Positions 1-64,000 of a stretch of 64,000 nucleotides of DNA are shown here, in pieces. This DNA comes from a virus (lineage: Duplodnaviria > Caudoviricetes): the IMG/VR virus record IMGVR_UViG_3300032290_001460, positions 32,001-96,000 of that record; one strand, given 5' to 3'. The notes beneath the pieces are model-generated. The model was given only the letters and a program-made list of their open reading frames with translations, was not told the DNA's origin and ran no database searches. The position numbers and the translations under genes were made by a program. How positions within the stretch are numbered: position 1 is the first letter of the stretch; each line of letters begins with the position of its first letter.

Positions 1-366
1 GCCGTAGTCATCAATGACTGAATCAAGCATGTCTGAGACAAGATTCTGGTCAGTATGACCCAATTCCCCAGTTCGGTTATCCGCCAAAGCAAAAGCAATG
101 GCTCTTGAATTATCTGCTTCAAAAGTGACGGCGGCAATATGAGTCCAGCCAAGACGCTTAGCGGCCATCAACTGGTGATTACCAGCAATGACAGTAGATG
201 TTCCGTCGCCATTAGGCTTAACAACAATAGGTCGCAGTTGCCCAAATTCGCTGTATGAAGCCATAATCGCATCAACGTTGCCTCGTCTTGGATTCCCAGG
301 AAGTGGAACTAAGGTTTCAACGTCAACAAGTAATGGAATTAGACATTCTTCAACTTGGTGTTTCAT
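1..366 (-). CDS. ParB/Srx-like N-terminal domain protein (partial, runs off window start)
   Basis: Not in the ORF track. Manual translation from ATG at 366: MKHQVEECLIPLLVDVETLVPLPGNPRRGNVDAIMASYSEFGQLRPIVV...VIAGNHQLMAAKRLGW...ALADNRTGELG. NPR, PIVV, AGNH and ADNR are ParBc motifs. Confidence 0.85.
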   Translation of the reverse strand, partial: MKHQVEECLIPLLVDVETLVPLPGNPRRGNVDAIMASYSEFGQLRPIVVKPNGDGTSTVIAGNHQLMAAKRLGWTHIAAVTFEADNSRAIAFALADNRTGELGHTDQNLVSDMLDSVIDDYG

Positions 367-826
367 TTAATTTCTCCATATCTACAGATATAAGTTCTAT
401 CCCACAATTTTTAAGAAAAGATTCAACCTTAGGCCAATCAGCATAACTCGCATCAGCAAAAAATACCACACGAGAAATGCCTGACGATGCTATTTGCTTA
501 GCGCAACTAAAACATGGCGGCCCATTAATGATTAGCGTACCATCAGCACGCAATGCTGGGTCCGACCATATGATGGCATTTGCCTCAGCGTGCTGAGCAA
601 TACAGTTATCATAAGCCGACCCATTAAGGCTACCTTCCTGCATGCGAGGACAGGCACCATCAACACAGTGAGCAATACCTGGCGGTGAACCATTATATCC
701 AACACCTGCCACGCGACCATTAGGCATCAAAATAACAGCAAAATATTGTCTTTTAGCGCACGTAGAAAAGGTTGAAGCCAAACTAAAACACGATTTAAGC
801 CACTTTAGTTCGCGTTCTTTAATCAT
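350..826 (-). CDS. dCMP deaminase family protein
   Basis: STC.KRQ, GYNG.P.G..HC, HAEANA and PCFSCAKQI zinc-binding deaminase motifs. Confidence 0.92.
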   Translation of the reverse strand: MIKERELKWLKSCFSLASTFSTCAKRQYFAVILMPNGRVAGVGYNGSPPGIAHCVDGACPRMQEGSLNGSAYDNCIAQHAEANAIIWSDPALRADGTLIINGPPCFSCAKQIASSGISRVVFFADASYADWPKVESFLKNCGIELISVDMEKLNETPS

Positions 827-1176
827 GGCATAACTTGAGAACGAACATTAGCGTTCAAAGTACGCATCGCATCAATCGACGTACGCAAAGAAGTCAATTT
901 TTCACGCTTAGACTTTACCAACGCCTCAGCAATTTTAAAATCATAATGAGCATCAGCCAAAATATAATCAGCCCAAGCCTCACGCTCTTTAATGGAACCT
1001 TTAGCAGACAAATATTCCTTAGCCCAAGAAGACTTATGCTTAGATTCTTTCTTTGCCGCATCTTCAGCCAACTTTTCGAAAGCCTCTGTCTCTTCTTCGA
1101 GTTCATCAATGAGTCGAATAAGATTTTCTTCGATTTCTATCTGGCTAATAGGATTATTGCGTCCAGGAAAATTCAC
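823..1176 (-). CDS. Helical/coiled-coil phage protein (possible recombination mediator)
   Basis: 117-aa charged helical ORF overlapping both neighbours by 4 nt. Function inferred only from context. Confidence 0.55.
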   Translation of the reverse strand: MNFPGRNNPISQIEIEENLIRLIDELEEETEAFEKLAEDAAKKESKHKSSWAKEYLSAKGSIKEREAWADYILADAHYDFKIAEALVKSKREKLTSLRTSIDAMRTLNANVRSQVMP

Positions 1177-1697
1177 TTCTGCCCACTTTCAAGTAAAGAT
1201 GACCAATCAATAGTTTTCATGGCATCTTTGTTTAATGAAGGCCAATCATAGCGCCCTTCACCAATGGCATGCAAGCCCATCTCTTCTAAAAGCCAAGCAT
1301 CAACTTCATCGTCCGCACCCTTACCGGACCAAACTATTCCGGTTCTTGCCGAAACAGCAGAAATTACTTCAGTTTTTGCGGCGTTCCCTCGCCCTGTAGC
1401 AAACTTTGCTCGACATGTCGGAGGAACCTCGACGTAAGGGACACATAATTCAAACAGCATGAGACGAATAACGCCACCTAATTCACCTATTTTATGTGAT
1501 TGAGAGTTCCTGGCAGCGAAAGCGTAACCTTCAACGACTACGCCAGTCACCTTGTTCTCTGCAACGATTTTATTAATTTCTCTACGAATATCGTAAAGGC
1601 GTTGAGATTCTTTTGTTTTAACAGAAATTGAACCTGTTTTACCGTTAGTCGCCCATCCTGTAGAAGTTAAAGATAGGTCTAATCCTAGTATTCTCAT
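1173..1697 (-). CDS. ruvC: RuvC-like Holliday junction resolvase
   Basis: MRILGLDLSLTSTG, VVVEGY, ELGGVIR, ATGRGNAAKTEV, DDEVDA give the RuvC D/E/D/D pattern. The start at 1697 (MRILGLD) is preferred to the track start at 1748. Confidence 0.88.
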   Translation of the reverse strand: MRILGLDLSLTSTGWATNGKTGSISVKTKESQRLYDIRREINKIVAENKVTGVVVEGYAFAARNSQSHKIGELGGVIRLMLFELCVPYVEVPPTCRAKFATGRGNAAKTEVISAVSARTGIVWSGKGADDEVDAWLLEEMGLHAIGEGRYDWPSLNKDAMKTIDWSSLLESGQK

Positions 1698-1746
1698 AGT
1701 TTGAGCATAGTGCATATTTTCAATATCAAATGAACGCATAAATAGC

Positions 1747-1778
1747 AAAAACGGCGGAGGATAATCCTCGCGCCGTTC
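1747..1778 (-). terminator. Putative intrinsic terminator
   Basis: Minus strand reads AACGGCGCGAGGATTATCCTCCGCCGTTTTT: a GC-rich stem followed by a T run, downstream of the 1834-2190 gene. Confidence 0.6.
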
Positions 1779-1833
1779 TCACTACTACCTTGTCGGGTTT
1801 AGTTCTTGTTTATAAAACTATTGTACATTAATT

Positions 1834-2190
1834 TTAATAGTCAAAATCCACCCATATGCCGATAGTTAAATCTTCTCCTGGAATTTCTGTTCCAACCCTA
1901 TCAATATCGACTGCAATAATATCTCCTAGAGCGAATTTGTTATTAGCCGCCGTTCCAGCGACCGAAGAATATGCTCCTACTGCTATGGTCGGTCTATTTG
2001 CCTGAGTAGTGAATATTGTTGTATCGGAGATATTTACGTCAACGATTACCGTTGCTCCAGATGCTGGAGTCCCTATTGAGGTATATACGCCAATAATTTT
2101 TCCACTAGCAGGCATTCTTGCTGAGGTGCGTCTTTTTGCTGCGGACAGTTCTCCACTAACACATAGGGTTATGAGTTGTTTGGCCATCAT
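1834..2190 (-). CDS. Small beta-rich protein, paralog of 2298-2690 (possible virion/decoration protein)
   Basis: SGKIIGVY..IGTPASG and F.LGDIIAVDIDRVG....GEDLT match the neighbour's SGKIVGAY..VTTAPVG and FNKGDLITLDILTVG....GANIV. Confidence 0.6.
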   Translation of the reverse strand: MMAKQLITLCVSGELSAAKRRTSARMPASGKIIGVYTSIGTPASGATVIVDVNISDTTIFTTQANRPTIAVGAYSSVAGTAANNKFALGDIIAVDIDRVGTEIPGEDLTIGIWVDFDY

Positions 2191-2220
2191 CGTTTTTTCT
2201 TATTTAATAGTTACGTGATA

Positions 2221-2252
2221 AAGCAGAAAGCGGGAGGTTTCCCTCCCGCCTT
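2221..2252 (-). terminator. Intrinsic terminator
   Basis: Minus strand GCGGGAGG-GAAA-CCTCCCGC-TTTCTGCTTT: perfect 8-bp stem, GNRA loop and T-rich tail, just after the 2298-2690 gene. Confidence 0.75.
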
Positions 2253-2297
2253 CATACATTCTTGCACTATGAGTGCTATTGGTTATATCAGGCTGGC

Positions 2298-2690
2298 TCA
2301 GCCGAAACGGTTGTCAGGCTGGATGGTAATTGACGTTGCATCTTCTTCTGACTCGACCAAAATTGAAGCAACGATGTTTGCGCCGGCAGTGCTGGAACCA
2401 ACTGTAAGGATATCCAGGGTGATGAGGTCGCCCTTATTGAAGTCAACATTGGCAGCGGTAAGCGTGGCCTCGTCATTGGTGCCAGCGGCAGCAATGCTGA
2501 AAGCAGCAGCGGTATCTGAACCAACGAGAATGCTAGCGGTAAGGGCGCTTCCAACAGGGGCGGTGGTCACTGCGACATAGGCGCCAACAATTTTACCGCT
2601 AAATGGGGCAGCCATCTTGACTATGCTACTTTCAGCGAGCGTTCCAGGGATTTGCAAGTTAATTACTACGGGGGTGTTTGTTCCGGGCAT
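2298..2690 (-). CDS. Small Ala/Thr-rich beta protein (possible capsid decoration/structural protein)
   Basis: 130 aa, virion-like composition, GGAG Shine-Dalgarno, own terminator, paralog adjacent. Confidence 0.6.
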   Translation of the reverse strand: MPGTNTPVVINLQIPGTLAESSIVKMAAPFSGKIVGAYVAVTTAPVGSALTASILVGSDTAAAFSIAAAGTNDEATLTAANVDFNKGDLITLDILTVGSSTAGANIVASILVESEEDATSITIQPDNRFG

Positions 2691-2772
2691 TTTTTTCTCC
2701 TACTTTTAAGGGCCCTCTCTGGGCTAATAAAACTTTACTACAAAAACCTCATCCGCAGAGGGAAGGATTGGA

Positions 2773-3072
2773 TTAATCCCAAGAATGTTTTGCTAGGCCA
2801 AGTTCAAACGCCAACGCTGGGTAATTGCCTATTCTAATATGGCAAGAACGACACACGCACAACAAGTTTGATTCATCAATAATTGACCCACCCTGAGAGC
2901 GCCTGACAAGTTCATGAACATCAACGGTATTCATTCTTACATAAGTTGATTTTTCGTCATATTTAGCAAAAACTGGACACGCCTGACAAAAAGGAAACTT
3001 TTCTACCATTTTCGCGACTACTTTTCGCCGTTCTACGTATTCTGCTTCCTTTTTCTTACTCCGATAGCGCAT
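2773..3072 (-). CDS. HNH endonuclease
   Basis: CQAC...DVHELVRRSQGGS...NLLCVCRSCH motif. Confidence 0.85.
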   Translation of the reverse strand: MRYRSKKKEAEYVERRKVVAKMVEKFPFCQACPVFAKYDEKSTYVRMNTVDVHELVRRSQGGSIIDESNLLCVCRSCHIRIGNYPALAFELGLAKHSWD

Positions 3073-3086
3073 AATCTCTCCGATAC

Positions 3087-3611
3087 TTATAAATTACTTG
3101 TATCGATATTATCAAATCCCCAATTATTTGATAGCGCCGACCAGAGAGCAATATCTATTGGAGTTGCCTCTAAGTCATTTTCATTCATCATGGCACGATG
3201 TTTAGCAATTGCAGACTTCAAGAAGTCAACCTGTTCCCAGCCGTTAGATTCAACAGAAGAACCAGTCTCAATCATCGCCGTCACTTGGTCTAGACGCTTA
3301 TTGACATGAAATTTGAAACGTTCAATCTTATTCCGCCGACCCTTATAAGCATCATTAGCCTTAGTTTGAAGACGGCGACTACCTATTGAATCAAACAATT
3401 CGCGGTCATTTTCCTCATCATGAATGAGGTCAGAAAGTTGGTCGTCAATATTGGAGATTAAAGCAAGAAGGCATCGTTGCCATTTATACCAATTTTCTTT
3501 CTGCATCAGAATATCGCGTTGCGACGAAGATAGTTTATTTTTTACTTCTTCCGCAACAAGATAAGCGAATGTTTCGTCATTAATTTGGTTCATCGTTTCC
3601 ATCCTGGACAT
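3087..3611 (-). CDS. Hypothetical protein
   Basis: 174-aa helical ORF tightly packed in the operon; start uncertain. Confidence 0.6.
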   Translation of the reverse strand: MSRMETMNQINDETFAYLVAEEVKNKLSSSQRDILMQKENWYKWQRCLLALISNIDDQLSDLIHDEENDRELFDSIGSRRLQTKANDAYKGRRNKIERFKFHVNKRLDQVTAMIETGSSVESNGWEQVDFLKSAIAKHRAMMNENDLEATPIDIALWSALSNNWGFDNIDTSNL

Positions 3612-4369
3612 ATTGATTTATAGGCGCACCAGTCACATAAGCGAGATTTATTATATTTAAAATCTCCTGTTTCGCATGCTGTTTGTACTGCATCGTGCGT
3701 TTCTTGAACATACTTTATGGTGTTATCAAAATCTTCTTCAACGAGTTCATGTTTAAAAATTACCCCATCTTTGAGATAAAGCAACTTAATTTCAGAGACA
3801 TCAGCCATCTCTAAATTTCTCAATAATGTTGCATAGATTTGAAGTTGCAAATATTTATCTGCCATCCATGCTTTTTTGGGTGTCTTGCCCGTCTTGTAGT
3901 CAGAAACACATACGCCGTTCTCTACAACGTCAAGCCTGTCAATAAAACCTTTAACAGTAGCGGTGCCAATGAGCCCGTTGACTTCCGTTTCGATGCCCTT
4001 AACCTCAACAACGGATGGGTCCTCAATTTTGAAAACATTCTCCACACACCACCATGCTGACCAGCGGAACTGATGAACGTCAGATTCCCTCACGAAACCT
4101 TTAATCCGATTAATCCAATCTCCGGTTTCCCATACTTGACGGGCGAGCATCTTGGCGGACTCAACATTGCGCCCATCAAAAGGTAGGGCATAAAATTCTT
4201 CCAATGTTTCGTGAACAAAATTTCCCAATAAAGTTGCTGATGAAGGCAAGTCCGGTATTTTGTCAATTTTGTTGAACTTAAATTTTAATGGGCATTGATT
4301 AAACGTGCCCATTGAAGATGCTGAAAGATATGGTGGAGGAGTGTACGGGGGACCCTTTTGTTCACTCAT
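3590..4369 (-). CDS. Cas4/RecB-like PD-(D/E)XK exonuclease
   Basis: LSASS...QCPLKF, G.FVHETLE, GFIDRLD, DYKTGK, QLQIY and C-terminal CDWCAYKSIC Fe-S cysteines. Confidence 0.9.
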   Translation of the reverse strand: MSEQKGPPYTPPPYLSASSMGTFNQCPLKFKFNKIDKIPDLPSSATLLGNFVHETLEEFYALPFDGRNVESAKMLARQVWETGDWINRIKGFVRESDVHQFRWSAWWCVENVFKIEDPSVVEVKGIETEVNGLIGTATVKGFIDRLDVVENGVCVSDYKTGKTPKKAWMADKYLQLQIYATLLRNLEMADVSEIKLLYLKDGVIFKHELVEEDFDNTIKYVQETHDAVQTACETGDFKYNKSRLCDWCAYKSICPGWKR

Positions 4370-5123
4370 GAATAATCTCAGAACCAGGGAACATGAGTCG
4401 TGTGCACTCCTCGATGAGTGCCATAAGCGACTGCATGGTTGCTGTTTCTAATGTTGGCTTAGGTCCGCCACCCGAGTATTCTTCCCAGAATTTACCTAGT
4501 TCTACTTTTTGTTCAGCGGTTAATGCCTTGCTTGATTCGCGAAACCGTTCCCATAGACTGGCAACTGCTGGGTCTACTTTTGGTGCTGCAGCAATAACAT
4601 CTTGTTCAATTTCCAAACTCAATGCTTCATCCGAACGGGCTAAGTAGAGGGCGATACCGAACTGTTGTGCAGCCTTTTTGAGCGCATCAGAAACTGCACC
4701 TTTGAACTCATCGCCCAAATCTACAATTTCACCACTCTTCATACGCTTGATTTTTTGGCCACCAAATCCATCTTTTTGAACCATTGGAGCCCAATCATTA
4801 TTGATTGTTAAGCGAACATGAGCAACAATGAAATCTGGGTCAAGTGCATCGCGTTCACATTTAATAATTTCCGATGACCATCCCTTTACCCCAAAGGTAC
4901 GATTGAGCCGTGTGATGACTTCGCTTACAGGAATATAAGTTAAGGCCGTTCCACCCTTACGCAAAATACGTTCCACTTCGGGTGGGAATGGTTCACTCAG
5001 TTCAGCAAGAAGACGTGCTGATTCAATTTGTGCACGTTTTTTTTCTTCTTCATCCAATTTGCGAGATTCCGCACGATATTTCAATTGGCTCTCAAATTCT
5101 GGCATTTCTCCATCGGTTGACAT
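4362..5123 (-). CDS. Rad52/Rad22 (Sak-like) single-strand annealing protein
   Basis: LTYIP...VITRLNRTFG..GWS and FKGAVSDALKKAAQQFGIALYL; adjacent to the exonuclease. Confidence 0.88.
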   Translation of the reverse strand: MSTDGEMPEFESQLKYRAESRKLDEEEKKRAQIESARLLAELSEPFPPEVERILRKGGTALTYIPVSEVITRLNRTFGVKGWSSEIIKCERDALDPDFIVAHVRLTINNDWAPMVQKDGFGGQKIKRMKSGEIVDLGDEFKGAVSDALKKAAQQFGIALYLARSDEALSLEIEQDVIAAAPKVDPAVASLWERFRESSKALTAEQKVELGKFWEEYSGGGPKPTLETATMQSLMALIEECTRLMFPGSEIIHE

Positions 5124-5629
5124 TATAGTTTCCCTTTCTTAATAACGATGCTTATTTTACCTTCTGATTTTTCACAATAATTATCTACGTTGACACCAAG
5201 TTTGCCAAGTTCCCCGACTCGCCAATATGAAGGCGCTGCGTATTCGAACATCTTAACCATCATTTCGTCAGGTGTCAAGGTGATTTCGCCAGTATCCATA
5301 TTGATGGCAAGTTGAGAAATCTTTGCTGCCACCTCAACGGCTAAACCTTTATGGTTCCATGCCTTGCGGTCAGCACCTTGCTTGCGCTCAATCTCTGTAC
5401 CGTCTTCAAGAAAGATGACTGAATCTTCCATTTTTTCAGCGAAACGAGTATTTGATTCGTCGTGGATGTAGCCAATATCTTTTTTTAATGAGTTTAGTTC
5501 AACCATTGCTGAACATAAACTTTTCAAATCAACACCATCTTCTTGGAGGGCGTTGAACAATTCGTTGCCTGCCTCGCCAATTAGACGACGAATATTTTCA
5601 ATGCTCTCATAAATTGGACTATTCAACAT
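5123..5629 (-). CDS. Hypothetical protein
   Basis: 168-aa ORF coupled to the Rad52-like gene. Confidence 0.6.
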   Translation of the reverse strand: MLNSPIYESIENIRRLIGEAGNELFNALQEDGVDLKSLCSAMVELNSLKKDIGYIHDESNTRFAEKMEDSVIFLEDGTEIERKQGADRKAWNHKGLAVEVAAKISQLAINMDTGEITLTPDEMMVKMFEYAAPSYWRVGELGKLGVNVDNYCEKSEGKISIVIKKGKL

Positions 5630-5650
5630 AAACCCCTTTTTAGTAGTTAC

Positions 5651-8122
5651 TTAGATGATGATACCGATTCTTTTGCGTTGAGGCAACCCCAAGCCAGTTA
5701 AATGTGTAAAAGCACCTACGACTGAGTCAACTTGGTCATCATGGTCGCATGCTTCGGGAAAAGATGATAACTCGTCCATCCAGTCCGTAAGCCAAGGAGC
5801 GCGTAAACACCTAATGTTTCCATTGGCAACTGCCGCTGCAAAAGGACGCGCTCTGGTGACTTTGTCTCCAGTAGCACGGATTCCACCAAAGTCATACCCT
5901 GATAGTACATACCTTGCGTACTGGTCTACGAGAGCCTTGCCGGAAGAGCCTGGTTCTTGTTCCATGCGAATAGCAACGAGCGGTCCGTCCTCATACGCTG
6001 TCTGAGCAATAAGTTGTTCTACTTTTTCTCCACGAACGCGAGCCTTCTTGACATCCAGGACATAAGCAACACCTTGGTCGAACAACATTAATGTCCCAAC
6101 CGTCCAGTCAGGATTAGGGTTTGAATATGAGGGCTCTGTTGCTGCAAGGTCCCAGAACCTGACAGCACGAGCAGTTGACGTGATTGCTGGCATATCATTT
6201 TGGTCTAAGAGGACAATAGATGCTCTATCAAACATCGTTCCTAGAGTAGTAGCCCACCAGTCACCTTCTTCTAGGCGCTTCCGCTCTACAGGGTCCAACG
6301 CCTGAAGTGCTTGACGATAAGAATCAGCGTCGATACCAGGGTTGTCTGTAAGTTTTGATGGCACAAATACACGCCCTTTTTCTGTTCCTTCAACGATAAA
6401 ACGTTGACGAACCCAATTCGGTGCAGGGTTACAGGCAGAACGCATCCGTAGTGGCACTTGAGCCAAGGGTCCTGTTGCTGGACGGCGCAGACGGGAGAAC
6501 ATATAGCGATAGTCGGATTCACGAATTTCTGTTACTTCGTCCATCCCAATAAACTGGAATTCTGCACCCTTGTAGCGAAGGTAGTCCTGCTGGTTGTTTA
6601 GATATCCGAAAGATAATCGAGCCCCTGACGGGAATACGGCAGTGTAGTTATTGCCGTTCCAACGAACATCATCATATTTTGCCATCCATGATTGGAACCG
6701 GTCCATGATGGCTCCAGGGAGTGCAAGGTCGGCATATGTTCTACGGAAAATAATTGCCGAATATCCTGGTACATCAACATATTGCATTGCTGACATAAGA
6801 AGAGCGGAAGAATTATGTGTAGGAATAAAATCCTCTGATACTAAATACAAACTGTCCGGCGAAGAAACACGAATACACTTCATCGGCAGAGGACCAGTAC
6901 GTTCAGCAGAAACGATATACCGGAAGTTTGTTACGCGTCGCTCTGCACCTAATAACGGCTCAAGACGCTCGGCTTTCCTCGTGAGACGAAACACTTGAAC
7001 CTTGGCACGAAACTTAACTTTCCATGTCGGCCCACAGTCTTTGCCATTGAGTTTGGCACGACCTTCTTTAATCGTTATTTTGTGTCCGAGGGAGCGAGCA
7101 AGGTGAGCCACTCCTTCAGTGAGGTTCTGGTTTGTATTTACAAACTCAACGGTTCCATTCGTAAGACAATTGCCGTCGGTGTCCATTAATCCTTGGAGGA
7201 GCGCCAAACGCTGCTCTTCTGAAGCCCAAAGATAATCGTGCGGAATATGCTTGTTCTTTACTAAGTTGAGTGAACGCAGTTCACCCATGAGACGACCACC
7301 GAAATAGAAACTAGAGGCTTTATTATCAATCTTAGTTTGCATGCTTGTAAGTGTGTACCCTGCCGCCTCCATTGCCTCAACAATTGAGTCATCCATTGAG
7401 GTGATAGTTGGGTTGTTCTTATTCCCATCTCCTAGCCATACGCCTAGAATATACGGGTCTATCAACAGGTCTTTCTCTGGCAACTGGAGTGACCTACAGA
7501 CAGGAATGGCATGGTTTGCTCGACCACCACGAACGGTGAGCGTAGCGACGATTTGGGCGGTGGTACGAACCGTTCCGGTTGGAACGTCCATGACCTCCGG
7601 AGGATTTGACTTGTTCCACTCCTTACGAGACTCCGACAAGAACTCCCGATGTCTGGTTGTGTGGTCAGTTTTTATTCCAGCCCCAACGAGCGAACGAGAT
7701 TCTCTTTTGTTTCTCCGCTTCTCACGAAATTCTGGTGTCCGCTTGGTTAGGGCCTCAAGTTCACGAGCATCATATGTGAGCCAAAGATGTTCATCATGTG
7801 CGTCTACTGTTGAACCGTCATCAAAAGTCAATTTGTATCCATCCACAATTTCAACTTCTGATTCAGCAAGAACAAGATGTGGATTCCCGTCGCGACCAAA
7901 AATAAAATCACCTGGCTTGATGTCTCCCATTTTTACAAAACCCGAAGGTGTCGGTATCTCCGAATAAAGTGAGAGCATTTTCCCACCACCTGCTGCTCCT
8001 CCGAATAGGCCTTCTAGTGAGTATGTTCGCAAGAATACTTTTTGGGTAAGTGACGGTTCTTCTGGGCAGTATGGCGGCATCTTGGGCTCAAGATATTCGA
8101 GCACCTTATTCCAGTCAGTCAT
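5651..8122 (-). CDS. terL: Terminase large subunit, intein-containing
   Basis: Walker A GGAAGGGK/S split by the intein, Walker B FIGMDEVT, coupling motif SACNP, nuclease motifs RFWDLAAT, PDWTVG and HDDQVD. Confidence 0.93.
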   Translation of the reverse strand: MTDWNKVLEYLEPKMPPYCPEEPSLTQKVFLRTYSLEGLFGGAAGGGKMLSLYSEIPTPSGFVKMGDIKPGDFIFGRDGNPHLVLAESEVEIVDGYKLTFDDGSTVDAHDEHLWLTYDARELEALTKRTPEFREKRRNKRESRSLVGAGIKTDHTTRHREFLSESRKEWNKSNPPEVMDVPTGTVRTTAQIVATLTVRGGRANHAIPVCRSLQLPEKDLLIDPYILGVWLGDGNKNNPTITSMDDSIVEAMEAAGYTLTSMQTKIDNKASSFYFGGRLMGELRSLNLVKNKHIPHDYLWASEEQRLALLQGLMDTDGNCLTNGTVEFVNTNQNLTEGVAHLARSLGHKITIKEGRAKLNGKDCGPTWKVKFRAKVQVFRLTRKAERLEPLLGAERRVTNFRYIVSAERTGPLPMKCIRVSSPDSLYLVSEDFIPTHNSSALLMSAMQYVDVPGYSAIIFRRTYADLALPGAIMDRFQSWMAKYDDVRWNGNNYTAVFPSGARLSFGYLNNQQDYLRYKGAEFQFIGMDEVTEIRESDYRYMFSRLRRPATGPLAQVPLRMRSACNPAPNWVRQRFIVEGTEKGRVFVPSKLTDNPGIDADSYRQALQALDPVERKRLEEGDWWATTLGTMFDRASIVLLDQNDMPAITSTARAVRFWDLAATEPSYSNPNPDWTVGTLMLFDQGVAYVLDVKKARVRGEKVEQLIAQTAYEDGPLVAIRMEQEPGSSGKALVDQYARYVLSGYDFGGIRATGDKVTRARPFAAAVANGNIRCLRAPWLTDWMDELSSFPEACDHDDQVDSVVGAFTHLTGLGLPQRKRIGIII
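6812..7978 (-). mobile_element. Intein (389 aa, class-3-like) with LAGLIDADG homing endonuclease
   Basis: Block A MLSLYSEIPTPSG, block B DAHDEHLW, HEN motifs YILGVWLGDG and LLQGLMDTDG, block F MKCIRV, block G FIPTHN followed by Ser+1. Removal restores GGAAGGGKSSALLM. Confidence 0.92.
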
Positions 8123-8197
8123 AGTTCTCTCCGAACGTTGTAGTTTGTATTAGATTATGGGCATGTCAACATATTGCACCGCTACAGGACAGTCCAC

Positions 8198-8407
8198 ATG
8201 CTGAATTCTTTTAGAAGATTTTTCTCCAGAGACAGTCTATATCTATTTCGTTTACGCTTTTTGACTCGTTCATCTATGGCCAACGTGTTAATGGTATTAT
8301 TTATTTTATTAACCAGCGTTGGAACTTCTCTGATATCACCCCCTGTGGGTTTAATAGTAGCGGGTATAACTTGTGGAATTTTCGGCTATATCCTAGGTCT
8401 TGATTAA
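8198..8407 (+). CDS. Small membrane protein upstream of portal
   Basis: Two hydrophobic stretches; ends 2 nt before the portal ATG. ATG at 8198 preferred over TTG at 8174. Confidence 0.65.
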   Translation: MLNSFRRFFSRDSLYLFRLRFLTRSSMANVLMVLFILLTSVGTSLISPPVGLIVAGITCGIFGYILGLD

Positions 8408-8409
8408 AT

Positions 8410-10497
8410 ATGGCTTGGAATCGCATCGACAATAAATCTATTAACCCTACCGGCATGAAGGGCACCTCAATACCTCCTGGTGCCCCAATTTCAACAAATC
8501 CAAGTTTCCAGGGTCGCGCCTACAGAGACCCGTGGGATATTGAGCGTGCATATCGCGAAGGCATGCAAAAAGTTACTTGGGTGTCACGATGTATTGACGC
8601 TATCGCAGGTAATCAGGCCCGTCTTCCCATAATTTTACGTAAAGACAACTCTCCCGATGGAGAAATCGTTACCAAAAAGCAAGGCAAATCCACAATTCTG
8701 GATATTTTGAATACTAAATCAAATATAGGCGAAAACTCATTCATTTTCAGATATCGCTTATCTTCACAGTTGCTTCTTGGTACTCGTGGAGTTTTTATTG
8801 AAAAATTAAAAGGCCGTGACGGAGCGTTGATTGGACTCAACTTACTCCCCCCACAGTCCACTTCCCCTATTCCTGACCCACGTTTGTTTGTGTCTGGCTA
8901 CGAAGTAAACATGCCCAATGGCGATAAAATCATCATGAAACCAGAAGATGTTATATGGATTCGCCGCCCACATCCACTTGACCCCTATCTTTCAATGACT
9001 CCAATGGAATCCGCTGGTATTGCCATTGAAATTGAAAACTTAGCCAAACTATATAACCGCAACTTTCTTCTCAATGATGGTCGTCCTGGTGGTTTGCTGG
9101 TTCTTCGTGGGGAAATTGATGAAGATGACAAGGAAGAATTAAGAAGTCGTTTCCGTGGCAACATGAGCCGAGTAGGAACCACTACTGTAGTGAGTGCGGA
9201 TGATGGTGTTGACTATGTAGATACTTCGTCTAACCCACGTGATGCCGCCTATATCCAGATGCGTCAAATCACTAAAGAAGAAATTCTTGCATCTTTCGGT
9301 GTTCCCGAGTCAGTTATTGGTAATGCTTCCGGAAGAACATTCGCCAACGCCAGCGAAGAAGTGAGCGTATTCTGGAATGAGACGATGTCCCCCCACCTAG
9401 AAGTTCTTGCTCGCGCTCTAGATGAACTTGACGATGAACACTATATTGACTTCGATACCTCCGATGTTCCCTATCTAATTTTGTCAAAACAAGAACGCGA
9501 ACGTTACTTGATGCAAGAATTGCAGGCTGGATTAATCAGTCCGAACGAATACCGTGACGGAACTGGAAGAAAAACAGTTGAATCAGACCTGGCAGACAGC
9601 CTTTTAATGAACCCGAACTTAACTCCAATTGCCAACACCACCAAGCCGATGCCGCCGCCCCCAGCACAGGGCGGAATGCCAGTCCCAGGCATGCCAGGAA
9701 TGCCCCCAGGTATGCCAGGAATGCCACCAGGAGCAGAAGGAATGCCTCCTGGGGCAGAATTGGGAGGTCCGGGCGTGGACCCGAATACGATGGCAGGGGC
9801 TTTGGCAGAAGAGTCTGGAATGCTCCCCGCTACTAGCGGTGCCCCAGGAATGCCCCCAGGTATGCCAGGAATGCCAGGAATGCCAGGGATGCCAGGAATG
9901 CCCCCAGGTGCTCCCGCAACGCCAGGCGGATTTGGACAAATGTCTGACCCTTCCGAAATGCTATTCAAGGATGACTTATTTGAAAAAGATACCGACCTTG
10001 CTCGTTGGATAGAAATACTTGACAGAAGTTTGGAACGCCTATTTGAACGTCAGCAACGTGTCGTACTCGAAAAGGTTGCTGGACAAAAATCACGCAAACT
10101 TTTGATGAGTGGCGGACTTGACGTAGATACCGTCATGCCTATTGATACCTGGAATAAGCAAATGGACGAAGACATTAAGCCAGTTCTTTCGGCCATTATC
10201 AAAGACGCCCAGGCTATCTATTCGACAAAATCCGCTTCTTACTCTAGCCCTGGTCAGAATGACATTTTGACTCATATCGAATCTCAGATGGAGCGAATTA
10301 AGAGTCGGAATAACGAAACTCAACGTTTAATTTCTGAAGCCATATATAATTCCTATGGGATACGGGACGAAGAACAGCGTGCTAGTGGTGTTAGGTCTAA
10401 CCTAAATTCTATTTTTACCGAAATTTTGGCTAAAAGACGACCAGATATGGCTATCAATGAGGCTCGTCGGGCGTGGAATTTCCCGCGCCCTCTATAG
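8410..10497 (+). CDS. HK97-family portal protein with GMP-rich linker and C-terminal MuF-like helical domain
   Basis: WVSRCIDAIA..ARLP, LLLGTRG, VIWIR...P, NFLLNDGRPGGLL, EILASFGVP.SVIG, ISPNEYR are HK97 portal motifs. The last ~165 aa resemble the MuF N-terminal half. Confidence 0.9.
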   Translation: MAWNRIDNKSINPTGMKGTSIPPGAPISTNPSFQGRAYRDPWDIERAYREGMQKVTWVSRCIDAIAGNQARLPIILRKDNSPDGEIVTKKQGKSTILDILNTKSNIGENSFIFRYRLSSQLLLGTRGVFIEKLKGRDGALIGLNLLPPQSTSPIPDPRLFVSGYEVNMPNGDKIIMKPEDVIWIRRPHPLDPYLSMTPMESAGIAIEIENLAKLYNRNFLLNDGRPGGLLVLRGEIDEDDKEELRSRFRGNMSRVGTTTVVSADDGVDYVDTSSNPRDAAYIQMRQITKEEILASFGVPESVIGNASGRTFANASEEVSVFWNETMSPHLEVLARALDELDDEHYIDFDTSDVPYLILSKQERERYLMQELQAGLISPNEYRDGTGRKTVESDLADSLLMNPNLTPIANTTKPMPPPPAQGGMPVPGMPGMPPGMPGMPPGAEGMPPGAELGGPGVDPNTMAGALAEESGMLPATSGAPGMPPGMPGMPGMPGMPGMPPGAPATPGGFGQMSDPSEMLFKDDLFEKDTDLARWIEILDRSLERLFERQQRVVLEKVAGQKSRKLLMSGGLDVDTVMPIDTWNKQMDEDIKPVLSAIIKDAQAIYSTKSASYSSPGQNDILTHIESQMERIKSRNNETQRLISEAIYNSYGIRDEEQRASGVRSNLNSIFTEILAKRRPDMAINEARRAWNFPRPL
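9649..9930 (+). repeat. Pro/Gly/Met low-complexity repeat (GMPGMPPG) in portal
   Basis: Repeated atgccagga/atgccccca units. Confidence 0.85.
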
Positions 10498-10605
10498 TTG
10501 CAGTAAACTCCCCCTATTTAGTTTACTGAAACTACATAAACACTAATAAACTTGCGTTCATCAGGATAAATAGAGACTATTATTACTCTAGATGATTGGA
10601 GTATC

Positions 10606-13600
10606 ATGAGCCAAGGAACATTTGAAGACATCCATTTTAAGGCGATGAATGGCCAATTCAATATAGATGAGGCACAAGGAATCGTTGAATGTTTCGTTGC
10701 CGCCGTAGGTAACAAAGACTCCGTGGGTGACATCGTCGCATCGGGGGCATTTACAGAAAGTCTCAAGCGCCGCAAACCGCGCGTTGTATGGGGACACAAC
10801 TGGAACGACCCCATCGGTAAGGTTCTAGAAATTTACGAAGTACCAGCACACGACCCGCGTCTCCCAGGAAAAATGAAGCAAGCAGGAGTGGGCGGGCTCT
10901 ATGCGAAGGTTCAATTCAACCTTGCAACAGAAAAAGGTCGCGAAGCATTTGCTAGCGTCGCTTTCTTTGGTGGAGACCAAGAATGGTCTATCGGCTATAA
11001 GACTCTCCAAGCAAACTTTGACTCCGCCATGCAAGCAAACGTTTTGCGTGAAGTTGAACTGTACGAAGTGAGTCCAGTTCTTCATGGTGCAAATCAACTG
11101 ACAGCCACAATTTCCGTCAAGAGCGACGAAGGTGAAAAGTGCCACAGTCCTGCTATGGGCGCTGGAATGCCAATGATGCCAGCAGTAATGCGTGCTTTTA
11201 AACCAGGGATTCCAGAAGGTGGCCCATCGCGCATTTCGGCAAGAATTGGCTACGACGTTTCTAGTCCTCGTGAAGATATTTTTGCAGAAGGCGAAGCACG
11301 CGAACTTAATCGCGAAGAAATTTATAGACTTGAAGAAGAACTGATGTCACGTTCTAATAATCGTCTCAAGATTATCTCCGCAACTGAAAATATGGTCACA
11401 TTCCATCGGATGCTCCCCAATGGTTCATCAACGGCTTACCGTCTCCCATACCACTACGATACGGCTGTTAGACAATACATGTTTGGCAAACCAGAGAAGA
11501 TGGGACAAGGTCCTAGCCAGCCTCAACCACAAACAGTCGTTCCTATGCAGATGCCCAGTATGCCAATGTCTGTCAAGCCGAATGCCGTCAGCCCATATGC
11601 CATGGTTAACGGTGGATACGATGGCGAAAAATCCGTTGAAGAAAGACTCCATGAAGTTATTGCTGGCTTAAAGTTGCCGCTCTTCGACGATGAAGTAGCA
11701 GAAAAATCTCAACAAGATAAAATTGAGGAAGTAGTGAATCTTCTTCAATCCTATATTGAAGAGAAGAGCGAACCCATGCGTGTCATTATGAAATGTGAAC
11801 CGCATCAAGCGTTCCGTGTTAAGGAACTACTCGACCCGGTAATTGAGTATCACGGACTTCAGGCAGAAGTCAGTGAAAAGGGCGTCCATCTTTCAGGGAC
11901 ATTCAATGATGAAACACTCGATGCACTATATGCGTCAGAGAAAAGTATTCAACGGATGTTCATGAAAGAGGGTGGTTGGGGAAAAGATAACGGCCCTACG
12001 GGGCCGACCTTCGAAGTTGAAGTAAAAGCCCTCGGAGGCCGAGTTGGCCAAAGAATCGGTGGAGGCCTGAGTGCTGCACCACCAGGGATGGTTTGGGTTG
12101 ACGTAACCGGAGCCATAGATGGCGATAGCGATGGAATAGTTTTTGAGGGTACGCCTATGCAGCGTCCCATTATTCCTCGTGCGATGATTCCCAAGGTGCA
12201 GGCGTCTATACTTCAACAGACTTCCCTCCCCCGCGCTATGGAAATGGAGCGAAATAGGGTTCCTAAACCATCTGTTTCGCAAGAAGATTCCAAACCACGT
12301 TTAAATCAGGTTCCTAAAAAGAATGAATCAGATTCAGTGGTGCCTTCTAAGCCTATTCCAAAAATAGACGACACTATTCCAACACCCAGTAAGGCTCCTA
12401 AAAAAACTCAGGGGCGCAAATCAAGAAAAAGCCCTCCTACTAATCCGAATATATACGACCCGTGGGTTTATAGAAATTCAGGAACCGAGCGCATTCTTGG
12501 TAACGAATTCAGCATCATTACGCCACTAGATGAAATTATTAACTCTGTTAGTTCTAGAAGTAAAAAATTGACTCCTAAAGAAATTATTGACAATTATGCT
12601 TATTTCCTTAATTATAGAGGCCTAGACACTCAACAAGTTTTTAAAATTTTTGAAAACCATGGTTATGTTAATACTGAAAAAGTCAACCAAACCATATCTG
12701 ATGAGTTGAAATTTGCGATAGATGACATTATTGCGGCAGGCGGAAGAATTGTTTTTGCACAAAATAATCTTCTAATTAATTTGGGTGGCAATAAATTAAT
12801 AATTGATTTATTAGATAAAGATAGTTATAGTAATGTTAGACAGCAGTTAAGTATGCCCTTGAAGCAATTGTATGTAAAAGAAAGAAAGACAGTAACAAAT
12901 ATTTCGGACTTGTCTCCTAGGTATAATTATCTTAAGCCAGAATTGAAAAAATTAAAAGAAAAGTATGGCGATTATTTTGTTATACGCGCCCTGGATGCCG
13001 GCCATTATTCTGCTGTTCTTTTTGACCCCATCTCTGGTGACCCCCTAAAAACTTATCAATTTAGTGGTAGTCCACGAAGTACTTCTAACCTTTTAAAAAA
13101 CCTTTCTTCAGAATTTACAAATGCAGCCGTAGTTAGAAGATTTGAATCAGCAAAAATATGGAAGCCAGCGCGCGAAGTCATTGATAAAGTACCGTTGAGA
13201 CCAGCAAATGAAGGGGAAACCCCAAAATTCGGTCCGCTGAGTGGTACTTCTAAGTTGGTTCAGATTTTTTCTGAACTAGGTTTTTCGCCAGACAGTAAAG
13301 AATATCCTAATGCTCTCGTTGAATTAGAAATACATGATATTGGTGACGGAAAATTTGGTGTATATGGTGTAATCGTAGATGAAGATGGCATAGAACACCT
13401 CGTGAGCCAGGAGCAGGATGGTCTTGCAGATTCATTAGATTTTCTTCGTGCACTAGGTTCAGAATATTCTCAGTCGCAATTATCAGAAATGAGAAGTGCT
13501 CATCTAAGACGAATGGGGGTCGTTGGTCAATTGGGCGATACTTCTGGGTTGAGTCAAGAAGTTGAAGAAATGAGGGCTGCTCGTGATGAACGAACTTACA

Positions 13601-16600
13601 ATCAGTGGTTCGTTGATGATGGTAGTCGTTCGCAAAGAACACCTACCCTAATTTATAATACTGCCGCAAAATCTATAAGAGATATTTTTGATGATGAAAA
13701 AACATGGGACCCATTCTTTGAAGACCTAAAAGATGTTTTGGGTCATTCTCAAAAACAATCGCAACGCCTACTCGACCTCTACGATGACCCGAACGCTACA
13801 GAAGAGGCTATAACTAATCTTGAGGAATCAATTAGGGAATTAGATGAGCAAATTGCCGCCGTTATTGATTACGCAAAATTTTTAAATGGAGAAAATCGTC
13901 GCGCTCGTCTCAAAAGACTAAAGAATCCTCTTATTAACAAAATGATTGACGAACGTACTGGGGGCGAGTATTCGGATTTTACTGATGCTGAAATTGAAAG
14001 ACTTAGAAACAATCTGACTTTTTCCGAAAATGATATAAGCGATATCTTTGGCGTTGAGGGAAGCGATAAGGCTAGAAATTTCGTTGAATCAATGCAGGAT
14101 GTTTTAGATGATGCGGAATGGTATGACGGCATACTGAGCAGTCCTATAGAGGACGAGAATAACCCTGATTATTTGGAAAATCCATCTCAAGAACTTTACG
14201 ATGATGCTATTAGAAGTTTGAGCATGGAAATTGATTTCATAAAAGATGCTAGAAAGCGTAATCATCAACAAAGACTGGCTATTTCGGATGGTAGCAATTT
14301 ATCCGATGGCACCAGTCGCTCGCAGCGTTCCTTCATTAATGGACGTGGAGTGGGCGAAACTAGGCAGATTTTCCCCAATGAAGACAAACAGGGAACTAGT
14401 AAAAAAATTAAGTACGCTCGTTATGATGGGCGCAAAGAAGAACTGCTGGTTGAATATTCCTCTGGTGAAACCATCACCTATGGTGGAGTAACCGACAGGA
14501 TGGTTTCTGCAGTTGAGAAATCACTAGATGATATTGATGGCGGGATTGACGGGATAAAAGCAGAAGCACGCTATTCTATTAAACCAGATGGACAAATAGA
14601 AGGCAGGGCGGTTAGTGTAGCAACGCTAGTGCAGAGAGATATTGAACGTCTCGAACAATACGATGTTATTACTGCAAAAGATAAGTTATGGATGCAATTA
14701 GCAGCAAATGCCATATTGTCAAATTTTGAAGAACCGCCCGAATATGAACTATTATCCTTGTCTGACCAATTGGCTAATGTGGCAAATAAACTTGCTCGCG
14801 AATATGAAGAAAATTCTGCAGCCCTAAACCTTTTAGAAATTAAAAGTTCTATTGACGACAGAGTAGGCAATGGGCTTGGCGGAACTCGCGGTACACGCAT
14901 GTATCGTCCACTGAAGGATGAAACAACATTAGATTTAACCAATGACGAAATTGGTGAATTAAGAGACGAAATTCAATCAATTCTAAACAAACATGGAGAC
15001 AGAATTACTTTTGCTCCTTTTGCAGAATTTGACAAAGCGTTAAAGGACGCTCAAGATTCAAACAAAAATAATGTAACAATTAAAAATAATTTACATTCAG
15101 CATTAACCGTTGCTTACGATGAACTTTACTGGATGGCTTCACACAGTCAAGCAGAGAAAAGATGGCTCAACCCCATTGGGGAAACACTACTCAATATTGC
15201 TGCAGCATCCGGAAGATTCACCTCCCCACGCCTCAGTGCCAATAGGGGAGACTTCAAGGGCGTCCCATTCAATAATGGCGCACCATCAAGAATGACCCCC
15301 GAAGCACGAACTACCCTCATAGATTGGGCAAACGGAGACGGATTAGGGTTCTATGTTCTAAAAGACATACGTGATTCTTATCGACTCAGGAATGGAAATC
15401 TCACCTCGCGACAGTGGAACACTCTTGCGAACATGTACAGGCGCTTTGGTCCTGGTGGCAGTGACAGAAAAGACTCAAGTAGTAGAAGTAAAAAAGATAC
15501 AGAAATCTACTATGCCATTGTCCCTTCGGACGTCCCGGACCAAATTGACGATGAGGAAGAAGAAAAACCAAAACCCAAGAAGCCAGTAGGAAAACCTGCT
15601 TCAGAGTTACTGCCAGGCGACTTTGATTCAATGACTGCAAAAGAAAAAATTGATGTCATGTTTCAAATTGGACGTGCAACAAAAGATAATCCCGATGGCA
15701 TCGCCCCAGAAGATTGGGACAGACTAATTTATCCCCTAGACAAGGAACTTGATGTAGAAGAAGCAGTACAGAACCAAGCAGAATTCATGGCTGCACAAGA
15801 AGCCGCTGCAATGAGAGGCGAAGTACTAACAGAAGAACAGTTCTACGAAAACAAATCACGTCAAGCGGAATTACACGACAGAAGAACAATACAGCGTGCA
15901 TTAAGTGAATACGACGCTGGACGACCCGAGTTATTGCAAAAACTTGGCCTACGTAGAGAAAACTTTATTATTAAAGCAGATAGAGAATACAAGGCCCCCA
16001 CTAAGCCAAAGCCGTTAGGTAAATGGGCTACAGATTTCTCCATGAAGATACGTTCTCAAATAGAAAAAGCAATTGCCAATGGGCTTGCCGGAGAAGAACA
16101 TCTTGACCCATGGCTATCCATGGAAGAACTTATTAATGACAACGATGGTCTCCTTGATGAAGAAACTATCCAAAACATTATCCCTGTCCTAGAAGAATAT
16201 GTCAGTGCTTATGATGGGGCAGAATTTGGACATCGTTCAGAAGGTAATAGTTATAAACAAGCCAACGACATGATTGAGGAGTTGGAAAATACTCTTTCAA
16301 TTCTTCTTGACCCAACAATAATCGAAGACGATTCCGATGATAGCGGAGATGACAAGAAAGACAGCGACGCTGCCTCAGAAGTTCCAGATACAACTCAGGG
16401 AGTTTCTCTATCCATAGAGGGCGATAGTGGTTCAAAAAGCCGTCGCTCATCATCTATGGCAAGTACTACGGGCAGACAAGACGCTGTTGATTCCGGAAGT
16501 AACCAAATAAATTCCGAAGATAGTAGCAGGAGTATCCGAGAAGTAATCAAATTAGAAGATTTACTTGAAATAGATAAGCGCGAACAATCCGAAGATATGG

Positions 16601-19600
16601 GAGAACCATTCGTTGAGTTATCAAAGGCCCTCGAAAATTGGTTAAATAATCATATTTCAGATATGGGCGGATGGGACAAAAGTCACGAAACTCGACTACG
16701 TAGGCAGGTAGAAGATTTAATTTTGAATTTACGTGGCTTGCGAGACAAGTGGCAGTCCATGGGGACTGCTAAACGAAGCGGAATATTGAGACGCATGAAG
16801 ATGGTTGATGGCTACGAACCGCACCCTCTAACTAAAATGTCACTTGAAGATATCATTAGTAAATCAGAATTACGTATTCACGATGACGGAACTCTGTCTT
16901 TCAAATTGCCTCCCAACCCAATATTGCGGCAACTCATACCAGGCAACAGAAATTATCAAGATGTAGAGTTGCCCACTGCTGAAACTGTTAGTGAAATTTT
17001 TGATAATCTCACAAATGATTGGCGCAGATTAGATGAATTATTCAATTCAATATATGAAGTTTTTGATGAAGATGAAGACGGGCGACGTGGAGCGCGCCTA
17101 AGGAAATACCCTGTCGGCGGGGAAAAACTGCCGCACCACTCCTTGTATCTTGGCAAGTACGCTGAACCCCCGACAGAAGCACCATCTCCGGAAGGGGCGC
17201 TCCAATACCACTACAACGACATTTCTGCTCGTATTCTTCAGTATTACATTATCCCTGAATTAGCAAAAATTAAACGCAATGAAAATCCAAAAATTGGAGA
17301 AATCTCCAACGATAACGACCATTTTATTCATGGATATTTACAGTTATTTACAGACCCGCATGCCTGGCAGGAGATGAGTGCTGTGTTGTCTGAAAACTTC
17401 CGTGTATCGCCCGGCACCATATTGCATGACTTATTGGGGCACTACGCCCTTGGTAATACTTTTGATAGACACGGAGAATATGGAAATATTCTTTCAACAA
17501 TTCAACTTGCTCGCGATAAGAAGTTCTGGCAGAAGTTGCGCGAGATACCAGAACTTTCTGACCTATCCGAAGAGGACAGGGACCTCTACATGCGCGGCTT
17601 GCTCGTTGATGTGGCCGCAAGATGGTTTAATCGTGTCGGTACAGACTCCCCGGATGACGAGAGGAGATTGAAGAAGAAAATAGCGTTCTACGATGGACCT
17701 ATTGATGAACTTCTTGACAAAATCGACCCGCCTAACGAACAATCGTCAAGTTCTAGTCGTTCTACACGAAGAATCCCATTAATCGATGTCGATGATAAAC
17801 AACTTTCTGAGTTAGGTAAAGAATCTATTGATGGTATTGCAATAAGAGAAGAATTTATTAGACCATCTTCTCGTGACGAATTAGAACAATTTGTTTCACG
17901 AAGAAAACCGATAGGTTCGGACCTGCCTGTTGATTTACGCACTGGCGAACCTCGCCGCATGTCTCATGAGACAGACAGAGAGTGGAATGCTAGAAGAAAT
18001 AATTTTTATAGAAACAACCCATGGTTTGACCGGCCCCCTATTGATGCTTCTGAAGATTCCCCTAAAATTGATAGAAATAACGAATTTGGTGATGGAGAAT
18101 TAATTAAACCCTCATATAAATTTAATTTTAAATGGAACCAGTATCAAGATTATACTGATGAGGAATTAATAGATAAACTTAAATCAGACAAAAAACCTTC
18201 CAATACTTTGGTGCATGAATTGTCTTTACGTGGATATGAAGTTAGAAAAAAAAGAGAATATGATTTAGGTGATTTTAGTGGTAGGGAAGGATATGACTAC
18301 ACATACTTCTTTGCTAAGCCAATGGATGAAATAACCCAAGAGCATCTTGATAGAAGAAAATCTAAATACAATCCAGTTGATGAAACACAAAAAATAGATG
18401 AGCCGTCAACCAGCATAATTCCTACATTGGAAGAAGACGTTGTTGATGAACAGGATTTTGTTGAGCCAGAAGAATTCCCATTAAAGCCGAAACAGCCCAG
18501 GGTTCCTCGTCCTCGACCCGGTACCAACACCGTGAATATTGGTGGCAATAATTCGGGAATCATAAATCTCGGCAACAATGTGACAATTGATACTGGCGAC
18601 ATAAATGTTTCTAATCAGGGCAGTAAGATTACTATTATTAATGGGAACAAGGTTACTGTTGATGCCAATACGGATGTATTGAGTATGCCATTGAAAAAAG
18701 TTGATGAAGAACTTGCTAGCATACAGAAAGATTTAGCGGAACTTAAAGAAAGAAGAGTAAAGGGCAGTATTTCTGATGCTGATTATGCTCAGCGACGCGT
18801 AGATTTGGCTAATAGGAAAGTTGCTCTCAAATTAAAGAAACATTCCGTCCCTGATGGTGATGCAACCAAGGGCACACCCAATGTTTCCTATATTGGCAAC
18901 AGTTCAAGGTCAACCAGAAATATTGATTATTATCGTAGGGAATTTAATCTTTCTCCAGAAGATTTGGAATTCATCAAATATACCAATGCCCCAGATTTAT
19001 TTTTGCGTGAAGAATTTGGGATAGACGATACAGCCATAGCAGACATTCGTTCTTATGTGCCGCCGTTGGATGTCATCAAGGAAATAGATTCTTTAACCGA
19101 TGATGATGTTAGATTCCTTGAATCTTACGATGGTATTGTTTCACAAATTACTGAAGAATTTAATTCTTTTGTAACTCGGACGATGGCCGAACGTCTTCAG
19201 GCTATTCAATACATAGGAAATTCTAATCTCCCTGAATTGGAAAAACAAGAAAACATAAAAGAAATTGATGATGCATTTAATGAATTATTAAAAGTTAACA
19301 GTGAAATACATTTCGATAGGCTGAATGATGCCGTACTATATACGGCACCTTTAAATTATCGCGGTTTTGGTTGGAGGATGACCCCAGAAAGAATTTCTTC
19401 ACTTGGCTTACCTGAAGGCTATGAAAACAAATTAAAGTTCAATCAGGCTACTCGCATTTGGGAAATGATGAATGGACTGGGCTTTGACTGGGACGAAATC
19501 GAAGATTTCACTGGTTTGACTTTTGATGAATTGAAACCCCTATTCCCACATGTCCGAATTATCGGGATGATACGCGAACAGGAGAAAAACTCTTTAAATA

Positions 19601-22600
19601 ATCCTCCTGAAGATGGTTCTTCTTCTCGTTCAATGAGGCCCGAACGTCGTCAGATAGTCCCAATATCTGGGAATTATACGAGACAAGGTAATTTACATAG
19701 AAAGTTAGATGGACTTCTAACACCCGGCAGTAGTGATTATCGCAAAGATGATTTAAGTGATGAGGAAATATCTGCCATAAAGAAGTTTAGTTACTCCCAA
19801 ACAGTAAGGTACGACTACGACTATGACCCGTTGTCGTTAATGACCTACGAAGAATTAGACACATTATCAAATCTCATAAGTGCAGACAGAGCAAAGTCTT
19901 TAAACGTTGAATTCGATAAAGATTTTCGAAAATTAATCGAACAAGAATTCGACATACGAGACATACGAAATGACCCCTTCAAGTATCGAGGTGGTGGCAA
20001 CGAAAGAAAATTAAAGAGAGAATTCGTATCTGCAGAAGAATTCTTAGGCCCAGGCATGGACGGATATGCAATTAATAGAGGGATGCATGGTGGATGGCTG
20101 TATCCGGATGGACGCATATATCCGCTACAACAAGATTCCCACGGTACTGAGTTTGTTTATCGTGATGCTTTTGAAGATGGTTTAATTCGGATTATTTTCT
20201 CTCAAAAAAGTCAAAGGCGAGATTCATCTATGGATTTGGAAATAGCAGACGCTCGACCAACTCCAGAGCAGTATGAGACTTTACAGAAACTTATGGATGC
20301 TGGAGAACCTAGTGAAATACGTTTTGCTGCTGGTAAAAAAAGTGAGGAGTATGATGCGTCTTATACTTCTCGACCCACTTATCAGTATGAGAATGTTTTA
20401 CGTGGCAAAGATACTAAAAAATTAAAAGAATCTTTGACGCAAGAAGTTTCATGGAAGCAAGAAGAGTCTACTAGTGATGACAGTTCTTCTTCTCTCTCAA
20501 AAAAGGGAACATATCGACCTCTTCTTGGTCATACGTTCGAAGGTTATGGTCAAGCGGAAAAGAAGTTGTCATACAGTTTAGAAAAATTAAGTAAACAAAA
20601 TGGTGCTGCCAAAAAATTAAACGATGAAGAAAAAAATGTAATTGAAAAATATTTTCAAATCAAAAATGCAGATGCAGAGCCATTGAGATTACTCTCAGAT
20701 GATGAAATAAAAACTTTACTTAATTTAATTAGTGAAGAAAAACTGACAGTGAGAAATGCCGACCTATCTGCAGAACTGTTGGGTGTTTATAGAAAAGATG
20801 CAGAATATTTACTTATACGAGAATTAGATATTCGTTCCAACCCTCAAAAATATAAGTTTGGTGGAAATGAAAGAAAACTAAAAAACAGATTTCTTTCAGC
20901 AAAACAACTAGTCGACCCTGAAACAATGGGTGTTTGGGAGACTCCATCATTACGGGCAGCATGGCTTTATCCAGATGGAAGGCTTTATCACGTAACTGAT
21001 GGACATACAAAAGAACATACCTACAACGACGCTTTTGGAGATGGTCTTATTAGGTTGAATGTAAGTTTGGCCAAGGAAAAAGATGACAGAGGTCCAGCCA
21101 CCGCTCCATTTTTGGCTATACATGCAGCCGACATAGCCCCTACTGCTGAGCAAATGAAAATATTAGAGGAACTTATTGATGTAGCCAAGCCGAAAGAAAT
21201 CTTCTATCAGGCTGGAGTGAGTAGCAAAATACATAATCCGAACGAAGTTATTCCTGACGACTCCGACTTTGGCATCTATGTAGAAGGTGAACGAAGTGGA
21301 ACTATAAAATCTGGCGACCTGAAGAAAAGGCTGAAGCAAGAATTGGATGCAGTTGGCTGGGCGAAATTGCCAGACAACGACTCTTCTTCTCGTTCCAAGA
21401 AAGATACAGATTCTGATTTATCTGACGAAGAATTTAAAATCATCGACGATTTTGTTAATGCTGATATCGACAACATTGAGCCAGTTGAAGAAGAACCTAC
21501 GGACGGCCGAACGCGTCGGGCTCGTGCAAAAAAAAGAGAAGAATTCTTAAGAGATGCTGTTACTCAAATCATCAAACTTTCAGAAAATGCGGAAAAATTT
21601 AAACGTGGGCCAGATGCTGGTGAAGTCTCTGGAGGTCTTTTGGAAAAGGTGGCACAGATGTTCGCCGCAGGAGACTATAGCATCATAGATAAATATGAAA
21701 AAATAGTCAAAGAAAAAGGCGCAGGAACAAGCCCGGGTGAATTTTTTGCTAACTCATATTATAAATATGAATCACTTGGCGCCGAACAAAGATTAGAACG
21801 CCAAAAAGGTGGAAACAAGCAAAAGGGCAAGTTTGTTGAAAATATAGAAGCATTAGAAGCAAAAATAACTGATGGGGAAAGTAGTTTTGTTTTGCCAGAA
21901 TTGTCTATAGAAGATGATTTGAGCGTCGGTGAAATTGATGAAGACGTCGCTAAGAAAATTGCGTTTTATGATAAATTTGAAGAATATTTACCCTTACATG
22001 CAGAAATTATGGGATATATCGGGTCTGGGATGACTGCATCTAAAATTAGCAAGCAAACAGGAGTTCCTATAAAGATAGTTAATGCGATGAAAAGCAATAT
22101 GGCTTTTATTGCAGAACAATTGGGCGATATTGAAAATTGGCCCCTGGATTCACTGGACGAAGATTATCGGGATATAGCGAAACTTTTGCCAGGTGACGAT
22201 ATGTCGTTAAATTTGGATATTGCCAAACGTCTTCAAAAAGCAAAAACATTTTTTGAAACTATCGAATTTGATAGAGATACTGGAGAAATAAGTTTCGAGC
22301 AAACATCAATTGCTCAAAGACAAATTAAACTTGAAAAAAATAATGATATTATATTGTCATTTTTTGAGGACGGGAAGCCTGCTCCGACCATAGAGGAAAT
22401 TGCCAAAGCCCTTGGCGTTACGTTCGATTCCGCCAGAGGGCTAATTGTTAGATTGCGGAAAACTACTGGTAGAAAACTGAAAACTGGGAAGAAGGAAGAA
22501 AATAGCAAAAAAATAGATGATGATATTTTATCTTTATTTAAAGATGCTGAAAATCCACCGACTAAGAATGAACTGACGAAATTGACAGGACTATCACAGG

Positions 22601-23871
22601 ATGCAGTATATATCCGATTAATTAAATTGCGTGAAAATACTGGTCGAGAATTAAGCCTCGCAACAGATGACGAAAGAATAAATAATACAATTCTGTCTTT
22701 CTTTAAAGATGGCGGAAAATCGCCAGATATGAAGAAAATAATGGAAGTAACAGGCCTGCCATATAAAGCGATACATAAAAGACTAGTAAGGTTGCGTAAG
22801 AAAACTGGACGTGAACTAAAACTGGAAGGGCAGCGAACGAGCGTAATAGGAGATATTGGTGAGACTATTTTATCGTTTTTCGAGGATGGTAAAATTCCGC
22901 CAACTCGCGAACAACTAGCAGATGCAACGGGTTTGCAATTAGATTCGATAAGTCAAAAGTTATCTAAATTACGAGAAATAACTGGGCGGGATTTGCCAGT
23001 TCGTATAAATCGAACAATTGAGCCGAAAAGTGCAGAAATAAACAATACAATTTTATCTTTATTTAAAGATGATGAAAAAAATCCTACTAGTGCTGAAATT
23101 ATTGAAGCGACAGGGTTGACGCGTTCAATGTTGGGGAAAAGATTGGAATATTTGCGTAAAAGAACTGGGCGTGAATTAAAACTAAGAAAAAAAGAAAATA
23201 AAGAAAAAAAACCTAAATTGGTTGTTGAACGCAAACCTAAATTGGTTGTTGAACGCAAACCTGGAGATACGTCCAAAGAAGAAAAAAAGACTCCAGACGA
23301 ATTGGTCTTATCTTTATTCAAAGATAGTAAAACGCCCCCAACCATGCAGGAAATAGTAAGAGAATTAGGAGTGTCGTATCCGGCTGCGAAAGAACGGCTT
23401 AAGAGATTACGCCAAAAAACCGGCATGGCATTGTCAATTACTCCCGTGCCGGCGATGCCAATATTAAATGATGCCATAAATCAACAACTTTTATCTTTGT
23501 TTGAAAATAATAAAAATATAACTACTGAACAAATTGCGAAAGCAACAGGGTTGTCTGTTTCTGCAATAAAGGGCAGATTGGTTCGTTTACGAAAAGAAAC
23601 AGGAAAAGAGTTATCTATTAGTAGAGACCTGCCACCAAGCCTTAGAGATGATATTAGTAAGACTATTTTATCATTTTTTGAAGAAGGTAAAAGTGCACCA
23701 ACCCGACAGCAACTAGTGGACGCAACGGGATTCTCCGCAGATGGAGTAACTAGACGCTTACAAAAATTGCGTAAAGGAACTGGGATGGACCTACAACTCG
23801 CCGGAACCAAAACCCCCGAAGGTCGAACCACAATGCCGAAGTTAGAAATTATTCCACCAAAAGAAAAATAA
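10606..23871 (+). CDS. HK97-family prohead protease fused to a ~4250-aa multidomain extension
   Basis: The N-terminal ~170 aa show DSVGDIV..GAFTESL, VVWGHNWNDPIGK, GLYAKVQF, WSIGY and LYEVSPVLHGAN. The extension holds the DGDxDG tag, a KTSC-like domain (~14395-14580), an HDxxGH/FDRHG domain (~17425), a duplicated WLYPDG domain (19640-21380) and 8 HTH repeats. Confidence 0.9.
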   Translation: MSQGTFEDIHFKAMNGQFNIDEAQGIVECFVAAVGNKDSVGDIVASGAFTESLKRRKPRVVWGHNWNDPIGKVLEIYEVPAHDPRLPGKMKQAGVGGLYAKVQFNLATEKGREAFASVAFFGGDQEWSIGYKTLQANFDSAMQANVLREVELYEVSPVLHGANQLTATISVKSDEGEKCHSPAMGAGMPMMPAVMRAFKPGIPEGGPSRISARIGYDVSSPREDIFAEGEARELNREEIYRLEEELMSRSNNRLKIISATENMVTFHRMLPNGSSTAYRLPYHYDTAVRQYMFGKPEKMGQGPSQPQPQTVVPMQMPSMPMSVKPNAVSPYAMVNGGYDGEKSVEERLHEVIAGLKLPLFDDEVAEKSQQDKIEEVVNLLQSYIEEKSEPMRVIMKCEPHQAFRVKELLDPVIEYHGLQAEVSEKGVHLSGTFNDETLDALYASEKSIQRMFMKEGGWGKDNGPTGPTFEVEVKALGGRVGQRIGGGLSAAPPGMVWVDVTGAIDGDSDGIVFEGTPMQRPIIPRAMIPKVQASILQQTSLPRAMEMERNRVPKPSVSQEDSKPRLNQVPKKNESDSVVPSKPIPKIDDTIPTPSKAPKKTQGRKSRKSPPTNPNIYDPWVYRNSGTERILGNEFSIITPLDEIINSVSSRSKKLTPKEIIDNYAYFLNYRGLDTQQVFKIFENHGYVNTEKVNQTISDELKFAIDDIIAAGGRIVFAQNNLLINLGGNKLIIDLLDKDSYSNVRQQLSMPLKQLYVKERKTVTNISDLSPRYNYLKPELKKLKEKYGDYFVIRALDAGHYSAVLFDPISGDPLKTYQFSGSPRSTSNLLKNLSSEFTNAAVVRRFESAKIWKPAREVIDKVPLRPANEGETPKFGPLSGTSKLVQIFSELGFSPDSKEYPNALVELEIHDIGDGKFGVYGVIVDEDGIEHLVSQEQDGLADSLDFLRALGSEYSQSQLSEMRSAHLRRMGVVGQLGDTSGLSQEVEEMRAARDERTYNQWFVDDGSRSQRTPTLIYNTAAKSIRDIFDDEKTWDPFFEDLKDVLGHSQKQSQRLLDLYDDPNATEEAITNLEESIRELDEQIAAVIDYAKFLNGENRRARLKRLKNPLINKMIDERTGGEYSDFTDAEIERLRNNLTFSENDISDIFGVEGSDKARNFVESMQDVLDDAEWYDGILSSPIEDENNPDYLENPSQELYDDAIRSLSMEIDFIKDARKRNHQQRLAISDGSNLSDGTSRSQRSFINGRGVGETRQIFPNEDKQGTSKKIKYARYDGRKEELLVEYSSGETITYGGVTDRMVSAVEKSLDDIDGGIDGIKAEARYSIKPDGQIEGRAVSVATLVQRDIERLEQYDVITAKDKLWMQLAANAILSNFEEPPEYELLSLSDQLANVANKLAREYEENSAALNLLEIKSSIDDRVGNGLGGTRGTRMYRPLKDETTLDLTNDEIGELRDEIQSILNKHGDRITFAPFAEFDKALKDAQDSNKNNVTIKNNLHSALTVAYDELYWMASHSQAEKRWLNPIGETLLNIAAASGRFTSPRLSANRGDFKGVPFNNGAPSRMTPEARTTLIDWANGDGLGFYVLKDIRDSYRLRNGNLTSRQWNTLANMYRRFGPGGSDRKDSSSRSKKDTEIYYAIVPSDVPDQIDDEEEEKPKPKKPVGKPASELLPGDFDSMTAKEKIDVMFQIGRATKDNPDGIAPEDWDRLIYPLDKELDVEEAVQNQAEFMAAQEAAAMRGEVLTEEQFYENKSRQAELHDRRTIQRALSEYDAGRPELLQKLGLRRENFIIKADREYKAPTKPKPLGKWATDFSMKIRSQIEKAIANGLAGEEHLDPWLSMEELINDNDGLLDEETIQNIIPVLEEYVSAYDGAEFGHRSEGNSYKQANDMIEELENTLSILLDPTIIEDDSDDSGDDKKDSDAASEVPDTTQGVSLSIEGDSGSKSRRSSSMASTTGRQDAVDSGSNQINSEDSSRSIREVIKLEDLLEIDKREQSEDMGEPFVELSKALENWLNNHISDMGGWDKSHETRLRRQVEDLILNLRGLRDKWQSMGTAKRSGILRRMKMVDGYEPHPLTKMSLEDIISKSELRIHDDGTLSFKLPPNPILRQLIPGNRNYQDVELPTAETVSEIFDNLTNDWRRLDELFNSIYEVFDEDEDGRRGARLRKYPVGGEKLPHHSLYLGKYAEPPTEAPSPEGALQYHYNDISARILQYYIIPELAKIKRNENPKIGEISNDNDHFIHGYLQLFTDPHAWQEMSAVLSENFRVSPGTILHDLLGHYALGNTFDRHGEYGNILSTIQLARDKKFWQKLREIPELSDLSEEDRDLYMRGLLVDVAARWFNRVGTDSPDDERRLKKKIAFYDGPIDELLDKIDPPNEQSSSSSRSTRRIPLIDVDDKQLSELGKESIDGIAIREEFIRPSSRDELEQFVSRRKPIGSDLPVDLRTGEPRRMSHETDREWNARRNNFYRNNPWFDRPPIDASEDSPKIDRNNEFGDGELIKPSYKFNFKWNQYQDYTDEELIDKLKSDKKPSNTLVHELSLRGYEVRKKREYDLGDFSGREGYDYTYFFAKPMDEITQEHLDRRKSKYNPVDETQKIDEPSTSIIPTLEEDVVDEQDFVEPEEFPLKPKQPRVPRPRPGTNTVNIGGNNSGIINLGNNVTIDTGDINVSNQGSKITIINGNKVTVDANTDVLSMPLKKVDEELASIQKDLAELKERRVKGSISDADYAQRRVDLANRKVALKLKKHSVPDGDATKGTPNVSYIGNSSRSTRNIDYYRREFNLSPEDLEFIKYTNAPDLFLREEFGIDDTAIADIRSYVPPLDVIKEIDSLTDDDVRFLESYDGIVSQITEEFNSFVTRTMAERLQAIQYIGNSNLPELEKQENIKEIDDAFNELLKVNSEIHFDRLNDAVLYTAPLNYRGFGWRMTPERISSLGLPEGYENKLKFNQATRIWEMMNGLGFDWDEIEDFTGLTFDELKPLFPHVRIIGMIREQEKNSLNNPPEDGSSSRSMRPERRQIVPISGNYTRQGNLHRKLDGLLTPGSSDYRKDDLSDEEISAIKKFSYSQTVRYDYDYDPLSLMTYEELDTLSNLISADRAKSLNVEFDKDFRKLIEQEFDIRDIRNDPFKYRGGGNERKLKREFVSAEEFLGPGMDGYAINRGMHGGWLYPDGRIYPLQQDSHGTEFVYRDAFEDGLIRIIFSQKSQRRDSSMDLEIADARPTPEQYETLQKLMDAGEPSEIRFAAGKKSEEYDASYTSRPTYQYENVLRGKDTKKLKESLTQEVSWKQEESTSDDSSSSLSKKGTYRPLLGHTFEGYGQAEKKLSYSLEKLSKQNGAAKKLNDEEKNVIEKYFQIKNADAEPLRLLSDDEIKTLLNLISEEKLTVRNADLSAELLGVYRKDAEYLLIRELDIRSNPQKYKFGGNERKLKNRFLSAKQLVDPETMGVWETPSLRAAWLYPDGRLYHVTDGHTKEHTYNDAFGDGLIRLNVSLAKEKDDRGPATAPFLAIHAADIAPTAEQMKILEELIDVAKPKEIFYQAGVSSKIHNPNEVIPDDSDFGIYVEGERSGTIKSGDLKKRLKQELDAVGWAKLPDNDSSSRSKKDTDSDLSDEEFKIIDDFVNADIDNIEPVEEEPTDGRTRRARAKKREEFLRDAVTQIIKLSENAEKFKRGPDAGEVSGGLLEKVAQMFAAGDYSIIDKYEKIVKEKGAGTSPGEFFANSYYKYESLGAEQRLERQKGGNKQKGKFVENIEALEAKITDGESSFVLPELSIEDDLSVGEIDEDVAKKIAFYDKFEEYLPLHAEIMGYIGSGMTASKISKQTGVPIKIVNAMKSNMAFIAEQLGDIENWPLDSLDEDYRDIAKLLPGDDMSLNLDIAKRLQKAKTFFETIEFDRDTGEISFEQTSIAQRQIKLEKNNDIILSFFEDGKPAPTIEEIAKALGVTFDSARGLIVRLRKTTGRKLKTGKKEENSKKIDDDILSLFKDAENPPTKNELTKLTGLSQDAVYIRLIKLRENTGRELSLATDDERINNTILSFFKDGGKSPDMKKIMEVTGLPYKAIHKRLVRLRKKTGRELKLEGQRTSVIGDIGETILSFFEDGKIPPTREQLADATGLQLDSISQKLSKLREITGRDLPVRINRTIEPKSAEINNTILSLFKDDEKNPTSAEIIEATGLTRSMLGKRLEYLRKRTGRELKLRKKENKEKKPKLVVERKPKLVVERKPGDTSKEEKKTPDELVLSLFKDSKTPPTMQEIVRELGVSYPAAKERLKRLRQKTGMALSITPVPAMPILNDAINQQLLSLFENNKNITTEQIAKATGLSVSAIKGRLVRLRKETGKELSISRDLPPSLRDDISKTILSFFEEGKSAPTRQQLVDATGFSADGVTRRLQKLRKGTGMDLQLAGTKTPEGRTTMPKLEIIPPKEK
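22340..23800 (+). repeat. Eight tandem HTH-like repeats at the protease-fusion C-terminus
   Basis: Consensus ILS[FL]F[EK]DG..[AP]PT..E[IL]...TGL....[IV]..RL.[RK]LR..TG.[ED]L, counted 8 times. Confidence 0.85.
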
Positions 23872-23879
23872 TATAAAAG

Positions 23880-23908
23880 GTGACTTTATCTTACTATTTT
23901 AAAGTCAC
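23880..23908 (+). terminator. Inverted repeat after the giant ORF (possible terminator or operator)
   Basis: GTGACTTTA-N11-TAAAGTCAC, 9-bp arms, no clear T tail. Confidence 0.35.
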
Positions 23909-24157
23909 AACAAGCCCCCGTAACCTACTTACGTCAAAGATTTTCCCTCAAAACAAATTTAGATTGCATAAACTATACATGTTTCAGTATTTATTCAAAT
24001 TGATAGGCACTCTCAGGGTATACTATGAGAAAGAATGATTTTATAATTAAATAGATACTTCTACTTCCTAGCCAATATACAGGCTAAGATACTGGAAGTA
24101 GGCACTAGCCACGCTGGGTGCGCATCCAGTACAAAGCATTACAAGGAGTCTCGAACT

Positions 24158-25954
24158 ATGAATTACGACGAAAAAGCCGTAGTGAAAATTGATGCCGAAG
24201 GTGGCGTCGTCAAATGTGCCAAAGGTGCAACAGGAAGCGACTGCGGCTACAAGGCAGGCGCAAAAGTTTGTGGAAAATGCGGAGCAATGGCCGTTGAAAT
24301 CAAAATGGTTCCCGTCGATGCCATGGACGAAGACATGGAAGACGACGAGGAGATTACTCCTGAAGAACAGAAAATGTTGATGCGTCGTCGCAAGGCTATG
24401 CAAATGGGCATGGGCGATATGGCCGAAGAAGAAGATGTCATGGACGACGACGAGGAGATGACCCCCGAAGAACAGAAAATGGCCATGGACTACGAAAAAA
24501 TGATGCTCAAGCGCAAGGGCATGGGCAAATATACGGAAGACGAAGAAGTCTTAGAAGTGCCCGAAGAAGACGAGATGATGGACGAAGAAGCCGTCACCCC
24601 AACAGCAAAAACTTATGGAATGAATCGCTTTAGAAAAGGCATGCCTGGGGTTTCGGCCATGGATGAAGATATGGCCGAAGAAGAAGATGTCATGGACGAC
24701 GACGAGGAAATGACCCCCGAAGAACAAAAAATGGCTATGGCCTACGAAAAAATGATGCGTATGCGCAAGGGTATGGGCGAATACGTGGAAGACGAAGAAG
24801 AAATGCTTAGCCCTGCCAAGGGGATGGGCATGACGAAGCCAGGCATGAAGTTCAAGAATCCAATGGCTAAGCCAGGAATGGCCGGAATGCTTTCGGACGA
24901 AGAAGATGACATGGACATCGAAGAAGAACTCCCATTGGACGATGCCGAAATGCCAATGGCAATGCCCAAAAAGAAGAACTACATGGGGGCAGAACCCAGC
25001 GCAGTATCTCCAGACATGGAAGCAATGCGCATGGCACGACTTAGAAAACTCGGTACCAAGTCTGCTGACATCGGTGCCAACGGATACTTGTGTGCTATCG
25101 AACGCAAAGTCTACCCCGGCGCCAACTCGGTATGTGACGACTGCCCAGGTGGATGCGTCTCAGAAAAAGGAATGCCTGGCCTCCTCCACATCGAAGGCCT
25201 TGCAGAACAAATGTTCAAGGGCGACGTTATCGACTCTGGCTACTCGCAAGAAGCCGACATGTTCGTCGTTGATGTCCAGGTAAAGTCTGGTCATGTCAAC
25301 GAAGTTTTTGTTGACGGCACAACCGGAGAAGTCCTAGGATTCCATCGCCTTGACGATTCAGTGTTCGAACAGAAGTCACTCGTCAGCGACATCGAAATCA
25401 TTGACTTCAACGAAGCGGCAGATATTGCTGTCAAGTCAATCCCCGGTACAGTAGTCGCCGTAGAACCAGCAATCTTTGAAGGTTTTGACTCATACCAAGT
25501 CGAAATCGATGGTCTTGACGGAAAATCTTACGATGCTTTCGTTTCGCTTGATGGCGAAGTTTTGGGCTACGACCAGTGGGACAATGACGACACAGCAGAG
25601 ATTGAGGCTGAAGCCGCAGAAATTGCTTTGAAGCGCGCATTCGGTGACGAGAAGCGTCAAGAAATGGCTGAAGAAGGCACAGCAATGCCTGACGGCTCAT
25701 TCCCCATTGCCAGCGAAGAAGACCTTCGTAACGCAATCATGGCTCATGGTAGAGCGAAGGATGTTGAGGCAGCAAAGCGTCATATCATGAAGCAGGCTGC
25801 AGCAATGGGTAAGGAAGACATGATTCCAGCAGAGTGGGTCGCCGGACAGAAGAATCTTTCAATTGAAGATGATTTGAACGGCACTGACGAGTTCTTGAAG
25901 ACTTTGGTTGAGTTTGAATTAATGTCTGCAGAAGTTTCCGACAACGAACTGTGA
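24158..25954 (+). CDS. Acidic Met-rich head-module protein (scaffold-like) with Cys clusters and two PepSY-like units
   Basis: AGGAG Shine-Dalgarno; C..G...CG...VCGKCG; D/E/M-rich repeats; CAIER...CDDCPGGC; VFVDGTTGEVLG and AFVSLDGEVLG PepSY-like ends; AMPDGSFPI...DLRNAI.A.GRA motif seen in phage head proteins. Confidence 0.7.
   Translation: MNYDEKAVVKIDAEGGVVKCAKGATGSDCGYKAGAKVCGKCGAMAVEIKMVPVDAMDEDMEDDEEITPEEQKMLMRRRKAMQMGMGDMAEEEDVMDDDEEMTPEEQKMAMDYEKMMLKRKGMGKYTEDEEVLEVPEEDEMMDEEAVTPTAKTYGMNRFRKGMPGVSAMDEDMAEEEDVMDDDEEMTPEEQKMAMAYEKMMRMRKGMGEYVEDEEEMLSPAKGMGMTKPGMKFKNPMAKPGMAGMLSDEEDDMDIEEELPLDDAEMPMAMPKKKNYMGAEPSAVSPDMEAMRMARLRKLGTKSADIGANGYLCAIERKVYPGANSVCDDCPGGCVSEKGMPGLLHIEGLAEQMFKGDVIDSGYSQEADMFVVDVQVKSGHVNEVFVDGTTGEVLGFHRLDDSVFEQKSLVSDIEIIDFNEAADIAVKSIPGTVVAVEPAIFEGFDSYQVEIDGLDGKSYDAFVSLDGEVLGYDQWDNDDTAEIEAEAAEIALKRAFGDEKRQEMAEEGTAMPDGSFPIASEEDLRNAIMAHGRAKDVEAAKRHIMKQAAAMGKEDMIPAEWVAGQKNLSIEDDLNGTDEFLKTLVEFELMSAEVSDNEL
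24416..24800 (+). repeat. ~133-bp imperfect direct repeat (24416-24548 and 24668-24800)
   Basis: DMAEEEDVMDDDEEMTPEEQKMAM.YEKMM..RKGMG.Y.EDEE is encoded twice, 252 nt apart, near-identical in DNA. Confidence 0.9.
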
Positions 25955-25986
25955 TTCATAGTTCTATTTAGGGATTGGAGCCCGGT

Positions 25987-28900
25987 ATGACGGGTAGGAG
26001 TATCCCTCGCCGATATTCAAAAATAAATCAGAACACGAAGACTACTTCGCGTATTGAAAAGTCTGCTGTCCATTTTCGTTCTTTGCAGGAATTTTCGGCT
26101 ACTAAACCTTTCATGGACCCAACTATTTCTGTCAAGGTTCTTGGCGATGGTCTGAAATCTTCTGGGTCCGGCGATGGCAAGGAACGTACTAGTGGGCCTG
26201 ATGGCGACGAATATGATGGTCCTGTAATTAAACTTGACTGGAATCCTCGTGCGAAGAGGAAACCTGGTCAGATTTTGAAACTGCATGCTTCTTATAGGGA
26301 GTTGACTTCCAAAGAGGGAGCGAAGTGGGGTTGGGTGGACCCTCCTAAGGAAGTTAGTGCTGAAGATAGTGCAAGATTTTTACAGCAAGCAATTGAATGG
26401 AAGAAAAAACAACCAAAAGCAGTTTTAAAATTATATAAAAATACTTCTCATGGCACGCATGAATTGGAGCCAGTTAAAGAAATTAATATTAAGACTTTGG
26501 CTGAGTCTTTCAATTTTGAAAACTCACAAGATTTTTATTCAGGAAATTTTCATAATGCTCTTTCAGAAATCCCTCTCGAATTTAAACAATTAGGGCAAAC
26601 TATCGGACAAATTTTGCCTGGTCAACGAATTGACTTGGCTCGTGCTGTTAGTCGGGGATTAATAGTAGACGCAAACGGTAAATTCAGGTGTCCTTCAGGG
26701 ACTCCAAATGCCAACCAATTCACTGACTTGGACATGTCTAACTGCTCAACGTTTAGTCCAAAGAAAATTGCTGGAAGATTAGACAGGGCTATTAGTCGGT
26801 TTGAGGCTTGGAAGGAAGAGGGCCTAAGACTAGCGGACGAACGAGACATGATTGACTCTATTAACCCGCGTTTCCAAAGAGCCAAAAAAAATTATACGAC
26901 CCTTGACCGTAATAGGGAAATTGAAGAACGTTCTCAAGACATTATTAAAACTATTTTAAATATGCCAGAACTTCGCCAGTTCTTGTTGGATAATGGCTTT
27001 GACCCAAGTGATGACACTACCGTAAATAATGCTGATTTATTTGCATATATCATGCTGTACGATAAGACGTTTGAAAGTCAACCCGATGCATTAGACCGCC
27101 AATTATCAAGAATTGAAGGACTGTTTGGAGATGCTTTGGTTTGGGAACCAGTTCTTGATAGCCAAGGTAACCCCGTTATGGATAGCCAAGGTAACCCCGT
27201 TATGAAGGCACGACCTTTTAAATATGATAGGAATAAAAACTTTAAAGAAAATATGGCGGACTATCGTGAAGCCGTAGGGAATACAATACTTTCGATAATT
27301 GGTGACCAGAGACTTACTTCAGGTAAAAGTTTGAGCGATGCTCTAAAAAATTATAAAAACCCCACTCATCCTTTGCATTCCCAGTATCTCGAAGCAAAAG
27401 TGATTTTGGATAATTTTATGTTGACGCACGAGATGGTGCAACGTGGAACATTGATGACGTATGCTCAACATTCCGTAGAAAACCCTGAACAATTCGGGAT
27501 AATAACCAAATTTGAAGCGTTTATGCCGGAGCACGTTACACCTGGGGCTCCAGTCGACGACGAAACCATTGCAGCATTCTGGGCCATTGAGGGTGAGATG
27601 GCCTCTGGGGCTGGCATGGGTTACCAGACTGCAAAAATTATGCGCTCCAATACTTTTCAAATGATGTTCTCCCCCTTTATAGATATGCGTGCTCTTGCTC
27701 AAATTACGGAGCCAACTCCAGAAAATCCTTATGGATTGACAGCAAAACTAGATTTTCAGTCACAGGGGAACGTTGAACTTTCTCTTCAAGAGAAAATGCA
27801 ACTTTGGAGTCAAATGCTCAACCAGATTCAAGATGCTGACACTTTTGCCAGAATGCTTCGACAACAAGCGCGAACAGATGAAGAAAAGATGTTCGTACAA
27901 TTACAAGAACAAGTTAAGCAAAGACAAGAGCAACTAGGTCGAATTTTTGTTGGTGCTGAATTACAAAATGAACTACGCAATATAGCCAAAAGAATGGGCA
28001 TTAGCGAGGATGCTGCTTCTAGGATGTGGTATCAATTCTCCAAAGCATCAAATATGTTTGCCAACGACTTGTCTGCTTCAAGAATAACAGAACTAAATGG
28101 TGGAATGAGTTTCAATCTTGCCCTTCAGGCCAAAGCGCGACATGTCGCATGGCACGAAATAGGACATTCACTGCAATATTATTCGGCTGGTAAAAGAATT
28201 CAAGAATTTGTTGACGCCGAAGGGGGCTTTCCTTTATTCAGAGACGGAAAATTAATTAGAGAATTAGGGCCGGATACAACGCAATGGACTAACGACGACT
28301 GGCGAATGGCTGTCAATAGTTTAGTACTAGACGCCCCACAACTTATTACTCAATGGCCTCCTGATGGTGTTGGTAAATTTGAAGAAAAAATGCTCCATCT
28401 TCTTTCTGGAGCATATTATCAAAATGAAATAAAAGACTTTTGGAAAAATCCTTCTAGCGTGAGTCCCAAATTGGCCGTTGCTTTAACGGAAGCGCACGTT
28501 GAACTCTATGCTCTCAAAAAAATGGGCGTCATAGAAGGTGATGATATAGATACTACTTTAGAGTATTTTGAAAATATTATTCCATCACGGGGGTATAGGT
28601 CTCCTCCCGCCCCCATATCACCGAACCCTCCACCGCAACCACCTGCTCCTCCAGGTCCTCCTGCTCCTCCAGGTCCTCCAGGCCCTCCAGGTCCTCCAGG
28701 CCCTCCAGGCCCTCCAACACCACCAACACCACCAACACCACCAACACCACCAGGTGGTGGTCGCACCGTGACTATTGGTGGCGATAATACTGGAATCGTC
28801 AATCTTGGCGATAATGTAACAATTGAGACCGGCGACACATTTGTTGTCGGCGACATTATCATTGATGGCAAAAAAATTGACCCAGATAACATTACTATCA

Positions 28901-31900
28901 ACATTAATGTGACATATGTTTATCCTTCAGGTGGCGGGGAAGAGCCAGACAAGCCGAAAATTGATATTGAAGTTGTAGATACGGATGGTCAACCACCAGT
29001 TCCTGAAGATTTATGGCCTCGTATTGCGAGTCATATATCAGAAGACCAAGCAACGCAATGGGAACATGCACCTCGCGCCAAAACTAGAGTTGGACGAGAT
29101 AGGTCTCGTATTAAAGACTGGACTGATGAGGTTTTTGGTTTAACTTCAGAAGACAAAGAAGTTGGTGGTGCTGGAGACGAGACAGGGGATGCTTTTGGTC
29201 AGACAAAAGCATATTCAGAGATGACGCCAGAACAACTAGATGCTCGTTTTGAAAAAATTAAATCTGAGACAGACAAACTATTGGAACGCTCCAAGACTGA
29301 GCCGTTGTCGGAAAATGAACAAGCAAAACTGTGGCTTGGGTTAAAGAGTCTACGTTACCTTTTGCACGTAAATCGTGAACGTTCCCATATGACGGACGAA
29401 AAACGTGCCAAGGCTGAAGAGCGTGGATACAAGACTAAGCCAGGAAAATACATGTCAAAGGCTGATGGGACATACCCACCAAGCAGAGTGTCTAAGTGGA
29501 AGTATCGTACTGCCCTTGAACGCCATGCTGCGGCTGGTGGTGTAGAGATTTCTGAACTTGACGAAGATGAGTTAGTTCACTGGCTTCGCGAGATTGGGGC
29601 TCATGCTGGTTCTAATTTTGATGGTCGTCCTGGTTTTGATGCTTCTAGTTCACCTTATGAAAAAGGTAAGTTGCGTGAAAAAGCAAACTTTATAACTTCC
29701 GCTGATGCGGAAGCCGATGTTGATGACGCGACTACTCCTTCTGCCGCTACCGTCGCCCCATCAACTACAGGAACCCCAGACGTTGACGCTCCTGATTCTG
29801 CTACGCCTTCTGCCAGTAGTCCTAGTAAGAAACCTAGAAAGCCAAAAGTTACTGGAAAAACAAGCCCTAAGGAATGGGGTAAAAAAGAACGTGATTTCAT
29901 TCTTGAATGGCAGGCTGGAAGTGTTGGCGAATTCTTGGGAGGTGACGAGCCAATCAATGAACGTGAATCTTTTGGCATCCTCTTGGGTGCGTTTAATGAA
30001 GAAGGTATGAGTTCGCTAATACGTCGTTCGTACGAGGCAAGAAAGAAATATATAGAAGGTACCGATAAGCGCCCAAGTAAACCTAGCCCAAATGAAACTT
30101 CTCCTTATATAGATGAAGAAATTACTGAAGTTATTGCTCCCATGTTAAGACTTTTGGACGAAACACAAATTTCGGAAGACATTGAAATTCATTATGTTAT
30201 TCCTAGTGAGTTGGGGGCAGACGTTGGTACTGGGGAAATAATGGAAGTCGGCAGTTTGACTAGAGGAAAAATTATTGATGCAGAATCCTCTGTTGACATG
30301 GGTAGCAGTGAACTATCTGCTTCTACTCGTGTGAAGATAATTGTTCCTGCTGGTTCCCGTGGAATGCCTGACAAGAACTCTCATAACGGTGATATTGATG
30401 ACATTATTCTTCCACCCGGAAGTTTTGTTATCGTTGACGTAGACAGTGATGGAACAATCACTGCGATACCTCATTATCAGAAAAGTGCCCCAGAAGTTCT
30501 AGAAGCGATGCTTGATGACTTGCGTGAACTCCCTGCTCCAGAAAACGAGTTAGAACGTTTAGAACGTGAACGTATCGCTATAGCGATTAATGATGCCAGA
30601 GCAGCAAAACCAGCAGGCGGAAGAATTAGTAATCGCGATGGTGCGGGCATACCTGGTGCTCCGGACGAGTCGCAAGTTCCTGATGATTTTGCTGAAAGTT
30701 CACGTTCACAACGCGGTGTTAGTAAAACTGCAATTCAGCAAAATAGAATGAAGTCAAGAAATATTGACGCCTTGAATTCACAAAAAAAATCAGGAAGTCA
30801 ACCATTCGCGCAAAACGAGAGTTTTGTCTCTTTGTCAACCATTAGTCCCGAGTATGAAAAAATAGGGATGTATATAAGCCCTGTCGAGGTCCAATCCAGA
30901 CAAAAGCAAATTGATTCTGCTGTAGCAAATATTACAGAATATAGTTCTCAACTCAAGAAATTAATCGAAAATCCAGATGCCGACTTTCTTGAACTAAAAG
31001 ATTCAGTCCCTCCTGATGTTTTTGAATTTGTTTCAAAAGCAACACCAGAAGAATTGAATAATATTGTATCTAGCACTTTATTTGATTTCCATAAAGGTTT
31101 TGATGACCGGGTGCACGTCCCTATTCAGGTTTCTGGTTTTGATGACGTAATGAAATTTGGTCGAGTTCGTCCAATAACTGAAATCAACCCAGACAGTAAT
31201 GTTTCTCGTATGCGTTCTGCACGCGAGTTAAGCATTGGCATATCCCCAATAGCAGAATCGCGAGCGAGAACAGTTGATGGATATTTGCGCCATACTTCAC
31301 ACCAGGATGCAATTCAACAACACTTAGACTCTTTGCCTCCTTCTGCAGTGAAAAGAAATATTAACAACTTTTTAGATACAGAAGAATTTTCTCCATTTGG
31401 AGATATTCGCAAAGGCGACGCCTCTATAGATTTAGTACTATTCCCAGAAGTATCTCGTCGCTCTGGATATGTTCGAGGCGACTTTATGCGCTCAGGCAAC
31501 ATCCCGACACCTATCCTCTCCGAATCTATGGATGATGTCAGTGCCGCACATATGTCATTGTCTGATTTGGGGCCATCCGATAGAAATGCCAAGTTGAAAC
31601 AAATTTTTGATGTTGTTGATAGCAATCTGACTGGCAAGAATAGTAAATTATTTTCTAGTTCTAGTAGTAGAGGTAAATTACAGAGCGATAAGTTTGATGC
31701 AGTTGTTCCTAATGGCGTCGACTTTGATGAAGTTTCAGAAATCAAAATACCTAATCGTATTCTTGATACAAGTAAATTTACTTTGTCTATTGACGAAATA
31801 GGTGGGGTTGACATGTTGAAGGAGAACGGTTTTTCTCCAAAAGATAGAGAACTCTTATTAGCGAAGATTAATTCTGGTGAGATTAAATTAAATAATGCAA

Positions 31901-34900
31901 AATGGCTTGTAGAACACCGTGCGGCAAAAGAATGGCAGGACGGTTTCCGTCAACGATTCGGAAGTACTACGGCATTAACGTTCACAAACCCTGATGGTGT
32001 TGATGTATTGGACAGGGAATCATTTAGTAATTATCCCGGAATCCAAAACAGTGAAAATATTGAACAAGTTTTACAAAAGCGTATTGCTGCAGAAATAGCA
32101 ATGAATGCTCAAAAGTTATTGAAGGATGCTCGCACCAATAAAGAAGTACCTAAAAAAATAAATCGTTACGTAAGTCCTAATTCCGGAATGCCTGACTCAA
32201 GTCGCTCAATGCGTCCCATAGGTTCTGACCTTCCGTTTGATTTACGTACTGGTGAGCCTCGCCGTATGTTTGATGAAACTGACGCACAGTGGAATGCTCG
32301 TCAAGTTCCAAAAATTGATTTTGATAAGTTTAAGTTCCCTGAATTAGAAGAAGATAAACCGAAGAAAAATCCATTGGATGGATATCTCAAAGATTATAAT
32401 ATTCCTTTGGATGCAATGGAAGGCGAAACTTGGAAAGAGTATGCTAAGAGAACTGGAACTAAAATTCCAAAAGGTGAAGACCCTAACTACGTTTTAGTCG
32501 AACCTCCCTTAAGAGGTGCTTCACTCGGTGATGTTTCAGGCAGTAGGTCACAACGTTCGACACCCCCAACTAGGACGGTATTGAAGGAGCGTACCAGGAA
32601 GGGCGCTGGAATAGCAGGGCGACTACTCACCTCTAAGAGAGCAAAGAAGTTACTTGAACGTATGGGCGTATCTGAAGAAGATGCAGAGGCAACGCAGTTT
32701 ATTGGCGAATTGGCTTCAGGTTTTGCTGTAGGTGGACCTGGTGGATTGGCAGCACTATTTGGACGTAGAGTTGGGCGAGATGTTGCCGATGTTGGTCTAC
32801 GTGAAGCAGTTAAGCGAGGATGGTTGTCGCCAGACCAGGCTCAACGTATAGAGAAGCAATTATTGGATAGGGTAGCACCCGAAGGCTTGCCAGATAGATT
32901 GTCTGATGCAATTGAAAAAGGTGCGCAAGTAGCCACAAGCGATGCTGCTCGTGAAAAAGCACGAGATATCGCTGATGCGGCCAAAGAATTTGTTAGTGAA
33001 AATGAACGACTCCAGAAAGTCAAGGACCGCCTAGGTGAATTGGGTGGTTCTTTGCGTGAAAGAATTGGCATTGGAAATTCTAGTAGCAGGTCCCAACGTT
33101 CAAGTCGAACAGTACCACCAGAGAGTCCTAGGGTCCAAGTTGGAACAAGACCCGGAGCCGCACCAAAGAGTTCAAGAGTACTGAACGTCGTGGAACAACG
33201 TTCCAGATATTTGGAAGCAGAAAACAATAGACTTGCTAAAGAAAAACGTGATGCCTTAAAAAATCGTCCAGAAGGTGTTTCTAATGAAGACTGGAAGAAA
33301 TATAAAGAATATGTAAACTCACTTGAAAATTCTTTTGGTTTTGGTGGAAACGACAATTTTGCATTTGTTGAATCATATGACGCATGGGCGGAACGACGTG
33401 ACATGCTTGAGACTGATGAAGAATGGAATGCTCGCTCGCAGAGAAATCAAGCAAGAAAAGCATCTATATCCGCCCCAGATGCGGCAGACACCACAGATAC
33501 TCCAGATGCAGTAGATACTCCAGATGCAGATACGCCAAAAAAACCAAGAAAACCAAGAACGCCAAGAACTCCGATACAGCCAGCCTCCGGTAGTCGCGAT
33601 GTGACTGTTAGTGGCGACAATGAAGGAATTATCAATTTGGGTGACGACGTGACAGTCAATAGTTCCCCGCGTATAAAGTTTGGGAAACGAGAGAAAATTG
33701 GCGATAATCAAAAACCACAACCTGACTCGCCTCCCTCGACTCCCGACTCACCTCCCTCGACTCCTAAAGATGGCTACGTATCAATATATAACATAAAAAC
33801 CGACGACTTCATAAGTGAAGCAGTGGATGTTGTTGAATACAATGCTGAGACTCGTGAACTACGTGTTATTTTCGCTGGTCAAGAAGATTATTACCATTTT
33901 ATTGATGTGGATGAAAAAGAATTAAATGATTTTAATGGCGAATTTGAATCCATTGGTAGCAAAATTGACAGAATCAAGCGGAGCAATAATCGTTCCGTAA
34001 GGACGCCGGATGGTTCGGTAATTAGTTGGAACGGCAAAGAATGGTCATACAAAGAGCGTTCTTCGTCTTCGGGGGCTCCTAATAAGCCCAAGGTTCCATT
34101 CGAAGCAGATATAGGCGATGAGTCGGGGACACTTAGAGATTTTTCGAGAAAACCCTCCACAGGTGCTGGGCCTTTTGCCGATAGTGGTTCTGGGCCAGAA
34201 ATTTTTTCTGGACCAATAACCAAGAGGGTAAAAGGTAAAGAAGTATCAAATGCACGGCAGGAAATGTACAAAGCACGCAATGCTGTTTTCTCCCCATATG
34301 GGCAACCCGATGAGGGTACCCCAGAATATGCAAATTATTTTATAAAACATTTTAATACTTTGAATAGCAATCTTGAAGTTTTATATGAACATATTTTGGA
34401 TATTGAAGATACTCGTGACGAAAATGGCAAGTTGACTCCGAGCCAACAAAGCAAGTTGAAGACAATTAAAAAAGATGTTGCATATTACGAAAGTGCACGT
34501 GGACTTGCTCTCAGGAAATTGAAAGATAAAATTTCTTCTGAAGATTATGATGGTCTAGAAAAGAGCGTTACTACTAGGGCAACAAACTCTGCTGCAGATA
34601 AAGAATTTGGTAATCCAGTATCCAAAACAAAATTAGTTAAATATGGTGACTTGAAGCCACTTCTCGCATCTTTGGATGATGAACTTCTCCCCACTACACC
34701 TCCAGATGATTTTGACCCAAATTCTACTAACCCTGGCCAGAGAGACGCGAGTTGGCAAAGAATAAGGCTTGAACATGCCAGAAAGCATGAATTAGTGAAA
34801 GTTGATGGAAAACTTGACGCTAGACATTTAAGTAATGGAGAGTTAGGTTCGGGGTACGAGTCCCTGCATGCTCAGCAAGCAATCGTTGACATGAAGGACG

Positions 34901-36063
34901 GGGAGTCAATCCTTGTACAGAACTTGCCCGTAGGTGACGAGAACCATAGTCCTTATGGAATTGTAACTAAACACAATGGTCGGGCCATTTATTCAGATTT
35001 GTCAGAAGAAGATTTCAAAACACTTGATTCTAAGACTATTTCCACTGACAATCTACCCGATAGTGTAACTACTTACATCAAGGCAATAGATACTCTGAAA
35101 CAACAAGTTTCTGGAACGCGTCTTAAAAATATTGACTTTACAGCAGTATACATATTGGACAGAGACGCAACTAAGGACATAAATGGTAAAACATATAATA
35201 TTGGCGGCTTCGTAATCGGTTTTAGCCCAGCAGCACCAGAATCGGAAGGCACCTTAACTCTCAATGGTTTAGACATGCCTAGCCATAGGTCGTTGGTGCG
35301 CCATGAATGGGGGCATCGAGTCAGTCAAATGCTTCAGGAAGATGCTGCAGTTAGTATAGGCAGTGATGATGTCATGGAATCACGAAAAGAAAATATACGA
35401 ACTTTTTCTAAAACTCCGACATATTCCGTTCACGACTTAAAGATTTCCGATACTAATGACTGGAAAGATGCTATTGAGTCAGATAAGCAAACTTCATCTC
35501 AGTTTGAATTAGCGAAACATGGGCATACTAAAGAAATTCAGGGTGGATTGGATGGTGTAACAGAGTATGGCACGACCAATCGTGAAGAAGATTTGGCTGA
35601 AGCAATAGCAATATATATGGAAGCAAGAGCACGACCTACTGGTGATTGGAGAATTGGAACGACTGCTGATGGGCGACATATTTCATATGGGGAGATGTTC
35701 CCTGCAAGATTTAAGTTACTTAATGAAATATTTGATGGCAAGCCAGAAGATACTGCGGAAGTAAATGCTCCAGATTTATCTGGCCGTCCAATCATTACTC
35801 TAGATAGTCCACCTCAGTCGACGGGACGCCCCACTATCCCAGTTTCTCCTACGGCGGGTCGCCCCAATATCCCGAGTCCTAGTACTAGGCCAATTATTAA
35901 GTTGACTAATGCTTCTTCGTTGAATAGTACTTCTTCTGTGCGAGATATTTTAAAGGCCTTAGATAACAATATGTCTGCCGAGGATATCGCCGAGGCTACT
36001 GGAATGTCGCTTAATTTCATTTTGGATATAATTGAAAAAAGAAATAACAGACTAGGAGTATAG
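25987..36063 (+). CDS. Giant polyvalent protein (~3360 aa): RCP tag, two zincins, degenerate ART-like modules, KTSC, C-terminal HTH
   Basis: RCPSGTPNANQF (26686); HEIGH (28153); PPG/PPT tract; IIVPAGSRG..DDIILPPGSF VIP2-like remnant; DUF3626-like remnant (~31100-31750); KTSC-like (~33814-33985); HEWGH...YGTTNREEDLAE (35302); MSAEDIAEATGMS. Track start is TTG 25975. Confidence 0.8.
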   Translation: MTGRSIPRRYSKINQNTKTTSRIEKSAVHFRSLQEFSATKPFMDPTISVKVLGDGLKSSGSGDGKERTSGPDGDEYDGPVIKLDWNPRAKRKPGQILKLHASYRELTSKEGAKWGWVDPPKEVSAEDSARFLQQAIEWKKKQPKAVLKLYKNTSHGTHELEPVKEINIKTLAESFNFENSQDFYSGNFHNALSEIPLEFKQLGQTIGQILPGQRIDLARAVSRGLIVDANGKFRCPSGTPNANQFTDLDMSNCSTFSPKKIAGRLDRAISRFEAWKEEGLRLADERDMIDSINPRFQRAKKNYTTLDRNREIEERSQDIIKTILNMPELRQFLLDNGFDPSDDTTVNNADLFAYIMLYDKTFESQPDALDRQLSRIEGLFGDALVWEPVLDSQGNPVMDSQGNPVMKARPFKYDRNKNFKENMADYREAVGNTILSIIGDQRLTSGKSLSDALKNYKNPTHPLHSQYLEAKVILDNFMLTHEMVQRGTLMTYAQHSVENPEQFGIITKFEAFMPEHVTPGAPVDDETIAAFWAIEGEMASGAGMGYQTAKIMRSNTFQMMFSPFIDMRALAQITEPTPENPYGLTAKLDFQSQGNVELSLQEKMQLWSQMLNQIQDADTFARMLRQQARTDEEKMFVQLQEQVKQRQEQLGRIFVGAELQNELRNIAKRMGISEDAASRMWYQFSKASNMFANDLSASRITELNGGMSFNLALQAKARHVAWHEIGHSLQYYSAGKRIQEFVDAEGGFPLFRDGKLIRELGPDTTQWTNDDWRMAVNSLVLDAPQLITQWPPDGVGKFEEKMLHLLSGAYYQNEIKDFWKNPSSVSPKLAVALTEAHVELYALKKMGVIEGDDIDTTLEYFENIIPSRGYRSPPAPISPNPPPQPPAPPGPPAPPGPPGPPGPPGPPGPPTPPTPPTPPTPPGGGRTVTIGGDNTGIVNLGDNVTIETGDTFVVGDIIIDGKKIDPDNITININVTYVYPSGGGEEPDKPKIDIEVVDTDGQPPVPEDLWPRIASHISEDQATQWEHAPRAKTRVGRDRSRIKDWTDEVFGLTSEDKEVGGAGDETGDAFGQTKAYSEMTPEQLDARFEKIKSETDKLLERSKTEPLSENEQAKLWLGLKSLRYLLHVNRERSHMTDEKRAKAEERGYKTKPGKYMSKADGTYPPSRVSKWKYRTALERHAAAGGVEISELDEDELVHWLREIGAHAGSNFDGRPGFDASSSPYEKGKLREKANFITSADAEADVDDATTPSAATVAPSTTGTPDVDAPDSATPSASSPSKKPRKPKVTGKTSPKEWGKKERDFILEWQAGSVGEFLGGDEPINERESFGILLGAFNEEGMSSLIRRSYEARKKYIEGTDKRPSKPSPNETSPYIDEEITEVIAPMLRLLDETQISEDIEIHYVIPSELGADVGTGEIMEVGSLTRGKIIDAESSVDMGSSELSASTRVKIIVPAGSRGMPDKNSHNGDIDDIILPPGSFVIVDVDSDGTITAIPHYQKSAPEVLEAMLDDLRELPAPENELERLERERIAIAINDARAAKPAGGRISNRDGAGIPGAPDESQVPDDFAESSRSQRGVSKTAIQQNRMKSRNIDALNSQKKSGSQPFAQNESFVSLSTISPEYEKIGMYISPVEVQSRQKQIDSAVANITEYSSQLKKLIENPDADFLELKDSVPPDVFEFVSKATPEELNNIVSSTLFDFHKGFDDRVHVPIQVSGFDDVMKFGRVRPITEINPDSNVSRMRSARELSIGISPIAESRARTVDGYLRHTSHQDAIQQHLDSLPPSAVKRNINNFLDTEEFSPFGDIRKGDASIDLVLFPEVSRRSGYVRGDFMRSGNIPTPILSESMDDVSAAHMSLSDLGPSDRNAKLKQIFDVVDSNLTGKNSKLFSSSSSRGKLQSDKFDAVVPNGVDFDEVSEIKIPNRILDTSKFTLSIDEIGGVDMLKENGFSPKDRELLLAKINSGEIKLNNAKWLVEHRAAKEWQDGFRQRFGSTTALTFTNPDGVDVLDRESFSNYPGIQNSENIEQVLQKRIAAEIAMNAQKLLKDARTNKEVPKKINRYVSPNSGMPDSSRSMRPIGSDLPFDLRTGEPRRMFDETDAQWNARQVPKIDFDKFKFPELEEDKPKKNPLDGYLKDYNIPLDAMEGETWKEYAKRTGTKIPKGEDPNYVLVEPPLRGASLGDVSGSRSQRSTPPTRTVLKERTRKGAGIAGRLLTSKRAKKLLERMGVSEEDAEATQFIGELASGFAVGGPGGLAALFGRRVGRDVADVGLREAVKRGWLSPDQAQRIEKQLLDRVAPEGLPDRLSDAIEKGAQVATSDAAREKARDIADAAKEFVSENERLQKVKDRLGELGGSLRERIGIGNSSSRSQRSSRTVPPESPRVQVGTRPGAAPKSSRVLNVVEQRSRYLEAENNRLAKEKRDALKNRPEGVSNEDWKKYKEYVNSLENSFGFGGNDNFAFVESYDAWAERRDMLETDEEWNARSQRNQARKASISAPDAADTTDTPDAVDTPDADTPKKPRKPRTPRTPIQPASGSRDVTVSGDNEGIINLGDDVTVNSSPRIKFGKREKIGDNQKPQPDSPPSTPDSPPSTPKDGYVSIYNIKTDDFISEAVDVVEYNAETRELRVIFAGQEDYYHFIDVDEKELNDFNGEFESIGSKIDRIKRSNNRSVRTPDGSVISWNGKEWSYKERSSSSGAPNKPKVPFEADIGDESGTLRDFSRKPSTGAGPFADSGSGPEIFSGPITKRVKGKEVSNARQEMYKARNAVFSPYGQPDEGTPEYANYFIKHFNTLNSNLEVLYEHILDIEDTRDENGKLTPSQQSKLKTIKKDVAYYESARGLALRKLKDKISSEDYDGLEKSVTTRATNSAADKEFGNPVSKTKLVKYGDLKPLLASLDDELLPTTPPDDFDPNSTNPGQRDASWQRIRLEHARKHELVKVDGKLDARHLSNGELGSGYESLHAQQAIVDMKDGESILVQNLPVGDENHSPYGIVTKHNGRAIYSDLSEEDFKTLDSKTISTDNLPDSVTTYIKAIDTLKQQVSGTRLKNIDFTAVYILDRDATKDINGKTYNIGGFVIGFSPAAPESEGTLTLNGLDMPSHRSLVRHEWGHRVSQMLQEDAAVSIGSDDVMESRKENIRTFSKTPTYSVHDLKISDTNDWKDAIESDKQTSSQFELAKHGHTKEIQGGLDGVTEYGTTNREEDLAEAIAIYMEARARPTGDWRIGTTADGRHISYGEMFPARFKLLNEIFDGKPEDTAEVNAPDLSGRPIITLDSPPQSTGRPTIPVSPTAGRPNIPSPSTRPIIKLTNASSLNSTSSVRDILKALDNNMSAEDIAEATGMSLNFILDIIEKRNNRLGV
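28602..28755 (+). repeat. Proline-rich PPG/PPT tandem tract
   Basis: PPAPPGPPAPPGPPGPPGPPGPPGPPTPPTPPTPPTPPG, built from 9-nt units. Confidence 0.9.
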
Positions 36064-36066
36064 AGG

Positions 36067-36591
36067 ATGAAACCCAGGGCTATTTTGGTTGGTGAAGATG
36101 AGGGGCGTAAATTATATTATTTCCTTGACCCTATTGGTTCGGGTAAAAGCGATGGCGCAATTATAAATGATGATAATAAACCAGAAATGATAGATTTCTT
36201 CACCTACATCGCCACCCACCCGTACATTAAAGAATATAAATTCACCGACTTTCACAAATTCCTCTGGGAAAACCCAAGTCAAGAAGACGAAAAAAAATGG
36301 GTAAGAACATTCATAAATAAAACCCAAAGTGTAGATGGTGACCTGTTAAATGGTGTCAAAATAGAAACAGACCTTGACCCAGGAATTCGCTCAAAACACT
36401 ACTTTGAAAATCGAGGAATCGACTTCAAAGCATTGCGTGCCTCCAATGCGCTGGAGAATATGGATGGTTCGGTACTTGCTAGACAAATACCGTACAATCT
36501 GCGGACGGTAGGTTCAAAAATATTTAAAGAAAAAACTTTAGAATCAAAGAAAAACAGAAAGTTCAAGTTGGATGGAACACAAAATGGATGA
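36067..36591 (+). CDS. Hypothetical protein
   Basis: 174 aa, AGGAG/GAGG Shine-Dalgarno, directly after the 3362-aa ORF. Confidence 0.7.
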   Translation: MKPRAILVGEDEGRKLYYFLDPIGSGKSDGAIINDDNKPEMIDFFTYIATHPYIKEYKFTDFHKFLWENPSQEDEKKWVRTFINKTQSVDGDLLNGVKIETDLDPGIRSKHYFENRGIDFKALRASNALENMDGSVLARQIPYNLRTVGSKIFKEKTLESKKNRKFKLDGTQNG

Positions 36592-37249
36592 GTTTGAAAT
36601 GGACGAATTTGAAGTGAAGGCTCCACAAGACGCCATCTTGGATTTACCACAAGAAAAATTTACAGGCGATGTACTCAAGGGCCGTGGACCCCGGCGAGGC
36701 AATCTGGAACGTCTCCTTCGCTACTGGCGTCCCATTATGCGCAAACCAGGCGGCTTTAGGCGATGCAAAGTCATCCTGGCAGACCATCCAGAACTGTATC
36801 CATTAAATAATATTTGCGCATGGCTACACCATGAAACTACAGGCTTATGGCCCAATGAGGGGTGTCATCACCCTGGAATGAAGAATTGTAAACGTAAACT
36901 GAAGAAAGTTTTCAATGGTTCTAAGTGGAATGACAAGGAATGGGATTCCATGATGAATCGTCGGTTCAAGCCACAAGGTAAGTCGTTGCCATTTGATGAT
37001 GAGATGTTCTTTTCTGATTCTTGGCATACAAAGACGGCCATTATTGTTATCCCTGGCGAAAATCATGTCGTGACACTCGATGACATGGCTCATGCAATGA
37101 GAGTTCTGAAAGATTTTTGTGAGATGGAATCAGATTTTGTTGAATTTTTGCGAAACAACGACAACTGGGACATGTTAGGAGAAGACGGTATGGGGAACAT
37201 GATGAAGTCACTCGTACCGCTGGACGAGGATTGCGGTTGCGATAAATGA
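36584..37249 (+). CDS. Phage head-associated protein with Cys/His motif
   Basis: GN.ERL.RYW, GGFRRC, CAWLHHETTGLWP: a motif set I recall from phage capsid-maturation region proteins. Alternative start 36572. Confidence 0.65.
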   Translation: MDEFEMDEFEVKAPQDAILDLPQEKFTGDVLKGRGPRRGNLERLLRYWRPIMRKPGGFRRCKVILADHPELYPLNNICAWLHHETTGLWPNEGCHHPGMKNCKRKLKKVFNGSKWNDKEWDSMMNRRFKPQGKSLPFDDEMFFSDSWHTKTAIIVIPGENHVVTLDDMAHAMRVLKDFCEMESDFVEFLRNNDNWDMLGEDGMGNMMKSLVPLDEDCGCDK

Positions 37250-39267
37250 TTATTTACGATATTCAGAAACCATCCAAATGTTGCGAGCAATTAATGATGC
37301 ACGTTAAGCGTCATGTTGTTTCTGACCGTCAACCATCCCAGAGTAGTGTCATCCTAAGTAAAAGTGCATTGACTCCAGAGATAACAACGTATAAAGCGAT
37401 GAGTCACGCCTATGGGGTTAGACATCTATACAACGTCAAGCGTGTTGGTTTATTAGGCTCAAATACCGCTATTGGTCAGATGGCACAATCTATTGGTTCA
37501 TACGCCCTACCAGGTGATATTTCCCCCATAAGAAGCCCTATTCGTTCTGCTGCTTTTTCGGCACTAACTCCGGGTATGCCAGGGATTCCTGGAGGTCGAC
37601 CACGCAAGAGTAATCGTGTAGCACGATGCCCTGAGGGTTACCAATATGGTGGACGTTTTGCTAATAATGAACTTTCAAACTGTGGCGCACAATTATTCGA
37701 CCTACCTAGTCCACTAGGTTTGGCTATTGGTGCTTTGCGTCGTATAGCACGCGCTGCGAATGCCCTAACTCCACCCACGCTCGTTGGCTCCCCTGTCACT
37801 CCAGGGCAATACACTGACATCCTGGATTCACGTAGGCCACAAATACCGCGAGTTAGCAATCTTAATGCTCCAGCAAAGTTGCAAGCAATTACGAAACTTG
37901 TAGCAGATATGGGTGCTCCGGACATTAATGCGACACGCCTCGTTCGACGCGACGGCTTTGTTCTCCAACCTGTTGTCTCTGCTCGCGTTTTGCGTTCAAT
38001 CCCAGATAACAGAGACATGGAAGATGCCGCCTATCTAATGACTGCAGGGGACCTTCCATCATTGGGTGGAGAAGAATTGGGCCTGCTCTCAAATACTGGT
38101 GTTACTCGTTTGACATACGTTCTTCCCGGTGGCTCTACGTTGAGCCTAGAGAAGGTGCGTCCACTAACTATTGGTGAGCGTCGCAAACTTGGTCGCACAG
38201 TCAATGCTGCTAGCACTATAGATAATACCGAGAACCCTATTGCGCGTCTACAAAAAGTAGTTTCTGAAACTGGAGATGGTATTAAATATACCGAAAGTTT
38301 CAAAAATGTAGATAACCCCCACCAGGTTGTGCCTGGACGTAATGGTAAAAATACTGAGAAGTGGGTTAAGGAACTATTTGGCAAGCCATCTAAGGTATCT
38401 AAGGCTCCAGAACGTCCTTCCGCTTCAAATGCTGCAATAGGAACAAAAATTACTTCCGTTGACGAAGCAGTTTCACATATCAACTCTGGTGGTTCACTGG
38501 CCGATATTCCGCCTTCGTTGTTGGCTGAAGCGTTGAAGCAGGTCGATTTGTTTAAGAAGATACAGGCCCGCAATGGTTTGAATAGGGTTTACGGGCCAGA
38601 TAATCATTCTTATTGGATGAAGGATTCTGCAGGTAATTTCGAGGCAATCAATGCTGTATTCCAGTCTGACATGCAACAACATCTTGGCCTTGAATCACCA
38701 GACGTATTCCCTGTGGGTACTGGCGATAAGCGTAGTTATCTATATCAGACATCAAATGTTGTTTATCCCGGAGTTTCTCCAGATAAGGAGAAAACTGTTA
38801 ATGATGTCAACGAAAAAGATATGGCTAAACTTTTTGTGTCGGACTTTGTTTCCGCTAATACGAATAGGTCTCCAGCGTCCATTGACGTAGTGTCATCCGC
38901 CGAGGAGTATAAGCCCGTGTCGAACGTATTCGAAACTGAGTTAACACCTCTTGCGGAAATTAAAGTACGTGAGCAAACCAAGAAAGTCATTGACGGATTC
39001 AAGGCTGCTCAGGGTGATGGCATATATGGCGATTACTACAAGAAATTGAAGGCATCTCAGCGCCGTTTATTTTTGCGTGAAATACAGAAAATGCTTGAAC
39101 GCGCACGTTTATTCAACTTCACCAACTATAGGAGCCGTTTGACTTCAGGTGGAGAGTTGACTGCTGGAGAAAAAGCACATATTGATATTGTTCAAAAAAT
39201 ACAAAAAAATAGATTAGAGATTTTGTCATCTACTATTGAAAACCTAAACGAAATCCTTGGTGGATAA
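37246..39267 (+). CDS. RCP-tag protein with C-terminal HipA/PI3K-like pseudokinase
   Basis: RCPEGYQYGGRF..ELSNC (37624). The C-terminal part aligns by eye to the kinase module of 40893-49115 but lacks its catalytic residues. Confidence 0.65.
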   Translation: MIIYDIQKPSKCCEQLMMHVKRHVVSDRQPSQSSVILSKSALTPEITTYKAMSHAYGVRHLYNVKRVGLLGSNTAIGQMAQSIGSYALPGDISPIRSPIRSAAFSALTPGMPGIPGGRPRKSNRVARCPEGYQYGGRFANNELSNCGAQLFDLPSPLGLAIGALRRIARAANALTPPTLVGSPVTPGQYTDILDSRRPQIPRVSNLNAPAKLQAITKLVADMGAPDINATRLVRRDGFVLQPVVSARVLRSIPDNRDMEDAAYLMTAGDLPSLGGEELGLLSNTGVTRLTYVLPGGSTLSLEKVRPLTIGERRKLGRTVNAASTIDNTENPIARLQKVVSETGDGIKYTESFKNVDNPHQVVPGRNGKNTEKWVKELFGKPSKVSKAPERPSASNAAIGTKITSVDEAVSHINSGGSLADIPPSLLAEALKQVDLFKKIQARNGLNRVYGPDNHSYWMKDSAGNFEAINAVFQSDMQQHLGLESPDVFPVGTGDKRSYLYQTSNVVYPGVSPDKEKTVNDVNEKDMAKLFVSDFVSANTNRSPASIDVVSSAEEYKPVSNVFETELTPLAEIKVREQTKKVIDGFKAAQGDGIYGDYYKKLKASQRRLFLREIQKMLERARLFNFTNYRSRLTSGGELTAGEKAHIDIVQKIQKNRLEILSSTIENLNEILGG

Positions 39268-39269
39268 TA

Positions 39270-40889
39270 ATGAAACACTTTGCGCTTATCAAAAATTTTG
39301 AGACAAACGATGTCTTCGCTATGGTCACCAAGCAAGACGACACCTTGTCCTTTCATGGGTACACCCCAGCAGGAGAACAATGGGCTAGATGGGCGTCATC
39401 AAATCAGGAAAAAGCATTAGAGGACGGACTTCCTCCAGAAGTATATTTTGGCAAGTTTCAGCCAATGGCCGACAACACTGAAGAAAATGTTGCAAATACA
39501 AAGTTTTTAGCAAAATCAATAGTCAACGAACATGAATCAATTAATCCCCCTGGACGTTCAGCAGAAATTAGAGTTTACGATATCGATTCACGTAAATCTA
39601 TAATCGACTACAAGGCTGTCGCTTTTAGAGCAGACACAAAATCACTTGAAGTAATGGCTTTTTCTAGAAAAAATTATCTAGCATTTGACCCTCACACTGC
39701 CTTATTCAAGTCTGCACCCCTGATGGAATCATCTCCAATACATGAAATTATTGTTGATAAATGGAAAGAATTGCCAATACGTACTTTTGGTAAAGAAATA
39801 TTTGAACAAAAAATGCTTATTATCAAAAATCGGCGTGAAGTCAATAAAGAAAATTTGATTGACATTCAAGAAAAAGGCATTGGTCGAGGCCTTAGATTTA
39901 TTGGTGGAAGATTTGACCCTAACGCTTTTGACGGTGACATGGATGGGCTCATCCAAGAAGGGACCGCTTTCCAACGTCCTGCACCTTTACGTAAGCCAGT
40001 ATCAAACATGTCTTCGTCAATGGGTAAAAACTTTGCTCGTCAAGGAATTATGAAAAGACGAGGTGTAGATACCTCGATTTCAAGAGAAACAGGGAAAGTT
40101 GACAAGTCCCCCGTTGGTGGTGGTCGTTTCCGTAAGGCGGGCGCAGAGATGGCTGCGTCTAGTAGTAGAAGTTCTCGTTCTGTAAAGATAGGTAAGCAAT
40201 ATAAGGGAATACCCGGCATTGATAGAGCATCTGATTCAGATGGGCAGATATGGGAGTCGTTGAGTGCTGATGAGAAGACGACGATAGCCGCACGTGCTGC
40301 GAAACTTGAACAACGACGTTTCAATCAACTGACCGGGATGACTCCTGGCGGTAGGCCTCAGCCTTTTCATAGGAAGTATGTTGCGCGTCAAAATTTTGAA
40401 CGTAATAGAGGTGGCGAATTAGATGGTCTTAATGGTTCTCTTGTAGAGCAAATGCAAACTTGGGTTGAAGATTACGTAAATAACGACAGTATTCCTTTGA
40501 AGGCTAGACTTGAAGTATTGCGTACTTATGATGATATGCTTGCTCTATATAATATGAGAACCATGAAACAAGATAAGCCTTATGAATTTTTGGAGCACCT
40601 ACATCCTGCTGCTCGTGCATCATTGTTTAATGATGAAAAGAATGATGATGGCAAAGTTACTAGTGTTTCACCTAAGGCGAAAGTTTCTACCGTAGAATCT
40701 ACAGCCTTTGGGCGTGCTGGTGGGTATGAAAAGAAATCTCCTGTTGCTAAGAAGCCTTCAGGTGCCCGCAGCGAAGTTGGAGACAATAGAGAAAAGCCTG
40801 CAAAGGTTGACTCCTCATTGCGCAAGTTTATTAATCGAGTTATGAATCCTTCACCAGACAAGGCTGCAAAACCTAAGAAAAATAATTAA
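39270..40889 (+). CDS. DGDxDG-tag protein, function unknown
   Basis: KGIG...FDPNAFDGDMDGLIQEGTAFQRP (39873-39980); SSSRSSRS at 40158. Confidence 0.75.
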   Translation: MKHFALIKNFETNDVFAMVTKQDDTLSFHGYTPAGEQWARWASSNQEKALEDGLPPEVYFGKFQPMADNTEENVANTKFLAKSIVNEHESINPPGRSAEIRVYDIDSRKSIIDYKAVAFRADTKSLEVMAFSRKNYLAFDPHTALFKSAPLMESSPIHEIIVDKWKELPIRTFGKEIFEQKMLIIKNRREVNKENLIDIQEKGIGRGLRFIGGRFDPNAFDGDMDGLIQEGTAFQRPAPLRKPVSNMSSSMGKNFARQGIMKRRGVDTSISRETGKVDKSPVGGGRFRKAGAEMAASSSRSSRSVKIGKQYKGIPGIDRASDSDGQIWESLSADEKTTIAARAAKLEQRRFNQLTGMTPGGRPQPFHRKYVARQNFERNRGGELDGLNGSLVEQMQTWVEDYVNNDSIPLKARLEVLRTYDDMLALYNMRTMKQDKPYEFLEHLHPAARASLFNDEKNDDGKVTSVSPKAKVSTVESTAFGRAGGYEKKSPVAKKPSGARSEVGDNREKPAKVDSSLRKFINRVMNPSPDKAAKPKKNN

Positions 40890-40892
40890 CTC

Positions 40893-43800
40893 ATGAATCC
40901 AAAATCATCGGCAACAATTGCAAAGATGAGAGCATTGCGCCAAGCGAAAGAACTTGGTTGCTCTGGGGCCCATCAGACAGAGGATGGTATTTGGCGTCCC
41001 TGTGCTAGTGCCGATGAATTAATTAAATTTGGCAAAATCAACGAGCAGGGTGATGACTCTAAGATTAGGGGTCGCTCTTCTCGTGGTGTAAATAAGATTC
41101 GTAGACAATGGGAAACTCCCAAAAGACGAGAATATGTTGCTGTTGACACCATCAGTAATGCTGATTTGGCTAATAGTATTTCGTTTAAAGCAGATTGGTA
41201 CGCCCCAAGCGATAATGACGTCGACGTATTCACAGACATTTCTTCAGCACAAAAACGTTCACGTCAACTTGGGTGCATAGGAGTCAGTAGAAGAGTTTCA
41301 AAGACAGGCAAAACTGTCTGGATGCCATGCACAAACATGACTGACTATTCACGCGTTGCAGGAACTACGGCCCTCGGTCGTCGCCATCTTAGAGAACAAG
41401 CCAAACGCACAATTCTGGATGTAGTAGAACAATCCAAGAAACCTTTAAAGAATAGAAAAAAGTCTCTACTTTCAGAGATGAGCATCAACCCTAATGTCAC
41501 CTTAGTTAAGGCTTTGGGTCCAAAAGTTGGCAATATTGGTCGACCATCTGGACCGGTTGCAGTTGACATCTCCGGAACGATTGACGCTGATATGGACGGT
41601 ATTGTTTTCGAGGGTACGCCAAAAGCAAGACCAATTATACCGAGAGTCAATACCCCCGACATCCAAAACTTAGACAATGTCTCGCAACAAGTTACTCCTG
41701 ATGTTCTTTCTCCTGAGGAACCTCAAGATACTGAAAAAAAGTTGCGTAGAAATCAAAGAGCCGCTGGTCTAGTAGCCAAAATTCGTACTAGTAGGTTAAA
41801 TAAATTGACACCTACTAACGATATGTATCGTAATTCAAACATATCAAAAATGATTAATGACTCCTTCCCATCCACGGAAGCGGAGTTGATGGAATCTCTG
41901 AAGTCAAATCCATATTCGCGTAAAAATTGGGAAAAAATACACGCTTCTATTGTTAAAGCAAAACCAGACTGGGAAGAAACAGCAAAAATTAAAGATTTCC
42001 TGTTAGATATGGCTGGTGAATCCGGGGATAATGGCGGCCTTCAGAAACTTATTCGTATGCATGGTTTGCCAACTGTCGTTGCAACAAAGAATCAACCTAG
42101 ACATAACCTTTTCCAACGCAAGTTTTGGGAATATACAACTGGGGCGTATCACAGTGATGGTTATATTGCGTTTAATGCTGGAGCGTTTGGGCGAAAGGGC
42201 TCATCATGGTGGATGGGCTATGACTCGATGTCTGATGCTGACTTGAAACATGATTTGCGTCATGAATTGGCGCATGCATTTCAGTTTATGGCCATAGCCC
42301 AGAATCAGCAGGCTAAAGATAATTTTGCTAATTCATTTGTTGACGACTTCATGACAACTTTAGAGAAGCCGGAAGATACGTCAAATAGACGAAGAACAAA
42401 ACTTTCAATGGACTTGTCGTGGGGGGAACCTGAGGAAATAGTAGATGCCCAAAAAATATCTGAATATGCCACTACTTCGCGAATTGAGTATTTTGCCGAA
42501 AGTCTTGCAACTGCACTAAGTGGGGATAGAAAAGAAATGTCCAAAATTAGTGGACAAACGATTTCTCATATGGCGGAATCCTTGGGCTTGTCAATGCCGG
42601 AGATGCTCGACATCATCGGCAGAAATAATGAAGGAGATTTTAATAATATAAATATTCTTTCACGTTCACGTTCTCAGAGAATCAATAAAATTGATAAGCC
42701 TTTAGTGGAATTTGCTAATAATAATCCCCAACTTCTCGACGAAATACCAATGCGCATCAGGAAAAATATGTCCCCCGAGGCTGTTGCTGCTGGTAGGGAA
42801 TTACGCATTGACGGACGTCGTGCATATTCTGTCGAGAGAACAGCAAATGGCACCGTGGTCGGTTCTGGCGGAATGGCTGTAACTAGAAAAATTATTGGCA
42901 ATGTAGATAATGATTTTAAAAATAAGCCTGATAAGAAATTGTACATGGTTGCAGGAACCAGTGGTTCTGGTAAGTCAACGCTAATTGAACGTGGATTGAT
43001 TCCCGATATGCCTACAGAAAAGATGGCAGCCCATTTAGATATTGACAGATTCAAGCAGGGCTTATCTGGGTACAATAATGGTGAAGGTGCAGTCAGAGTC
43101 CATCCAGCAGCACGGGCAGCCCTACAGAAGACTATTGATGCTTCTGCGGTAAAGGGAATTGATGTAGTGCTCCAAGGATACGGTAATGATTCTTCACAAT
43201 TGCGCCGAGCAAAATCTATGGGGTACGAGACTATAGGACACTTTGTTCATACTCCCAAGTCGGTTGCTAGTAAGCGTGTGGAAGATAGAGAAAAATCAGG
43301 CGGACCACAGATTGGTAGTGAATTAAGCCAAATTTTGTCTGATGAGTTACCTTCTATTGTTTCGCAACAGATACAACGTGGTTTATATGACGAATTTTAT
43401 TTGTGGGATAACAAAAAATCTTATGACGCCTTGGACCCTAATGCCAAATCGATTAAACCAGAGTTAATTGCCTATCGTAAAAATGATGGCTCCTATGCGA
43501 TAGAAAACGAATTTTTGTTCAATAAGTTTTTTGGTAATGAATCTAAAAATATTAAACAATATTGGGAAATGAATAATAATCAGGATGATGTTGACGAGAT
43601 TTCCGAGCCAAGTATTAATTCATATTCAGAAAATAATGGTCGAATAGAATACAAGAAATTTACTGGGTTTAATTCATCTAATGCCATAAAAGATGATGAT
43701 GTAAAAGATTCTGATATATCTAATTATGTTTTCGACAATCAGGTGTTCTCGGATAAAATAAATATGGCATCCAAGAATGCTAACCATTCATCATTTTCTT

Positions 43801-46800
43801 TCACAAAACTGAAAGAATCAAAATTTAATGCATCTAAATTGTTTGGTGCTAAATTTAATAGCGCAGATTTACGTGATGCTGATTTTAATTCATTAAATGA
43901 CAAGCAGATAACTGACTTGAGATATGCAGATTTTTCTAATGCTATTTTAACTAACGCCAATATGCGAGGAGCACTTCTTCAGGGGACGCATTTCGCTCAT
44001 GCAGATTTAAGGAATGTGGACTTCCGTTCAGCAAATCTCCTTAATAGTAATTTGGATGGGGCAAACCTTGCTGGTGCAAACTTGAGTAACGCAAAAGTTC
44101 TTAAATCGCAATTAACTAATTCTAGGTGGAATGGTTCAACAATATTCCCAGATGGTTTCGTTCCACCAGAAATGACCCCCATCCGTCTAGACGAGCCATC
44201 GCCACGTCGACTTCCAGGGATATTTGATAGTGGGACAGACGACGCAGATAAACTCCGCCCATACGTAAAGAGTGGATTTGTTGGAATGAACGGCGCAGAC
44301 AATGCCGACATTTCGATACCTGGAAGAGACTTGAGTTACGCCACAATTATGTCAAGTAATTTTGACAATAGTAATCTTGAAGGTTCCAATTTGTTTGAGT
44401 CAGACATAGTTGAGTCATCGATGGTGAATGTTTTACTATCAAATTCAGATATGCGTAGTTCACGTCTTGACAATGTTGACTTTAGCAATTCCAGAATGAA
44501 TGGTTCCAATTTAGATGGAGCAACGATTTCGAATAATACTAGTTTCAATGGGACAAAATTGCGTAATTCGCGTTTGACGAATATGACTTTCGAAAATGAA
44601 CCAGATTTCAGTGGGGCAGATTTGCGTAATGCAAATTTATCAAATACTGATTTGTCATCGATACTGACAGATGAATTGACAAATTTAGATGGTGCGCTGT
44701 TCTCTTCGTCAAAACATTATCCAAAAATCTACAAAGGTCAACCTACAGTCCTCATGCCATTTGCAGATACAACCAATTCTTATAATAGTGACATTCTGGA
44801 TACTGATAGTCCCATTTTTCAAGGTCTTGACAGCACGAAATTATTGGAATTTGTAGAAAAAAATCTTTATAGCAAAAACCAGAAATCCACCTATAGGGGC
44901 CTCTCTGTCGATGACTGGAAGCAACACCTAGATAGCGTTGATTCGCATATTATTGACAATAATGATGCCATTGCACATTTGGGTAACAGGAACGATGCTG
45001 TCTCCAAAGACGTTGAATCGTTAAAGAACTTCCGCTTGCCAGATGGTTCATCAATCGATGTCTTGGCTTACACAGCCCATAACTCGCCCAATAAATTCAT
45101 AGCAGACGTCAATGAACGACGAGACAAAAATCCTGATGCTTTTAAAAATCCCAACCCAGAACTTCTCTGGGAAAGAGCAATGTCAGTTCGGGAACAAGAG
45201 AAGCGTTTGCTTCAACAAAATACAGAACTTCAGGAACGCAAGAAAGAACTTAATCGCTTATTGAACTTAAGTAAGACAATTGATGCGCTCTATGTTAACA
45301 ACATATATAAGAATAATGATAAACCCATTGAAGACCCATCAGCAAATTTAATAGAACTAAATGTGTCGGTACAAAATGTTGAAACATTAACAAATTTCAG
45401 CCCCCGTGCTGCTCGTAAAATCAACAGGGCCGTCAATAAACTCGTAGACAACGACTTCGTTGTTAGTTCTAGGTCCAAGCGCGATACGAAGAAGAGTTTT
45501 GCTCCTAAGAAGACAAGTAAAGAAAAACTTGATTCGATGTACCAGGCAATGACTGATGCGTTAATAGCATCTCTAGAAGATGCAAAAGACGGTAATTGGG
45601 AGCGCCCTTGGAAACTGAACGGGATGCCCAGAAACGCCATAACAGGAAAACCATATGCTGGAGGAAACAGCGTAATTTTGGCTCTTGTCGAAAATGGTAA
45701 GGGTTACGAAATGCCAGTATGGATGACTTTCAAGCAGGCGAAAGCACTTGGCGGTACCGTTCGTGCTGGAGAAAAGGGGACCGAATGTGTTTATTGGGCT
45801 CGTAGAGAATCAACAAAAGTTGGAACTGATGGGGATGAAGAAAAATCAAGTTTCTTAGTCGCAAATTTCTTTCATGTATTCAATATTGCGCAGACCGATG
45901 GGATTGACCCGGAACGTTTCAAGATTGAAGAATTGTCACCAGAGCAACGATTAGAGGCATTAGATAAGATTGTTTCCGAATTAGCACCATCATTAGTTGA
46001 AGGAACTGGCGATAAGAATCGTGCCTATTATTCTCCTTCTACCGATGGCATTAATATGCCCCCGTTTGGTTACTTCAAAGACCCATTGTCTTATTATCAG
46101 ACACTTATGCACGAGTTGGTGCACTGGACTGGACATACGAGTCGCTTGGACCGTCCAAACATGAACCAGCATGGAACCCCAGAATACGCCTATGAGGAAC
46201 TTGTTGCCGAAATTGGTTCAGTGTTCTTGATGGGTATTCTAGGTTTAGAGCCGGAGCCACAAGAGGGCCATTCAATCTATATTGCTGGATGGCTAACGAA
46301 GTTAAAGAATGACCCGGATATGGTTCGTAAAGCATCTGCAGAAGCGCAAAAGGCAGTCAACTTACTTTTGGGCAAGTCTCCAACTTTGCAAGCAGAGTAT
46401 GACCGCGGATTCCCAGATGTTGACGAGACTCTTGATGCTGGTGAAAAAGTTATTGATGATTCACTACAAGTCGTTGAAGATGTTGTGGACAGCGTAACGT
46501 CCGTGGGAGATAGTTCCAGGTCCAAGAGACTTCCGTCGCCAGGAGAGGCCCCTCTCGAATCTATTGCAGCAATAATAGAAACAAGAGACAACTGGTTGGT
46601 CGATTTCTCAAACTCTCGTTGGCTATCAGCATTTGGCTCCCCTATTGTGGAGCAAAGCGAAAATCATCCTCACGTTCCAGTAGTTCGTTTCCCCCGTATT
46701 CCGATACTTGATAAATCTACAGGATTATCTGATGAAGATTTTGCATTAATTGATTCCGTTGAATACTTAACTAAGGAACAAAAAGATGCTCTCAGGGATT

Positions 46801-49115
46801 TCGGCGAACAAGAAAGACTGCGCCGTTCCAAACTGACTACGGGGTGGAAGGTTAACCCACAATCTCTCAACGACCGTGGGCCCTCATTTATGAGGCTTGA
46901 GAAAAAATTAGAATTAGTAAATAGTGATGGCGAAACTTTATTTACTTCAAAGAAAATTAAATTACAAAAAAAGAATTCATTCAACAATCAAGAAGTGGAA
47001 TATATTTTTGTTCCTAGAACTTTTTTTTCACTCTATGATGGCGATGATTTGTCTCAAGCAATTTTTGTATTAAATGCCGAACTATCTAAATTTGATATTA
47101 GCAATATAAGCATAGATGATTTATTTGATTTTCCTGATACAGAAAATGGTCAATGGATTCGTGAACAATTAAATAAATTCATCGAATACCGCAAGAATTC
47201 AGACAGATTCCTTGAACAAATAAACGGTGGATTTAAAACACTTTCCGAAGAAGCAAAAAAGACTGCTTCTAGTATTGAAGAAATAGATACTTCCGAAATC
47301 GAGGATATTGATGTATTGGATGGCGTATTCACCCATACCAAAGATAGAATTCAGGCTATCAAAACAGGACAAATAGGAGCCATAGACCAAATAGGTGGAG
47401 TTGAACATGAATTTGGCCATATCGCTCTTGGTTTGGGTTTCGATAGACATGGTGACTTTGCATCACAATATGCCGCCCATCTCATGCATGGAGGCCAGCC
47501 GTACATAGGTATAGTAGTCAACGCAATTAACTCCATACAGGCTGGAGGTTTTGCTCGCGACGAAAACGGTAATAATGATGGTACTTTCGTTATCCCACTG
47601 TGGTCGGATGTACCAGAATCCATGTGGGGCTGGCCAGATGGTTCGTCGTCTCGTTCGACTAGGGGTAGTCGTGGCGCTCCTTCATTTGCCAAGAACCTCA
47701 AGAATGAAGAAGATATTCCCGATACTGGTGTTGCCCCATTAACAAAAGATGGATATCTGGATGTTCCTCAGCCTATTGAAGTTGGAAATAAAGCGGAACT
47801 CCCAAATGGTGAAACAATGGTTCTTGATTCCCCTGAAGCATCTATAAATTTTGTTTCTCAAGGTGGCTCACTTTCCCAAGTACCAGACACACATTTAGCA
47901 CAAGCAATAAAAGATAATGCTAGTCAAAATCCGCAAGATGGAAAACGTTTTAATGTTTTGGGTTCAGGTGGAGGCGTACATGGCATGCTCCGTCTGGAAG
48001 ATACCACCAATGGCGGAATGATTGGTTTTAAATACTCTAATGGTCTTGGTGGGTATGGTGAACTCCTTGAAGATGGACCACGCAATGAAGTTATTTCAGA
48101 AATTGTTGCTGAAATATTTGGTTTTCCCGCCATGCCAATGAGACTGGTTCGTCGAGACGCTAAAGATTTTGCTCCAGGTGAACCTACATTCTCCCTTATT
48201 ACTAATTTGGCCCATAATTCTTATACTGGCCAACTAACACCAGGCGGCGCAAATTATGCTGACCGTAAAAGTTCGTTTTCTAATTCAATTTTCTGGGGAG
48301 AGCAAGTCGCGTCGCTAGAGCAACGTCTTAGGATGCTCTTACTAGATTCTGTAATAGCAAATGAAGATAGACATAGAATGAATATGCTAGTTTCTACTGA
48401 TGATAATGGAAATTCATCATTGATACCCATTGACCATTCTTGGGGCCTTGAGAGGCGTCTTCCAGGGCATCCTTCAAAAAAGGGTGTAAATTTTCTTGAA
48501 GAAGTATTCTTGTACGAAAGAGGAACTTCAAGCAGAAGAGATTTTCCATTTAATGATGTTTTTCTTACGATTGATAGTGAAGAAAAATATTCTGAATTTA
48601 TTAAAATTATTGAAGAAATACAAAAAGAAGTTAGTTCTGCAGATATTCAAGATGCGACAAATCGCATGAAAAAGGTTAATGAAATAGTCAATACTACTGA
48701 GAATGTTGATTTTGCAGATAATCTTACTTGGAGTTTGTCCGACCTTAGGGATAGGTTGGATAGATTCTTAGGGGCTGATGCTGAGGAAATTGCTGGCCGT
48801 ATTTTACCTAAAGAAATTATTGGACATAATGCTGCGATTAATAAAGCACTTTCGCTGGATAGAATGCTGACACAAGAAGAGTTAATTGAAATTGCAGAAA
48901 AATATAAGTCGGATGCAAGATTGTTGAAACTAGCCGTACTGGCCTTTTTGGAAAGTATCGAAATGATTGAACCTCCAAAAAATTATTCGGTACGCCCATC
49001 CGTTGACCGTCATAGGTCGTCATATCAAGATGCAATGGAATTTTACTTAAGAGATAAAGATGCTTATGAGGCATTCATTAAAAAAATTCCGCCCGACCAG
49101 AGACTGGATTCATAG
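40893..49115 (+). CDS. Giant polyvalent protein (2740 aa): 2x LGC-WxPC, tag, zincin, zeta-like kinase, pentapeptide repeats, ArdC+MPTase, FDRHG domain, HipA-like kinase
   Basis: LGCSGAH..WRPC and LGCIG..WMPC; HELAH..SEYATTSRIEYFAE (42261); AGTSGSGKST..DID.FK (42950); A(D/N)L pentapeptides (43780-44700); WERPW/PRN..TGKPY.G.N/WMTFKQA and AYYSP..D/HELVHWTGH/YAYEELVAEIGS; HEFGH..FDRHG (47406); NEV...N.DRH..N..PIDHS (48366). Confidence 0.85.
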   Translation: MNPKSSATIAKMRALRQAKELGCSGAHQTEDGIWRPCASADELIKFGKINEQGDDSKIRGRSSRGVNKIRRQWETPKRREYVAVDTISNADLANSISFKADWYAPSDNDVDVFTDISSAQKRSRQLGCIGVSRRVSKTGKTVWMPCTNMTDYSRVAGTTALGRRHLREQAKRTILDVVEQSKKPLKNRKKSLLSEMSINPNVTLVKALGPKVGNIGRPSGPVAVDISGTIDADMDGIVFEGTPKARPIIPRVNTPDIQNLDNVSQQVTPDVLSPEEPQDTEKKLRRNQRAAGLVAKIRTSRLNKLTPTNDMYRNSNISKMINDSFPSTEAELMESLKSNPYSRKNWEKIHASIVKAKPDWEETAKIKDFLLDMAGESGDNGGLQKLIRMHGLPTVVATKNQPRHNLFQRKFWEYTTGAYHSDGYIAFNAGAFGRKGSSWWMGYDSMSDADLKHDLRHELAHAFQFMAIAQNQQAKDNFANSFVDDFMTTLEKPEDTSNRRRTKLSMDLSWGEPEEIVDAQKISEYATTSRIEYFAESLATALSGDRKEMSKISGQTISHMAESLGLSMPEMLDIIGRNNEGDFNNINILSRSRSQRINKIDKPLVEFANNNPQLLDEIPMRIRKNMSPEAVAAGRELRIDGRRAYSVERTANGTVVGSGGMAVTRKIIGNVDNDFKNKPDKKLYMVAGTSGSGKSTLIERGLIPDMPTEKMAAHLDIDRFKQGLSGYNNGEGAVRVHPAARAALQKTIDASAVKGIDVVLQGYGNDSSQLRRAKSMGYETIGHFVHTPKSVASKRVEDREKSGGPQIGSELSQILSDELPSIVSQQIQRGLYDEFYLWDNKKSYDALDPNAKSIKPELIAYRKNDGSYAIENEFLFNKFFGNESKNIKQYWEMNNNQDDVDEISEPSINSYSENNGRIEYKKFTGFNSSNAIKDDDVKDSDISNYVFDNQVFSDKINMASKNANHSSFSFTKLKESKFNASKLFGAKFNSADLRDADFNSLNDKQITDLRYADFSNAILTNANMRGALLQGTHFAHADLRNVDFRSANLLNSNLDGANLAGANLSNAKVLKSQLTNSRWNGSTIFPDGFVPPEMTPIRLDEPSPRRLPGIFDSGTDDADKLRPYVKSGFVGMNGADNADISIPGRDLSYATIMSSNFDNSNLEGSNLFESDIVESSMVNVLLSNSDMRSSRLDNVDFSNSRMNGSNLDGATISNNTSFNGTKLRNSRLTNMTFENEPDFSGADLRNANLSNTDLSSILTDELTNLDGALFSSSKHYPKIYKGQPTVLMPFADTTNSYNSDILDTDSPIFQGLDSTKLLEFVEKNLYSKNQKSTYRGLSVDDWKQHLDSVDSHIIDNNDAIAHLGNRNDAVSKDVESLKNFRLPDGSSIDVLAYTAHNSPNKFIADVNERRDKNPDAFKNPNPELLWERAMSVREQEKRLLQQNTELQERKKELNRLLNLSKTIDALYVNNIYKNNDKPIEDPSANLIELNVSVQNVETLTNFSPRAARKINRAVNKLVDNDFVVSSRSKRDTKKSFAPKKTSKEKLDSMYQAMTDALIASLEDAKDGNWERPWKLNGMPRNAITGKPYAGGNSVILALVENGKGYEMPVWMTFKQAKALGGTVRAGEKGTECVYWARRESTKVGTDGDEEKSSFLVANFFHVFNIAQTDGIDPERFKIEELSPEQRLEALDKIVSELAPSLVEGTGDKNRAYYSPSTDGINMPPFGYFKDPLSYYQTLMHELVHWTGHTSRLDRPNMNQHGTPEYAYEELVAEIGSVFLMGILGLEPEPQEGHSIYIAGWLTKLKNDPDMVRKASAEAQKAVNLLLGKSPTLQAEYDRGFPDVDETLDAGEKVIDDSLQVVEDVVDSVTSVGDSSRSKRLPSPGEAPLESIAAIIETRDNWLVDFSNSRWLSAFGSPIVEQSENHPHVPVVRFPRIPILDKSTGLSDEDFALIDSVEYLTKEQKDALRDFGEQERLRRSKLTTGWKVNPQSLNDRGPSFMRLEKKLELVNSDGETLFTSKKIKLQKKNSFNNQEVEYIFVPRTFFSLYDGDDLSQAIFVLNAELSKFDISNISIDDLFDFPDTENGQWIREQLNKFIEYRKNSDRFLEQINGGFKTLSEEAKKTASSIEEIDTSEIEDIDVLDGVFTHTKDRIQAIKTGQIGAIDQIGGVEHEFGHIALGLGFDRHGDFASQYAAHLMHGGQPYIGIVVNAINSIQAGGFARDENGNNDGTFVIPLWSDVPESMWGWPDGSSSRSTRGSRGAPSFAKNLKNEEDIPDTGVAPLTKDGYLDVPQPIEVGNKAELPNGETMVLDSPEASINFVSQGGSLSQVPDTHLAQAIKDNASQNPQDGKRFNVLGSGGGVHGMLRLEDTTNGGMIGFKYSNGLGGYGELLEDGPRNEVISEIVAEIFGFPAMPMRLVRRDAKDFAPGEPTFSLITNLAHNSYTGQLTPGGANYADRKSSFSNSIFWGEQVASLEQRLRMLLLDSVIANEDRHRMNMLVSTDDNGNSSLIPIDHSWGLERRLPGHPSKKGVNFLEEVFLYERGTSSRRDFPFNDVFLTIDSEEKYSEFIKIIEEIQKEVSSADIQDATNRMKKVNEIVNTTENVDFADNLTWSLSDLRDRLDRFLGADAEEIAGRILPKEIIGHNAAINKALSLDRMLTQEELIEIAEKYKSDARLLKLAVLAFLESIEMIEPPKNYSVRPSVDRHRSSYQDAMEFYLRDKDAYEAFIKKIPPDQRLDS

Positions 49116-49370
49116 ATGAGATACATATATTTGACATCAGATAAGTTAATGGATACACCAGAGTCCGTGGTAACTATTGATGGTGATGAAGTGAAAGTTT
49201 ATTCTGCATCTTTGGATTTTAAGAAGATTCTTGAGGATGTCATTCAGGGCAGTTCTGGTCAAAAACTTGAAGATAAATTCAGTCGCATGTCATACTATTC
49301 TACTGAATTCGGTGATATGAATTCTGAGATGGAAGCGGTTATCAAAAAATTAGAAAGAACTGAAAAGTAA
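49116..49370 (+). CDS. Small acidic hypothetical protein (candidate immunity/partner)
   Basis: 84 aa; ATG immediately follows the TAG of the kinase-terminated ORF. Confidence 0.6.
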   Translation: MRYIYLTSDKLMDTPESVVTIDGDEVKVYSASLDFKKILEDVIQGSSGQKLEDKFSRMSYYSTEFGDMNSEMEAVIKKLERTEK

Positions 49371-49406
49371 CAATAATTTTACTTATTGCCAAGGAGGAGG
49401 TGTGTT

Positions 49407-50996
49407 ATGAAATACGAATATAGTTCTACTAAAAATAAACTATGGTTAAAGACTTTGCCAAGAAAAGTTAGATTACTAATGCCTACAATAGGTAAGAAAT
49501 CTCTTGGTGGTTCTATTGGAAGGGCTGGAGAACCTTTTGACCCCAATGCGTTTGATGGTGATATGGATGCCTTGGTCCAAGAAGGAACCCCATGGGAGCG
49601 CCCAGCAACACCATCTGTTCCTAGGGGTGCTCGCAATATCGTGAAGCCTTCTATTATGCCGATTGAACTAGAAGGAGTGCGTTCTGTTCAGACCCCTAGT
49701 AGTTCACGTTCAGCGCGAGGCCCCTTGAACTTACCCGACCCATTGCCGCCCCCATTAGAGAATGATGCCGTCGTTGATGAGTCTGGATTTGATTTCGTTG
49801 ATTCCCTTCATGCAATTGTTGAAAGGAGCCCTAAGAAACTTGGGTTAAGAAGTCAAGAGTTACAGACGTTGAAGAAGATAAAAGATAGAGACTCAGATAC
49901 AGAACTATGGGAAGTTTCTGATTTTCTTGACAATGAGACTATTCGTTCTGAATTGAAAAAACATATCTCCGAACGCATTGGGAGTAAGTTTGCTGAGAGA
50001 GCACGCGAAGATGACGACTTTTTACAAAGTTTGCTCTTGAGTTCAATTGCCCCTACTCATGGCTTATGGTCGGATATTACTGAAGCCCTTAAAGGCGATG
50101 ACATTGAGGAAAAGAGACAGAAGTTACAAAAACTTATGTCTGGCACTATGGATAAAGTTACTCCAAGTCAGAAAAGTTTTATTAAAGAGTCTATTGAGTG
50201 GCTATCTGATAGAAGTAAGAAGAAATCTGAATCATTTGATAAAAAAATTGATGTTTTGGCAATTAATAAGGCTAGTGAATATATTAACGAGTGGGCTAAT
50301 AGTTCTAATAATTCTCCTCGCTCAATGGCTTTACAGCGCATGGCCATTCAGGAATTCGGCTTGGAAGATGGAAGTTACTATCCAGAAGATTTGTTACCTC
50401 TTTCTGGGCAGAGTCTTAACGCTCAATCTATGAAACAAAGAACAGACGAAGAAGTGGACATGAATGGGATGCTTCAACGCGAATTCCTGCGCATACAGTA
50501 TGAAGAAACTCAGAGAATGCTCAAAGAACTCAATGTTCAGTCATTGTCTGTTGCAAGAGGTATGACAGTTGGCGAGAATAGTCAACTCATAAAAGATATG
50601 AATTCCACCAATCCTGATTGGAAAGAAAATAATGTTGGGGTAGAGAAACCTCTTACATTACGTCCGCTTTCTTCGTGGGCTACAAAATCATGGGAGGCTA
50701 TGAAATTTGCGTCCCCCCTGGAAGAGGGTAACGAAAATGTTCTTGCAGTAGCAAACGTACCCGCAGAGCAAGTCTTATCCCTCTCAACAACAGGGATTGG
50801 ATGTTTGCCTGAGTGGGAAGCAGTTTTAGTGGCGGCGCCGGTGAATGCCAGAATATTCAATATGCCAGAGAATATTGATGATGTTGAGAATGCGGAAGAA
50901 TGGTTAATGGACCCAGCGTCATACGAAGAAAATTCTGACTTTGACTTAGATTCACTCTACGACGACGATGACGATGACTTTGACTACGAAGACTAA
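49407..50996 (+). CDS. DGDxDG-tag protein with C-terminal R-S-E type ADP-ribosyltransferase-like domain
   Basis: KSLG..FDPNAFDGDMDALVQEGTPWERP; SSSRSAR; VARGM (R), LSSWAT (S), LPEWEAVL (ExE). AGGAGG lies upstream of ATG 49407; track start is 49386. Confidence 0.72.
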   Translation: MKYEYSSTKNKLWLKTLPRKVRLLMPTIGKKSLGGSIGRAGEPFDPNAFDGDMDALVQEGTPWERPATPSVPRGARNIVKPSIMPIELEGVRSVQTPSSSRSARGPLNLPDPLPPPLENDAVVDESGFDFVDSLHAIVERSPKKLGLRSQELQTLKKIKDRDSDTELWEVSDFLDNETIRSELKKHISERIGSKFAERAREDDDFLQSLLLSSIAPTHGLWSDITEALKGDDIEEKRQKLQKLMSGTMDKVTPSQKSFIKESIEWLSDRSKKKSESFDKKIDVLAINKASEYINEWANSSNNSPRSMALQRMAIQEFGLEDGSYYPEDLLPLSGQSLNAQSMKQRTDEEVDMNGMLQREFLRIQYEETQRMLKELNVQSLSVARGMTVGENSQLIKDMNSTNPDWKENNVGVEKPLTLRPLSSWATKSWEAMKFASPLEEGNENVLAVANVPAEQVLSLSTTGIGCLPEWEAVLVAAPVNARIFNMPENIDDVENAEEWLMDPASYEENSDFDLDSLYDDDDDDFDYED

Positions 50997-51005
50997 GGTA
51001 AACAA

Positions 51006-51227
51006 ATGAGTAAAAACAATAAACCGATATTCGTCAATGAGAATACTTTAACCAACAGGCAATTTGACTTAGATGCAAGCAATCTTGAAGAGTTGGCAAG
51101 ACTTATTGGGGTAGCGAAAGATAGCCCTGAATTTGACGAGTATTTAACTGAGGCAAATAAACTATCTTGGGTAGAAACCGCCCCTAAAGATATTCGGGAT
51201 GCCATTAGGGCACGCGAAGTAAAGTAA
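51006..51227 (+). CDS. Small hypothetical protein (candidate immunity/partner)
   Basis: 73 aa, AAGGT Shine-Dalgarno, follows the ART-like gene. Confidence 0.6.
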   Translation: MSKNNKPIFVNENTLTNRQFDLDASNLEELARLIGVAKDSPEFDEYLTEANKLSWVETAPKDIRDAIRAREVK

Positions 51228-51236
51228 AATACTACA

Positions 51237-54173
51237 ATGCGCCCCCGTATACGTTCCACGAGATTCTATCTTCCTTCAACGAAAGCCCTAGGCGGCTCTA
51301 TTGGTCGTCTCAATGAACCTTTTGACCCAGATGCCCTCGATGGGGATGAGGATGGCATAGTTCAGGATGGTACTCCTTGGGAGCGCCCGGGAATACCTGG
51401 AACGCCTAGTATCTCTGGTGGCAAGATGAGGGATGGGTCAAAAAGAGAGATTACTGCGTCCTCTGATATTGACAACACTGAGGAAATCGCCACGCCCAAT
51501 GATTCCTCGGAACAAGTCCCAGTCTCGGATATTACCTTAGAAGATATCGTTGATGAACTTTTAGAAATTCTAACTCCCGAATTCTTAGAAGAAATAAATA
51601 AATTTGGGGAAGAATTTATGTTTGGCTCTGGTCGCAATGTTAGAAAAACAGTTCAAAACGTTGATGAGTGGCGCGAGATACAGGATGCCGAGTTAGTTAC
51701 CGTTGACGTGTTCGAACCAGGGGAAGGACCGGGGGAAACTAAATACCCCATTCCAAAAGGGAAATACACCATAGGCTCACCTTCGATGATGAAGGCAGAA
51801 GAGCGAATTAGGGATGTTGGGATGAGGGTCGTCCAAGGATTGATGAATTTTCTTTCTGGTTCTAGGGAGAATAGAAAAAAAATGCTCGAAGAGGCAAGGG
51901 GCCGTCTTGAAGAGTACAGAGAGACTCAAAGAGAAGTTACTGAAAAACTTGGGCTTGTTACCTGGGCTAGAAAATGGGAAATGCGTTATGCTGATGAAGA
52001 TTCAAAAGAAAGGGGTAATTTTGCGAGACAACTTTATGACACGGCTAAAGAATTATTTGGTAATCATCCAGACTTGAGCCCGGATGCTGATTTTAATGAA
52101 ATTGCAATGACTAGGTCTGAAGATGTGAACTATATTGTCAATAAATATCTTTTAAATTTACTTCAGTCAGATGTTTTCAAGGCCATCGATGAAGAAGATG
52201 GGGAAGAAAGTAATATTTTTGTTAATCAGATAAATAGGCTGAAAAAAAATATTAAAGAATATGAAAAATCTTCTCGTGAAATACCGGGAGTAATTAAAGA
52301 GGACTTAGTGAGATTGCAACAATCACTTGATGAATCGATGGCTGTTAGGAAGAAGTTGATTAACCAATTAAATGATGTTGCCACTAAGCCCATTGACCCA
52401 ATATACGATGATGAAATCATTATAGAAGATTTGACTACTGAAAGTGGAAAAGAATTTTCTAGAATAATCAATGAAGAACTATTGCCTATTTCAAGAAAAA
52501 TACTTCTACAGTATCGAGATATAGAAGTAAAACTAGATGAAGAAAAAATGGATGATGTCAAACGTCAAACCGGCATGAGCCATATTGACGCTAGGGATTT
52601 AGGGGAAATTATTAATTCCGGTGGCGCCGTAATTCCATCTAAAGTAAATTCGCGAGCAGTTACTGCAAATGAAATTATGGATGAAATTAGCCTTTTGCAA
52701 AACGCCAAAATTTCTGAAGTGATAAAAGATATTGAAGAAAGAATAGTAGAAACTGAACGTCCAGCACTGCTTCGTAAAATATTTCCTACAGGATATTGGA
52801 AGTATGATTCAAAAACTAAAAAACCTGTCAGAAATGCGCGAAGAGAAGATGGCTCTCTAATTTTCGCCACTCCATTGACCGTGCTGTTTGCGGGCAAATC
52901 TGGCAATGGCGTGATAAAAGAAACTTTTCAAAAAGCATTAAAATCTTTTGAAATATCCAGCAAGGATATTGATGCTTATTTAAATTCATATCATGTATCA
53001 GATGAGAGTCGCGATAATGCTATGTCTCTTTTGGGGCGACGTACTGAAATAATTGACGAGATGCAAACAATTTTACGTGATGTTTTTGAAGATTTGGAAA
53101 AAAATTATCCTGACTTAGCAGAGCAATATATGATGGGTGGCTTAAATGCCCTGAAAGAGATTGCTCGCAAGGTGCCAGAAAGTAGCACTAGTCAAAAATG
53201 GAATGACTATATGCAAAAAATGGTAGAACTAAATAAGGAATTACAAAAAATTTTATCTGATTTAATAGATGTGCTTTCTCCTGAAGAAAAAGATAAATTA
53301 AAAAAATTGCGGGAAGATTTAGAGCAGGCAAAAGTTAAAAAAGGTGATTATATTCTAGAAAAAATTTCATCATTATCAGCAGAAATTGATGAATTATTGG
53401 CTGATAAGCCACTGACATTTTCTCAAGAATTTAAAAAATCTTTAATTAACATATTAGAAGAAATGGGCATATCTCCTTCAAAAGATTCTTTATTGGACGT
53501 AAGTAAGCCAACAATAGGTGATGGCTCCATGAAGACGACTGAAGCAAATGTTGAAAAATTTAAACAACATATTAGTGAAATTGTTCCCGAACCAATTATT
53601 CAGTTATTAAATCTTTTTCTAAAAAATAATCCTCATACGGTTCGTGCATTAACTGTCGATGAAGTCGGTGATAGGGCTGGCCATTGGAAGAAGGGTTCTC
53701 GGCAGATAGCAACAAATTTTGAGCAAAAAGTAAACTTGCATGAATTTATGCACATGATGTCAACTTATTTTCCGTTTGCATCAATGGCTGAGCAAGCGTT
53801 TCTCTATAACCGCGGCTTAAGGGGCGAGAAAGGTTCTTCCGTAGAAGAGAGAATGGTTGATTTAGACTTTGAAGATGCCGTCTACTGGCAATACTCGGCG
53901 ACTCTTGGTATACGACAGCCAGCACCCGGAGTTCGCGATTATAGGAGTAGTGACTATTATATAGAAGATGAATTTGATAAGAGATATACTGGGCGAATCT
54001 ATCCTAGAGATGAACCAGAAGATTTTGCTACAGAGGTTCTCAGCACTGGAATCGAAGTTTTAGCAGACACCTATACCGGTACGGACTTTCCTGACTACGA
54101 ACATCTTGCTTTAGTGATAGGTGTCCTAATAACTGCTGGTATCATGTCTAGGGATGGAATAGCAAAAATATGA
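51237..54173 (+). CDS. DGDxDG-tag protein with long helical region and C-terminal zincin
   Basis: KALG..FDPDALDGDEDGIVQDGTPWERP at the N-terminus; HEFMH (53739)...D.F..RYTGRIY...TEVLSTGIE. Confidence 0.75.
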   Translation: MRPRIRSTRFYLPSTKALGGSIGRLNEPFDPDALDGDEDGIVQDGTPWERPGIPGTPSISGGKMRDGSKREITASSDIDNTEEIATPNDSSEQVPVSDITLEDIVDELLEILTPEFLEEINKFGEEFMFGSGRNVRKTVQNVDEWREIQDAELVTVDVFEPGEGPGETKYPIPKGKYTIGSPSMMKAEERIRDVGMRVVQGLMNFLSGSRENRKKMLEEARGRLEEYRETQREVTEKLGLVTWARKWEMRYADEDSKERGNFARQLYDTAKELFGNHPDLSPDADFNEIAMTRSEDVNYIVNKYLLNLLQSDVFKAIDEEDGEESNIFVNQINRLKKNIKEYEKSSREIPGVIKEDLVRLQQSLDESMAVRKKLINQLNDVATKPIDPIYDDEIIIEDLTTESGKEFSRIINEELLPISRKILLQYRDIEVKLDEEKMDDVKRQTGMSHIDARDLGEIINSGGAVIPSKVNSRAVTANEIMDEISLLQNAKISEVIKDIEERIVETERPALLRKIFPTGYWKYDSKTKKPVRNARREDGSLIFATPLTVLFAGKSGNGVIKETFQKALKSFEISSKDIDAYLNSYHVSDESRDNAMSLLGRRTEIIDEMQTILRDVFEDLEKNYPDLAEQYMMGGLNALKEIARKVPESSTSQKWNDYMQKMVELNKELQKILSDLIDVLSPEEKDKLKKLREDLEQAKVKKGDYILEKISSLSAEIDELLADKPLTFSQEFKKSLINILEEMGISPSKDSLLDVSKPTIGDGSMKTTEANVEKFKQHISEIVPEPIIQLLNLFLKNNPHTVRALTVDEVGDRAGHWKKGSRQIATNFEQKVNLHEFMHMMSTYFPFASMAEQAFLYNRGLRGEKGSSVEERMVDLDFEDAVYWQYSATLGIRQPAPGVRDYRSSDYYIEDEFDKRYTGRIYPRDEPEDFATEVLSTGIEVLADTYTGTDFPDYEHLALVIGVLITAGIMSRDGIAKI

Positions 54174-57100
54174 ACATGAACTGGACTTTCACAATAGGGG
54201 ATAAAGACTATTCCGCCACTTATGACAATGCTTCTTTTGTTACGGATTCTCCACTCGTTGAATACTACGTGAACAAATTAATCGATGACAGAACTGTCGT
54301 CGAAATAGGCGATGTAGGCCCAATGGCTACCGCATCCTTTGAAACCGATGCTCACGCATGGGGAACAATAACGCACGCTATCAGGAAACTAGCCAACATA
54401 GGCTCAGGCAAATATCCATTCTCACCATTAAACGGCGAAGACGAAATAGTTAAACCTGATGATAAAGAACCAAAAACCAAGTCACTAGGACCATCCCTTG
54501 GTGGCGTCAACGAACCATTTGACCCTAATGCTTTCGATGGCGACAACGACGGCATGGTGCAAGACAGCACTCAATGGGAAAGACCTGCACTACCAGGTCA
54601 AATTCCAACAGTAGTGTCGCAAGAAGTTGCTCGGCCTGTGAGTTTAACCTTCACTGGGCCAGACCCACGAATTTTATATCCAGACATGGTAGGCAAAACT
54701 GGCTCTGCTAGATATGGGAATTCCCCATCTATACGCATAGAGCATCCTCTATCTCCAGGCAATGACATTGCTTTTGTTTCCGTTAGAGACTTAATGAAAC
54801 TCCCTGGGAATATGCCAAATGATGATGGGGAGATTATTTTTGAAGAACGCGTTGAAAAATTGAGACAAGAACTTCTATCGAATGGATTCCGAAGCCCGAT
54901 TGATATTGCGTACGACCCGACAACGGGCAGAGCATACGTATCAGAAGGCAACCATAGGCTTCATGCGGCATTTGCTGCAGGATATTCCTATATTCCTACA
55001 ACTATTTTTCCTATGCGAATTAATGAGAATCGTCCGGCTTTAATCATTACAAAAGATTTAGATAAATGGCCGTGGAGAGAAACCGCAGATGGCGTTTACT
55101 ACAATAAAAATCATATGAGGGAAAGATACTTGGAGCGAGAAGATGCTTGGCCCCCATTCGCCCCATCGGAACAAGATAAGAAACATATACCAAACATGAG
55201 AATTCACCCGTTGTGGGTTCTTCCTCAAGGAAGTATTGCAGGAGAAATTAGCGATAACGGTGTTTGGGGTCCATTGCAGCCAAATGCAATAGAGCCATTG
55301 ACGGACACTTCGCGTTCCAAGCGCGAATTCAGTTTCTTCCCTTCCCTAGGAAAAAAGAATAGGGTAAATAAGAAGGCCTTAAGCCAAGTCGGTCCTTATC
55401 CCGTTGTTGGTGATGTTGACTATCCTTCTACGACGCATAGGTTTAAAGTACATGGTTATGAAACATTATGGGCAGTACCCGAAGTTGGTGGACTCAACCC
55501 TGGAGAAATGCTACTTATCAGAGATTATTCAGATGAAATAAAAAATTTTCATCACATTGAAGGAATATCTGATGGATTAGTCCGTATGACAAAAAGTGGA
55601 CAAGTATTATTCACAATTTTGTCACCCGAAGAATCTGTTGAATTACGTGAAAGTATCAGCACGGGGAAGCCTCTATCCGCATCCATAGAACAGCGCATAT
55701 CAGACAGGTTTGTAAAAATACCTGGTGAAGATGGAACCATTGATGATGCTATTGATTTTATGTACTCGATACTTCCATCAAATATAACTAAACCTAAACA
55801 GATTTCTTTGTTTGAACAAGAGGTTATAGACGAATTCACTTATCCGGATGGGCAAAAAACAATAGTTACAGTGGATGCACATGCTAGTCACACTCAAAAA
55901 TCAATGACTTTTTGGAACGGCCATACACCTACTGAATCACTTGAAACAATGCGAACGTTCTTTCATGAACATGGCCATATGATTGACCCAATACCACCTA
56001 TGTATTACATGGTTCATCCAACTGCTACGCAGATGCTGGGCGACTCTCCCGAAAAGCCAATGTATTTCAGCGATTCAATAGCATGGGGGGCTGCAGTGGA
56101 GCGTGATAGCCAGGTCGCTCATAGTATGATTTTAAAAAATGCATTAATTCATCCTGAAACAAGAACACGCATGAGTTTTATTTCTGGCAAGAAGGCTGTT
56201 AGTTTATATGGCACAACTGATGTTCGGGAGGATTTTTCTGAAGCATTGGCAATGTATTTGATAGATAAATTCTATGGCAGTTTTGTTATAAATGAAGAAT
56301 TGGGCACAAACGTCAGATTTGCTCAACTGTTTCCAAATAGGGCACAATTTTTTGATGACGTTATAGGAACATTGTATAGTTTTGATGAGCCTCTTGAAAA
56401 TTTAGTTAAAGCGATAACTACGGGTGATTTCAATGCTATTAATAGTTCACGCTCTAGTCGTATAGTTCCTTCTAAATCAACTTTAATACCTGATGGAATA
56501 TTCGATGTCGAAGAGCCACGATTTGGAAGCGTTCAAAAATTAGTAAGATATACCATGGACAACCCAGAGATAAATGTTTTTCTTTTCAAAAATGCCGCGT
56601 TAAGTCCAAGTAGTTCACAAAAAACTGAGTTTGGTATTGCCGTAAAACATTTAGTCCCAAACAATTTACTTAGTCGCGATGGACACTTTATATCGGTTGA
56701 TATTTCCGAAAGTGAATTTGAAGAGTTATCAACGAGCATGGTTCTTGGTAATGGAATCCCACAGGAAATATCTAATAGAATTAATTCAAAATTAGATATT
56801 ATTCGTAATCAGATGCAAAAATTGCATGCAGTTTTACCGGATGGCGCTGTTTCAAAAATGAGTTTCATACATGCAAGTGAAAAAAGTCTATTCTTGCCAT
56901 GGGTGGATGTAGACGGCCAGGCTGTTACGCAAATTTCTAACGGCCTTGGCCAAGAACCACGCAATTTTATTGCAATTTATAGTTTAAATAGACATACCGA
57001 AAGTCATTTAAGCGATGTATTAGCGCACGAACTCGGGCATATCCTTGATAGAGATGGTGGGCGAAACTATAAAAAATCATTTGTTAATGAATCTAATAGA

Positions 57101-59647
57101 TGGCTAAAAGCAAGAGCAAGTGATAAAAAAACTTTTGAAACATTTAGACAATTACTTGATGACGAAATACTTGTTCCAATTTCTAGAGATTCTGCCGTCC
57201 CAAATATACGTAAAGGGAAAAAAGGAATAACAGAATATGGCGGCACAAGTGATAGTGAAGATTTTGCTGAAACAATAAAATTGTATATATCAGACTTGCG
57301 GAATAGTGGTTTATTCAGAAATAAAGATACTAATGAAATGGTCCGTTTTTCGGATATGTTCCCTAATCTTCATGGAATGCTTAAAGAATTTTTATCAACA
57401 TACGAAACTAATACAACCGATAAGGAAGTTATAGAAACAGTAAGCGACAGTTCTTTCTCACGGCGTTCTAGTGGGTTTTCTAACGGGACGTGGAAAATCG
57501 AAGGAAATGTCGTGCAGGAAATTAGTAAATGGCCCGATAAAAATACACCTCAGGGTAAAAAAATCCTTGATAGTGCCGAATTCAAAACACAGGTGGCATT
57601 GCTGGATGCAATGAATATTTGGCGAGGTAGTTTTAGTGACAGTAGAATGTTGGCTCGTATTCTTGGTGGTCTCAAGCCTCCAGAGGGAACTCAATACGTC
57701 GACGACAGGTTTATGAATATAGCACGAGTGCTTGATGGTGCTCTTGAAAATGCTCCCACTATTTCTGGTCAAGTTACTATCGCCGGAAAATCCATACCAC
57801 TCCCCCTGTATCGTTCGATGCGATTAACGCCAGATGTTTTCGATAGCATAAATTTTGGTGTTGGCAGCGAATTGAATTTTAGGGCTGCTTCAGCAGCATT
57901 TAGGGCCGATGTTGCGGCACAGTACAACATTGATGAATTAACCAATTTAGGTATTCGTGGAGGAATGCCTAAGAAAATCATTGTTCAGTTGCCCAGTGAT
58001 ACCAAGGGGCTAGTTTTTGATGATAGAAAAACTATCGTTGCGGACCAATTTAATGAACGCCCAGTAGAAGCAATCATTCGTGGAAACTTTAGGGTCGCTT
58101 CAGTCAAAACAATAACTATGCGCGACCCAATAACACGCAAGGATATTGAACAAGAAATTCATGTTATGGAACATATTGAACCGCCGACAAGTTCTCGTTC
58201 CACTAGACGTAAATATCACACAACGAATACACGACTAGACATCGGCGACTTTATTGTTTCACCTCGTAAGTCTGGCAAGGAGAATGAAAGTTCTAGTCAG
58301 ATAGATTTCAATGATTCTTCAGTGGTTTACGCATCTCCCAATTTTGCTGATGTGACTAGAGGAATCGAAGATTTTGCTAGTTCTGGCAGATATAAAGATA
58401 GTAACGGGCCTCTCTATATGTATCAAATTGAGGACACATCTCCAGCGAGCCTTAGTAGCGACACGTTCCCCCGTAATGAACTATCAATGACGTCATCTAG
58501 GGTGGAACGAGGCAAGGTCACTGGCATTTATAAGGTTTCCGATGATGGCGATGCTTTCATGTTTTCTGGTGGCTCGCGTTCAAGACGTAAGGGCGCAGGA
58601 GTACCAGCATCCAAGCCTAAAGATACACGCAGAGCAATAAGAGGCAAAATTGTTTCTGGTCGTCAGGGAATTGACGAAGATGGACTTACTCCAGAATTCA
58701 TTCAAGCCATGGAGTCAAAAATGGAAGAGATGGGTCTTTCTAGGGAAATGTTTCAAAAGACTCTTGATGATTTTTTAAAAACTTTAACTAGAACTAATAT
58801 CGATATTGGTAAAAGATGGTACCCATTCGTTAATCGTCGAATGAGAGATATGGTCGAAGATTTAAATAATAGATATGGTACTTCTATAACTTTCGAGCAG
58901 GGCGCCGCCGTAATGGCAGCGTTATCTCCTTTGAGGGAAGTGAATGAAAATATCAAGGCGGCAAAATTAATTTTAAGAACTTTTGCTGCTGATGAAGATT
59001 TTGAGATAACAGAAGAATTATTAAGTAAGTTAAAAATTTCAAAAAAAGAAGTTGAGATTTTCCTTGCTCGTGCTGGCGATGGAAAAATTAGACCTTCTGA
59101 ATTTAACGATGACGAAATAGAAATACTCATAGGTTTGAATCTTGGTTTTCTTAAAGCCGGAAGTGTTGATGGTCTTGCGAATATTAAAAAATCAATTTTT
59201 ATTTTGAGAGATAAAAATTCAATAGATGATGTGCTTAAAGGGCCCAAAGTCCGTTCTTTTTATTCTAATATCGTAGACCCAAATGGAACTAGAGTGACGA
59301 TTGATACATGGATGTATAAAATGATGGTTCCTCCAGATGTAAAAATATTATATAAAGGGCAAGAATTAACACTTGCCGAACATTTGAACATAAAGGGACC
59401 CGACGGCAAGAAAGTAAATAACGTTCAAGCGATGTTCCAAGCAACGCCACAAAGCAAAAAATTGGGTGGACAAATTGGTTTATACCCCATATTTGCTGAA
59501 TTGATAAGAAATGCAGCAATAAAATATAATATTCCTCCCTCTGCTCTTCAGGCAGCACTTTGGGAAAGGTTCAGGATGCAACTTTCTAATTATCAGCCAA
59601 CTGATTGGGATGAAGTTGCTGGACTTTTTGATTTGGATGTAGAATAA
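54170..59647 (+). CDS. Polyvalent protein (1825 aa): tag, ParB/Srx, two zincins, VIP2-like ART, Arr-like module, helical glycosylase-like domain
   Basis: KSLG..DGDNDGMVQDSTQWERP; SEGNHRLHAA (54947); HEHGH (55964); HELGH (57026); LYRSM..VEAIIRGNFRV; YHTT..L.IGD.I..VYAS..YMYQIE; WYP..AAVMAALSP..L.GPKVRSFYSNI..VTIDTWM..LQAALW. Confidence 0.8.
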   Translation: MNMNWTFTIGDKDYSATYDNASFVTDSPLVEYYVNKLIDDRTVVEIGDVGPMATASFETDAHAWGTITHAIRKLANIGSGKYPFSPLNGEDEIVKPDDKEPKTKSLGPSLGGVNEPFDPNAFDGDNDGMVQDSTQWERPALPGQIPTVVSQEVARPVSLTFTGPDPRILYPDMVGKTGSARYGNSPSIRIEHPLSPGNDIAFVSVRDLMKLPGNMPNDDGEIIFEERVEKLRQELLSNGFRSPIDIAYDPTTGRAYVSEGNHRLHAAFAAGYSYIPTTIFPMRINENRPALIITKDLDKWPWRETADGVYYNKNHMRERYLEREDAWPPFAPSEQDKKHIPNMRIHPLWVLPQGSIAGEISDNGVWGPLQPNAIEPLTDTSRSKREFSFFPSLGKKNRVNKKALSQVGPYPVVGDVDYPSTTHRFKVHGYETLWAVPEVGGLNPGEMLLIRDYSDEIKNFHHIEGISDGLVRMTKSGQVLFTILSPEESVELRESISTGKPLSASIEQRISDRFVKIPGEDGTIDDAIDFMYSILPSNITKPKQISLFEQEVIDEFTYPDGQKTIVTVDAHASHTQKSMTFWNGHTPTESLETMRTFFHEHGHMIDPIPPMYYMVHPTATQMLGDSPEKPMYFSDSIAWGAAVERDSQVAHSMILKNALIHPETRTRMSFISGKKAVSLYGTTDVREDFSEALAMYLIDKFYGSFVINEELGTNVRFAQLFPNRAQFFDDVIGTLYSFDEPLENLVKAITTGDFNAINSSRSSRIVPSKSTLIPDGIFDVEEPRFGSVQKLVRYTMDNPEINVFLFKNAALSPSSSQKTEFGIAVKHLVPNNLLSRDGHFISVDISESEFEELSTSMVLGNGIPQEISNRINSKLDIIRNQMQKLHAVLPDGAVSKMSFIHASEKSLFLPWVDVDGQAVTQISNGLGQEPRNFIAIYSLNRHTESHLSDVLAHELGHILDRDGGRNYKKSFVNESNRWLKARASDKKTFETFRQLLDDEILVPISRDSAVPNIRKGKKGITEYGGTSDSEDFAETIKLYISDLRNSGLFRNKDTNEMVRFSDMFPNLHGMLKEFLSTYETNTTDKEVIETVSDSSFSRRSSGFSNGTWKIEGNVVQEISKWPDKNTPQGKKILDSAEFKTQVALLDAMNIWRGSFSDSRMLARILGGLKPPEGTQYVDDRFMNIARVLDGALENAPTISGQVTIAGKSIPLPLYRSMRLTPDVFDSINFGVGSELNFRAASAAFRADVAAQYNIDELTNLGIRGGMPKKIIVQLPSDTKGLVFDDRKTIVADQFNERPVEAIIRGNFRVASVKTITMRDPITRKDIEQEIHVMEHIEPPTSSRSTRRKYHTTNTRLDIGDFIVSPRKSGKENESSSQIDFNDSSVVYASPNFADVTRGIEDFASSGRYKDSNGPLYMYQIEDTSPASLSSDTFPRNELSMTSSRVERGKVTGIYKVSDDGDAFMFSGGSRSRRKGAGVPASKPKDTRRAIRGKIVSGRQGIDEDGLTPEFIQAMESKMEEMGLSREMFQKTLDDFLKTLTRTNIDIGKRWYPFVNRRMRDMVEDLNNRYGTSITFEQGAAVMAALSPLREVNENIKAAKLILRTFAADEDFEITEELLSKLKISKKEVEIFLARAGDGKIRPSEFNDDEIEILIGLNLGFLKAGSVDGLANIKKSIFILRDKNSIDDVLKGPKVRSFYSNIVDPNGTRVTIDTWMYKMMVPPDVKILYKGQELTLAEHLNIKGPDGKKVNNVQAMFQATPQSKKLGGQIGLYPIFAELIRNAAIKYNIPPSALQAALWERFRMQLSNYQPTDWDEVAGLFDLDVE

Positions 59648-59651
59648 TATA

Positions 59652-59831
59652 ATGATTATGAGAAAAATAACAAAAACCAATTCAAATGCAGAAACTCCCG
59701 CAGAATTGAATATTGTTGGCGGTTTGACTGATGATGAGTTGTCGAAAAAGTATGGCTTTAATCAGGAGAGGTCGCGCAGTATTGCTGAGGCTCTTGGTAT
59801 TCCATACGACAACGAGGAGTCTGGATTTTGA
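59652..59831 (+). CDS. Small hypothetical protein (59 aa)
   Basis: Manual translation MIMRKITKTNSNAETPAELNIVGGLTDDELSKKYGFNQERSRSIAEALGIPYDNEESGF; TGATG overlap with the next ORF. Confidence 0.5.
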   Translation: MIMRKITKTNSNAETPAELNIVGGLTDDELSKKYGFNQERSRSIAEALGIPYDNEESGF

Positions 59832-59998
59832 TGAGTAAGGGCAAAAGAGAATCTAAGGGTGTTAAAAAGTTAGATAAGTCAAAATTGCTTAAACTGGCAA
59901 ATGATGATTATCACAACGCCTTTGGCCCAGATGGTTCTATGACGAATTTGAAGAACGAAATTGAAAGAAGTAGTAATGAGACAGATACCAAATCCTAA
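59831..59998 (+). CDS. Small hypothetical protein (55 aa)
   Basis: Manual translation MSKGKRESKGVKKLDKSKLLKLANDDYHNAFGPDGSMTNLKNEIERSSNETDTKS; coupled to the previous ORF. Confidence 0.45.
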   Translation: MSKGKRESKGVKKLDKSKLLKLANDDYHNAFGPDGSMTNLKNEIERSSNETDTKS

Positions 59999-60152
59999 AA
60001 ATGGCAGATATACAGGTGACCAGAGGATTACTGCTGCAGAATATGCCTTGTCAACTATGGCTAGTAGCATCGAAGAAGAAACTTTAGTTTCCAAGGCTGT
60101 CAACAGAATGCGAAATATTGTTTTAAAATTTAAGAGTAGTCAAAAAAAATAA
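59976..60152 (+). CDS. Small hypothetical protein
   Basis: MRQIPNPKNGRYTGDQRITAAEYALS...; fills the gap on the coding strand. Confidence 0.4.
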   Translation: MRQIPNPKNGRYTGDQRITAAEYALSTMASSIEEETLVSKAVNRMRNIVLKFKSSQKK

Positions 60153-60181
60153 ACTCAACACATTATTAGATGAGGTAATTT

Positions 60182-60532
60182 ATGAATGAGAAAGTCACCC
60201 CAGCACAAAGACTGATGGCAGGAGAGGTCAACCTCGTTATCTCTCCATCAAACGAGTCATTTAAAACACTCAACCCACAGGAAAGAAAATTTGCTGAAGC
60301 ACTAATTTCCATCACTCAAGAATATGGAAAATTTGATGAAGACGGCGAAGGCGTATGGGCAGGATACTCCCCGCCATCAAAAAATGATGTCAAAGACATT
60401 GGTGTCAAATGCGCAAACTGCGTCATGTGGGAAGGCGGCACAACATGCAAAATTATTGCCCTCCCAGTAGAAGCAGAAGCAAAATGCCGTTTGGCTGTAA
60501 TCCCTGATGGGGTTGTGCAAAAAAGCAAATGA
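60182..60532 (+). CDS. Four-Cys metal-binding protein (HiPIP-like spacing)
   Basis: GAGGT Shine-Dalgarno; Y...KCANCVMW....CKII...V.....C. Confidence 0.65.
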   Translation: MNEKVTPAQRLMAGEVNLVISPSNESFKTLNPQERKFAEALISITQEYGKFDEDGEGVWAGYSPPSKNDVKDIGVKCANCVMWEGGTTCKIIALPVEAEAKCRLAVIPDGVVQKSK

Positions 60533-61590
60533 CAGAAAACCTTCCCAATAGATTGCTACCGCGCAAACCAAAACTCAAACGAACAGGCATGATTGTTCCT
60601 GCTCGTGACGTTACCTATGGAGAAACGCCCGATTGGATACAAAAGGCAACGAAGGATTTTTTGGATAATATCCCCAAAAAGAAATCTCTTTCTAACTTAA
60701 ATTACACAAAACCAGAACTCAGAAATAATTTGAAAAAAAGAATTATGAACGGCTCTGATGGCGGTAGGCCCGGTCAATGGTCTGCCAGAAAAGCGCAACT
60801 ACTCGCTCTTGCCTATCGCAAGGCGGGAGGCGGATATAGGGGTAAGCCTTCAAAGAGTCAACGTTCTCTAAGTAAGTGGACTAAAGAGAGATGGACTACT
60901 ATTGATGGGAAACCCGCTTATCGTAAGGGCAAAATGAGCAGATATCTTCCCGCTAAAGCGTGGACTAGATTAACTGCCGCTCAACGTAAGGCTACCGTTG
61001 CTAAGAAACTAGAGGGCAGTAAGCGTGGCGAGCAGTTTGTTGCGAATACTCGCAGGGCTGCTTCTGCTTCTGCTTCCGCTCGCAAGACTGGTCAGCCTTC
61101 ACATTACGTTGTTAAGCAGTTGGATATCAAGAAAGATAAATCACCCAGTAACTCATCTGAAGGTAATATCGATGTTTCTTCTCGTAAGACTATTAAATTA
61201 TCGAATGGTGAAGTAGAGTTATTTAAACCTATGGCTTTCCGGAATGCTGGAAAAGTTATCGTTGTCCCCACAATTACTGAGGGCGGCAAACTACTGACTG
61301 AGAGTGGAGCAATTAACAAATACTTCGAAACTGGAATGCACCTAGGCATATTTGACGATATGTCAGAAGCAAAAGTTCGTATTGAACAACTAGAAAAAGA
61401 ACGTTTCAAAGACACTCCAAAAGAAAATACGGCAAAGAAAAAAGAAGATAAATACGATAGGCGTAAACACCGCCGGTCGCTGGCCGTCAACCCAGCAACA
61501 ATAAAGCCTGTCATCGACCCCAAAGCAAATGAAAACCAGCCTAAAAATGGAGTAATGAAACGCTCAGATTTTCTTGCTCAATTTGAATAA
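60529..61590 (+). CDS. Basic protein with DUF5872-like domain
   Basis: YTKPELR, GG.PGQWSARKAQLL...Y..AGGGY, SL.KWTKE.W, RYLP.KAW; second module VVPTI...G.HLGIF. Confidence 0.7.
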   Translation: MTENLPNRLLPRKPKLKRTGMIVPARDVTYGETPDWIQKATKDFLDNIPKKKSLSNLNYTKPELRNNLKKRIMNGSDGGRPGQWSARKAQLLALAYRKAGGGYRGKPSKSQRSLSKWTKERWTTIDGKPAYRKGKMSRYLPAKAWTRLTAAQRKATVAKKLEGSKRGEQFVANTRRAASASASARKTGQPSHYVVKQLDIKKDKSPSNSSEGNIDVSSRKTIKLSNGEVELFKPMAFRNAGKVIVVPTITEGGKLLTESGAINKYFETGMHLGIFDDMSEAKVRIEQLEKERFKDTPKENTAKKKEDKYDRRKHRRSLAVNPATIKPVIDPKANENQPKNGVMKRSDFLAQFE

Positions 61591-61647
61591 TTGGCATCAT
61601 TGCGAATCTTGCTCTGATAAGTTTCATACTCTACAAAAGGAACGAAA

Positions 61648-61824
61648 ATGGCCAAAAATAAAAAACCCAATTACAAGATTATTAGTCAAGTCACCACGGA
61701 TATCGATGGCAACGTTGTGCCCAAAGACAGTCCTGATGCCCACCATATTGAAGCAGAATTAGAGTATGAAGATGGCCGCATTGAGCGCATCTACGGCACC
61801 GTCGTAAAAGACGAAAAAGAGTAA
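61648..61824 (+). CDS. Small hypothetical protein (58 aa)
   Basis: AAGGA Shine-Dalgarno; manual translation MAKNKKPNYKIISQVTTDIDGNVVPKDSPDAHHIEAELEYEDGRIERIYGTVVKDEKE. Confidence 0.55.
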   Translation: MAKNKKPNYKIISQVTTDIDGNVVPKDSPDAHHIEAELEYEDGRIERIYGTVVKDEKE

Positions 61825-61999
61825 TATTGTACTAAATCTGACAATTTAGAGTACTTAAAATAAAAAAGTACCATAAAAGTGTATTTCTTGCATTGAGCAG
61901 GGTTTACGTGATGTATTTTAGTATCTAGGGCTGGGTGCTTACCTAAGCCACAAGCAAAAAAATACATCCACTCCAACCCTAGAAACCAAGAGGTTTAAC

Positions 62000-63319
62000 A
62001 TGTCAGAAGACACTTCACGTCTGAACGAACTGCAAAGCGCACTCCGTTCAAAGATGTCCGATAATAAGGCCATCGCAGACTCATTCAAGATTCAAGACGG
62101 CACCGTCGTTGTATCAACCGACCAAAAGACAGCGTTTGACAAGAACATGCGCGACATCAAGGAAATCAAGAGTCTCATCGAGGGCCTTGAATCATTCCGC
62201 GAAGTCGATGCATGGAGTAATCAGGCTTCAGGTCAGTCAGTTGGCGCATCGGCTGCTGCTAGCGCCGCTGGTGCTTCGGCACAGCGCACCCAATTCAAGT
62301 CAATCGGTGATGAGTTCGTCGGTTCGGCTGAATTCAAGTCACTTAACGGTGGCCGCAACGGCGCAAACATGCCTACCCCATTCACGACCAATGCAGTTCT
62401 CACCGGCTCATACAGCCAGAAGGACCTGTACTCAGGATTGCCGACCGGAAACCCCGGTACCTTCGGCAACATCCAGCGTGACCCGATTGTTATTCCTCCA
62501 ATGCGCACCAAGCGTGTTCGTGACTTGTTCCCCGTTCGTACAACGAACGCTCAAGTTATCGAATACTTCCGCATGACGGGATTCACCAACAACGCTGCAG
62601 CAGTTGCACAGCGCAACAATGACAACACCAACTTCGGCATCAAGCCGCAGTCGTCCTTCACCTTTGTGGGCGAGCAGGCTCCGGTCCGCACCATCGCTCA
62701 CTGGGAAGCCGCACACCGTAACGTTCTCGCTGACGAACCGCAATTGCGTTCAATCATCGACAACGAATTGATGTACGGTCTCCGTTTGCAAGAAGATGCA
62801 CAGATTCTTGCTGGTGACGGTACTGGCGAAAACCTTCAGGGTGTTCTCACCACAACGGGTATCCAGACATACGACTGGTCGGACGGCGCACATTTGCCTG
62901 TCGCAGATACTAAGGTCGACGCAATTCGTCGTGCCGCAACCCTGTCGTTCTTGGCTTACTACGAGCCAACCGGCGTGGTTCTCCACCCGAATGACTGGGA
63001 AGACATGGAACTCGCTAAGGACGACAATGGCCAGTACCTCGTTGCTGTGTCGGTCGCCCTTGGTGGAGAGCCCAAGTTGTGGCGTATCCCTGTCGTCGAA
63101 ACCCCAGCAATGACAGAAGGCACCGCTCTTGTCGGTGCATTCGGTACCGGAGCACAGTTGTACGACCGTGAGCAGGCCAGCATTAGAATCAGCGAACAGC
63201 ACAGCGACTTCTTCGTCCGTAACGCCATTGTGATTCTTGCCGAACAGCGTTTGGCTCTTGCTGTCAAGCGTCCGGAAGCATTCGTCAAGGTCAACTTCGA
63301 CGCAGCACCAACAGCCTGA
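62000..63319 (+). CDS. Major capsid protein, HK97 fold with delta domain
   Basis: N-terminal coiled coil, VRDLFPV, KPQS, VRTIAHW, LADEPQL.S.I..EL, QILAGDGTGENL.G, VLHPNDW, KDDNGQYL, LWRIPVVET, FVRN....LAEQRLALAV.RPEAF. Confidence 0.96.
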   Translation: MSEDTSRLNELQSALRSKMSDNKAIADSFKIQDGTVVVSTDQKTAFDKNMRDIKEIKSLIEGLESFREVDAWSNQASGQSVGASAAASAAGASAQRTQFKSIGDEFVGSAEFKSLNGGRNGANMPTPFTTNAVLTGSYSQKDLYSGLPTGNPGTFGNIQRDPIVIPPMRTKRVRDLFPVRTTNAQVIEYFRMTGFTNNAAAVAQRNNDNTNFGIKPQSSFTFVGEQAPVRTIAHWEAAHRNVLADEPQLRSIIDNELMYGLRLQEDAQILAGDGTGENLQGVLTTTGIQTYDWSDGAHLPVADTKVDAIRRAATLSFLAYYEPTGVVLHPNDWEDMELAKDDNGQYLVAVSVALGGEPKLWRIPVVETPAMTEGTALVGAFGTGAQLYDREQASIRISEQHSDFFVRNAIVILAEQRLALAVKRPEAFVKVNFDAAPTA

Positions 63320-63346
63320 TAACTAACTCGTAAGAGGAAGAAGTAG

Positions 63347-63403
63347 TGGCTCGGCCCCTCGGAAGACGGTTCTCATGCCGTCAACTGAGGGGCCTTGTCA
63401 TTT
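63347..63403 (+). terminator. Long interrupted hairpin after MCP (terminator or structured RNA)
   Basis: TGGC..GGCCCCTC-ggaa-GACGG-ttctcatg-CCGTC-aact-GAGGGGCC..GTCA-TTT. Confidence 0.55.
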
Positions 63404-63435
63404 AGTAAACATTTAGTATTTTAAGATTTGAGACT

Positions 63436-63612
63436 ATGGGACGCCATACATTTAAAGACGATGATAATGATTTCGATTGGGAAGAAATCGAAAAAGTTAC
63501 AAAAAATTACAAGGGCTCTGCAGACGATTTGGAAGACATACTCATTGATGAGGCTTACCAAAAACGTAAGAAGAAAAAGAAGCCAGGGCGCTTCACCGAC
63601 GAAGAAGGTTGA
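63436..63612 (+). CDS. Small charged hypothetical protein (58 aa)
   Basis: Manual translation MGRHTFKDDDNDFDWEEIEKVTKNYKGSADDLEDILIDEAYQKRKKKKKPGRFTDEEG; preferred over the overlapping track ORF 63428-63625. Confidence 0.5.
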   Translation: MGRHTFKDDDNDFDWEEIEKVTKNYKGSADDLEDILIDEAYQKRKKKKKPGRFTDEEG

Positions 63613-63614
63613 CC

Positions 63615-64000
63615 GTGAAGTTTGATTCAATAGATAAAATTCAGGTTGTTGAAACTGAAGGTAAGGCTGCCCCAGTTTGTCCACCAGCAACACAGGATAT
63701 TGGATTAAATATTAAAAATCGCCAGAACGCGATTGACACCGCTGGTTATGGCCCCCTAAATCCTGCCGAACCGAACGATGAGTTCTGGGAGAAAAAAGGT
63801 GACCGCTGGAGTGTCTCCATTGAAGAGGCTAAAAAGCAGGTTTGTGGCAACTGTATTCTTTTTGTTCGCTCTCCACGCATTTTAGACTGCATTGAGGGCG
63901 CCCTGGGTAATGAAGCCGGCAATACGGCAATGGATATTGTTGAAGCAGGCGAAATCGGGTACTGTGAAGCGTTCGACTTCAAGTGTCACTCTGCGCGTAC
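63615..64000 (+). CDS. Cys-rich phage head-region protein (partial, runs off window end)
   Basis: GTG start; KAAPVCPPATQDIGLNIKNRQNAIDTAGYGPLNP...CGNC..F.....DC...GYCEAFDFKCHSAR; open to the window end. Confidence 0.7.
   Translation, partial: MKFDSIDKIQVVETEGKAAPVCPPATQDIGLNIKNRQNAIDTAGYGPLNPAEPNDEFWEKKGDRWSVSIEEAKKQVCGNCILFVRSPRILDCIEGALGNEAGNTAMDIVEAGEIGYCEAFDFKCHSAR

Follow-up and report, generated by a model that had tools for sequence, protein, structure and literature searches.

A phage head module predicted to encode capsid-carried proteins as tagged, linker-punctuated polyproteins

Almost half of the 106-kb genome of an uncultured phage is given over to giant proteins of the head module. 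These chains share an address-like peptide (the tag) and carry a short motif (the linker) that differs between related phages; their probable fate is therefore to be taken up into the capsid and split into separate proteins. In the reading developed here, a clade of uncultured phages makes its capsid-carried proteins, encoded in the head module, as tagged polyproteins that are cut at the linkers, with the S78 prohead protease as the reader; for this reading as a whole, we consider the chances evenly balanced. Positions refer to the window, the whole stretch of 64,000 nucleotides that was analysed, and all the features given below lie on the + strand.

RESULTS

Layout of the portal-to-capsid interval

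The portal protein (695 aa, 8410–10497; PF04860, E 2.4e-47) and the HK97-fold major capsid protein (MCP; 439 aa, 62000–63319; PF05065, E 1.1e-45) are separated by 51,502 bp, in which every gene is on the + strand. A separation of about 51.5 kb, filled with four giant ORFs and several ORFs of 500–1000 aa, had been claimed in an earlier sequence-only reading, and we observed the same arrangement. The giants are of 4421, 3362, 2740 and 1825 aa (P0001 to P0004), and the mid-size products are of 598, 673, 539, 536 and 978 aa. Portal orthologues in five relatives are 62–72% identical, and the MCP has a delta-like domain of about 100 aa at its N-terminus. The polyvalent-type genes lie among the virion genes of a portal-terminase phage, with TerL, portal, S78 and MCP on their flanks.

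The interval also contains conserved backbone proteins. An acidic, Met-rich, scaffold-like protein of 598 aa (24158–25954), having neither tag nor linker, keeps its position in all five relatives, where its C-terminal half is 64–74% identical; it has no family in Pfam or PHROG. Proteins of 225 aa (36572–37249) and 673 aa (37246–39267) are conserved over their full length in the five relatives, with 56–68% and 47–60% identity, respectively. PHROG and Pfam searches gave no informative family for the mid-size backbone proteins, and the AF2 model of the 673-aa protein (pLDDT 40) was unusable.

The protease unit of the first polyprotein

P0001 (10606–23871) consists of a protease unit, a tag, about 11 linker-separated modules and a C-terminal winged-HTH repeat array. 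It has nine strict and two degenerate linkers, and HExxH is absent from it. The proposed fusion of the first giant to a prohead protease was borne out by a Peptidase_S78 (HK97-type serine protease) domain at residues 22–174 (10669–11127; PF04586, E 2.7e-10, 41.1 bits against a cut-off of 21), and 183 capsid maturation proteases of isolate phages match residues 5–173. H64 (WGHNW) and S128 (EWSIGY), which we take by homology to be the catalytic His and Ser, are invariant in 34 relatives. The S78 domains of the compared genomes are 74–82% identical, though their linker motifs differ strongly. As a general rule the fusion does not stand: genome G001 has two separate genes, so that fusion is optional.

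We modelled P0001 residues 1–575 by AF2 using a 34-sequence alignment (mean pLDDT 55). A Foldseek search of this model against the PDB gave nothing at E ≤ 0.001, the T4 gp21 protease being second in the ranking (E 0.025), and the two small alpha/beta domains of the unit (about 232–300 and 344–454) had no PDB match at E ≤ 0.001. When a phage collection was searched for isolated relatives, matches were obtained only to the S78 domain and to a small domain of the 60529 protein.

The HK97 gp4 protease is of the same family. It is about 225 aa long, carries no cargo and digests itself, and its C-terminal capsid-targeting region is able to carry passengers. In contrast, the protease unit here is of about 470 aa, usually with 600–4000 aa of cargo in frame behind it. 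In work by Duda et al. (1995 and 2013), gp4 is said to mature gp5 at K103|S104. In the MCP here, S-[IV]-G is retained where the sequence aligns with the HK97 K|SLG site, and we predict by homology to gp5 that maturation would occur at FK|SIGD. This predicted site does not itself fit the linker motif. Across the genomes, K at P1 of the MCP site goes with R/K in the linker and N/A/Q with A/S, which amounts to a single phylogenetic contrast.

A tag shared by many proteins

The tag is of 45–60 aa and comprises a K-[AS]-[LI]-G box, a D-x-D-x-D-G loop and then [QF]-[ED]-G-T-P-x-x-R-P. In 22 tags, D22, D24 and D26 of the loop are invariant and G27 is near-invariant; judged from the motif only, the loop may be of the calcium-binding DxDxDG type. 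The tag has low pLDDT in the AF2 model.

Eight proteins with one of two tags had been counted in the sequence-only reading. A shared tag was confirmed; we found one family with a long and a short subtype, on six proteins of the interval. The tags are at residues 474–530 of P0001 (long subtype; 12025–12195), 200–243 of the 539-aa protein (39867–39998), 206–255 of P0003 (41508–41657), 37–80 of the 536-aa protein, 14–58 of the 978-aa protein and 102–146 of P0004 (54473–54607). In the P0002 family, no more than the first half of the tag is present ([FY]DP[ND]A box). In this genome the half tag, of FDPNA type and at the N-terminus of P0002, has diverged; it may be the second tag of the earlier count. 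A seventh copy (aa 610–639) is in a 1435-aa protein with DUF6321 and a C-terminal zincin, encoded after the MCP (63609–64000 in the window, ending at window coordinate 67916 beyond it), and the tag is therefore not restricted to the portal–MCP gap. The description of the tag as N-proximal holds for some of the proteins; it starts at residue 474 in P0001, at about 200 in two proteins and at 610 in the post-MCP protein. Across proteins its positions are about aa 10–100, 200–280 or 430–620.

The P0001 position of the tag is kept in 56 of 80 related loci. Every long relative has the tag on 3–6 large ORFs, including genes outside the head module, and at least 964 protein clusters, differing in their cargo, contain it. 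In the protease-fusion proteins, the first linker follows 30–120 aa past the tag.

Linkers mark module boundaries

We counted 23 copies of SRS.[RK] in six proteins of the gap (9, 4, 1, 4, 1 and 4), where shuffles gave an expectation of 1.0–1.2 and a maximum of 5, and found no copies elsewhere in the 106-kb genome. An S-R-S-x-[RK] linker present in six proteins, up to nine times in each, is what had been described earlier. Three degenerate linkers (GSKSRR, SSLSKK and SSFSRR) are all within the same linker-bearing proteins. The form in this genome is [SGT]-S-R-S-x-[RK].

In P0001, SRSKK is found at aa 650 (12553–12567), 1626 (15481–15495) and 3595 (21388–21402), SRSQR at aa 1007 (13624–13638) and 1237 (14314–14328), SRSIR at aa 1974 (16525–16539), SRSTR at aa 2384 (17755–17769) and 2767 (18904–18918), and SRSMR at aa 3007 (19624–19638). 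P0002 has SRSQR at aa 1576 (30700–30714), 2190 (32542–32556) and 2371 (33085–33099), and SRSMR at aa 2076 (32200–32214). SRSSR is at aa 299 of the 539-aa protein (40164–40178) and SRSAR at aa 107 of the 536-aa protein (49704–49718). P0003 has SRSQR at aa 592 (42666–42680), SRSKR at aa 1526 (45468–45482) and 1875 (46515–46529), and SRSTR at aa 2253 (47649–47663). In P0004, the copies are SRSKR at aa 381 (55310–55324), SRSSR at aa 760 (56447–56461), SRSTR at aa 1342 (58193–58207) and SRSRR at aa 1469 (58574–58588).

Of the homology-block ends, 28% have a linker no more than 30 aa away, compared to 14% for random positions, and none of 2000 randomisations reached 28%. Linkers thus mark module boundaries. 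The segments from linker to linker have a median length of 301 aa. By a composition proxy, the propensity for disorder is hardly higher in the linker flanks than in the remaining cargo (0.67 versus 0.63). Linkers are situated in Ser/Gly-rich stretches, and some of the modules are tandem paralogues.

The codons at the motif vary synonymously among the copies, and selection therefore acts on the peptide. The same variation led us to reject a DNA-level repeat as the source of the motif; chance or low complexity was rejected by the shuffles and by the absence of the motif from the rest of the genome.

Cargo of the chains

P0002 (25975–36063) has a conserved N-terminal region, a zincin (HEIGH, aa 727), the four linkers and a second zincin (aa 3110). 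P0003 (40893–49115) contains DUF3721, the tag, a zincin, a Zeta-like kinase, pentapeptide repeats, ArdC with MPTase and a further zincin, as well as a weak PI3/4-kinase-like match. Its ArdC-N (PF08401, E 1.1e-29) and MPTase-PolyVal (PF18818, E 5.7e-37) domains and its Zeta-like kinase, also matched in Pfam, substantiate an earlier expectation of such domains. A complete ArdC homologue stands exactly between two linkers (45483–46514), those at aa 1526 and 1875 being its N- and C-boundaries; residues 1543–1831 match chain positions 4–290 of 297 in structure 6i89 (E 4.4e-49). In G001 the ArdC cassette is within a different polyprotein, with linkers again on both sides.

Among the smaller tagged proteins, that of 539 aa (39270–40889) has one linker, that of 536 aa (49386–50996) has a propeptide-like layout of tag and then linker, and that of 978 aa (51237–54173) has a zincin (HEFMH, aa 835) and no linker. 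P0004 (54170–59647) combines the tag, two zincins and a C-terminal DUF7178 with four strict linkers and one degenerate linker. In total, the cargo holds nine HExxH modules, and multiple unrelated effector-type domains are present per chain in P0003 (several) and P0001 (S78 and the HTH array). ART and ParB/Srx domains, which had also been claimed, gave no Pfam match even at E ≤ 1 for individual segments; a weak lead to ParB is an Atlas cluster with ParB_N in 26% of its members.

Each lineage has its own motif

The protease unit is common to 306 uncultured viral contigs. Five long relatives have the same layout, each with a motif of its own: SKS[ST]T, G-x-RSR, GLAS, GMAS and GF[AS]S. These are enriched 11- to 480-fold and are almost limited to tagged or head-module giants, and the count matrix of motif by genome for the six genomes is strongly diagonal. 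The general form across genomes is [GS]-[hydrophobic or S]-[R/K/A/S]-S-x-x. Where a tagged giant is encoded elsewhere than in the head module, it bears the linker of its own lineage. A motif recurs up to 19 times per chain, separating unrelated modules.

The site of the SRSQR linker at aa 2190 of P0002 reads SKSTT, GLRSR, GLAS, GMAS and GFSS in the five relatives, so that orthologous linkers differ in front of one conserved module; the ArdC boundary behaves alike. Such change at orthologous sites, along with free codon variation, implies a single genome-specific reader that would act on the linkers at the protein level. At least ten motif variants were found among 80 loci, with the punctuation feature conserved. 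The comparison supports the idea of chains built from modules that have a tag and an inter-module motif in common. Whether cargo varies among relatives while both signals stay constant had been proposed as a check; the tag is conserved and the cargo varies, but each lineage has put its own sequence in the place of the linker. Judged by these sequences, the role of the linker as punctuation persists while its letters are replaced.

The candidate reader of the linkers

We favour the S78 protease as the reader. Pointers to it are its invariant catalytic motifs, the richness in linkers of the chains fused to it, the short distance from tag to first linker in these fusions and the S-[IV]-G of the MCP. 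Against this reading stand the high identity of the S78 domains in spite of the strongly differing motifs, the misfit between linker motif and predicted MCP site, and the scarcely raised disorder propensity of the linker flanks. Ser at P1′ fits assemblin-fold proteases, as in the K|S site of HK97 and the A|S site of herpesviruses. Mapped on the S78 tree, the residue ahead of the invariant Ser of the linker has changed class (basic or small) about four times, and no S78 column follows these changes. Co-variation of motif class with S78, the portal, the family of the 598-aa protein and the P0002 N-terminus gave few perfect columns, not exceeding the multiple-testing expectation, and these were without mechanistic sense. 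Furthermore, in each of the six genomes the lineage motif is also present in a tape-measure-like protein of the tail module. This protein should be out of reach for a protease that acts only within the procapsid, which counts against S78.

The marking of the tape-measure-like protein speaks for a different reader within the same polyprotein grammar, namely a conserved cargo zincin (the N-terminal one of the P0002 family or the HELAH-type one of P0003). The linkers would then be cut in the cytoplasm, within the capsid or, as Iyer et al. suggested for MPTase, once the proteins have been ejected into the host. S78 would cut at MCP-type sites only, perhaps along with the K|[AS][LI]G box with which the tag begins. 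Zincin processing is predicted in the 2017 paper of those authors (PMC5512222). Besides the nine HExxH modules of the cargo, this explanation is consistent with the presence of the P0002-family zincin in 6/6 genomes and of the P0003-457 family in 5/6, the sixth contig being only 54% complete. Zincins diverge fast (about 34% identity, G000 versus G001) and could thus co-evolve with the motif, whereas S78 is highly similar across genomes. However, the protease fusions, which are the chains richest in linkers, lack a zincin in five of the six genomes, so that zincin cutting would have to be wholly in trans. No zincin column tracking the motif was found, BLAST does not detect orthology between the P0002-family zincins of the two subclades, and the invariant Ser as P1′ suits the assemblin fold. 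On balance, we consider a zincin reader rather unlikely.

It is more doubtful still that the chains act uncut, with the linkers as recognition or passage signals (threading, chaperone or kinase sites) for proteins leaving via the tail. The motif is indeed common to head cargo and the tape-measure-like protein, S-R-S-x-R resembles a basophilic kinase site and kinase-like modules are present in the cargo; moreover, N4 vRNAP, ArdC and TraC1 are transferred full length according to Iyer et al. (PMC5512222). Nevertheless, the non-basic variants GLAS, GMAS and GFSS are unlike kinase sites, a protease is fused in cis, and boundary placement at stand-alone proteins such as ArdC together with lineage-private specificity are classic traits of a protease–site pair. 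Finally, that the motif is a functionless by-product of DNA-level repeats or of low-complexity Ser/Arg sequence spread by recent duplication, for which the Ser/Gly-rich surroundings and the tandem paralogous modules might speak, is hardly tenable against the free synonymous variation, the absence from the rest of the genome, the concerted change at orthologous sites and the conservation of the feature over at least ten variants in 80 loci.

DISCUSSION

With S78 as the favoured reader, the proposed pathway would run as follows. The tag of 45–60 residues would address each chain to the assembling procapsid, and short linkers delimit the modules, as the comparison shows. The linkers would be cleavage sites of one phage-encoded protease with a specificity private to the lineage, most likely the S78 protease heading the first polyprotein, which would cut inside the procapsid before the invariant Ser as HK97 gp4 does at K|S. 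Roughly 30 products, among them a complete ArdC, a Zeta-like kinase, a pentapeptide-repeat protein, several zincins and an array of HTH domains, would be kept in the head and pass into the cell together with the DNA, where they would overcome restriction and bring the host under control, on the precedents of polyvalent proteins, T4 and P1.

The short motif at module boundaries and the cis-encoded protease are features of protease-processed polyproteins, cleavage itself being predicted. RNA-virus polyproteins (3C-type) likewise have a protease in cis, short sites at protein boundaries and a lineage-private site and specificity. The two are evolutionarily unrelated, and the products here would be cargo carried in the virions of a tailed dsDNA phage instead of replication proteins.

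A literature search found no paper describing tagged, motif-punctuated phage cargo polyproteins. The system belongs with polyvalent and capsid-targeted cargo proteins, as a new form. Polyvalent proteins (Iyer, Burroughs, Anand, de Souza and Aravind, 2017) have two to fifteen unrelated effector-type domains per polypeptide and are predicted to be packaged, delivered with DNA and proteolytically processed (PMC5512222). Giant chains, portal-terminase phages, ArdC-N, MPTase zincins, kinases, DNA-binding domains and even fusions to assemblin-like peptidases are, in that text, common to both (PMC5512222). By this analogy, the cargo would be delivered into the recipient cell with the DNA. [quoted passage not shown] The polyproteins here also fill 23–51 kb between portal and MCP, up to 45–49% of the contig.

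By analogy with the signals of T4 internal proteins (IPs) or P1 DarB, the tag may be a capsid-targeting peptide. The T4 IPs and Alt (gp21) and the phiKZ/SPN3US head proteins (gp175/gp245) reach the prohead through an N-terminal signal or propeptide, the prohead protease cuts at a short defined motif and the products are ejected into the host (PMC10052503, PMC5694885); T4 and SPN3US propeptides are cut at the protease motif (PMC10052503). The 536-aa protein, with its tag and then a linker at aa 107, matches this layout. In those phages the cuts mostly remove N-terminal propeptides of single proteins (13 of 14 SPN3US sites) and the motifs (L/I-x-E, A-x-E) are stable across families (PMC10052503, PMC5694885), whereas here the motif separates unrelated modules and is replaced from one lineage to the next. 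The T4 protease is of the gp21 family, and the one here of the HK97 S78 family. P1 DarB (250 kDa) has an N-terminal 30-residue capsid-targeting signal (PMC9024508); it is similarly a very large anti-restriction protein, encoded beside portal and protease and loaded into the head via a short signal, but it is one protein with a private signal, and neither a signal shared by many genes nor internal punctuation is described for it (PMC9024508).

A bolder proposal, which we put forward tentatively and at somewhat less than an even chance, is a grammar of two parts, in which a universal DxDxDG address would load any attached protein and a lineage-private pair of protease and site would cut the chains into 15–45 proteins. 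If so, modules would move between chains and genomes as linker-to-linker cassettes, up to half of a genome would be devoted to protein cargo delivered with DNA, and the site–protease pairs of different lineages would be mutually orthogonal. The tag and a set of such orthogonal pairs might be put to use as tools to load phage capsids with proteins, and the motif, which changes in concert within each lineage, offers a natural experiment in protease–substrate co-evolution.

The clade, without a cultured member, is large, with the 306 viral contigs and at least 964 clusters of proteins that bear the tag. Should the linkers prove to be cut and the tag to load the cargo, this would be the clearest known case of tailed phages making virion cargo as polyproteins, and it would directly test whether polyvalent proteins are processed and delivered as predicted in 2017. 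Such a strategy would also explain how dozens of anti-defence and takeover proteins are carried into the cell and how their modules are exchanged as cassettes.

Organization of the portal–capsid region

The window (to which coordinates refer unless marked genome) belongs to one virus contig of 106,308 bp, about 45% of which encodes tag- or linker-bearing proteins. ORF listing and Pfam scans bore out the anatomy claimed in the sequence-only reading. The large terminase (TerL; 823 aa, 5651-8122, minus strand), the portal (8410-10497) and the HK97-fold capsid gene (MCP; 62000-63319) were all recovered. The 51.5-kb gap from portal to capsid gene is on the plus strand throughout, and its proteins are of 4421, 598, 3362, 174, 225, 673, 539, 2740, 536, 978 and 1825 aa. 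The first of them, the giant P0001, has a Peptidase_S78 domain at residues 22-174.

TerL carries a LAGLIDADG/Hom_end homing-endonuclease insert at residues ∼300-365, and the TerLs of five relatives (434-447 aa) cover only 47% of it. From these alignments, we read the insert as intein-like and specific to this genome among those compared. The second giant, P0002 (3362 aa), is listed from a TTG (25975-25990); the alignment of its orthologues begins at an ATG (M-T-G-R...) four codons further on, more likely the true start. A 353-aa protein directly upstream of MCP (60529-61590) has a ∼70-aa domain in common with the 1435-aa tagged protein after MCP (63609 onward), and its N-terminal half has matches among hypothetical proteins from pelagiphages, roseophages and cyanophages.

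A common tag and a common linker in the gap proteins

The claim that the gap proteins share a tag and a linker was upheld on both counts. All-against-all comparison, together with a profile made from the matches, revealed one common tag module in six gap proteins, and the same profile search found a seventh copy in the 1435-aa protein encoded directly after the capsid gene. In the tag, a variable spacer separates a K-[AS]-[LI]-G box from the downstream [FY]-D-P-N-A-x-D-G-D-x-D-G-[ILV]-V-[QF]-[ED]-G-T-P-x-x-R-P; across 22 copies, three Asp, the Thr and the Arg-Pro do not vary. Its D-x-D-x-D-G core fits what we take to be the consensus of calcium-binding loops. The P0002 family is devoid of this loop and keeps an N-terminal [FY]DP[ND]A box, diverged in the genome under study. 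When the protease unit (the N-terminal ∼470-aa part of P0001) was modelled by AF2 together with the tag behind it (residues 1-575), the tag came out with low confidence, consistent with a linear docking peptide over a folded domain.

The tag profile matched 964 clusters at 50% identity (236 at E <= 1e-10), with proteins of up to 4980 aa. The tag lies near the N-terminus, at ∼200-280 or behind the protease unit. Precomputed Pfam annotations of these proteins are diverse, and most list no domain.

The linker, SRS.[RK], occurs 23 times in six gap proteins and nowhere else in the genome, compared to ∼1 copy (maximum 5) in shuffles. All but one of the 23 copies have Ser, Gly or Thr immediately before the motif, and three degenerate copies lie within the same proteins. 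A DNA repeat as its origin is ruled out, as the codons differ between copies (AGY or TCN for Ser, CGN or AGR for Arg); it is therefore the peptide that is conserved.

Linkers as boundaries of cargo modules

Between genomes, 28% of homology-block ends fall within 30 aa of a linker, as against 14% for random positions; none of 2000 randomisations reached 28%. No linker lies inside a Pfam domain. In P0003, the 2740-aa giant, residues 1543-1831 match essentially the whole of ArdC, exactly between linkers at 1526 and 1875, and in the long relative G001 the ArdC cassette sits in a different polyprotein and is linker-bounded again. The median segment from linker to linker is 301 aa long (interquartile range 153-485). 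These comparisons point to the linkers being punctuation between modules.

Two tandem paralogous modules of P0001 (aa 3012-3594, 19639-21387; WLYPDGR[IL]Y ... DAF.DGLIR) are parted by a degenerate linker, SSLSKK; the linker-to-linker unit is therefore a duplication unit too.

The cargo domains proposed from sequence alone were found in part. ArdC-N with MPTase and a Zeta-toxin-like P-loop kinase were confirmed; ART and ParB/Srx were unsupported by the searches. Pentapeptide repeats, DUF3721, DUF7178, nine HExxH modules and a C-terminal winged-HTH repeat array were also present, with weak matches to PI3/4-kinase-like, KTSC and Peptidase_Mx1/M48. Most segments gave no match.

The HTH array (∼8-9 LexA/MarR-like repeats; P0001 aa ∼3900-4400, 22300-23800) is the last module of this protease-headed polyprotein, and similar arrays occur in other metagenomic tag-bearing proteins. 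P0001 (aa 2625-2686, 18480-18660) and P0002 (aa 914-971, 28715-28890; aa 2494-2563, ∼33455-33665) have in common a beta-like motif rich in Gly and Asn (G-x-N-x-G-I-[IV]-N-L-G-x-N-V-T-[IV]), with Pro-rich tracts before it. A ∼180-aa helical module of P0002 (aa 2195-2370, 32557-33084), with one strongly hydrophobic Gly-rich helix and linkers on both sides, is conserved across the six genomes and could be a membrane-active component of ejection rather than one of the variable effectors.

The linker is replaced lineage by lineage

The protease unit with the tag is encoded in 306 IMG/VR contigs; isolated phages gave no match outside the S78 domain. We compared five long relatives (86-132 kb), whose MCPs are 73-84% identical to that of the genome under study. 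The gene order is the same in all five (terminase, portal, protease unit, giant ORFs, capsid gene), with portal–capsid gaps of 23-45 kb. Untagged proteins and tagged families form a common backbone; the cargo differs widely, and modules occupy different chains in different genomes. In the lineage of loci L005, L007 and L008, the protease unit is a 468-aa gene of its own (G001, L084 region, genome 64493-64517); its stop codon is followed by a 23-nt gap and the ATG of a cargo ORF that starts with the tag. Fusion to the protease is therefore not essential.

The constancy that the sequence-only reading looked for around varying cargo held for the tag and not for the linker sequence. Exact SRS.[RK] is kept only in near-identical contigs, and elsewhere each lineage repeats a motif of its own (SKS[ST]T, G-[MLFV]-RSR, GLAS, GMAS, GF[AS]S, GLRS, xLRSS, GARS or RLAS). 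In the five long relatives the lineage motif exceeds its frequency in shuffles 11- to 480-fold and is nearly confined to cargo proteins. Counts of each motif in each genome form a strongly diagonal matrix, and even positions unconstrained in the search pattern are uniform within each genome. With the invariant Ser as anchor, every variant conforms to [GS]-[S/M/L/F]-[R/K/A/S]-S-x-x.

One module is kept in six of six genomes, and the orthologous linker before it is SRSQR, SKSTT, GLRSR, GLAS, GMAS and GFSS in turn; the N-boundary of the ArdC cassette shows the same replacement. Replacement has therefore been concerted across all the sites of each genome, and this calls for a single trans-acting reader that they share. 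Tagged giants whose genes lie far from the head module have the lineage motif as well; therefore, tag and linker are one system regardless of gene location. From these sequence patterns, a tag and linker grammar with a genome-specific reader is well supported.

Candidate readers of the motif

The favoured candidate for the reader is the S78 protease, which is fused in cis to cargo and whose catalytic motifs are invariant. Linkers are most numerous in the protease-headed chains, which have no zincin (HExxH module), and in fusion proteins the first linker lies 30-120 residues behind the tag. The invariant linker Ser would suit the P1' position, which Ser occupies in the K-S cut of HK97 and the A-S cut of herpesviruses, and MCP retains S-[IV]-G at the site homologous to the HK97 cut. 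However, the S78 domains are 74-82% identical despite strongly differing motifs, and on the protease tree the residue preceding the Ser has gone from basic to small or back about four times, with no protease column following the switch. Also against S78, a ∼1500-aa protein, tape-measure-like by synteny and a weak Atlas lead, bears the lineage motif in six of six genomes; the reader may therefore act on a tail protein too.

In the genome under study this is a 1528-aa tail-module protein (genome 17296-21882, minus strand, outside the window; L112:2296-6882) with SSRAKR in a Gly-rich stretch. At this site its orthologues have SKSTT, GMSSK, GLAS (twice), GMSSR and GFASR (twice).

The main rival to S78 is that the conserved zincins of the cargo read the motif. 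A P0002-family zincin is present in six of six genomes and another zincin family in five of six, and zincin processing is the mechanism put forward by Iyer et al. (PMC5512222). As stated, the chains richest in linkers are those without a zincin; of the two candidates, we favour S78.

Relation to known systems

Polyvalent proteins cover the domain content and the packaging and processing idea; however, as described in the accessible portion of PMC5512222, they have no shared motif or tag, and their assemblin-like peptidases are C-terminal, whereas S78 is N-terminal in P0001. In T4 and SPN3US, the prohead protease cuts at a fixed motif, mainly taking off N-terminal propeptides (PMC10052503), and in P1 DarB a capsid-targeting signal is present on a single giant protein (PMC9024508). 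Our literature search found no account of a polyprotein system headed by a protease, punctuated by a motif and addressed by a tag.

The observation of tagged, linker-bearing giants between portal and MCP is thus confirmed, and the relatives strengthen it considerably. Its interpretation is supported in part: the grammar and its genome-specific reader have good support; beyond these, the linkers would be cleaved, probably by S78, the tag would load the proteins into the capsid and the products would be injected into the host.

Follow-up and report, generated by a model that had tools for sequence, protein, structure and literature searches.

What is the role of a short peptide that recurs in six plus-strand open reading frames (ORFs) between the portal and capsid genes of an uncultured myophage? 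The peptide, S-R-S-x-[R/K], occurs in 23 copies (24 counting one overlap) in the window, a stretch of 64,000 nucleotides (positions 32,001 to 96,000 of IMG/VR record IMGVR_UViG_3300032290_001460) of a 106,308-bp contig. A sequence-only reading of this window had taken the peptide for a polyprotein processing site. We find that it probably is one, with a probability of about 0.62–0.65. The idea was strengthened by the confinement of the peptide to the tag-bearing head-gene block, by its position in coil between domains and by its exchange for other peptides at the same positions in other lineages; each candidate for the enzyme that would cut it stands at less than even odds.

A recurrent peptide in the head-gene block

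An exact scan recovered all 23 copies, and a PSSM the three variants (SKSRR, SLSKK and SFSRR), of the sequence-only reading, whose approximate starts were all within 9 nt (3–9 nt) of the exact positions (Table 1). The 24 occurrences compare with 0.84 expected from composition, and with means of 0.88 after whole-protein shuffling and 0.94 after local 30-aa shuffling, that is, about 0.9 (maximum 6 in 2000). Nearly every SRS tripeptide (24 of 26) continues as x[RK], and the permuted control patterns RSSx[RK], [RK]xSRS and TRTx[RK] gave 0–1 matches. A PSSM derived from the sites scores them at 15.4–23.9 bits, with the three variants ranking next. No match was found in any other ORF of at least 100 aa on the whole contig, including portal, TerL and MCP, three proteins already described as free of the motif in the earlier reading.

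The Ser and Arg codons vary freely among the copies, and selection is therefore at the protein level, as previously suggested; a DNA-level repeat or recombination site is ruled out because the codons differ at every copy. A furin-like R-x-x-R signal is ruled out as a general rule, since most of the relatives' motifs contain no basic residues. A SKSQR peptide (nt 60850) in the 353-aa protein preceding the MCP was rejected as a site because a relative without the motif aligns straight across it.

Table 1. ORFs, address tags, domains and linker sites of the head-gene block (positions in the window; L numbers denote related loci)
Feature	Position (nt)	Strand	Remarks
Portal protein, 695 aa	8410..10497	+	PF04860 E 2.4e-47; phrog_2662; no motif
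p4421, 4421-aa polyprotein	10606..23871	+	S78 protease, Met/Pro-rich region, address tag, then 9 sites and 2 variants
Peptidase_S78 prohead protease domain, p4421 aa 22-174	10669..11127	+	PF04586 E 5e-12
Address tag, p4421 aa 473-532	12022..12201	+	
SRSKK, p4421 aa 650	12553..12567	+	retained in L004
SRSQR, p4421 aa 1007	13624..13638	+	aligned L006 position GSKSHT
SRSQR, p4421 aa 1237	14314..14328	+	aligned: GMRSK (L014/L032), GSKSRT (L006)
SRSKK, p4421 aa 1626	15481..15495	+	within 13-aa indel missing from L004
Variant SKSRR, p4421 aa 1943	16432..16446	+	PSSM 11.9 bits
SRSIR, p4421 aa 1974	16525..16539	+	SKSVR in L004
SRSTR, p4421 aa 2384	17755..17769	+	exact match
SRSTR, p4421 aa 2767	18904..18918	+	exact match
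SRSMR, p4421 aa 3007	19624..19638	+	exact match
Variant SLSKK, p4421 aa 3296	20491..20505	+	PSSM; left edge of ~300-aa cassette absent in L004
SRSKK, p4421 aa 3595	21388..21402	+	right edge of the same cassette
p598, 598-aa acidic, Met-rich, PepSY-like protein	24158..25954	+	no tag or motif
p3362, 3362-aa polyprotein	25975..36063	+	4 sites, those at aa 1576 and 2076 enclosing a C3-like ART fold; no tag
SRSQR, p3362 aa 1576	30700..30714	+	model residue 210 in pLDDT<50 coil 180-258; relatives RLASGR or SLRS[AS]G
SRSMR, p3362 aa 2076	32200..32214	+	model residue 710, coil 695-721
SRSQR, p3362 aa 2190	32542..32556	+	model residue 824, coil 809-854; own motif closely upstream of shared cassette in 7/8 relatives
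SRSQR, p3362 aa 2371	33085..33099	+	model residue 1005, coil 999-1034
p673, 673-aa core gene of block	37246..39267	+	no tag, motif or family; fast-evolving in relatives
p539, 539-aa tagged protein	39270..40889	+	single doubled site
Address tag, p539 aa 199-238	39864..39983	+	
SRSSRSVK, p539 aa 299-306	40164..40187	+	two overlapping copies (40164, 40173); aligned in relatives: GMRSRT, GMASRR, SLRSGQ, GLASRK or GFASRS
p2740, 2740-aa polyvalent protein	40893..49115	+	
Address tag, p2740 aa 205-258	41505..41666	+	
SRSQR, p2740 aa 592	42666..42680	+	alignments of many relatives begin aa 590-612
SRSKR, p2740 aa 1526	45468..45482	+	22 aa upstream of ArdC-N; relatives GMASRS, GMRSAK or GSKSST
SRSKR, p2740 aa 1875	46515..46529	+	59 aa past MPTase; GMRSKI in L090
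SRSTR, p2740 aa 2253	47649..47663	+	exact match
p536, 536-aa tagged protein	49386..50996	+	one site
Address tag, p536 aa 26-79	49461..49622	+	
SRSAR, p536 aa 107	49704..49718	+	exact match
p978, 978-aa tagged protein	51237..54173	+	HEFMH at aa 835; no motif
Address tag, p978 aa 6-57	51252..51407	+	
p1825, 1825-aa polyprotein	54170..59647	+	tag / zincin / zincin / ART fold / 127-aa unit / DUF7178
Address tag, p1825 aa 101-143	54470..54598	+	
SRSKR, p1825 aa 381	55310..55324	+	pLDDT<50, model region uninformative
SRSSR, p1825 aa 760	56447..56461	+	library matches end aa 731-757; model residue 461, coil 458-501
Variant SFSRR, p1825 aa 1095	57452..57466	+	model residue 796, gap between two confident domains
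SRSTR, p1825 aa 1342	58193..58207	+	ART-fold domain ends 3 residues earlier
SRSRR, p1825 aa 1469	58574..58588	+	DUF7178 begins aa 1520
HK97-fold MCP, 439 aa	62000..63319	+	phrog_10; 40% identical to HK97 gp5; no motif

Domain content of the chains and position of the sites

The chains appear to be polyvalent proteins: disparate activities are joined in p2740 and p1825, signature domains of this class are present in p2740, and all the chains lie beside virion genes, between portal and MCP of a myophage contig. The order in p2740 is DUF3721, tag and zincin; zeta toxin (Zeta_toxin) with pentapeptide repeats; ArdC-N (PF08401, E 1.1e-29) with MPTase-PolyVal (PF18818, E 5.7e-37); a segment of unknown character; and a PI3/4-kinase-like domain. 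Two zincins, an ART fold and DUF7178 share the p1825 chain, and the last segment of p4421 is an array of winged-helix DNA-binding domains. Among the domain labels of the earlier reading, zeta toxin with pentapeptide repeats, ArdC-N with MPTase, the two zincins, the ART fold and DUF7178 held, while ParB, Arr-like and HipA-like kinase found no confirmation. Eight HExxH motifs are present, against about 0.45 expected (p3362 aa 727 and 3110; p2740 aa 457, 1740, the latter in MPTase-PolyVal, and 2172; p978 aa 835; p1825 aa 599 and 953). The p598 protein is probably a scaffold or adaptor. For p673, searches of Pfam, PHROGs, NCBIfam, PDB profiles and the ESM Atlas gave no match, and its candidacy as a hidden protease was dropped for want of any family or structure match there.

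The earlier statement that the sites fall at domain boundaries was borne out by two AlphaFold models, in which 9 of 9 overlaid sites lie in coil with pLDDT<50, between or beside confident domains (p3362, 4 of 4; p1825, 5 of 5, including the variant SFSRR at aa 1095 and the site at aa 381, where the model is uninformative). With low-confidence residues making up 29% of the p3362 model and 56% of the p1825 model, the joint chance of such placement is ~4e-4. No Pfam domain match straddles a site, and matches from a library of 1.84 billion proteins end 3–29 aa ahead of p1825 sites 760, 1095 and 1342. Two other comparisons were not significant: the composition of the flanks did not differ from background (Kyte-Doolittle hydropathy, p 0.83; TOP-IDP disorder propensity, p 0.1), and BLAST HSP ends near sites, which are not independent of each other, numbered 30 versus 15 expected (p ~0.06). 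The predicted structures support a role of the motif as a separator at domain boundaries.

Lineage-specific peptides in related phages

Across ~160 related metagenomic phage loci, SRSxR is replaced by a recurring peptide of the lineage's own (GMRSR, GFASxS, GLASxS, LRSSG, GSKSTT, ISGRM and others), and more than 10 such lineage-specific peptides stand at positions aligned with the sites of this phage, nearly all of them retaining Ser. Relatives with capsid proteins 71–85% identical use quite different peptides (SRSxR, GFASxS, ISGRM), and a complete relative of 137.8 kb has 8–12 ISGRM sites. In L004, an 87% relative, one site of this phage falls in a 13-aa indel, and two motif copies exactly bound a module of ~300 aa that L004 lacks, a single copy standing there instead. 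The 85%-identical relative P0001 has the canonical SSRSQR where this phage has SSFSRR. These alignments are best explained if SRSx[RK] is this lineage's form of a family-wide, lineage-variable linker in a large group of uncultured myophages. Among cultured phages, those of Actinobacteria match best; no cultured relatives with tag or linkers were found, and the tag is absent from the cultured Gordonia phage ChisanaKitsune.

The address tag and the proposed processing

The address tag is an element of ~45 aa with the consensus K[AS]LG...PFDPNA[FL]DGDxDG[ILMV]VQ[ED]GT..[EQ]RP. In the relatives, none of 212 sites in 43 distinct tagged ORFs lies N-terminal to the tag, versus 41.7 expected, and the order of tag and then sites also holds in 5 of 5 tagged, motif-bearing ORFs of the window. 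In p4421 the tag is C-terminal to the S78 prohead protease. We infer that the tag is a targeting part ahead of the first predicted cut. Since the motif is replaced at homologous positions in relatives and the sites follow the tag, a processing site is the best reading of SRSx[RK]. Each cargo chain would enter the prohead via its N-proximal tag and would then be cut at every linker into ~29 separate products in all, of 108–1577 aa, freed from the tag-bearing N-terminal pieces. These products would comprise zincins, ADP-ribosyltransferase folds, a zeta-toxin-like kinase with pentapeptide repeats, ArdC-N with MPTase, winged-helix arrays and many unknowns, and would exit the virion together with the DNA. 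The scissile bond presumably adjoins the Ser kept by nearly all motif classes; a cut at R↓S would match the K103↓S104 cut of HK97 gp4.

Candidate enzymes and rival readings

Among the candidate enzymes the fused S78 protease ranks first, though at less than even odds. It scores 46.7 bits with PF04586 (curated cut-off 21), and its His64 and Ser128 align by BLASTP with His65 and Ser114 of HK97 gp4. It was found in each of the 5 large related records examined, no other protease proved common to all relatives, and motif class tracks protease clade. The cut site of HK97 gp4 is FNK↓SLGSD, and mature HK97 gp5 begins at Ser104.

Several results count against S78. The own-lineage motif is absent from the MCP maturation region in 19 of 19 lineages, and own-lineage PWMs score the MCP junction at -6 to +5.6 bits (19 lineages), values no higher than over the remainder of this protein. 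This protein starts with a delta-like region of ~100 aa, and a conservation break at ~aa 100 is the only remaining pointer to a cut; a proposed match of its FK↓SIGDEF to HK97 K↓SLGSD was unsupported, the BLAST alignment starting only at MCP aa 163. The S78 catalytic domain keeps 70–83% identity over the full set of motif classes; 103 columns of its alignment are invariant, and no column co-varies with P1 class (basic-P1 versus small-P1). It is hard to see, judging from these alignments, how so near-invariant a protease could read S, R, S and R/K without exception at 23 sites in this phage and quite different invariants elsewhere. In 5 of 5 relatives the tail tape measure is conserved over its N-terminal ~600 aa and bears the own-lineage motif beyond that point; the tape measure of this phage has SSRAKR at the corresponding place. 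Thus, the case for S78 is weakened by an MCP without the motif, by a near-invariant catalytic domain and by a motif on a tape measure that is assembled outside the prohead. The contig is only ~71% complete, so another protease may lie beyond it.

A cargo zinc metallopeptidase could act on the site in trans, either within the capsid or once ejected into the host. We consider this unlikely, although it would explain the marking of everything that is ejected, tape measure included, and the lack of the motif in the MCP. The excess of HExxH motifs and the strong MPTase-PolyVal match speak for it, autoprocessing by MPTase having been predicted (PMC5512222). The p978 protein, with tag and zincin motif and no SRSxR, looks as a processing enzyme that needs to stay whole might, and the cargo zincins vary by lineage, as expected of a reader that changes with the motif. 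However, no zincin is common to all relatives: of 5 large related records, 2 have MPTase-PolyVal and 1 has the p1825 zincins, both being absent from the complete relative with its ISGRM sites. Of 54 tagged ORFs in relatives, proteases excluded, only 11 contain HExxH. Such absences weigh little, since the loci are incomplete and these zincins are hardly recognised by Pfam. In addition, p978 has no homolog beyond the tag in the 160 loci, and autoprocessing in cis offers no explanation for p539, p536 and p4421, all without a recognisable zincin. Also unlikely, in our view, is that the linkers form a fast-changing cleavage code with a dedicated reader, an enzyme distinct from both the conserved prohead protease and any known host protease. 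Candidates for it would be a cargo zincin particular to the lineage or a core protein of unrecognised function such as p673; the enzyme would act on all ejected proteins (capsid cargo and tape measure), possibly only after ejection, the giant chains travelling as single threads to be cut into an effector set on arrival in the host.

A host protease might cut the linkers, during assembly or on entry to the next cell; a precedent for the former is Staphylococcus phage 80-alpha, whose capsid proteins are trimmed by PrP of the host. Head cargo and tape measure would then be marked without any phage enzyme and an unrelated MCP site would be accounted for, and lineages may differ in host. We nevertheless regard this as highly improbable: the peptides differ (SRSxR, GFASxS, ISGRM) despite the 71–85% identity of the capsid proteins, housekeeping proteases of related hosts are rarely so different in specificity, and the strict tag-then-sites order suggests a virion-centred process. 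It is improbable, too, that the peptide is left uncut as a recognition or modification element of flexible linkers in chains that stay whole, for example by docking a packaging or ejection factor or through Ser modification by phage kinases, ADP-ribosyltransferases or glycosyltransferases. Ser is indeed part of nearly all lineage motifs, the phage encodes kinase-like, ART-fold and glycosyltransferase proteins, a common ejection signal is conceivable for head cargo and tape measure, both of which are ejected, and one polyvalent protein, the virion RNA polymerase of N4, is packaged without being cut (PMC5512222). Yet the motif is distributed as a separator would be, with one copy per module boundary and no copies in domains or ahead of the tag; module indels coincide exactly with motif copies; and chains of 2740–4421 aa composed of unrelated enzymes are hard to imagine functional whole.

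Comparison with known systems

Cleavage at the linkers, the preferred reading, has partial counterparts elsewhere. Polyvalent proteins (Iyer, Burroughs, Anand, de Souza and Aravind 2017; PMC5512222) are chains of unrelated effector domains predicted to be delivered with the DNA and processed by peptidases. The present chains resemble them in MPTase-PolyVal, ArdC-N, ART, zeta-like kinase and DNA-binding domains and in their place beside virion genes. That work mentions neither a cleavage motif nor a linker (the word "linker" occurs 0 times), and an address tag, a lineage-variable linker code and a marked tape measure are not described in it; assemblin-like peptidases are found at the C-termini of a few polyvalent proteins, whereas S78 is N-terminal here. 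No description of a linker or cleavage code in polyvalent proteins, or of tape measure cleavage by a prohead protease, was found in the literature searched. The anti-defence Dar proteins of phage P1 (DarA, DdrB, Hdf) are loaded into the head and proteolytically processed (PMC5512222), but they are encoded by separate genes, with no repeated linker and no comparable shared tag.

T4 gp21, phiKZ gp175 and SPN3US gp245 act on a recurring site, L/I-x-E or A/S/G-x-E, in internal head proteins (PMC5694885, PMC7411985, PMC10052503). In these systems, a head protease of HK97/assemblin fold removes an N-terminal targeting part and the products, such as IPI-III and Alt of T4, are ejected. There, capsid protein maturation uses the same motif and cleavage is restricted to head proteins, whereas here it is the tape measure, and not the MCP, that carries the motif. 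Most of the known substrates are single proteins, trimmed at one or a few points, in contrast to chains of 5–10 unrelated modules, and their motif is stable within families, whereas here it changes between close relatives.

The S78 protease is like HK97 gp4 (Peptidase_S78/U35) in its Pfam match, in its aligned catalytic His and Ser and in the position of its gene after the portal, and the K103↓S104 cut in gp5 (FNK↓SLG) resembles the [R/K/A/S]-Ser core of most lineage motifs. Herpesvirus assemblin cuts at A↓S, which resembles the same core. Unlike gp4, the protease is fused here to >4200 aa of cargo, and the ~70-aa C-terminal tail of the Gordonia phage gp30 protease matches the end of the next gene, p598, and not the S78 protease chain. 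RNA virus polyproteins with 3C/NS3-type sites follow the same principle of one chain, a repeated short site and a terminal protease. There is no homology to them, however, and in this DNA phage the products would be accessory cargo, not replication machinery.

Implications

If SRSx[RK] is a cutting site, about half of the contig (~49 kb, 14,400 codons) would encode a capsid-loaded arsenal of ~29 proteins in six chains, and the processing step predicted by Iyer et al. (PMC5512222) would become a specific, assayable site. The linker punctuation would then provide a guide, readable from sequence alone, to module boundaries in hundreds of very large phage proteins that otherwise defy annotation, allowing their swappable anti-host modules to be catalogued, and tag and linker together would be potential parts for loading foreign proteins into capsids.

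Organization of the head gene block

The window covers bases 32001–96000 of a single 106,308 bp virus contig, ~71% complete by CheckV estimate, whose gene content (tail sheath, tail fibre-like and tape measure genes, all upstream on the minus strand) is that of a myophage. Between the portal and the HK97-fold capsid (MCP) genes lie ~50 kb of plus-strand ORFs of 4421, 598, 3362, 174, 225, 673, 539, 2740, 536, 978 and 1825 aa, in this order, named here by length (p4421 and so on). The start of p4421 is a Peptidase_S78 prohead protease domain (S78), in which His64 and Ser128 line up with the HK97 gp4 catalytic residues His65 and Ser114. The closest cultured matches to the MCP, portal and protease are found in Gordonia, Brevibacterium and other actinobacteriophages (~40–48% identity), which also retain an accessory block between portal and MCP, but a smaller one.

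Other features of the region were recorded. p598 contains acidic Met-rich and PepSY-like repeats, and its last ~70 aa share 53% identity with the C-terminal end of gp30, the capsid maturation protease of a Gordonia phage. The N-terminus of gp30 in turn matches the S78 domain of p4421; this looks like the outcome of splitting an ancestral protease-scaffold gene and inserting cargo. A Met/Pro/Gly-rich low-complexity region with PGMP repeats, between the S78 domain and the address tag described below, varies in length among relatives (e.g. loci L004, L052 and L065). Nearly every relative in the MCP set has the 673-aa gene, at 36–49% identity where the MCP shows 73–77%; its product contains Cys, His, Asp and Ser residues that do not vary and matched nothing in the libraries searched. 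TerL is extended at its N-terminus by a region in which aa 39–119 weakly match DnaC-like or primase PHROGs, and the genes upstream of TerL are a recombination and nucleotide set.

Coordinates of the features discussed (window positions unless marked contig)
Feature	Position	Strand	Remark
dCMP deaminase, RuvC-like resolvase, PD-(D/E)XK (Cas4-like) nuclease, Rad52-family annealing protein	350-5123	minus
TerL	5651-8122	minus	823 aa
Portal	8410-10497
PGMP-repeat region	11200-12000
~300-aa module of p4421	20491-21402		SLSKK at one edge, SRSKK at the other
Last p4421 segment	21394-23868		825 aa
p598	24158-25954	plus
673-aa gene	37246-39267	plus
p1825 zincin + ART-fold pair	56453-58198	plus
Address tag copies	12022-12201, 39864-39983, 41505-41666, 49461-49622, 51252-51407, 54470-54598
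Tag-bearing ORF after MCP	63609-67916		1435 aa; runs off window
MCP	62000-63319
Tape measure	contig 17296-21882 (locus L164:1296-5882), outside window	minus	1528 aa

A recurrent motif at module boundaries

The motif SRSx[RK] is found 24 times (23 non-overlapping) in six ORFs, matching within a few bases the 23 copies placed by the sequence-only reading. Composition predicts 0.84 copies, and globally or locally shuffled proteins gave 0.88–0.94 on average and no more than 6 in any of 2000. Of 26 SRS tripeptides, 24 are followed by x[RK], permuted versions of the motif occur 0–1 times, and no other ORF of at least 100 aa across the contig, those of portal, MCP and TerL included, contains a copy. 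A position-specific matrix scored 23 sites at 15.4–23.9 bits, separated from everything else, and recovered the three variants given by the sequence-only reading. In place of one of them, SFSRR, a relative of 85% identity has the canonical SRSQR. The Ser and Arg codons vary from copy to copy, so conservation is at the protein level. The pattern is genuine and far from random.

Its copies mark the borders between modules, as the sequence-only reading had claimed. In the AlphaFold model of p3362 aa 1367–2400 (mean pLDDT 67.5), confident domains are separated by long coil with pLDDT<50, and all four sites lie inside this coil. In the weaker model of p1825 aa 300–1499 (mean pLDDT 52), the five sites or variants all fall in segments of low confidence; one sits in the 39 residues that separate two confident domains, another three residues past the end of the ART-fold domain. 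No Pfam domain straddles a site; in p2740, ArdC-N and MPTase (aa 1548–1816) are flanked by sites 1526 and 1875, and matches from a library of 1.84 billion proteins stop 3–29 aa short of p1825 sites 760, 1095 and 1342. Neither of two cruder boundary tests was significant. In p1825, zincin and ADP-ribosyltransferase folds are supported by fold searches, which give weaker support to a C3-like ART fold in p3362. Relative to L004, an 87% relative, one site falls inside a 13-aa indel; where p4421 has the ~300-aa module between a decayed and a canonical motif, a single motif joins the same flanks in L004, hence the linker is the exact point at which the module was gained or lost.

Lineage motifs and the address tag

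Among ~160 IMG/VR loci sharing the protease N-terminus (40–99% identity) or the MCP (71–85%), SRSx[RK] is present only in the two closest relatives (99% and 87%). Each other relative has a different recurring peptide in its giant ORFs: GMRSR (up to 22 copies), GSKSTT, RGFSSxT, GFASxS, GLASxS, LRSSG, GARS, RGMASR, STRSS, GLSSG, ISGRM or PTASM; further giant proteins from the 1.84-billion-protein library likewise have their own. At ten sites of this phage, where cargo modules are shared, relatives carry their own peptide at the aligned position. Most classes share a core of Ser preceded by R/K/A/S, with a hydrophobic residue one further back (S or T in this lineage).

A tag of ~45 aa, K[AS]LG..[IV]G..PFDPNA[FL]DGDxDG[ILMV]VQ[ED]GT..[EQ]RP, is common to six cargo proteins and the ORF after the MCP; these seven proteins are otherwise unrelated and have one copy each, while p3362 is without it. 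The DGDxDG core of the tag resembles a calcium-binding loop. In every tagged and motif-bearing protein of the window the tag lies upstream of all sites, and in relatives, where 136 ORFs across 108 related loci carry it, 0 of 212 lineage-motif sites precede it vs 41.7 expected (43 distinct tagged ORFs). The tag is probably a capsid-targeting element, and its order before the separators parallels that of T4, in which a capsid-targeting sequence is followed by the gp21 site.

Candidate enzymes

The fused S78 protease, the best single candidate though short of an even chance, may be the enzyme reading the motif. S78 was found in 5 of 5 large related records, MPTase-PolyVal in two and the p1825 zincins in one, with neither of the latter in the only complete relative; HK97 gp4 cleaves between K and S, and motif class tracks protease clade, though shared descent alone could yield that. 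However, the MCP maturation region never contains the own-lineage motif, and the S78 catalytic domain is 70–83% identical over all classes, with 103 invariant columns and no column that tracks motif class. The tape measure, moreover, bears the lineage motif: its homologs in five of five relatives, of five different classes, carry their own just past a conserved N-terminal stretch of ~600 aa (individual P values 0.0004 to 0.07), and that of this phage has GDSSRAKRT at aa 643–651, with SSRAKR where relatives have their motif. Because a tape measure does not belong to the prohead, the enzyme that reads the motif would have to work outside the prohead too, or else after ejection, or be a different one. 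A cargo zincin is an unlikely candidate: the cargo contains eight HExxH motifs, but no cargo zincin is universal among relatives in these partial data. Reading by a host protease is improbable, and a non-proteolytic role for the motif is given just as little weight.

Probable processing of tag-addressed cargo

The processing site proposed by the sequence-only reading is the best interpretation, supported by the relatives, the tag order and the boundary placement. We consider it likely (probability about 0.65) that SRSx[RK] is the form taken in this lineage by a processing site common to the whole family and located in cargo polyproteins that the tag addresses. The literature searched contained no account of such a linker code, of the address tag or of a tape measure marked in this way. 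The giant cargo ORFs of this phage are polyvalent proteins, a group predicted to be processed (PMC5512222).

Two segments illustrate the cargo. The zincin and ART-fold domains of p1825, joined by the decayed SFSRR linker, match two-domain bacterial toxins (Foldseek, E 4e-7) and resemble the Certhrax or lethal-factor architecture at fold level only. The last segment of p4421 consists of a series of DNA-binding domains of winged-helix or HTH type (LexA_DNA_bind, MarR, AsnC-type, IclR-type), which would be packaged transcription-factor-like cargo.

Follow-up and report, generated by a model that had tools for sequence, protein, structure and literature searches.

In T4-like phages and in encapsulins, capsid-targeting signals are known at the sequence level. 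For HK97-like phages we know of no such sequence-defined signal, only the protease's own C-terminal region having been implicated; in 2013 Duda, Oh and Hendrix reportedly located a capsid-targeting region in the C-terminal part of the HK97 gp4 protease. The T4 capsid-targeting sequence (CTS) is shared by IPI-III and Alt and is cut by gp21 (Mullaney and Black 1996, reviewed in PMC5694885). Family 1 encapsulin targeting peptides (GSLxIGSLK; PMC10960027) are likewise short and load cargo into an HK97-fold shell. PMC5694885 also describes ejection proteins with long N-terminal propeptides in SPN3US and phiKZ-like giant phages, in which the prohead protease processes both head and ejection proteins, cutting at a motif that ends in Glu (e.g. 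ALE), and a conserved N-terminal region is suggested for targeting. For polyvalent proteins, MuF or portal domains are credited with head incorporation in the available part of Iyer et al. 2017 (PMC5512222), where assemblin-like peptidases are C-terminal.

The DNA analysed here, which we call the window, is a stretch of 64,000 nucleotides from a tailed phage (positions 32,001 to 96,000 of IMG/VR record IMGVR_UViG_3300032290_001460). It encodes several copies of a short tag in which a K-x-L-G element precedes an acidic core:

8410..10497, + strand: portal protein, start of the head module (PF04860 E 2.4e-47, phrog_2662)
10669..11127, + strand: S78 prohead serine protease domain (PF04586 E 2.7e-10), residues 22-174 of a 4421-aa ORF
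12025..12168, + strand: tag copy 1, 48 aa, VDxxGxID...RPIIPR subtype, residues 474-521 of the 4421-aa protease-headed polyprotein
39873..39980, + strand: tag copy 2, 36 aa, K-G-I-G start, residues 202-237 of a 539-aa protein
40893..49115, + strand: 2740-aa polyvalent protein, an example of a cargo carrier (zeta-toxin-like kinase, pentapeptide repeats, ArdC-N + MPTase)
41508..41633, + strand: tag copy 3, 42 aa, RPIIPR subtype, residues 206-247 of the 2740-aa polyvalent protein
49497..49604, + strand: tag copy 4, 36 aa, residues 38-73 of a 536-aa protein
51282..51389, + strand: tag copy 5, 36 aa, residues 16-51 of a 978-aa protein
54479..54586, + strand: tag copy 6, 36 aa, residues 104-139 of an 1825-aa protein
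G000:C1:97436-97528, about 1.4 kb past the window end: tag copy 7, more diverged (E 2e-10)

Like the tag, the T4 CTS is a short peptide common to unrelated internal proteins, one of them an ADP-ribosyltransferase, and it is coupled to prohead-protease processing, as we propose for the tag; T4 cargo is injected with the DNA. However, the CTS, 10-20 aa long, forms the very N-terminus of its protein, upstream of the cut, and is lost, whereas the tag core lies downstream of its candidate K|[ASG] site, and we reject membership of the T4 class; the likeness to T4 drawn in the initial annotation fails at this point, the conserved part here following the presumed cut. Processing of the T4 gp21 type, at a site ending in Glu, was rejected as well, Peptidase_S78 being the only head protease found. 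While the T4 CTS binds the gp22 scaffold core and the T4 protease is of the gp21 type, the source phage has an S78 protease, a capsid protein with its own delta-like domain and a Ca-loop-like core in the tag. HK97 resembles it in having the targeting element C-terminal to the S78 domain and a capsid protein with a delta domain, but in the source phage the element is also copied onto other proteins; likeness of the tag to the gp4 C-terminus itself was rejected, inspection finding no DGDxDG motif there. The encapsulin peptides and the tag spacer (K-S-L-G-G-S-I-G-R) have a Gly/Ser/Leu-rich composition in common; those peptides, unlike the tag, are C-terminal and in another hydrophobic register, and identity was rejected because 0/163 spacers match L-x-[IV]-G-S-L-[KR], strict or loose, and the tags are N-biased. 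The propeptides of SPN3US and phiKZ-like phages differ from the tag in being removed, in sharing no sequence motif and in depending on a T4-like protease.

The initial annotation had listed the six copies within the window, and translating these intervals reproduced the peptides it quoted. As it had stated, the four FDP[ND]A copies each span exactly 36 aa from K to RP, the remaining two form the VDxxGxID...RPIIPR subtype (48 aa and 42 aa), and each protein carries a single copy, a strict regular expression matching once in 6/6 proteins and in 0/10 other ORFs checked. Searching the phage's own 106-kb record with a six-copy profile returned the six at E 3e-29 to 5e-24, which rules out chance; the seventh belongs to an ORF of 1435 aa located downstream of the capsid gene. 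The window copies are 55-70% identical to one another in nucleotides, with different codons at about half or more of their identical residues (10/21 to 12/16), and by this comparison they are old duplicates, not a DNA repeat. The stretch of copy 5 weakly matches phrog_7924. Ahead of the K, the tagged proteins have parts of 15 to 473 aa with no relation to one another, and the description of the tag as N-proximal holds in a relative sense only, the K standing at residue 16, 38, 104, 202, 206 or 474 and the seventh core near residue ~625. Across the family the bias is clear: 136/191 tags fall within the first 30% of the protein that carries them and 2 within the last decile, with a median of 793 aa downstream. 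All strict S-R-S-x-[RK] linker motifs (23 found, 0.9 expected) follow the tags, as had been claimed, but the association is incomplete, the 978-aa protein having no linker and an untagged 3362-aa protein having four of the same kind; the tag is thus not required for every giant protein of the block.

The consensus of the core is [FY]-D-P-x-A-x-D-G-D-x-D-G-h-V-Q-[ED]-G-T-x-[FW]-E-R-P, in which loop residues D1, D3, D5, G6, hydrophobic 8 and acidic 10 are near-invariant. In a set of 193 tags, where D1, D/N3, D5 and position 6 are partly fixed by the search pattern, V/I occupies position 8 in 94% and E/D position 10 in 99%; in a 63-row alignment D1, D/N3, D5 and position 6 are invariant or at least 90% conserved. 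Excalibur (PF05901, DxDxDGxxCE) has the same D-x-D-x-D-G-h-h-x-E register, although the tag has Gln in place of Cys and its flanks, [FY]DPxA and GTxxERP, are specific to it. We observed that the best of five tags scored 15.4 bits against PF05901 (E 0.025; gathering threshold 22 bits) and the others gave no match; Pfam holds no family for the tag, Excalibur being the sole neighbour, below threshold. The acidic core thus resembles the Excalibur DxDxDG loop in sequence, and it probably folds around Ca2+. AlphaFold2 (AF2) models the isolated tag with moderate confidence (mean pLDDT 68, core ~80).

All six window tags are preceded by K-[ASG]-[LI]-G. Among internal tags of the family this motif occurs within 32 aa upstream in 71/163 (44%, against a background of 0.7%), whereas it precedes 0/11 tags that start no more than 20 aa from the Met; this roughly 60-fold enrichment, and the absence at natural N-termini, favour the earlier proposal of a processing site, although about one internal tag in four has no K-[ASG]-h upstream. 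The order of residues (Lys, small residue, Leu/Ile-Gly) is that of an HK97-type maturation site, as in K103|S-L-G of gp5, whose sequence has K-S-L-G at residues 103-106, and the conserved core follows the candidate K|[ASG] site by 10-30 aa. Beyond the tags, the 16 ORFs checked contain the motif in the capsid protein, once, and in three other places, where our estimate of chance occurrence is ~3. AF2 places copy 1 in a disordered segment at the end of a folded domain; K474 directly follows the last helix predicted with confidence, and pLDDT there is below 50. One relative has protease and tag on two ORFs, split by a -1 shift at an A8 run that falls exactly at K-K|S-L. From these observations, we consider that K-[ASG]-[LI]-G with its short basic Gly-rich spacer most likely serves as a prohead-protease site of the kind seen in HK97 (K|S-L-G), with the S78 protease as the presumed enzyme.

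The capsid protein offers similar candidates:

62000..63319, + strand: HK97-type major capsid protein (PF05065 E 1e-45)
62297..62347, + strand: capsid residues 100-116, with K100-S-I-G and K113-S-L, candidate K|small-[LI] maturation sites

It is 40% identical to HK97 gp5 over the mature part (BLASTP E 9e-64). Both motifs follow its delta-like region; K113 is invariant in 54 relatives, and K100 is K or R in most related capsid proteins examined. The equivalent of HK97 K103/S104 is nevertheless not K100: by alignment, K103 falls near capsid residue 145, where K141-D142 is invariant, and on sequence grounds the assignment of the maturation site is ambiguous.

The tag lies C-terminal to the S78 domain, which occupies the N-terminal part of the 4421-aa ORF (10606-23871) and is an invariant block in 15 relatives. 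A model from protease to tag has a weakly assemblin-like and T4 gp21-like fold, with no Foldseek hit at E<=0.001. Related loci recurrently have the order terminase, portal, protease-tag polyprotein, further tagged genes, capsid gene. An S78 protease is present in 15/20 tag-bearing contigs and in 4/4 that are at least 90% complete, and it precedes the tag in 13/36 pre-tag regions. Related polyproteins are 48-93% identical from residue 1 to between a few and ~20 residues past the tag and are then shuffled or unrelated; for the 4421-aa polyprotein, homology to them stops at residue 524. Two complete relatives keep K-x-[LI]-G and the tag at residues 404-460 but differ in the linkers downstream, which are specific to each genome: LGSR occurs 17 times in one and GFAS(R) 8-13 times in the other, and the source phage has SRSx[RK]. 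In three complete relatives the second tagged gene shares the strand of the capsid gene and stands 15-24 kb beyond it, and in a fourth it is on the opposite strand, ~45 kb away; such distances depart from the picture in the initial annotation and count against the reading favoured below.

What follows the tag is effector-like. In relatives the cargo includes zeta-toxin kinase, ADP-ribosyltransferase, PI3/4-kinase, HipA-like kinase, GmrSD_C and RNase T, and nucleases are among the cargo domains; multiple HTH domains also occur among the proteins between the portal and capsid genes, and a DUF3721 region lies N-terminal to copy 3. The carriers combine several unrelated effector or anti-defence domains per chain among virion genes. 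Effector domains of this kind are called head-packaged polyvalent proteins in PMC5512222, whose giant multi-domain effectors (ArdC-N, MPTase, zeta toxin, ART) also stand among head genes; compared with that account, the carriers described here have an N-terminal peptidase, no MuF domain that we could find, and a shared short peptide.

Since the tag lies where the conserved head-protease part gives way to swappable effector cargo, it probably serves as a 'load into capsid' label, and its core most likely is a peptide for head incorporation or anchoring that remains attached to the cargo. We put at about an even chance the full hypothesis, in which a head-incorporation tag is retained on cargo and is linked with a prohead-protease site. 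All tagged proteins, the protease-headed polyprotein included, would enter the procapsid through the tag, by way of some docking partner; the protease would then cut after the Lys, freeing itself or a variable N-terminal piece and leaving the tag as the new N-terminus of the cargo, and the effector-like modules would be kept in the head and delivered with the DNA. More tentatively, and at somewhat less than even chances, this may represent, for HK97-type capsids, the first portable cargo-address peptide defined by its sequence, a retained N-terminal Ca2+-loop label of ~30 aa that first recruited the maturation protease and was later copied onto cargo. If so, an abundant clade of aquatic phages could swap effector cargo freely behind one constant adaptor, and a ready-made handle would exist for loading foreign proteins into HK97-like shells. 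A near-invariant short tag at the boundary between constant machinery and swappable cargo bears on how giant polyvalent proteins enter heads, and it offers an easy way of surveying the injected-protein repertoire of an abundant, uncultured clade.

An alternative that we regard as unlikely is that the core is a generic Excalibur-like Ca2+-binding mini-module with no capsid-targeting role, which stabilises or spaces protein termini or acts at high Ca2+ (cell wall, periplasm) and reached head proteins by module shuffling. The weak Excalibur match is in its favour, as is a true Excalibur repeat protein among the tag profile matches. The core also occurs as a tandem pair in proteins of 130-235 aa, several of which end in a peptidoglycan-binding-like domain and one of which adjoins an SLT_3 lysin gene, outside the head module; cellular proteins that join Ca-binding repeats to wall-binding domains parallel this layout. 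Confinement of profile matches to head modules, proposed earlier as a check, does not hold throughout; the tag as a module is tied to the virion-gene block and the S78 (HK97-type) prohead protease. A generic module, however, would not be expected exactly at the conserved/variable boundary, nor to be so N-biased, to follow the protease so regularly or to pair with K-x-L-G only when internal. Neither would it be expected to be near-absent from cellular genomes, and in 185,579 prokaryote genomes we found only 9 places with a match, all in MAG contigs, compared with at least 371 places in viral contigs.

We consider it still less probable that the tag, exposed at the N-terminus, docks at the portal or tail channel and there leads the giant proteins out in order during ejection, instead of loading them by binding the shell. 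Each complete relative has only two tags, carried by its two largest proteins, a stoichiometry that suits a unique vertex over hundreds of shell sites, and the portal is long, its 695 aa extending well past a Pfam match that ends at residue 383. Yet if the downstream linkers are cut inside the head, the tag remains on the first module only and so could not lead the rest out. The element as a whole could serve only as a substrate-recognition signal for the prohead protease, exosite plus scissile bond, with K-x-L-G and core close together and conserved jointly after the protease; we find this improbable, as 25 of the 28 tags (among 191) that start within 35 residues of a natural N-terminus have no K-[ASG]-h site upstream, and AF2, as weak evidence, predicts that tag and protease domain do not touch in cis. 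A Ca2+-dependent self-cleaving Asp-Pro module of the FrpC self-processing type, suggested by F-D-P directly before the DxDxDG loop, is very improbable, because that module is ~170 aa long and the conserved part of the tag only ~30, Asp-Pro is not invariant (D in 67% and P in 75% of 193 tags), and two window copies have no D-P.

Returning to the tag as a retained head-incorporation label, its profile matches 1014 protein clusters at E<=1e-3 and 403 at E<=1e-10; it is not private to the source genome but a widely conserved module. Nothing matched the profile in the PDB at E<=10, tblastn with tag-bearing N-termini found nothing in 50,697 phage records, blastn found nothing for the portal-protease region, the ESM Atlas returned only viral clusters without a name, below 0.8, and our literature searches found no described tag of this kind, while one for the cut sites of the T5 protease yielded nothing useful. 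By capsid protein the nearest cultured phages are Gordonia phages (47-48% identity); in one of them, ChisanaKitsune, the tag was not found in a 41-kb stretch around the capsid gene, and effector-like genes lie between its portal and capsid genes. The tag-bearing clade is large and consists of uncultured phages of ~140-150 kb with an HK97-type capsid and an S78 protease, and MAG labels together with the nearest cultured capsid relatives hint that its hosts are probably aquatic actinobacteria. Polyproteins with 2-5 tags also exist, and in two four-tag examples 5/8 tags are preceded by K-A.

The window covers bases 32001-96000 of an IMG/VR viral contig that is 106 kb long and about 71% complete, and the head module is laid out as follows.

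Head module of the phage (window coordinates)
5651-8122, minus strand: large terminase, 823 aa, upstream of the portal gene
8410-10497, plus strand: portal gene (PF04860)
After the portal gene, plus strand: 4421-aa ORF with an S78 (HK97-type) prohead protease as its first 174 residues
Between the protease-headed 4421-aa ORF and the capsid gene, plus strand: a series of very large ORFs
62000-63319, plus strand: HK97-family major capsid gene (PF05065)

Because the giant ORFs stand between the protease and the capsid gene, these approximately 50 kb of giant genes are an insertion within a classic portal-protease-capsid module. Related loci run from terminase and portal through the protease-tag polyprotein and additional tagged genes to the capsid gene. 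The S78 domain occurs in 15 of 20 tag-bearing contigs, including all four with a completeness of at least 90%; these four measure 136-151 kb, and terminal repeats are present in two of them.

On translation, the six tag peptides quoted in the initial annotation match exactly at their intervals. The length of 36 aa from Lys to Arg-Pro that it gave for four copies is correct; the two-copy subtype it recognized shares the ending RPIIPR, at lengths of 48 aa and 42 aa. As it also claimed, there is one copy per protein: the strict pattern matches once in each of the six proteins, and it has no match in ten other ORFs checked. Run against the phage's own record, a profile made from the six copies gives them E values of 3e-29 to 5e-24 and reveals a seventh, diverged copy; it lies just beyond the window end, within an ORF of 1435 aa that stands downstream of the capsid gene. 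The DNA of the copies is 55-70% identical, and where residues are identical, their codons differ in about half of the cases or more (10/21 to 12/16); therefore, the conservation of the tag is old and at the protein level. This genome encodes seven tagged proteins against two tags in each of four near-complete relatives (G003, G009, G010, G011), and the seven copies are a lineage expansion of the tagged set. In three of the four complete relatives the second tag lies on the same strand, 15-24 kb past the capsid gene; the fourth has both tags within one ORF on the opposite strand, at a distance of about 45 kb from that gene.

An alignment of 15 protease polyproteins shows the protease, two more conserved domains, the K-x-L-G element and the tag to be collinear. 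In two complete relatives, K-[AG]-[LI]-G is retained at residue 404, with the tag following at about 430-460. Related polyproteins are homologous from residue 1 to between a few and about 20 residues beyond the tag, where the homology ends or is rearranged: in one pair, residues 2-499 are 92.6% identical before shuffling sets in, and residues 8-524 of the window polyprotein align with 8-495 of a relative. AF2 predicts three folded parts in the protease-headed polyprotein, with K474, the Lys that starts its tag, right behind the last confident helix, and disorder from residue 471 onward, tag included. Since polyprotein homology ends just past the tag and the downstream linkers differ, the tag is the final piece of a constant part, downstream of which the cargo is swappable. 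Among 36 pre-tag regions, S78 was found in 13, DUF3721 in 12 and DUF6321 in four. In the 2740-aa protein, the region ahead of the tag (window 40893-41507) contains a DUF3721 Cys/His motif (residues 13-39) and, by eye, a seeming second, degenerate one at residues ~127-146.

The best-supported reading, to which we give about an even chance, is that the tag is an adaptor: a prohead-protease site joined to a retained head-incorporation peptide, probably Ca-stabilised, that was the protease's first and was then copied onto cargo. The near-invariant residues of the core are [FY]-[DN]-P-x-A-x-D-G-D-x-D-G-h-[VI]-Q-[ED]-G-T-x-[FWY]-[EQ]-R-P, and the spacer ahead of it is basic (mean net charge +2.7 versus -0.5 in the background). 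Modelled alone by AF2, the tag has a mean pLDDT of 68, about 80 in the core, and a single small beta bridge. Like Excalibur, the core has the DxDxDG register and an acidic position 10, and a true Excalibur repeat protein is among the hits of the tag profile; Pfam contains no tag family, the sole neighbour being Excalibur at 15.4 bits, below threshold, and the PDB gave no match to the tag. That the core is simply a generic Ca module is the foremost rival, which we consider unlikely. The initial annotation had asked whether hits to a six-copy HMM are confined to head modules; the core occurs in small proteins as well. These proteins of 130-235 aa carry a tandem core pair at the N-terminus; several end in a domain resembling peptidoglycan-binding domains, and in one of these the terminal domain matches endolysin PHROGs. 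Examples of 167-235 aa (locus L101:7094-7729 and proteins P0037, P0052, P0075, P0092, P0104, P0139 and P0145) also have an Ala/Pro/Glu-rich linker, and in most of them the end resembles a peptidoglycan-binding domain. One tandem-core gene lies directly 3' of an SLT_3 lytic transglycosylase gene with an N-terminal hydrophobic stretch.

The tag pattern is confirmed at 371 or more places in IMG/VR. A profile built from a 63-row alignment, searched against 1.84 billion representatives, found 1014 clusters at E≤1e-3, or 403 when the limit is E≤1e-10. Prokaryotes, sampled as one genome per species (185,579 species), gave only nine places, all on MAG contigs of scattered taxonomy. The core also stands at the C-terminal end of phrog_7924, a PHROG of unknown function. 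Two queries matched nothing in 50,697 deposited phage genomes, and a 41-kb stretch around the capsid gene of Gordonia phage ChisanaKitsune, whose capsid protein places it among the nearest cultured relatives, contains no tag.

Among the 191 tags counted in the 150 best representatives, 136 fall within the first 30% of their protein and two in the last decile, with a median of 793 aa downstream; 47 proteins have two to five tags each. A portal or ejection leader is a rather improbable account of the tag. Of 163 internal tags, 71 have K[ASG][LI]G at most 32 aa upstream, against 0.7% in the background, and 121 have the looser K[ASG][LIVMA] upstream, against 13%; in two four-tag polyproteins, K-A precedes five of the eight tags. 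Both patterns are absent upstream of the 11 tags starting within 20 residues of the Met, and natural N-termini begin at roughly the point that a cut would produce. A role as protease exosite only is very unlikely, and an Asp-Pro self-cleavage module is scarcely credible.

HK97 gp5 is cleaved at its K-S-L-G (residues 103-106). The capsid protein of this phage, 40% identical to gp5 across the mature part, has K100-S-I-G, and most related capsid proteins examined have [KR]-[SGT]-[LIV]-G there; K113-S-L is invariant among them, and the alignment puts HK97 K103 near residue 145, beside the invariant K141-D142. K100, K113 and the residue-145 region are competing candidate cleavage sites. The linker SRSx[RK] occurs 23 times at window positions 12550-58590 against 0.9 expected, four of them in an untagged 3362-aa protein, which shares the linkers of the tagged proteins. 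Of the complete relatives L103 and L104, one has LGSR 17 times and the other GFAS(R) 8-13 times. All genome-specific linkers share S-R-[SG] and the tags have a K/[ASG] junction, which suggests that the prohead protease may follow a rule of a basic residue, then a small one. In the related contig L049 (9969-9995), a 586-aa protease ORF ends ...E-K-K-V-stop and a 978-aa tagged ORF goes on in the -1 frame, the junction being an A8 run exactly at K-K|S-L; a slip there would yield ...E-K-K|S-L-R-G... and then the tag. Four contigs, each from a different sample (L049, L053, L054 and L056), are 99.99-100% identical at this junction, and the A8 run is possibly a programmed slippage site that would set the proportion of free protease relative to the protease-cargo fusion.

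The likeness to the T4 capsid-targeting sequence drawn in the initial annotation holds for the way the tag would work, but not for kinship: the conserved part lies on the opposite side of the cut (presumed, for the tag) and the protease families differ (PMC5694885), so the tag is not a member of the T4 family. Identity with encapsulin peptides (PMC10960027) was rejected, the resemblance being compositional only. Window carriers include a zeta-toxin-like kinase, pentapeptide repeats, ArdC-N with MPTase, many HTH domains and DUF7178, and in relatives the list extends to ADP-ribosyltransferase, PI3/4-kinase, HipA-like kinase, GmrSD_C and RNase T. These domains are of the same sort as those in the polyvalent proteins predicted by Iyer et al. 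to be head-packaged (PMC5512222); in the passages of that paper retrieved by term search, the link to the head is a MuF or portal fusion, and a short tag does not appear.

Three other proteins of the region deserve mention. A 598-aa protein (window 24158-25954, plus strand) is rich in Met and extremely acidic; M-T-P-E-E-Q-K-M-A-M-x-Y-E-K-M-M units recur in it, and its C-terminal part is weakly PepSY-like. It has no PDB homologue and could be scaffold-like or a DNA mimic. Directly 5' of the capsid gene, a very basic 353-aa protein (60529-61590, plus strand), with neither family match nor tag, is a candidate scaffold or DNA-binding internal protein. In the large terminase, residues 301-364 give homing-endonuclease/LAGLIDADG matches ahead of the matches to terminase N- and C-terminal domain families, suggesting an intein or inserted endonuclease.
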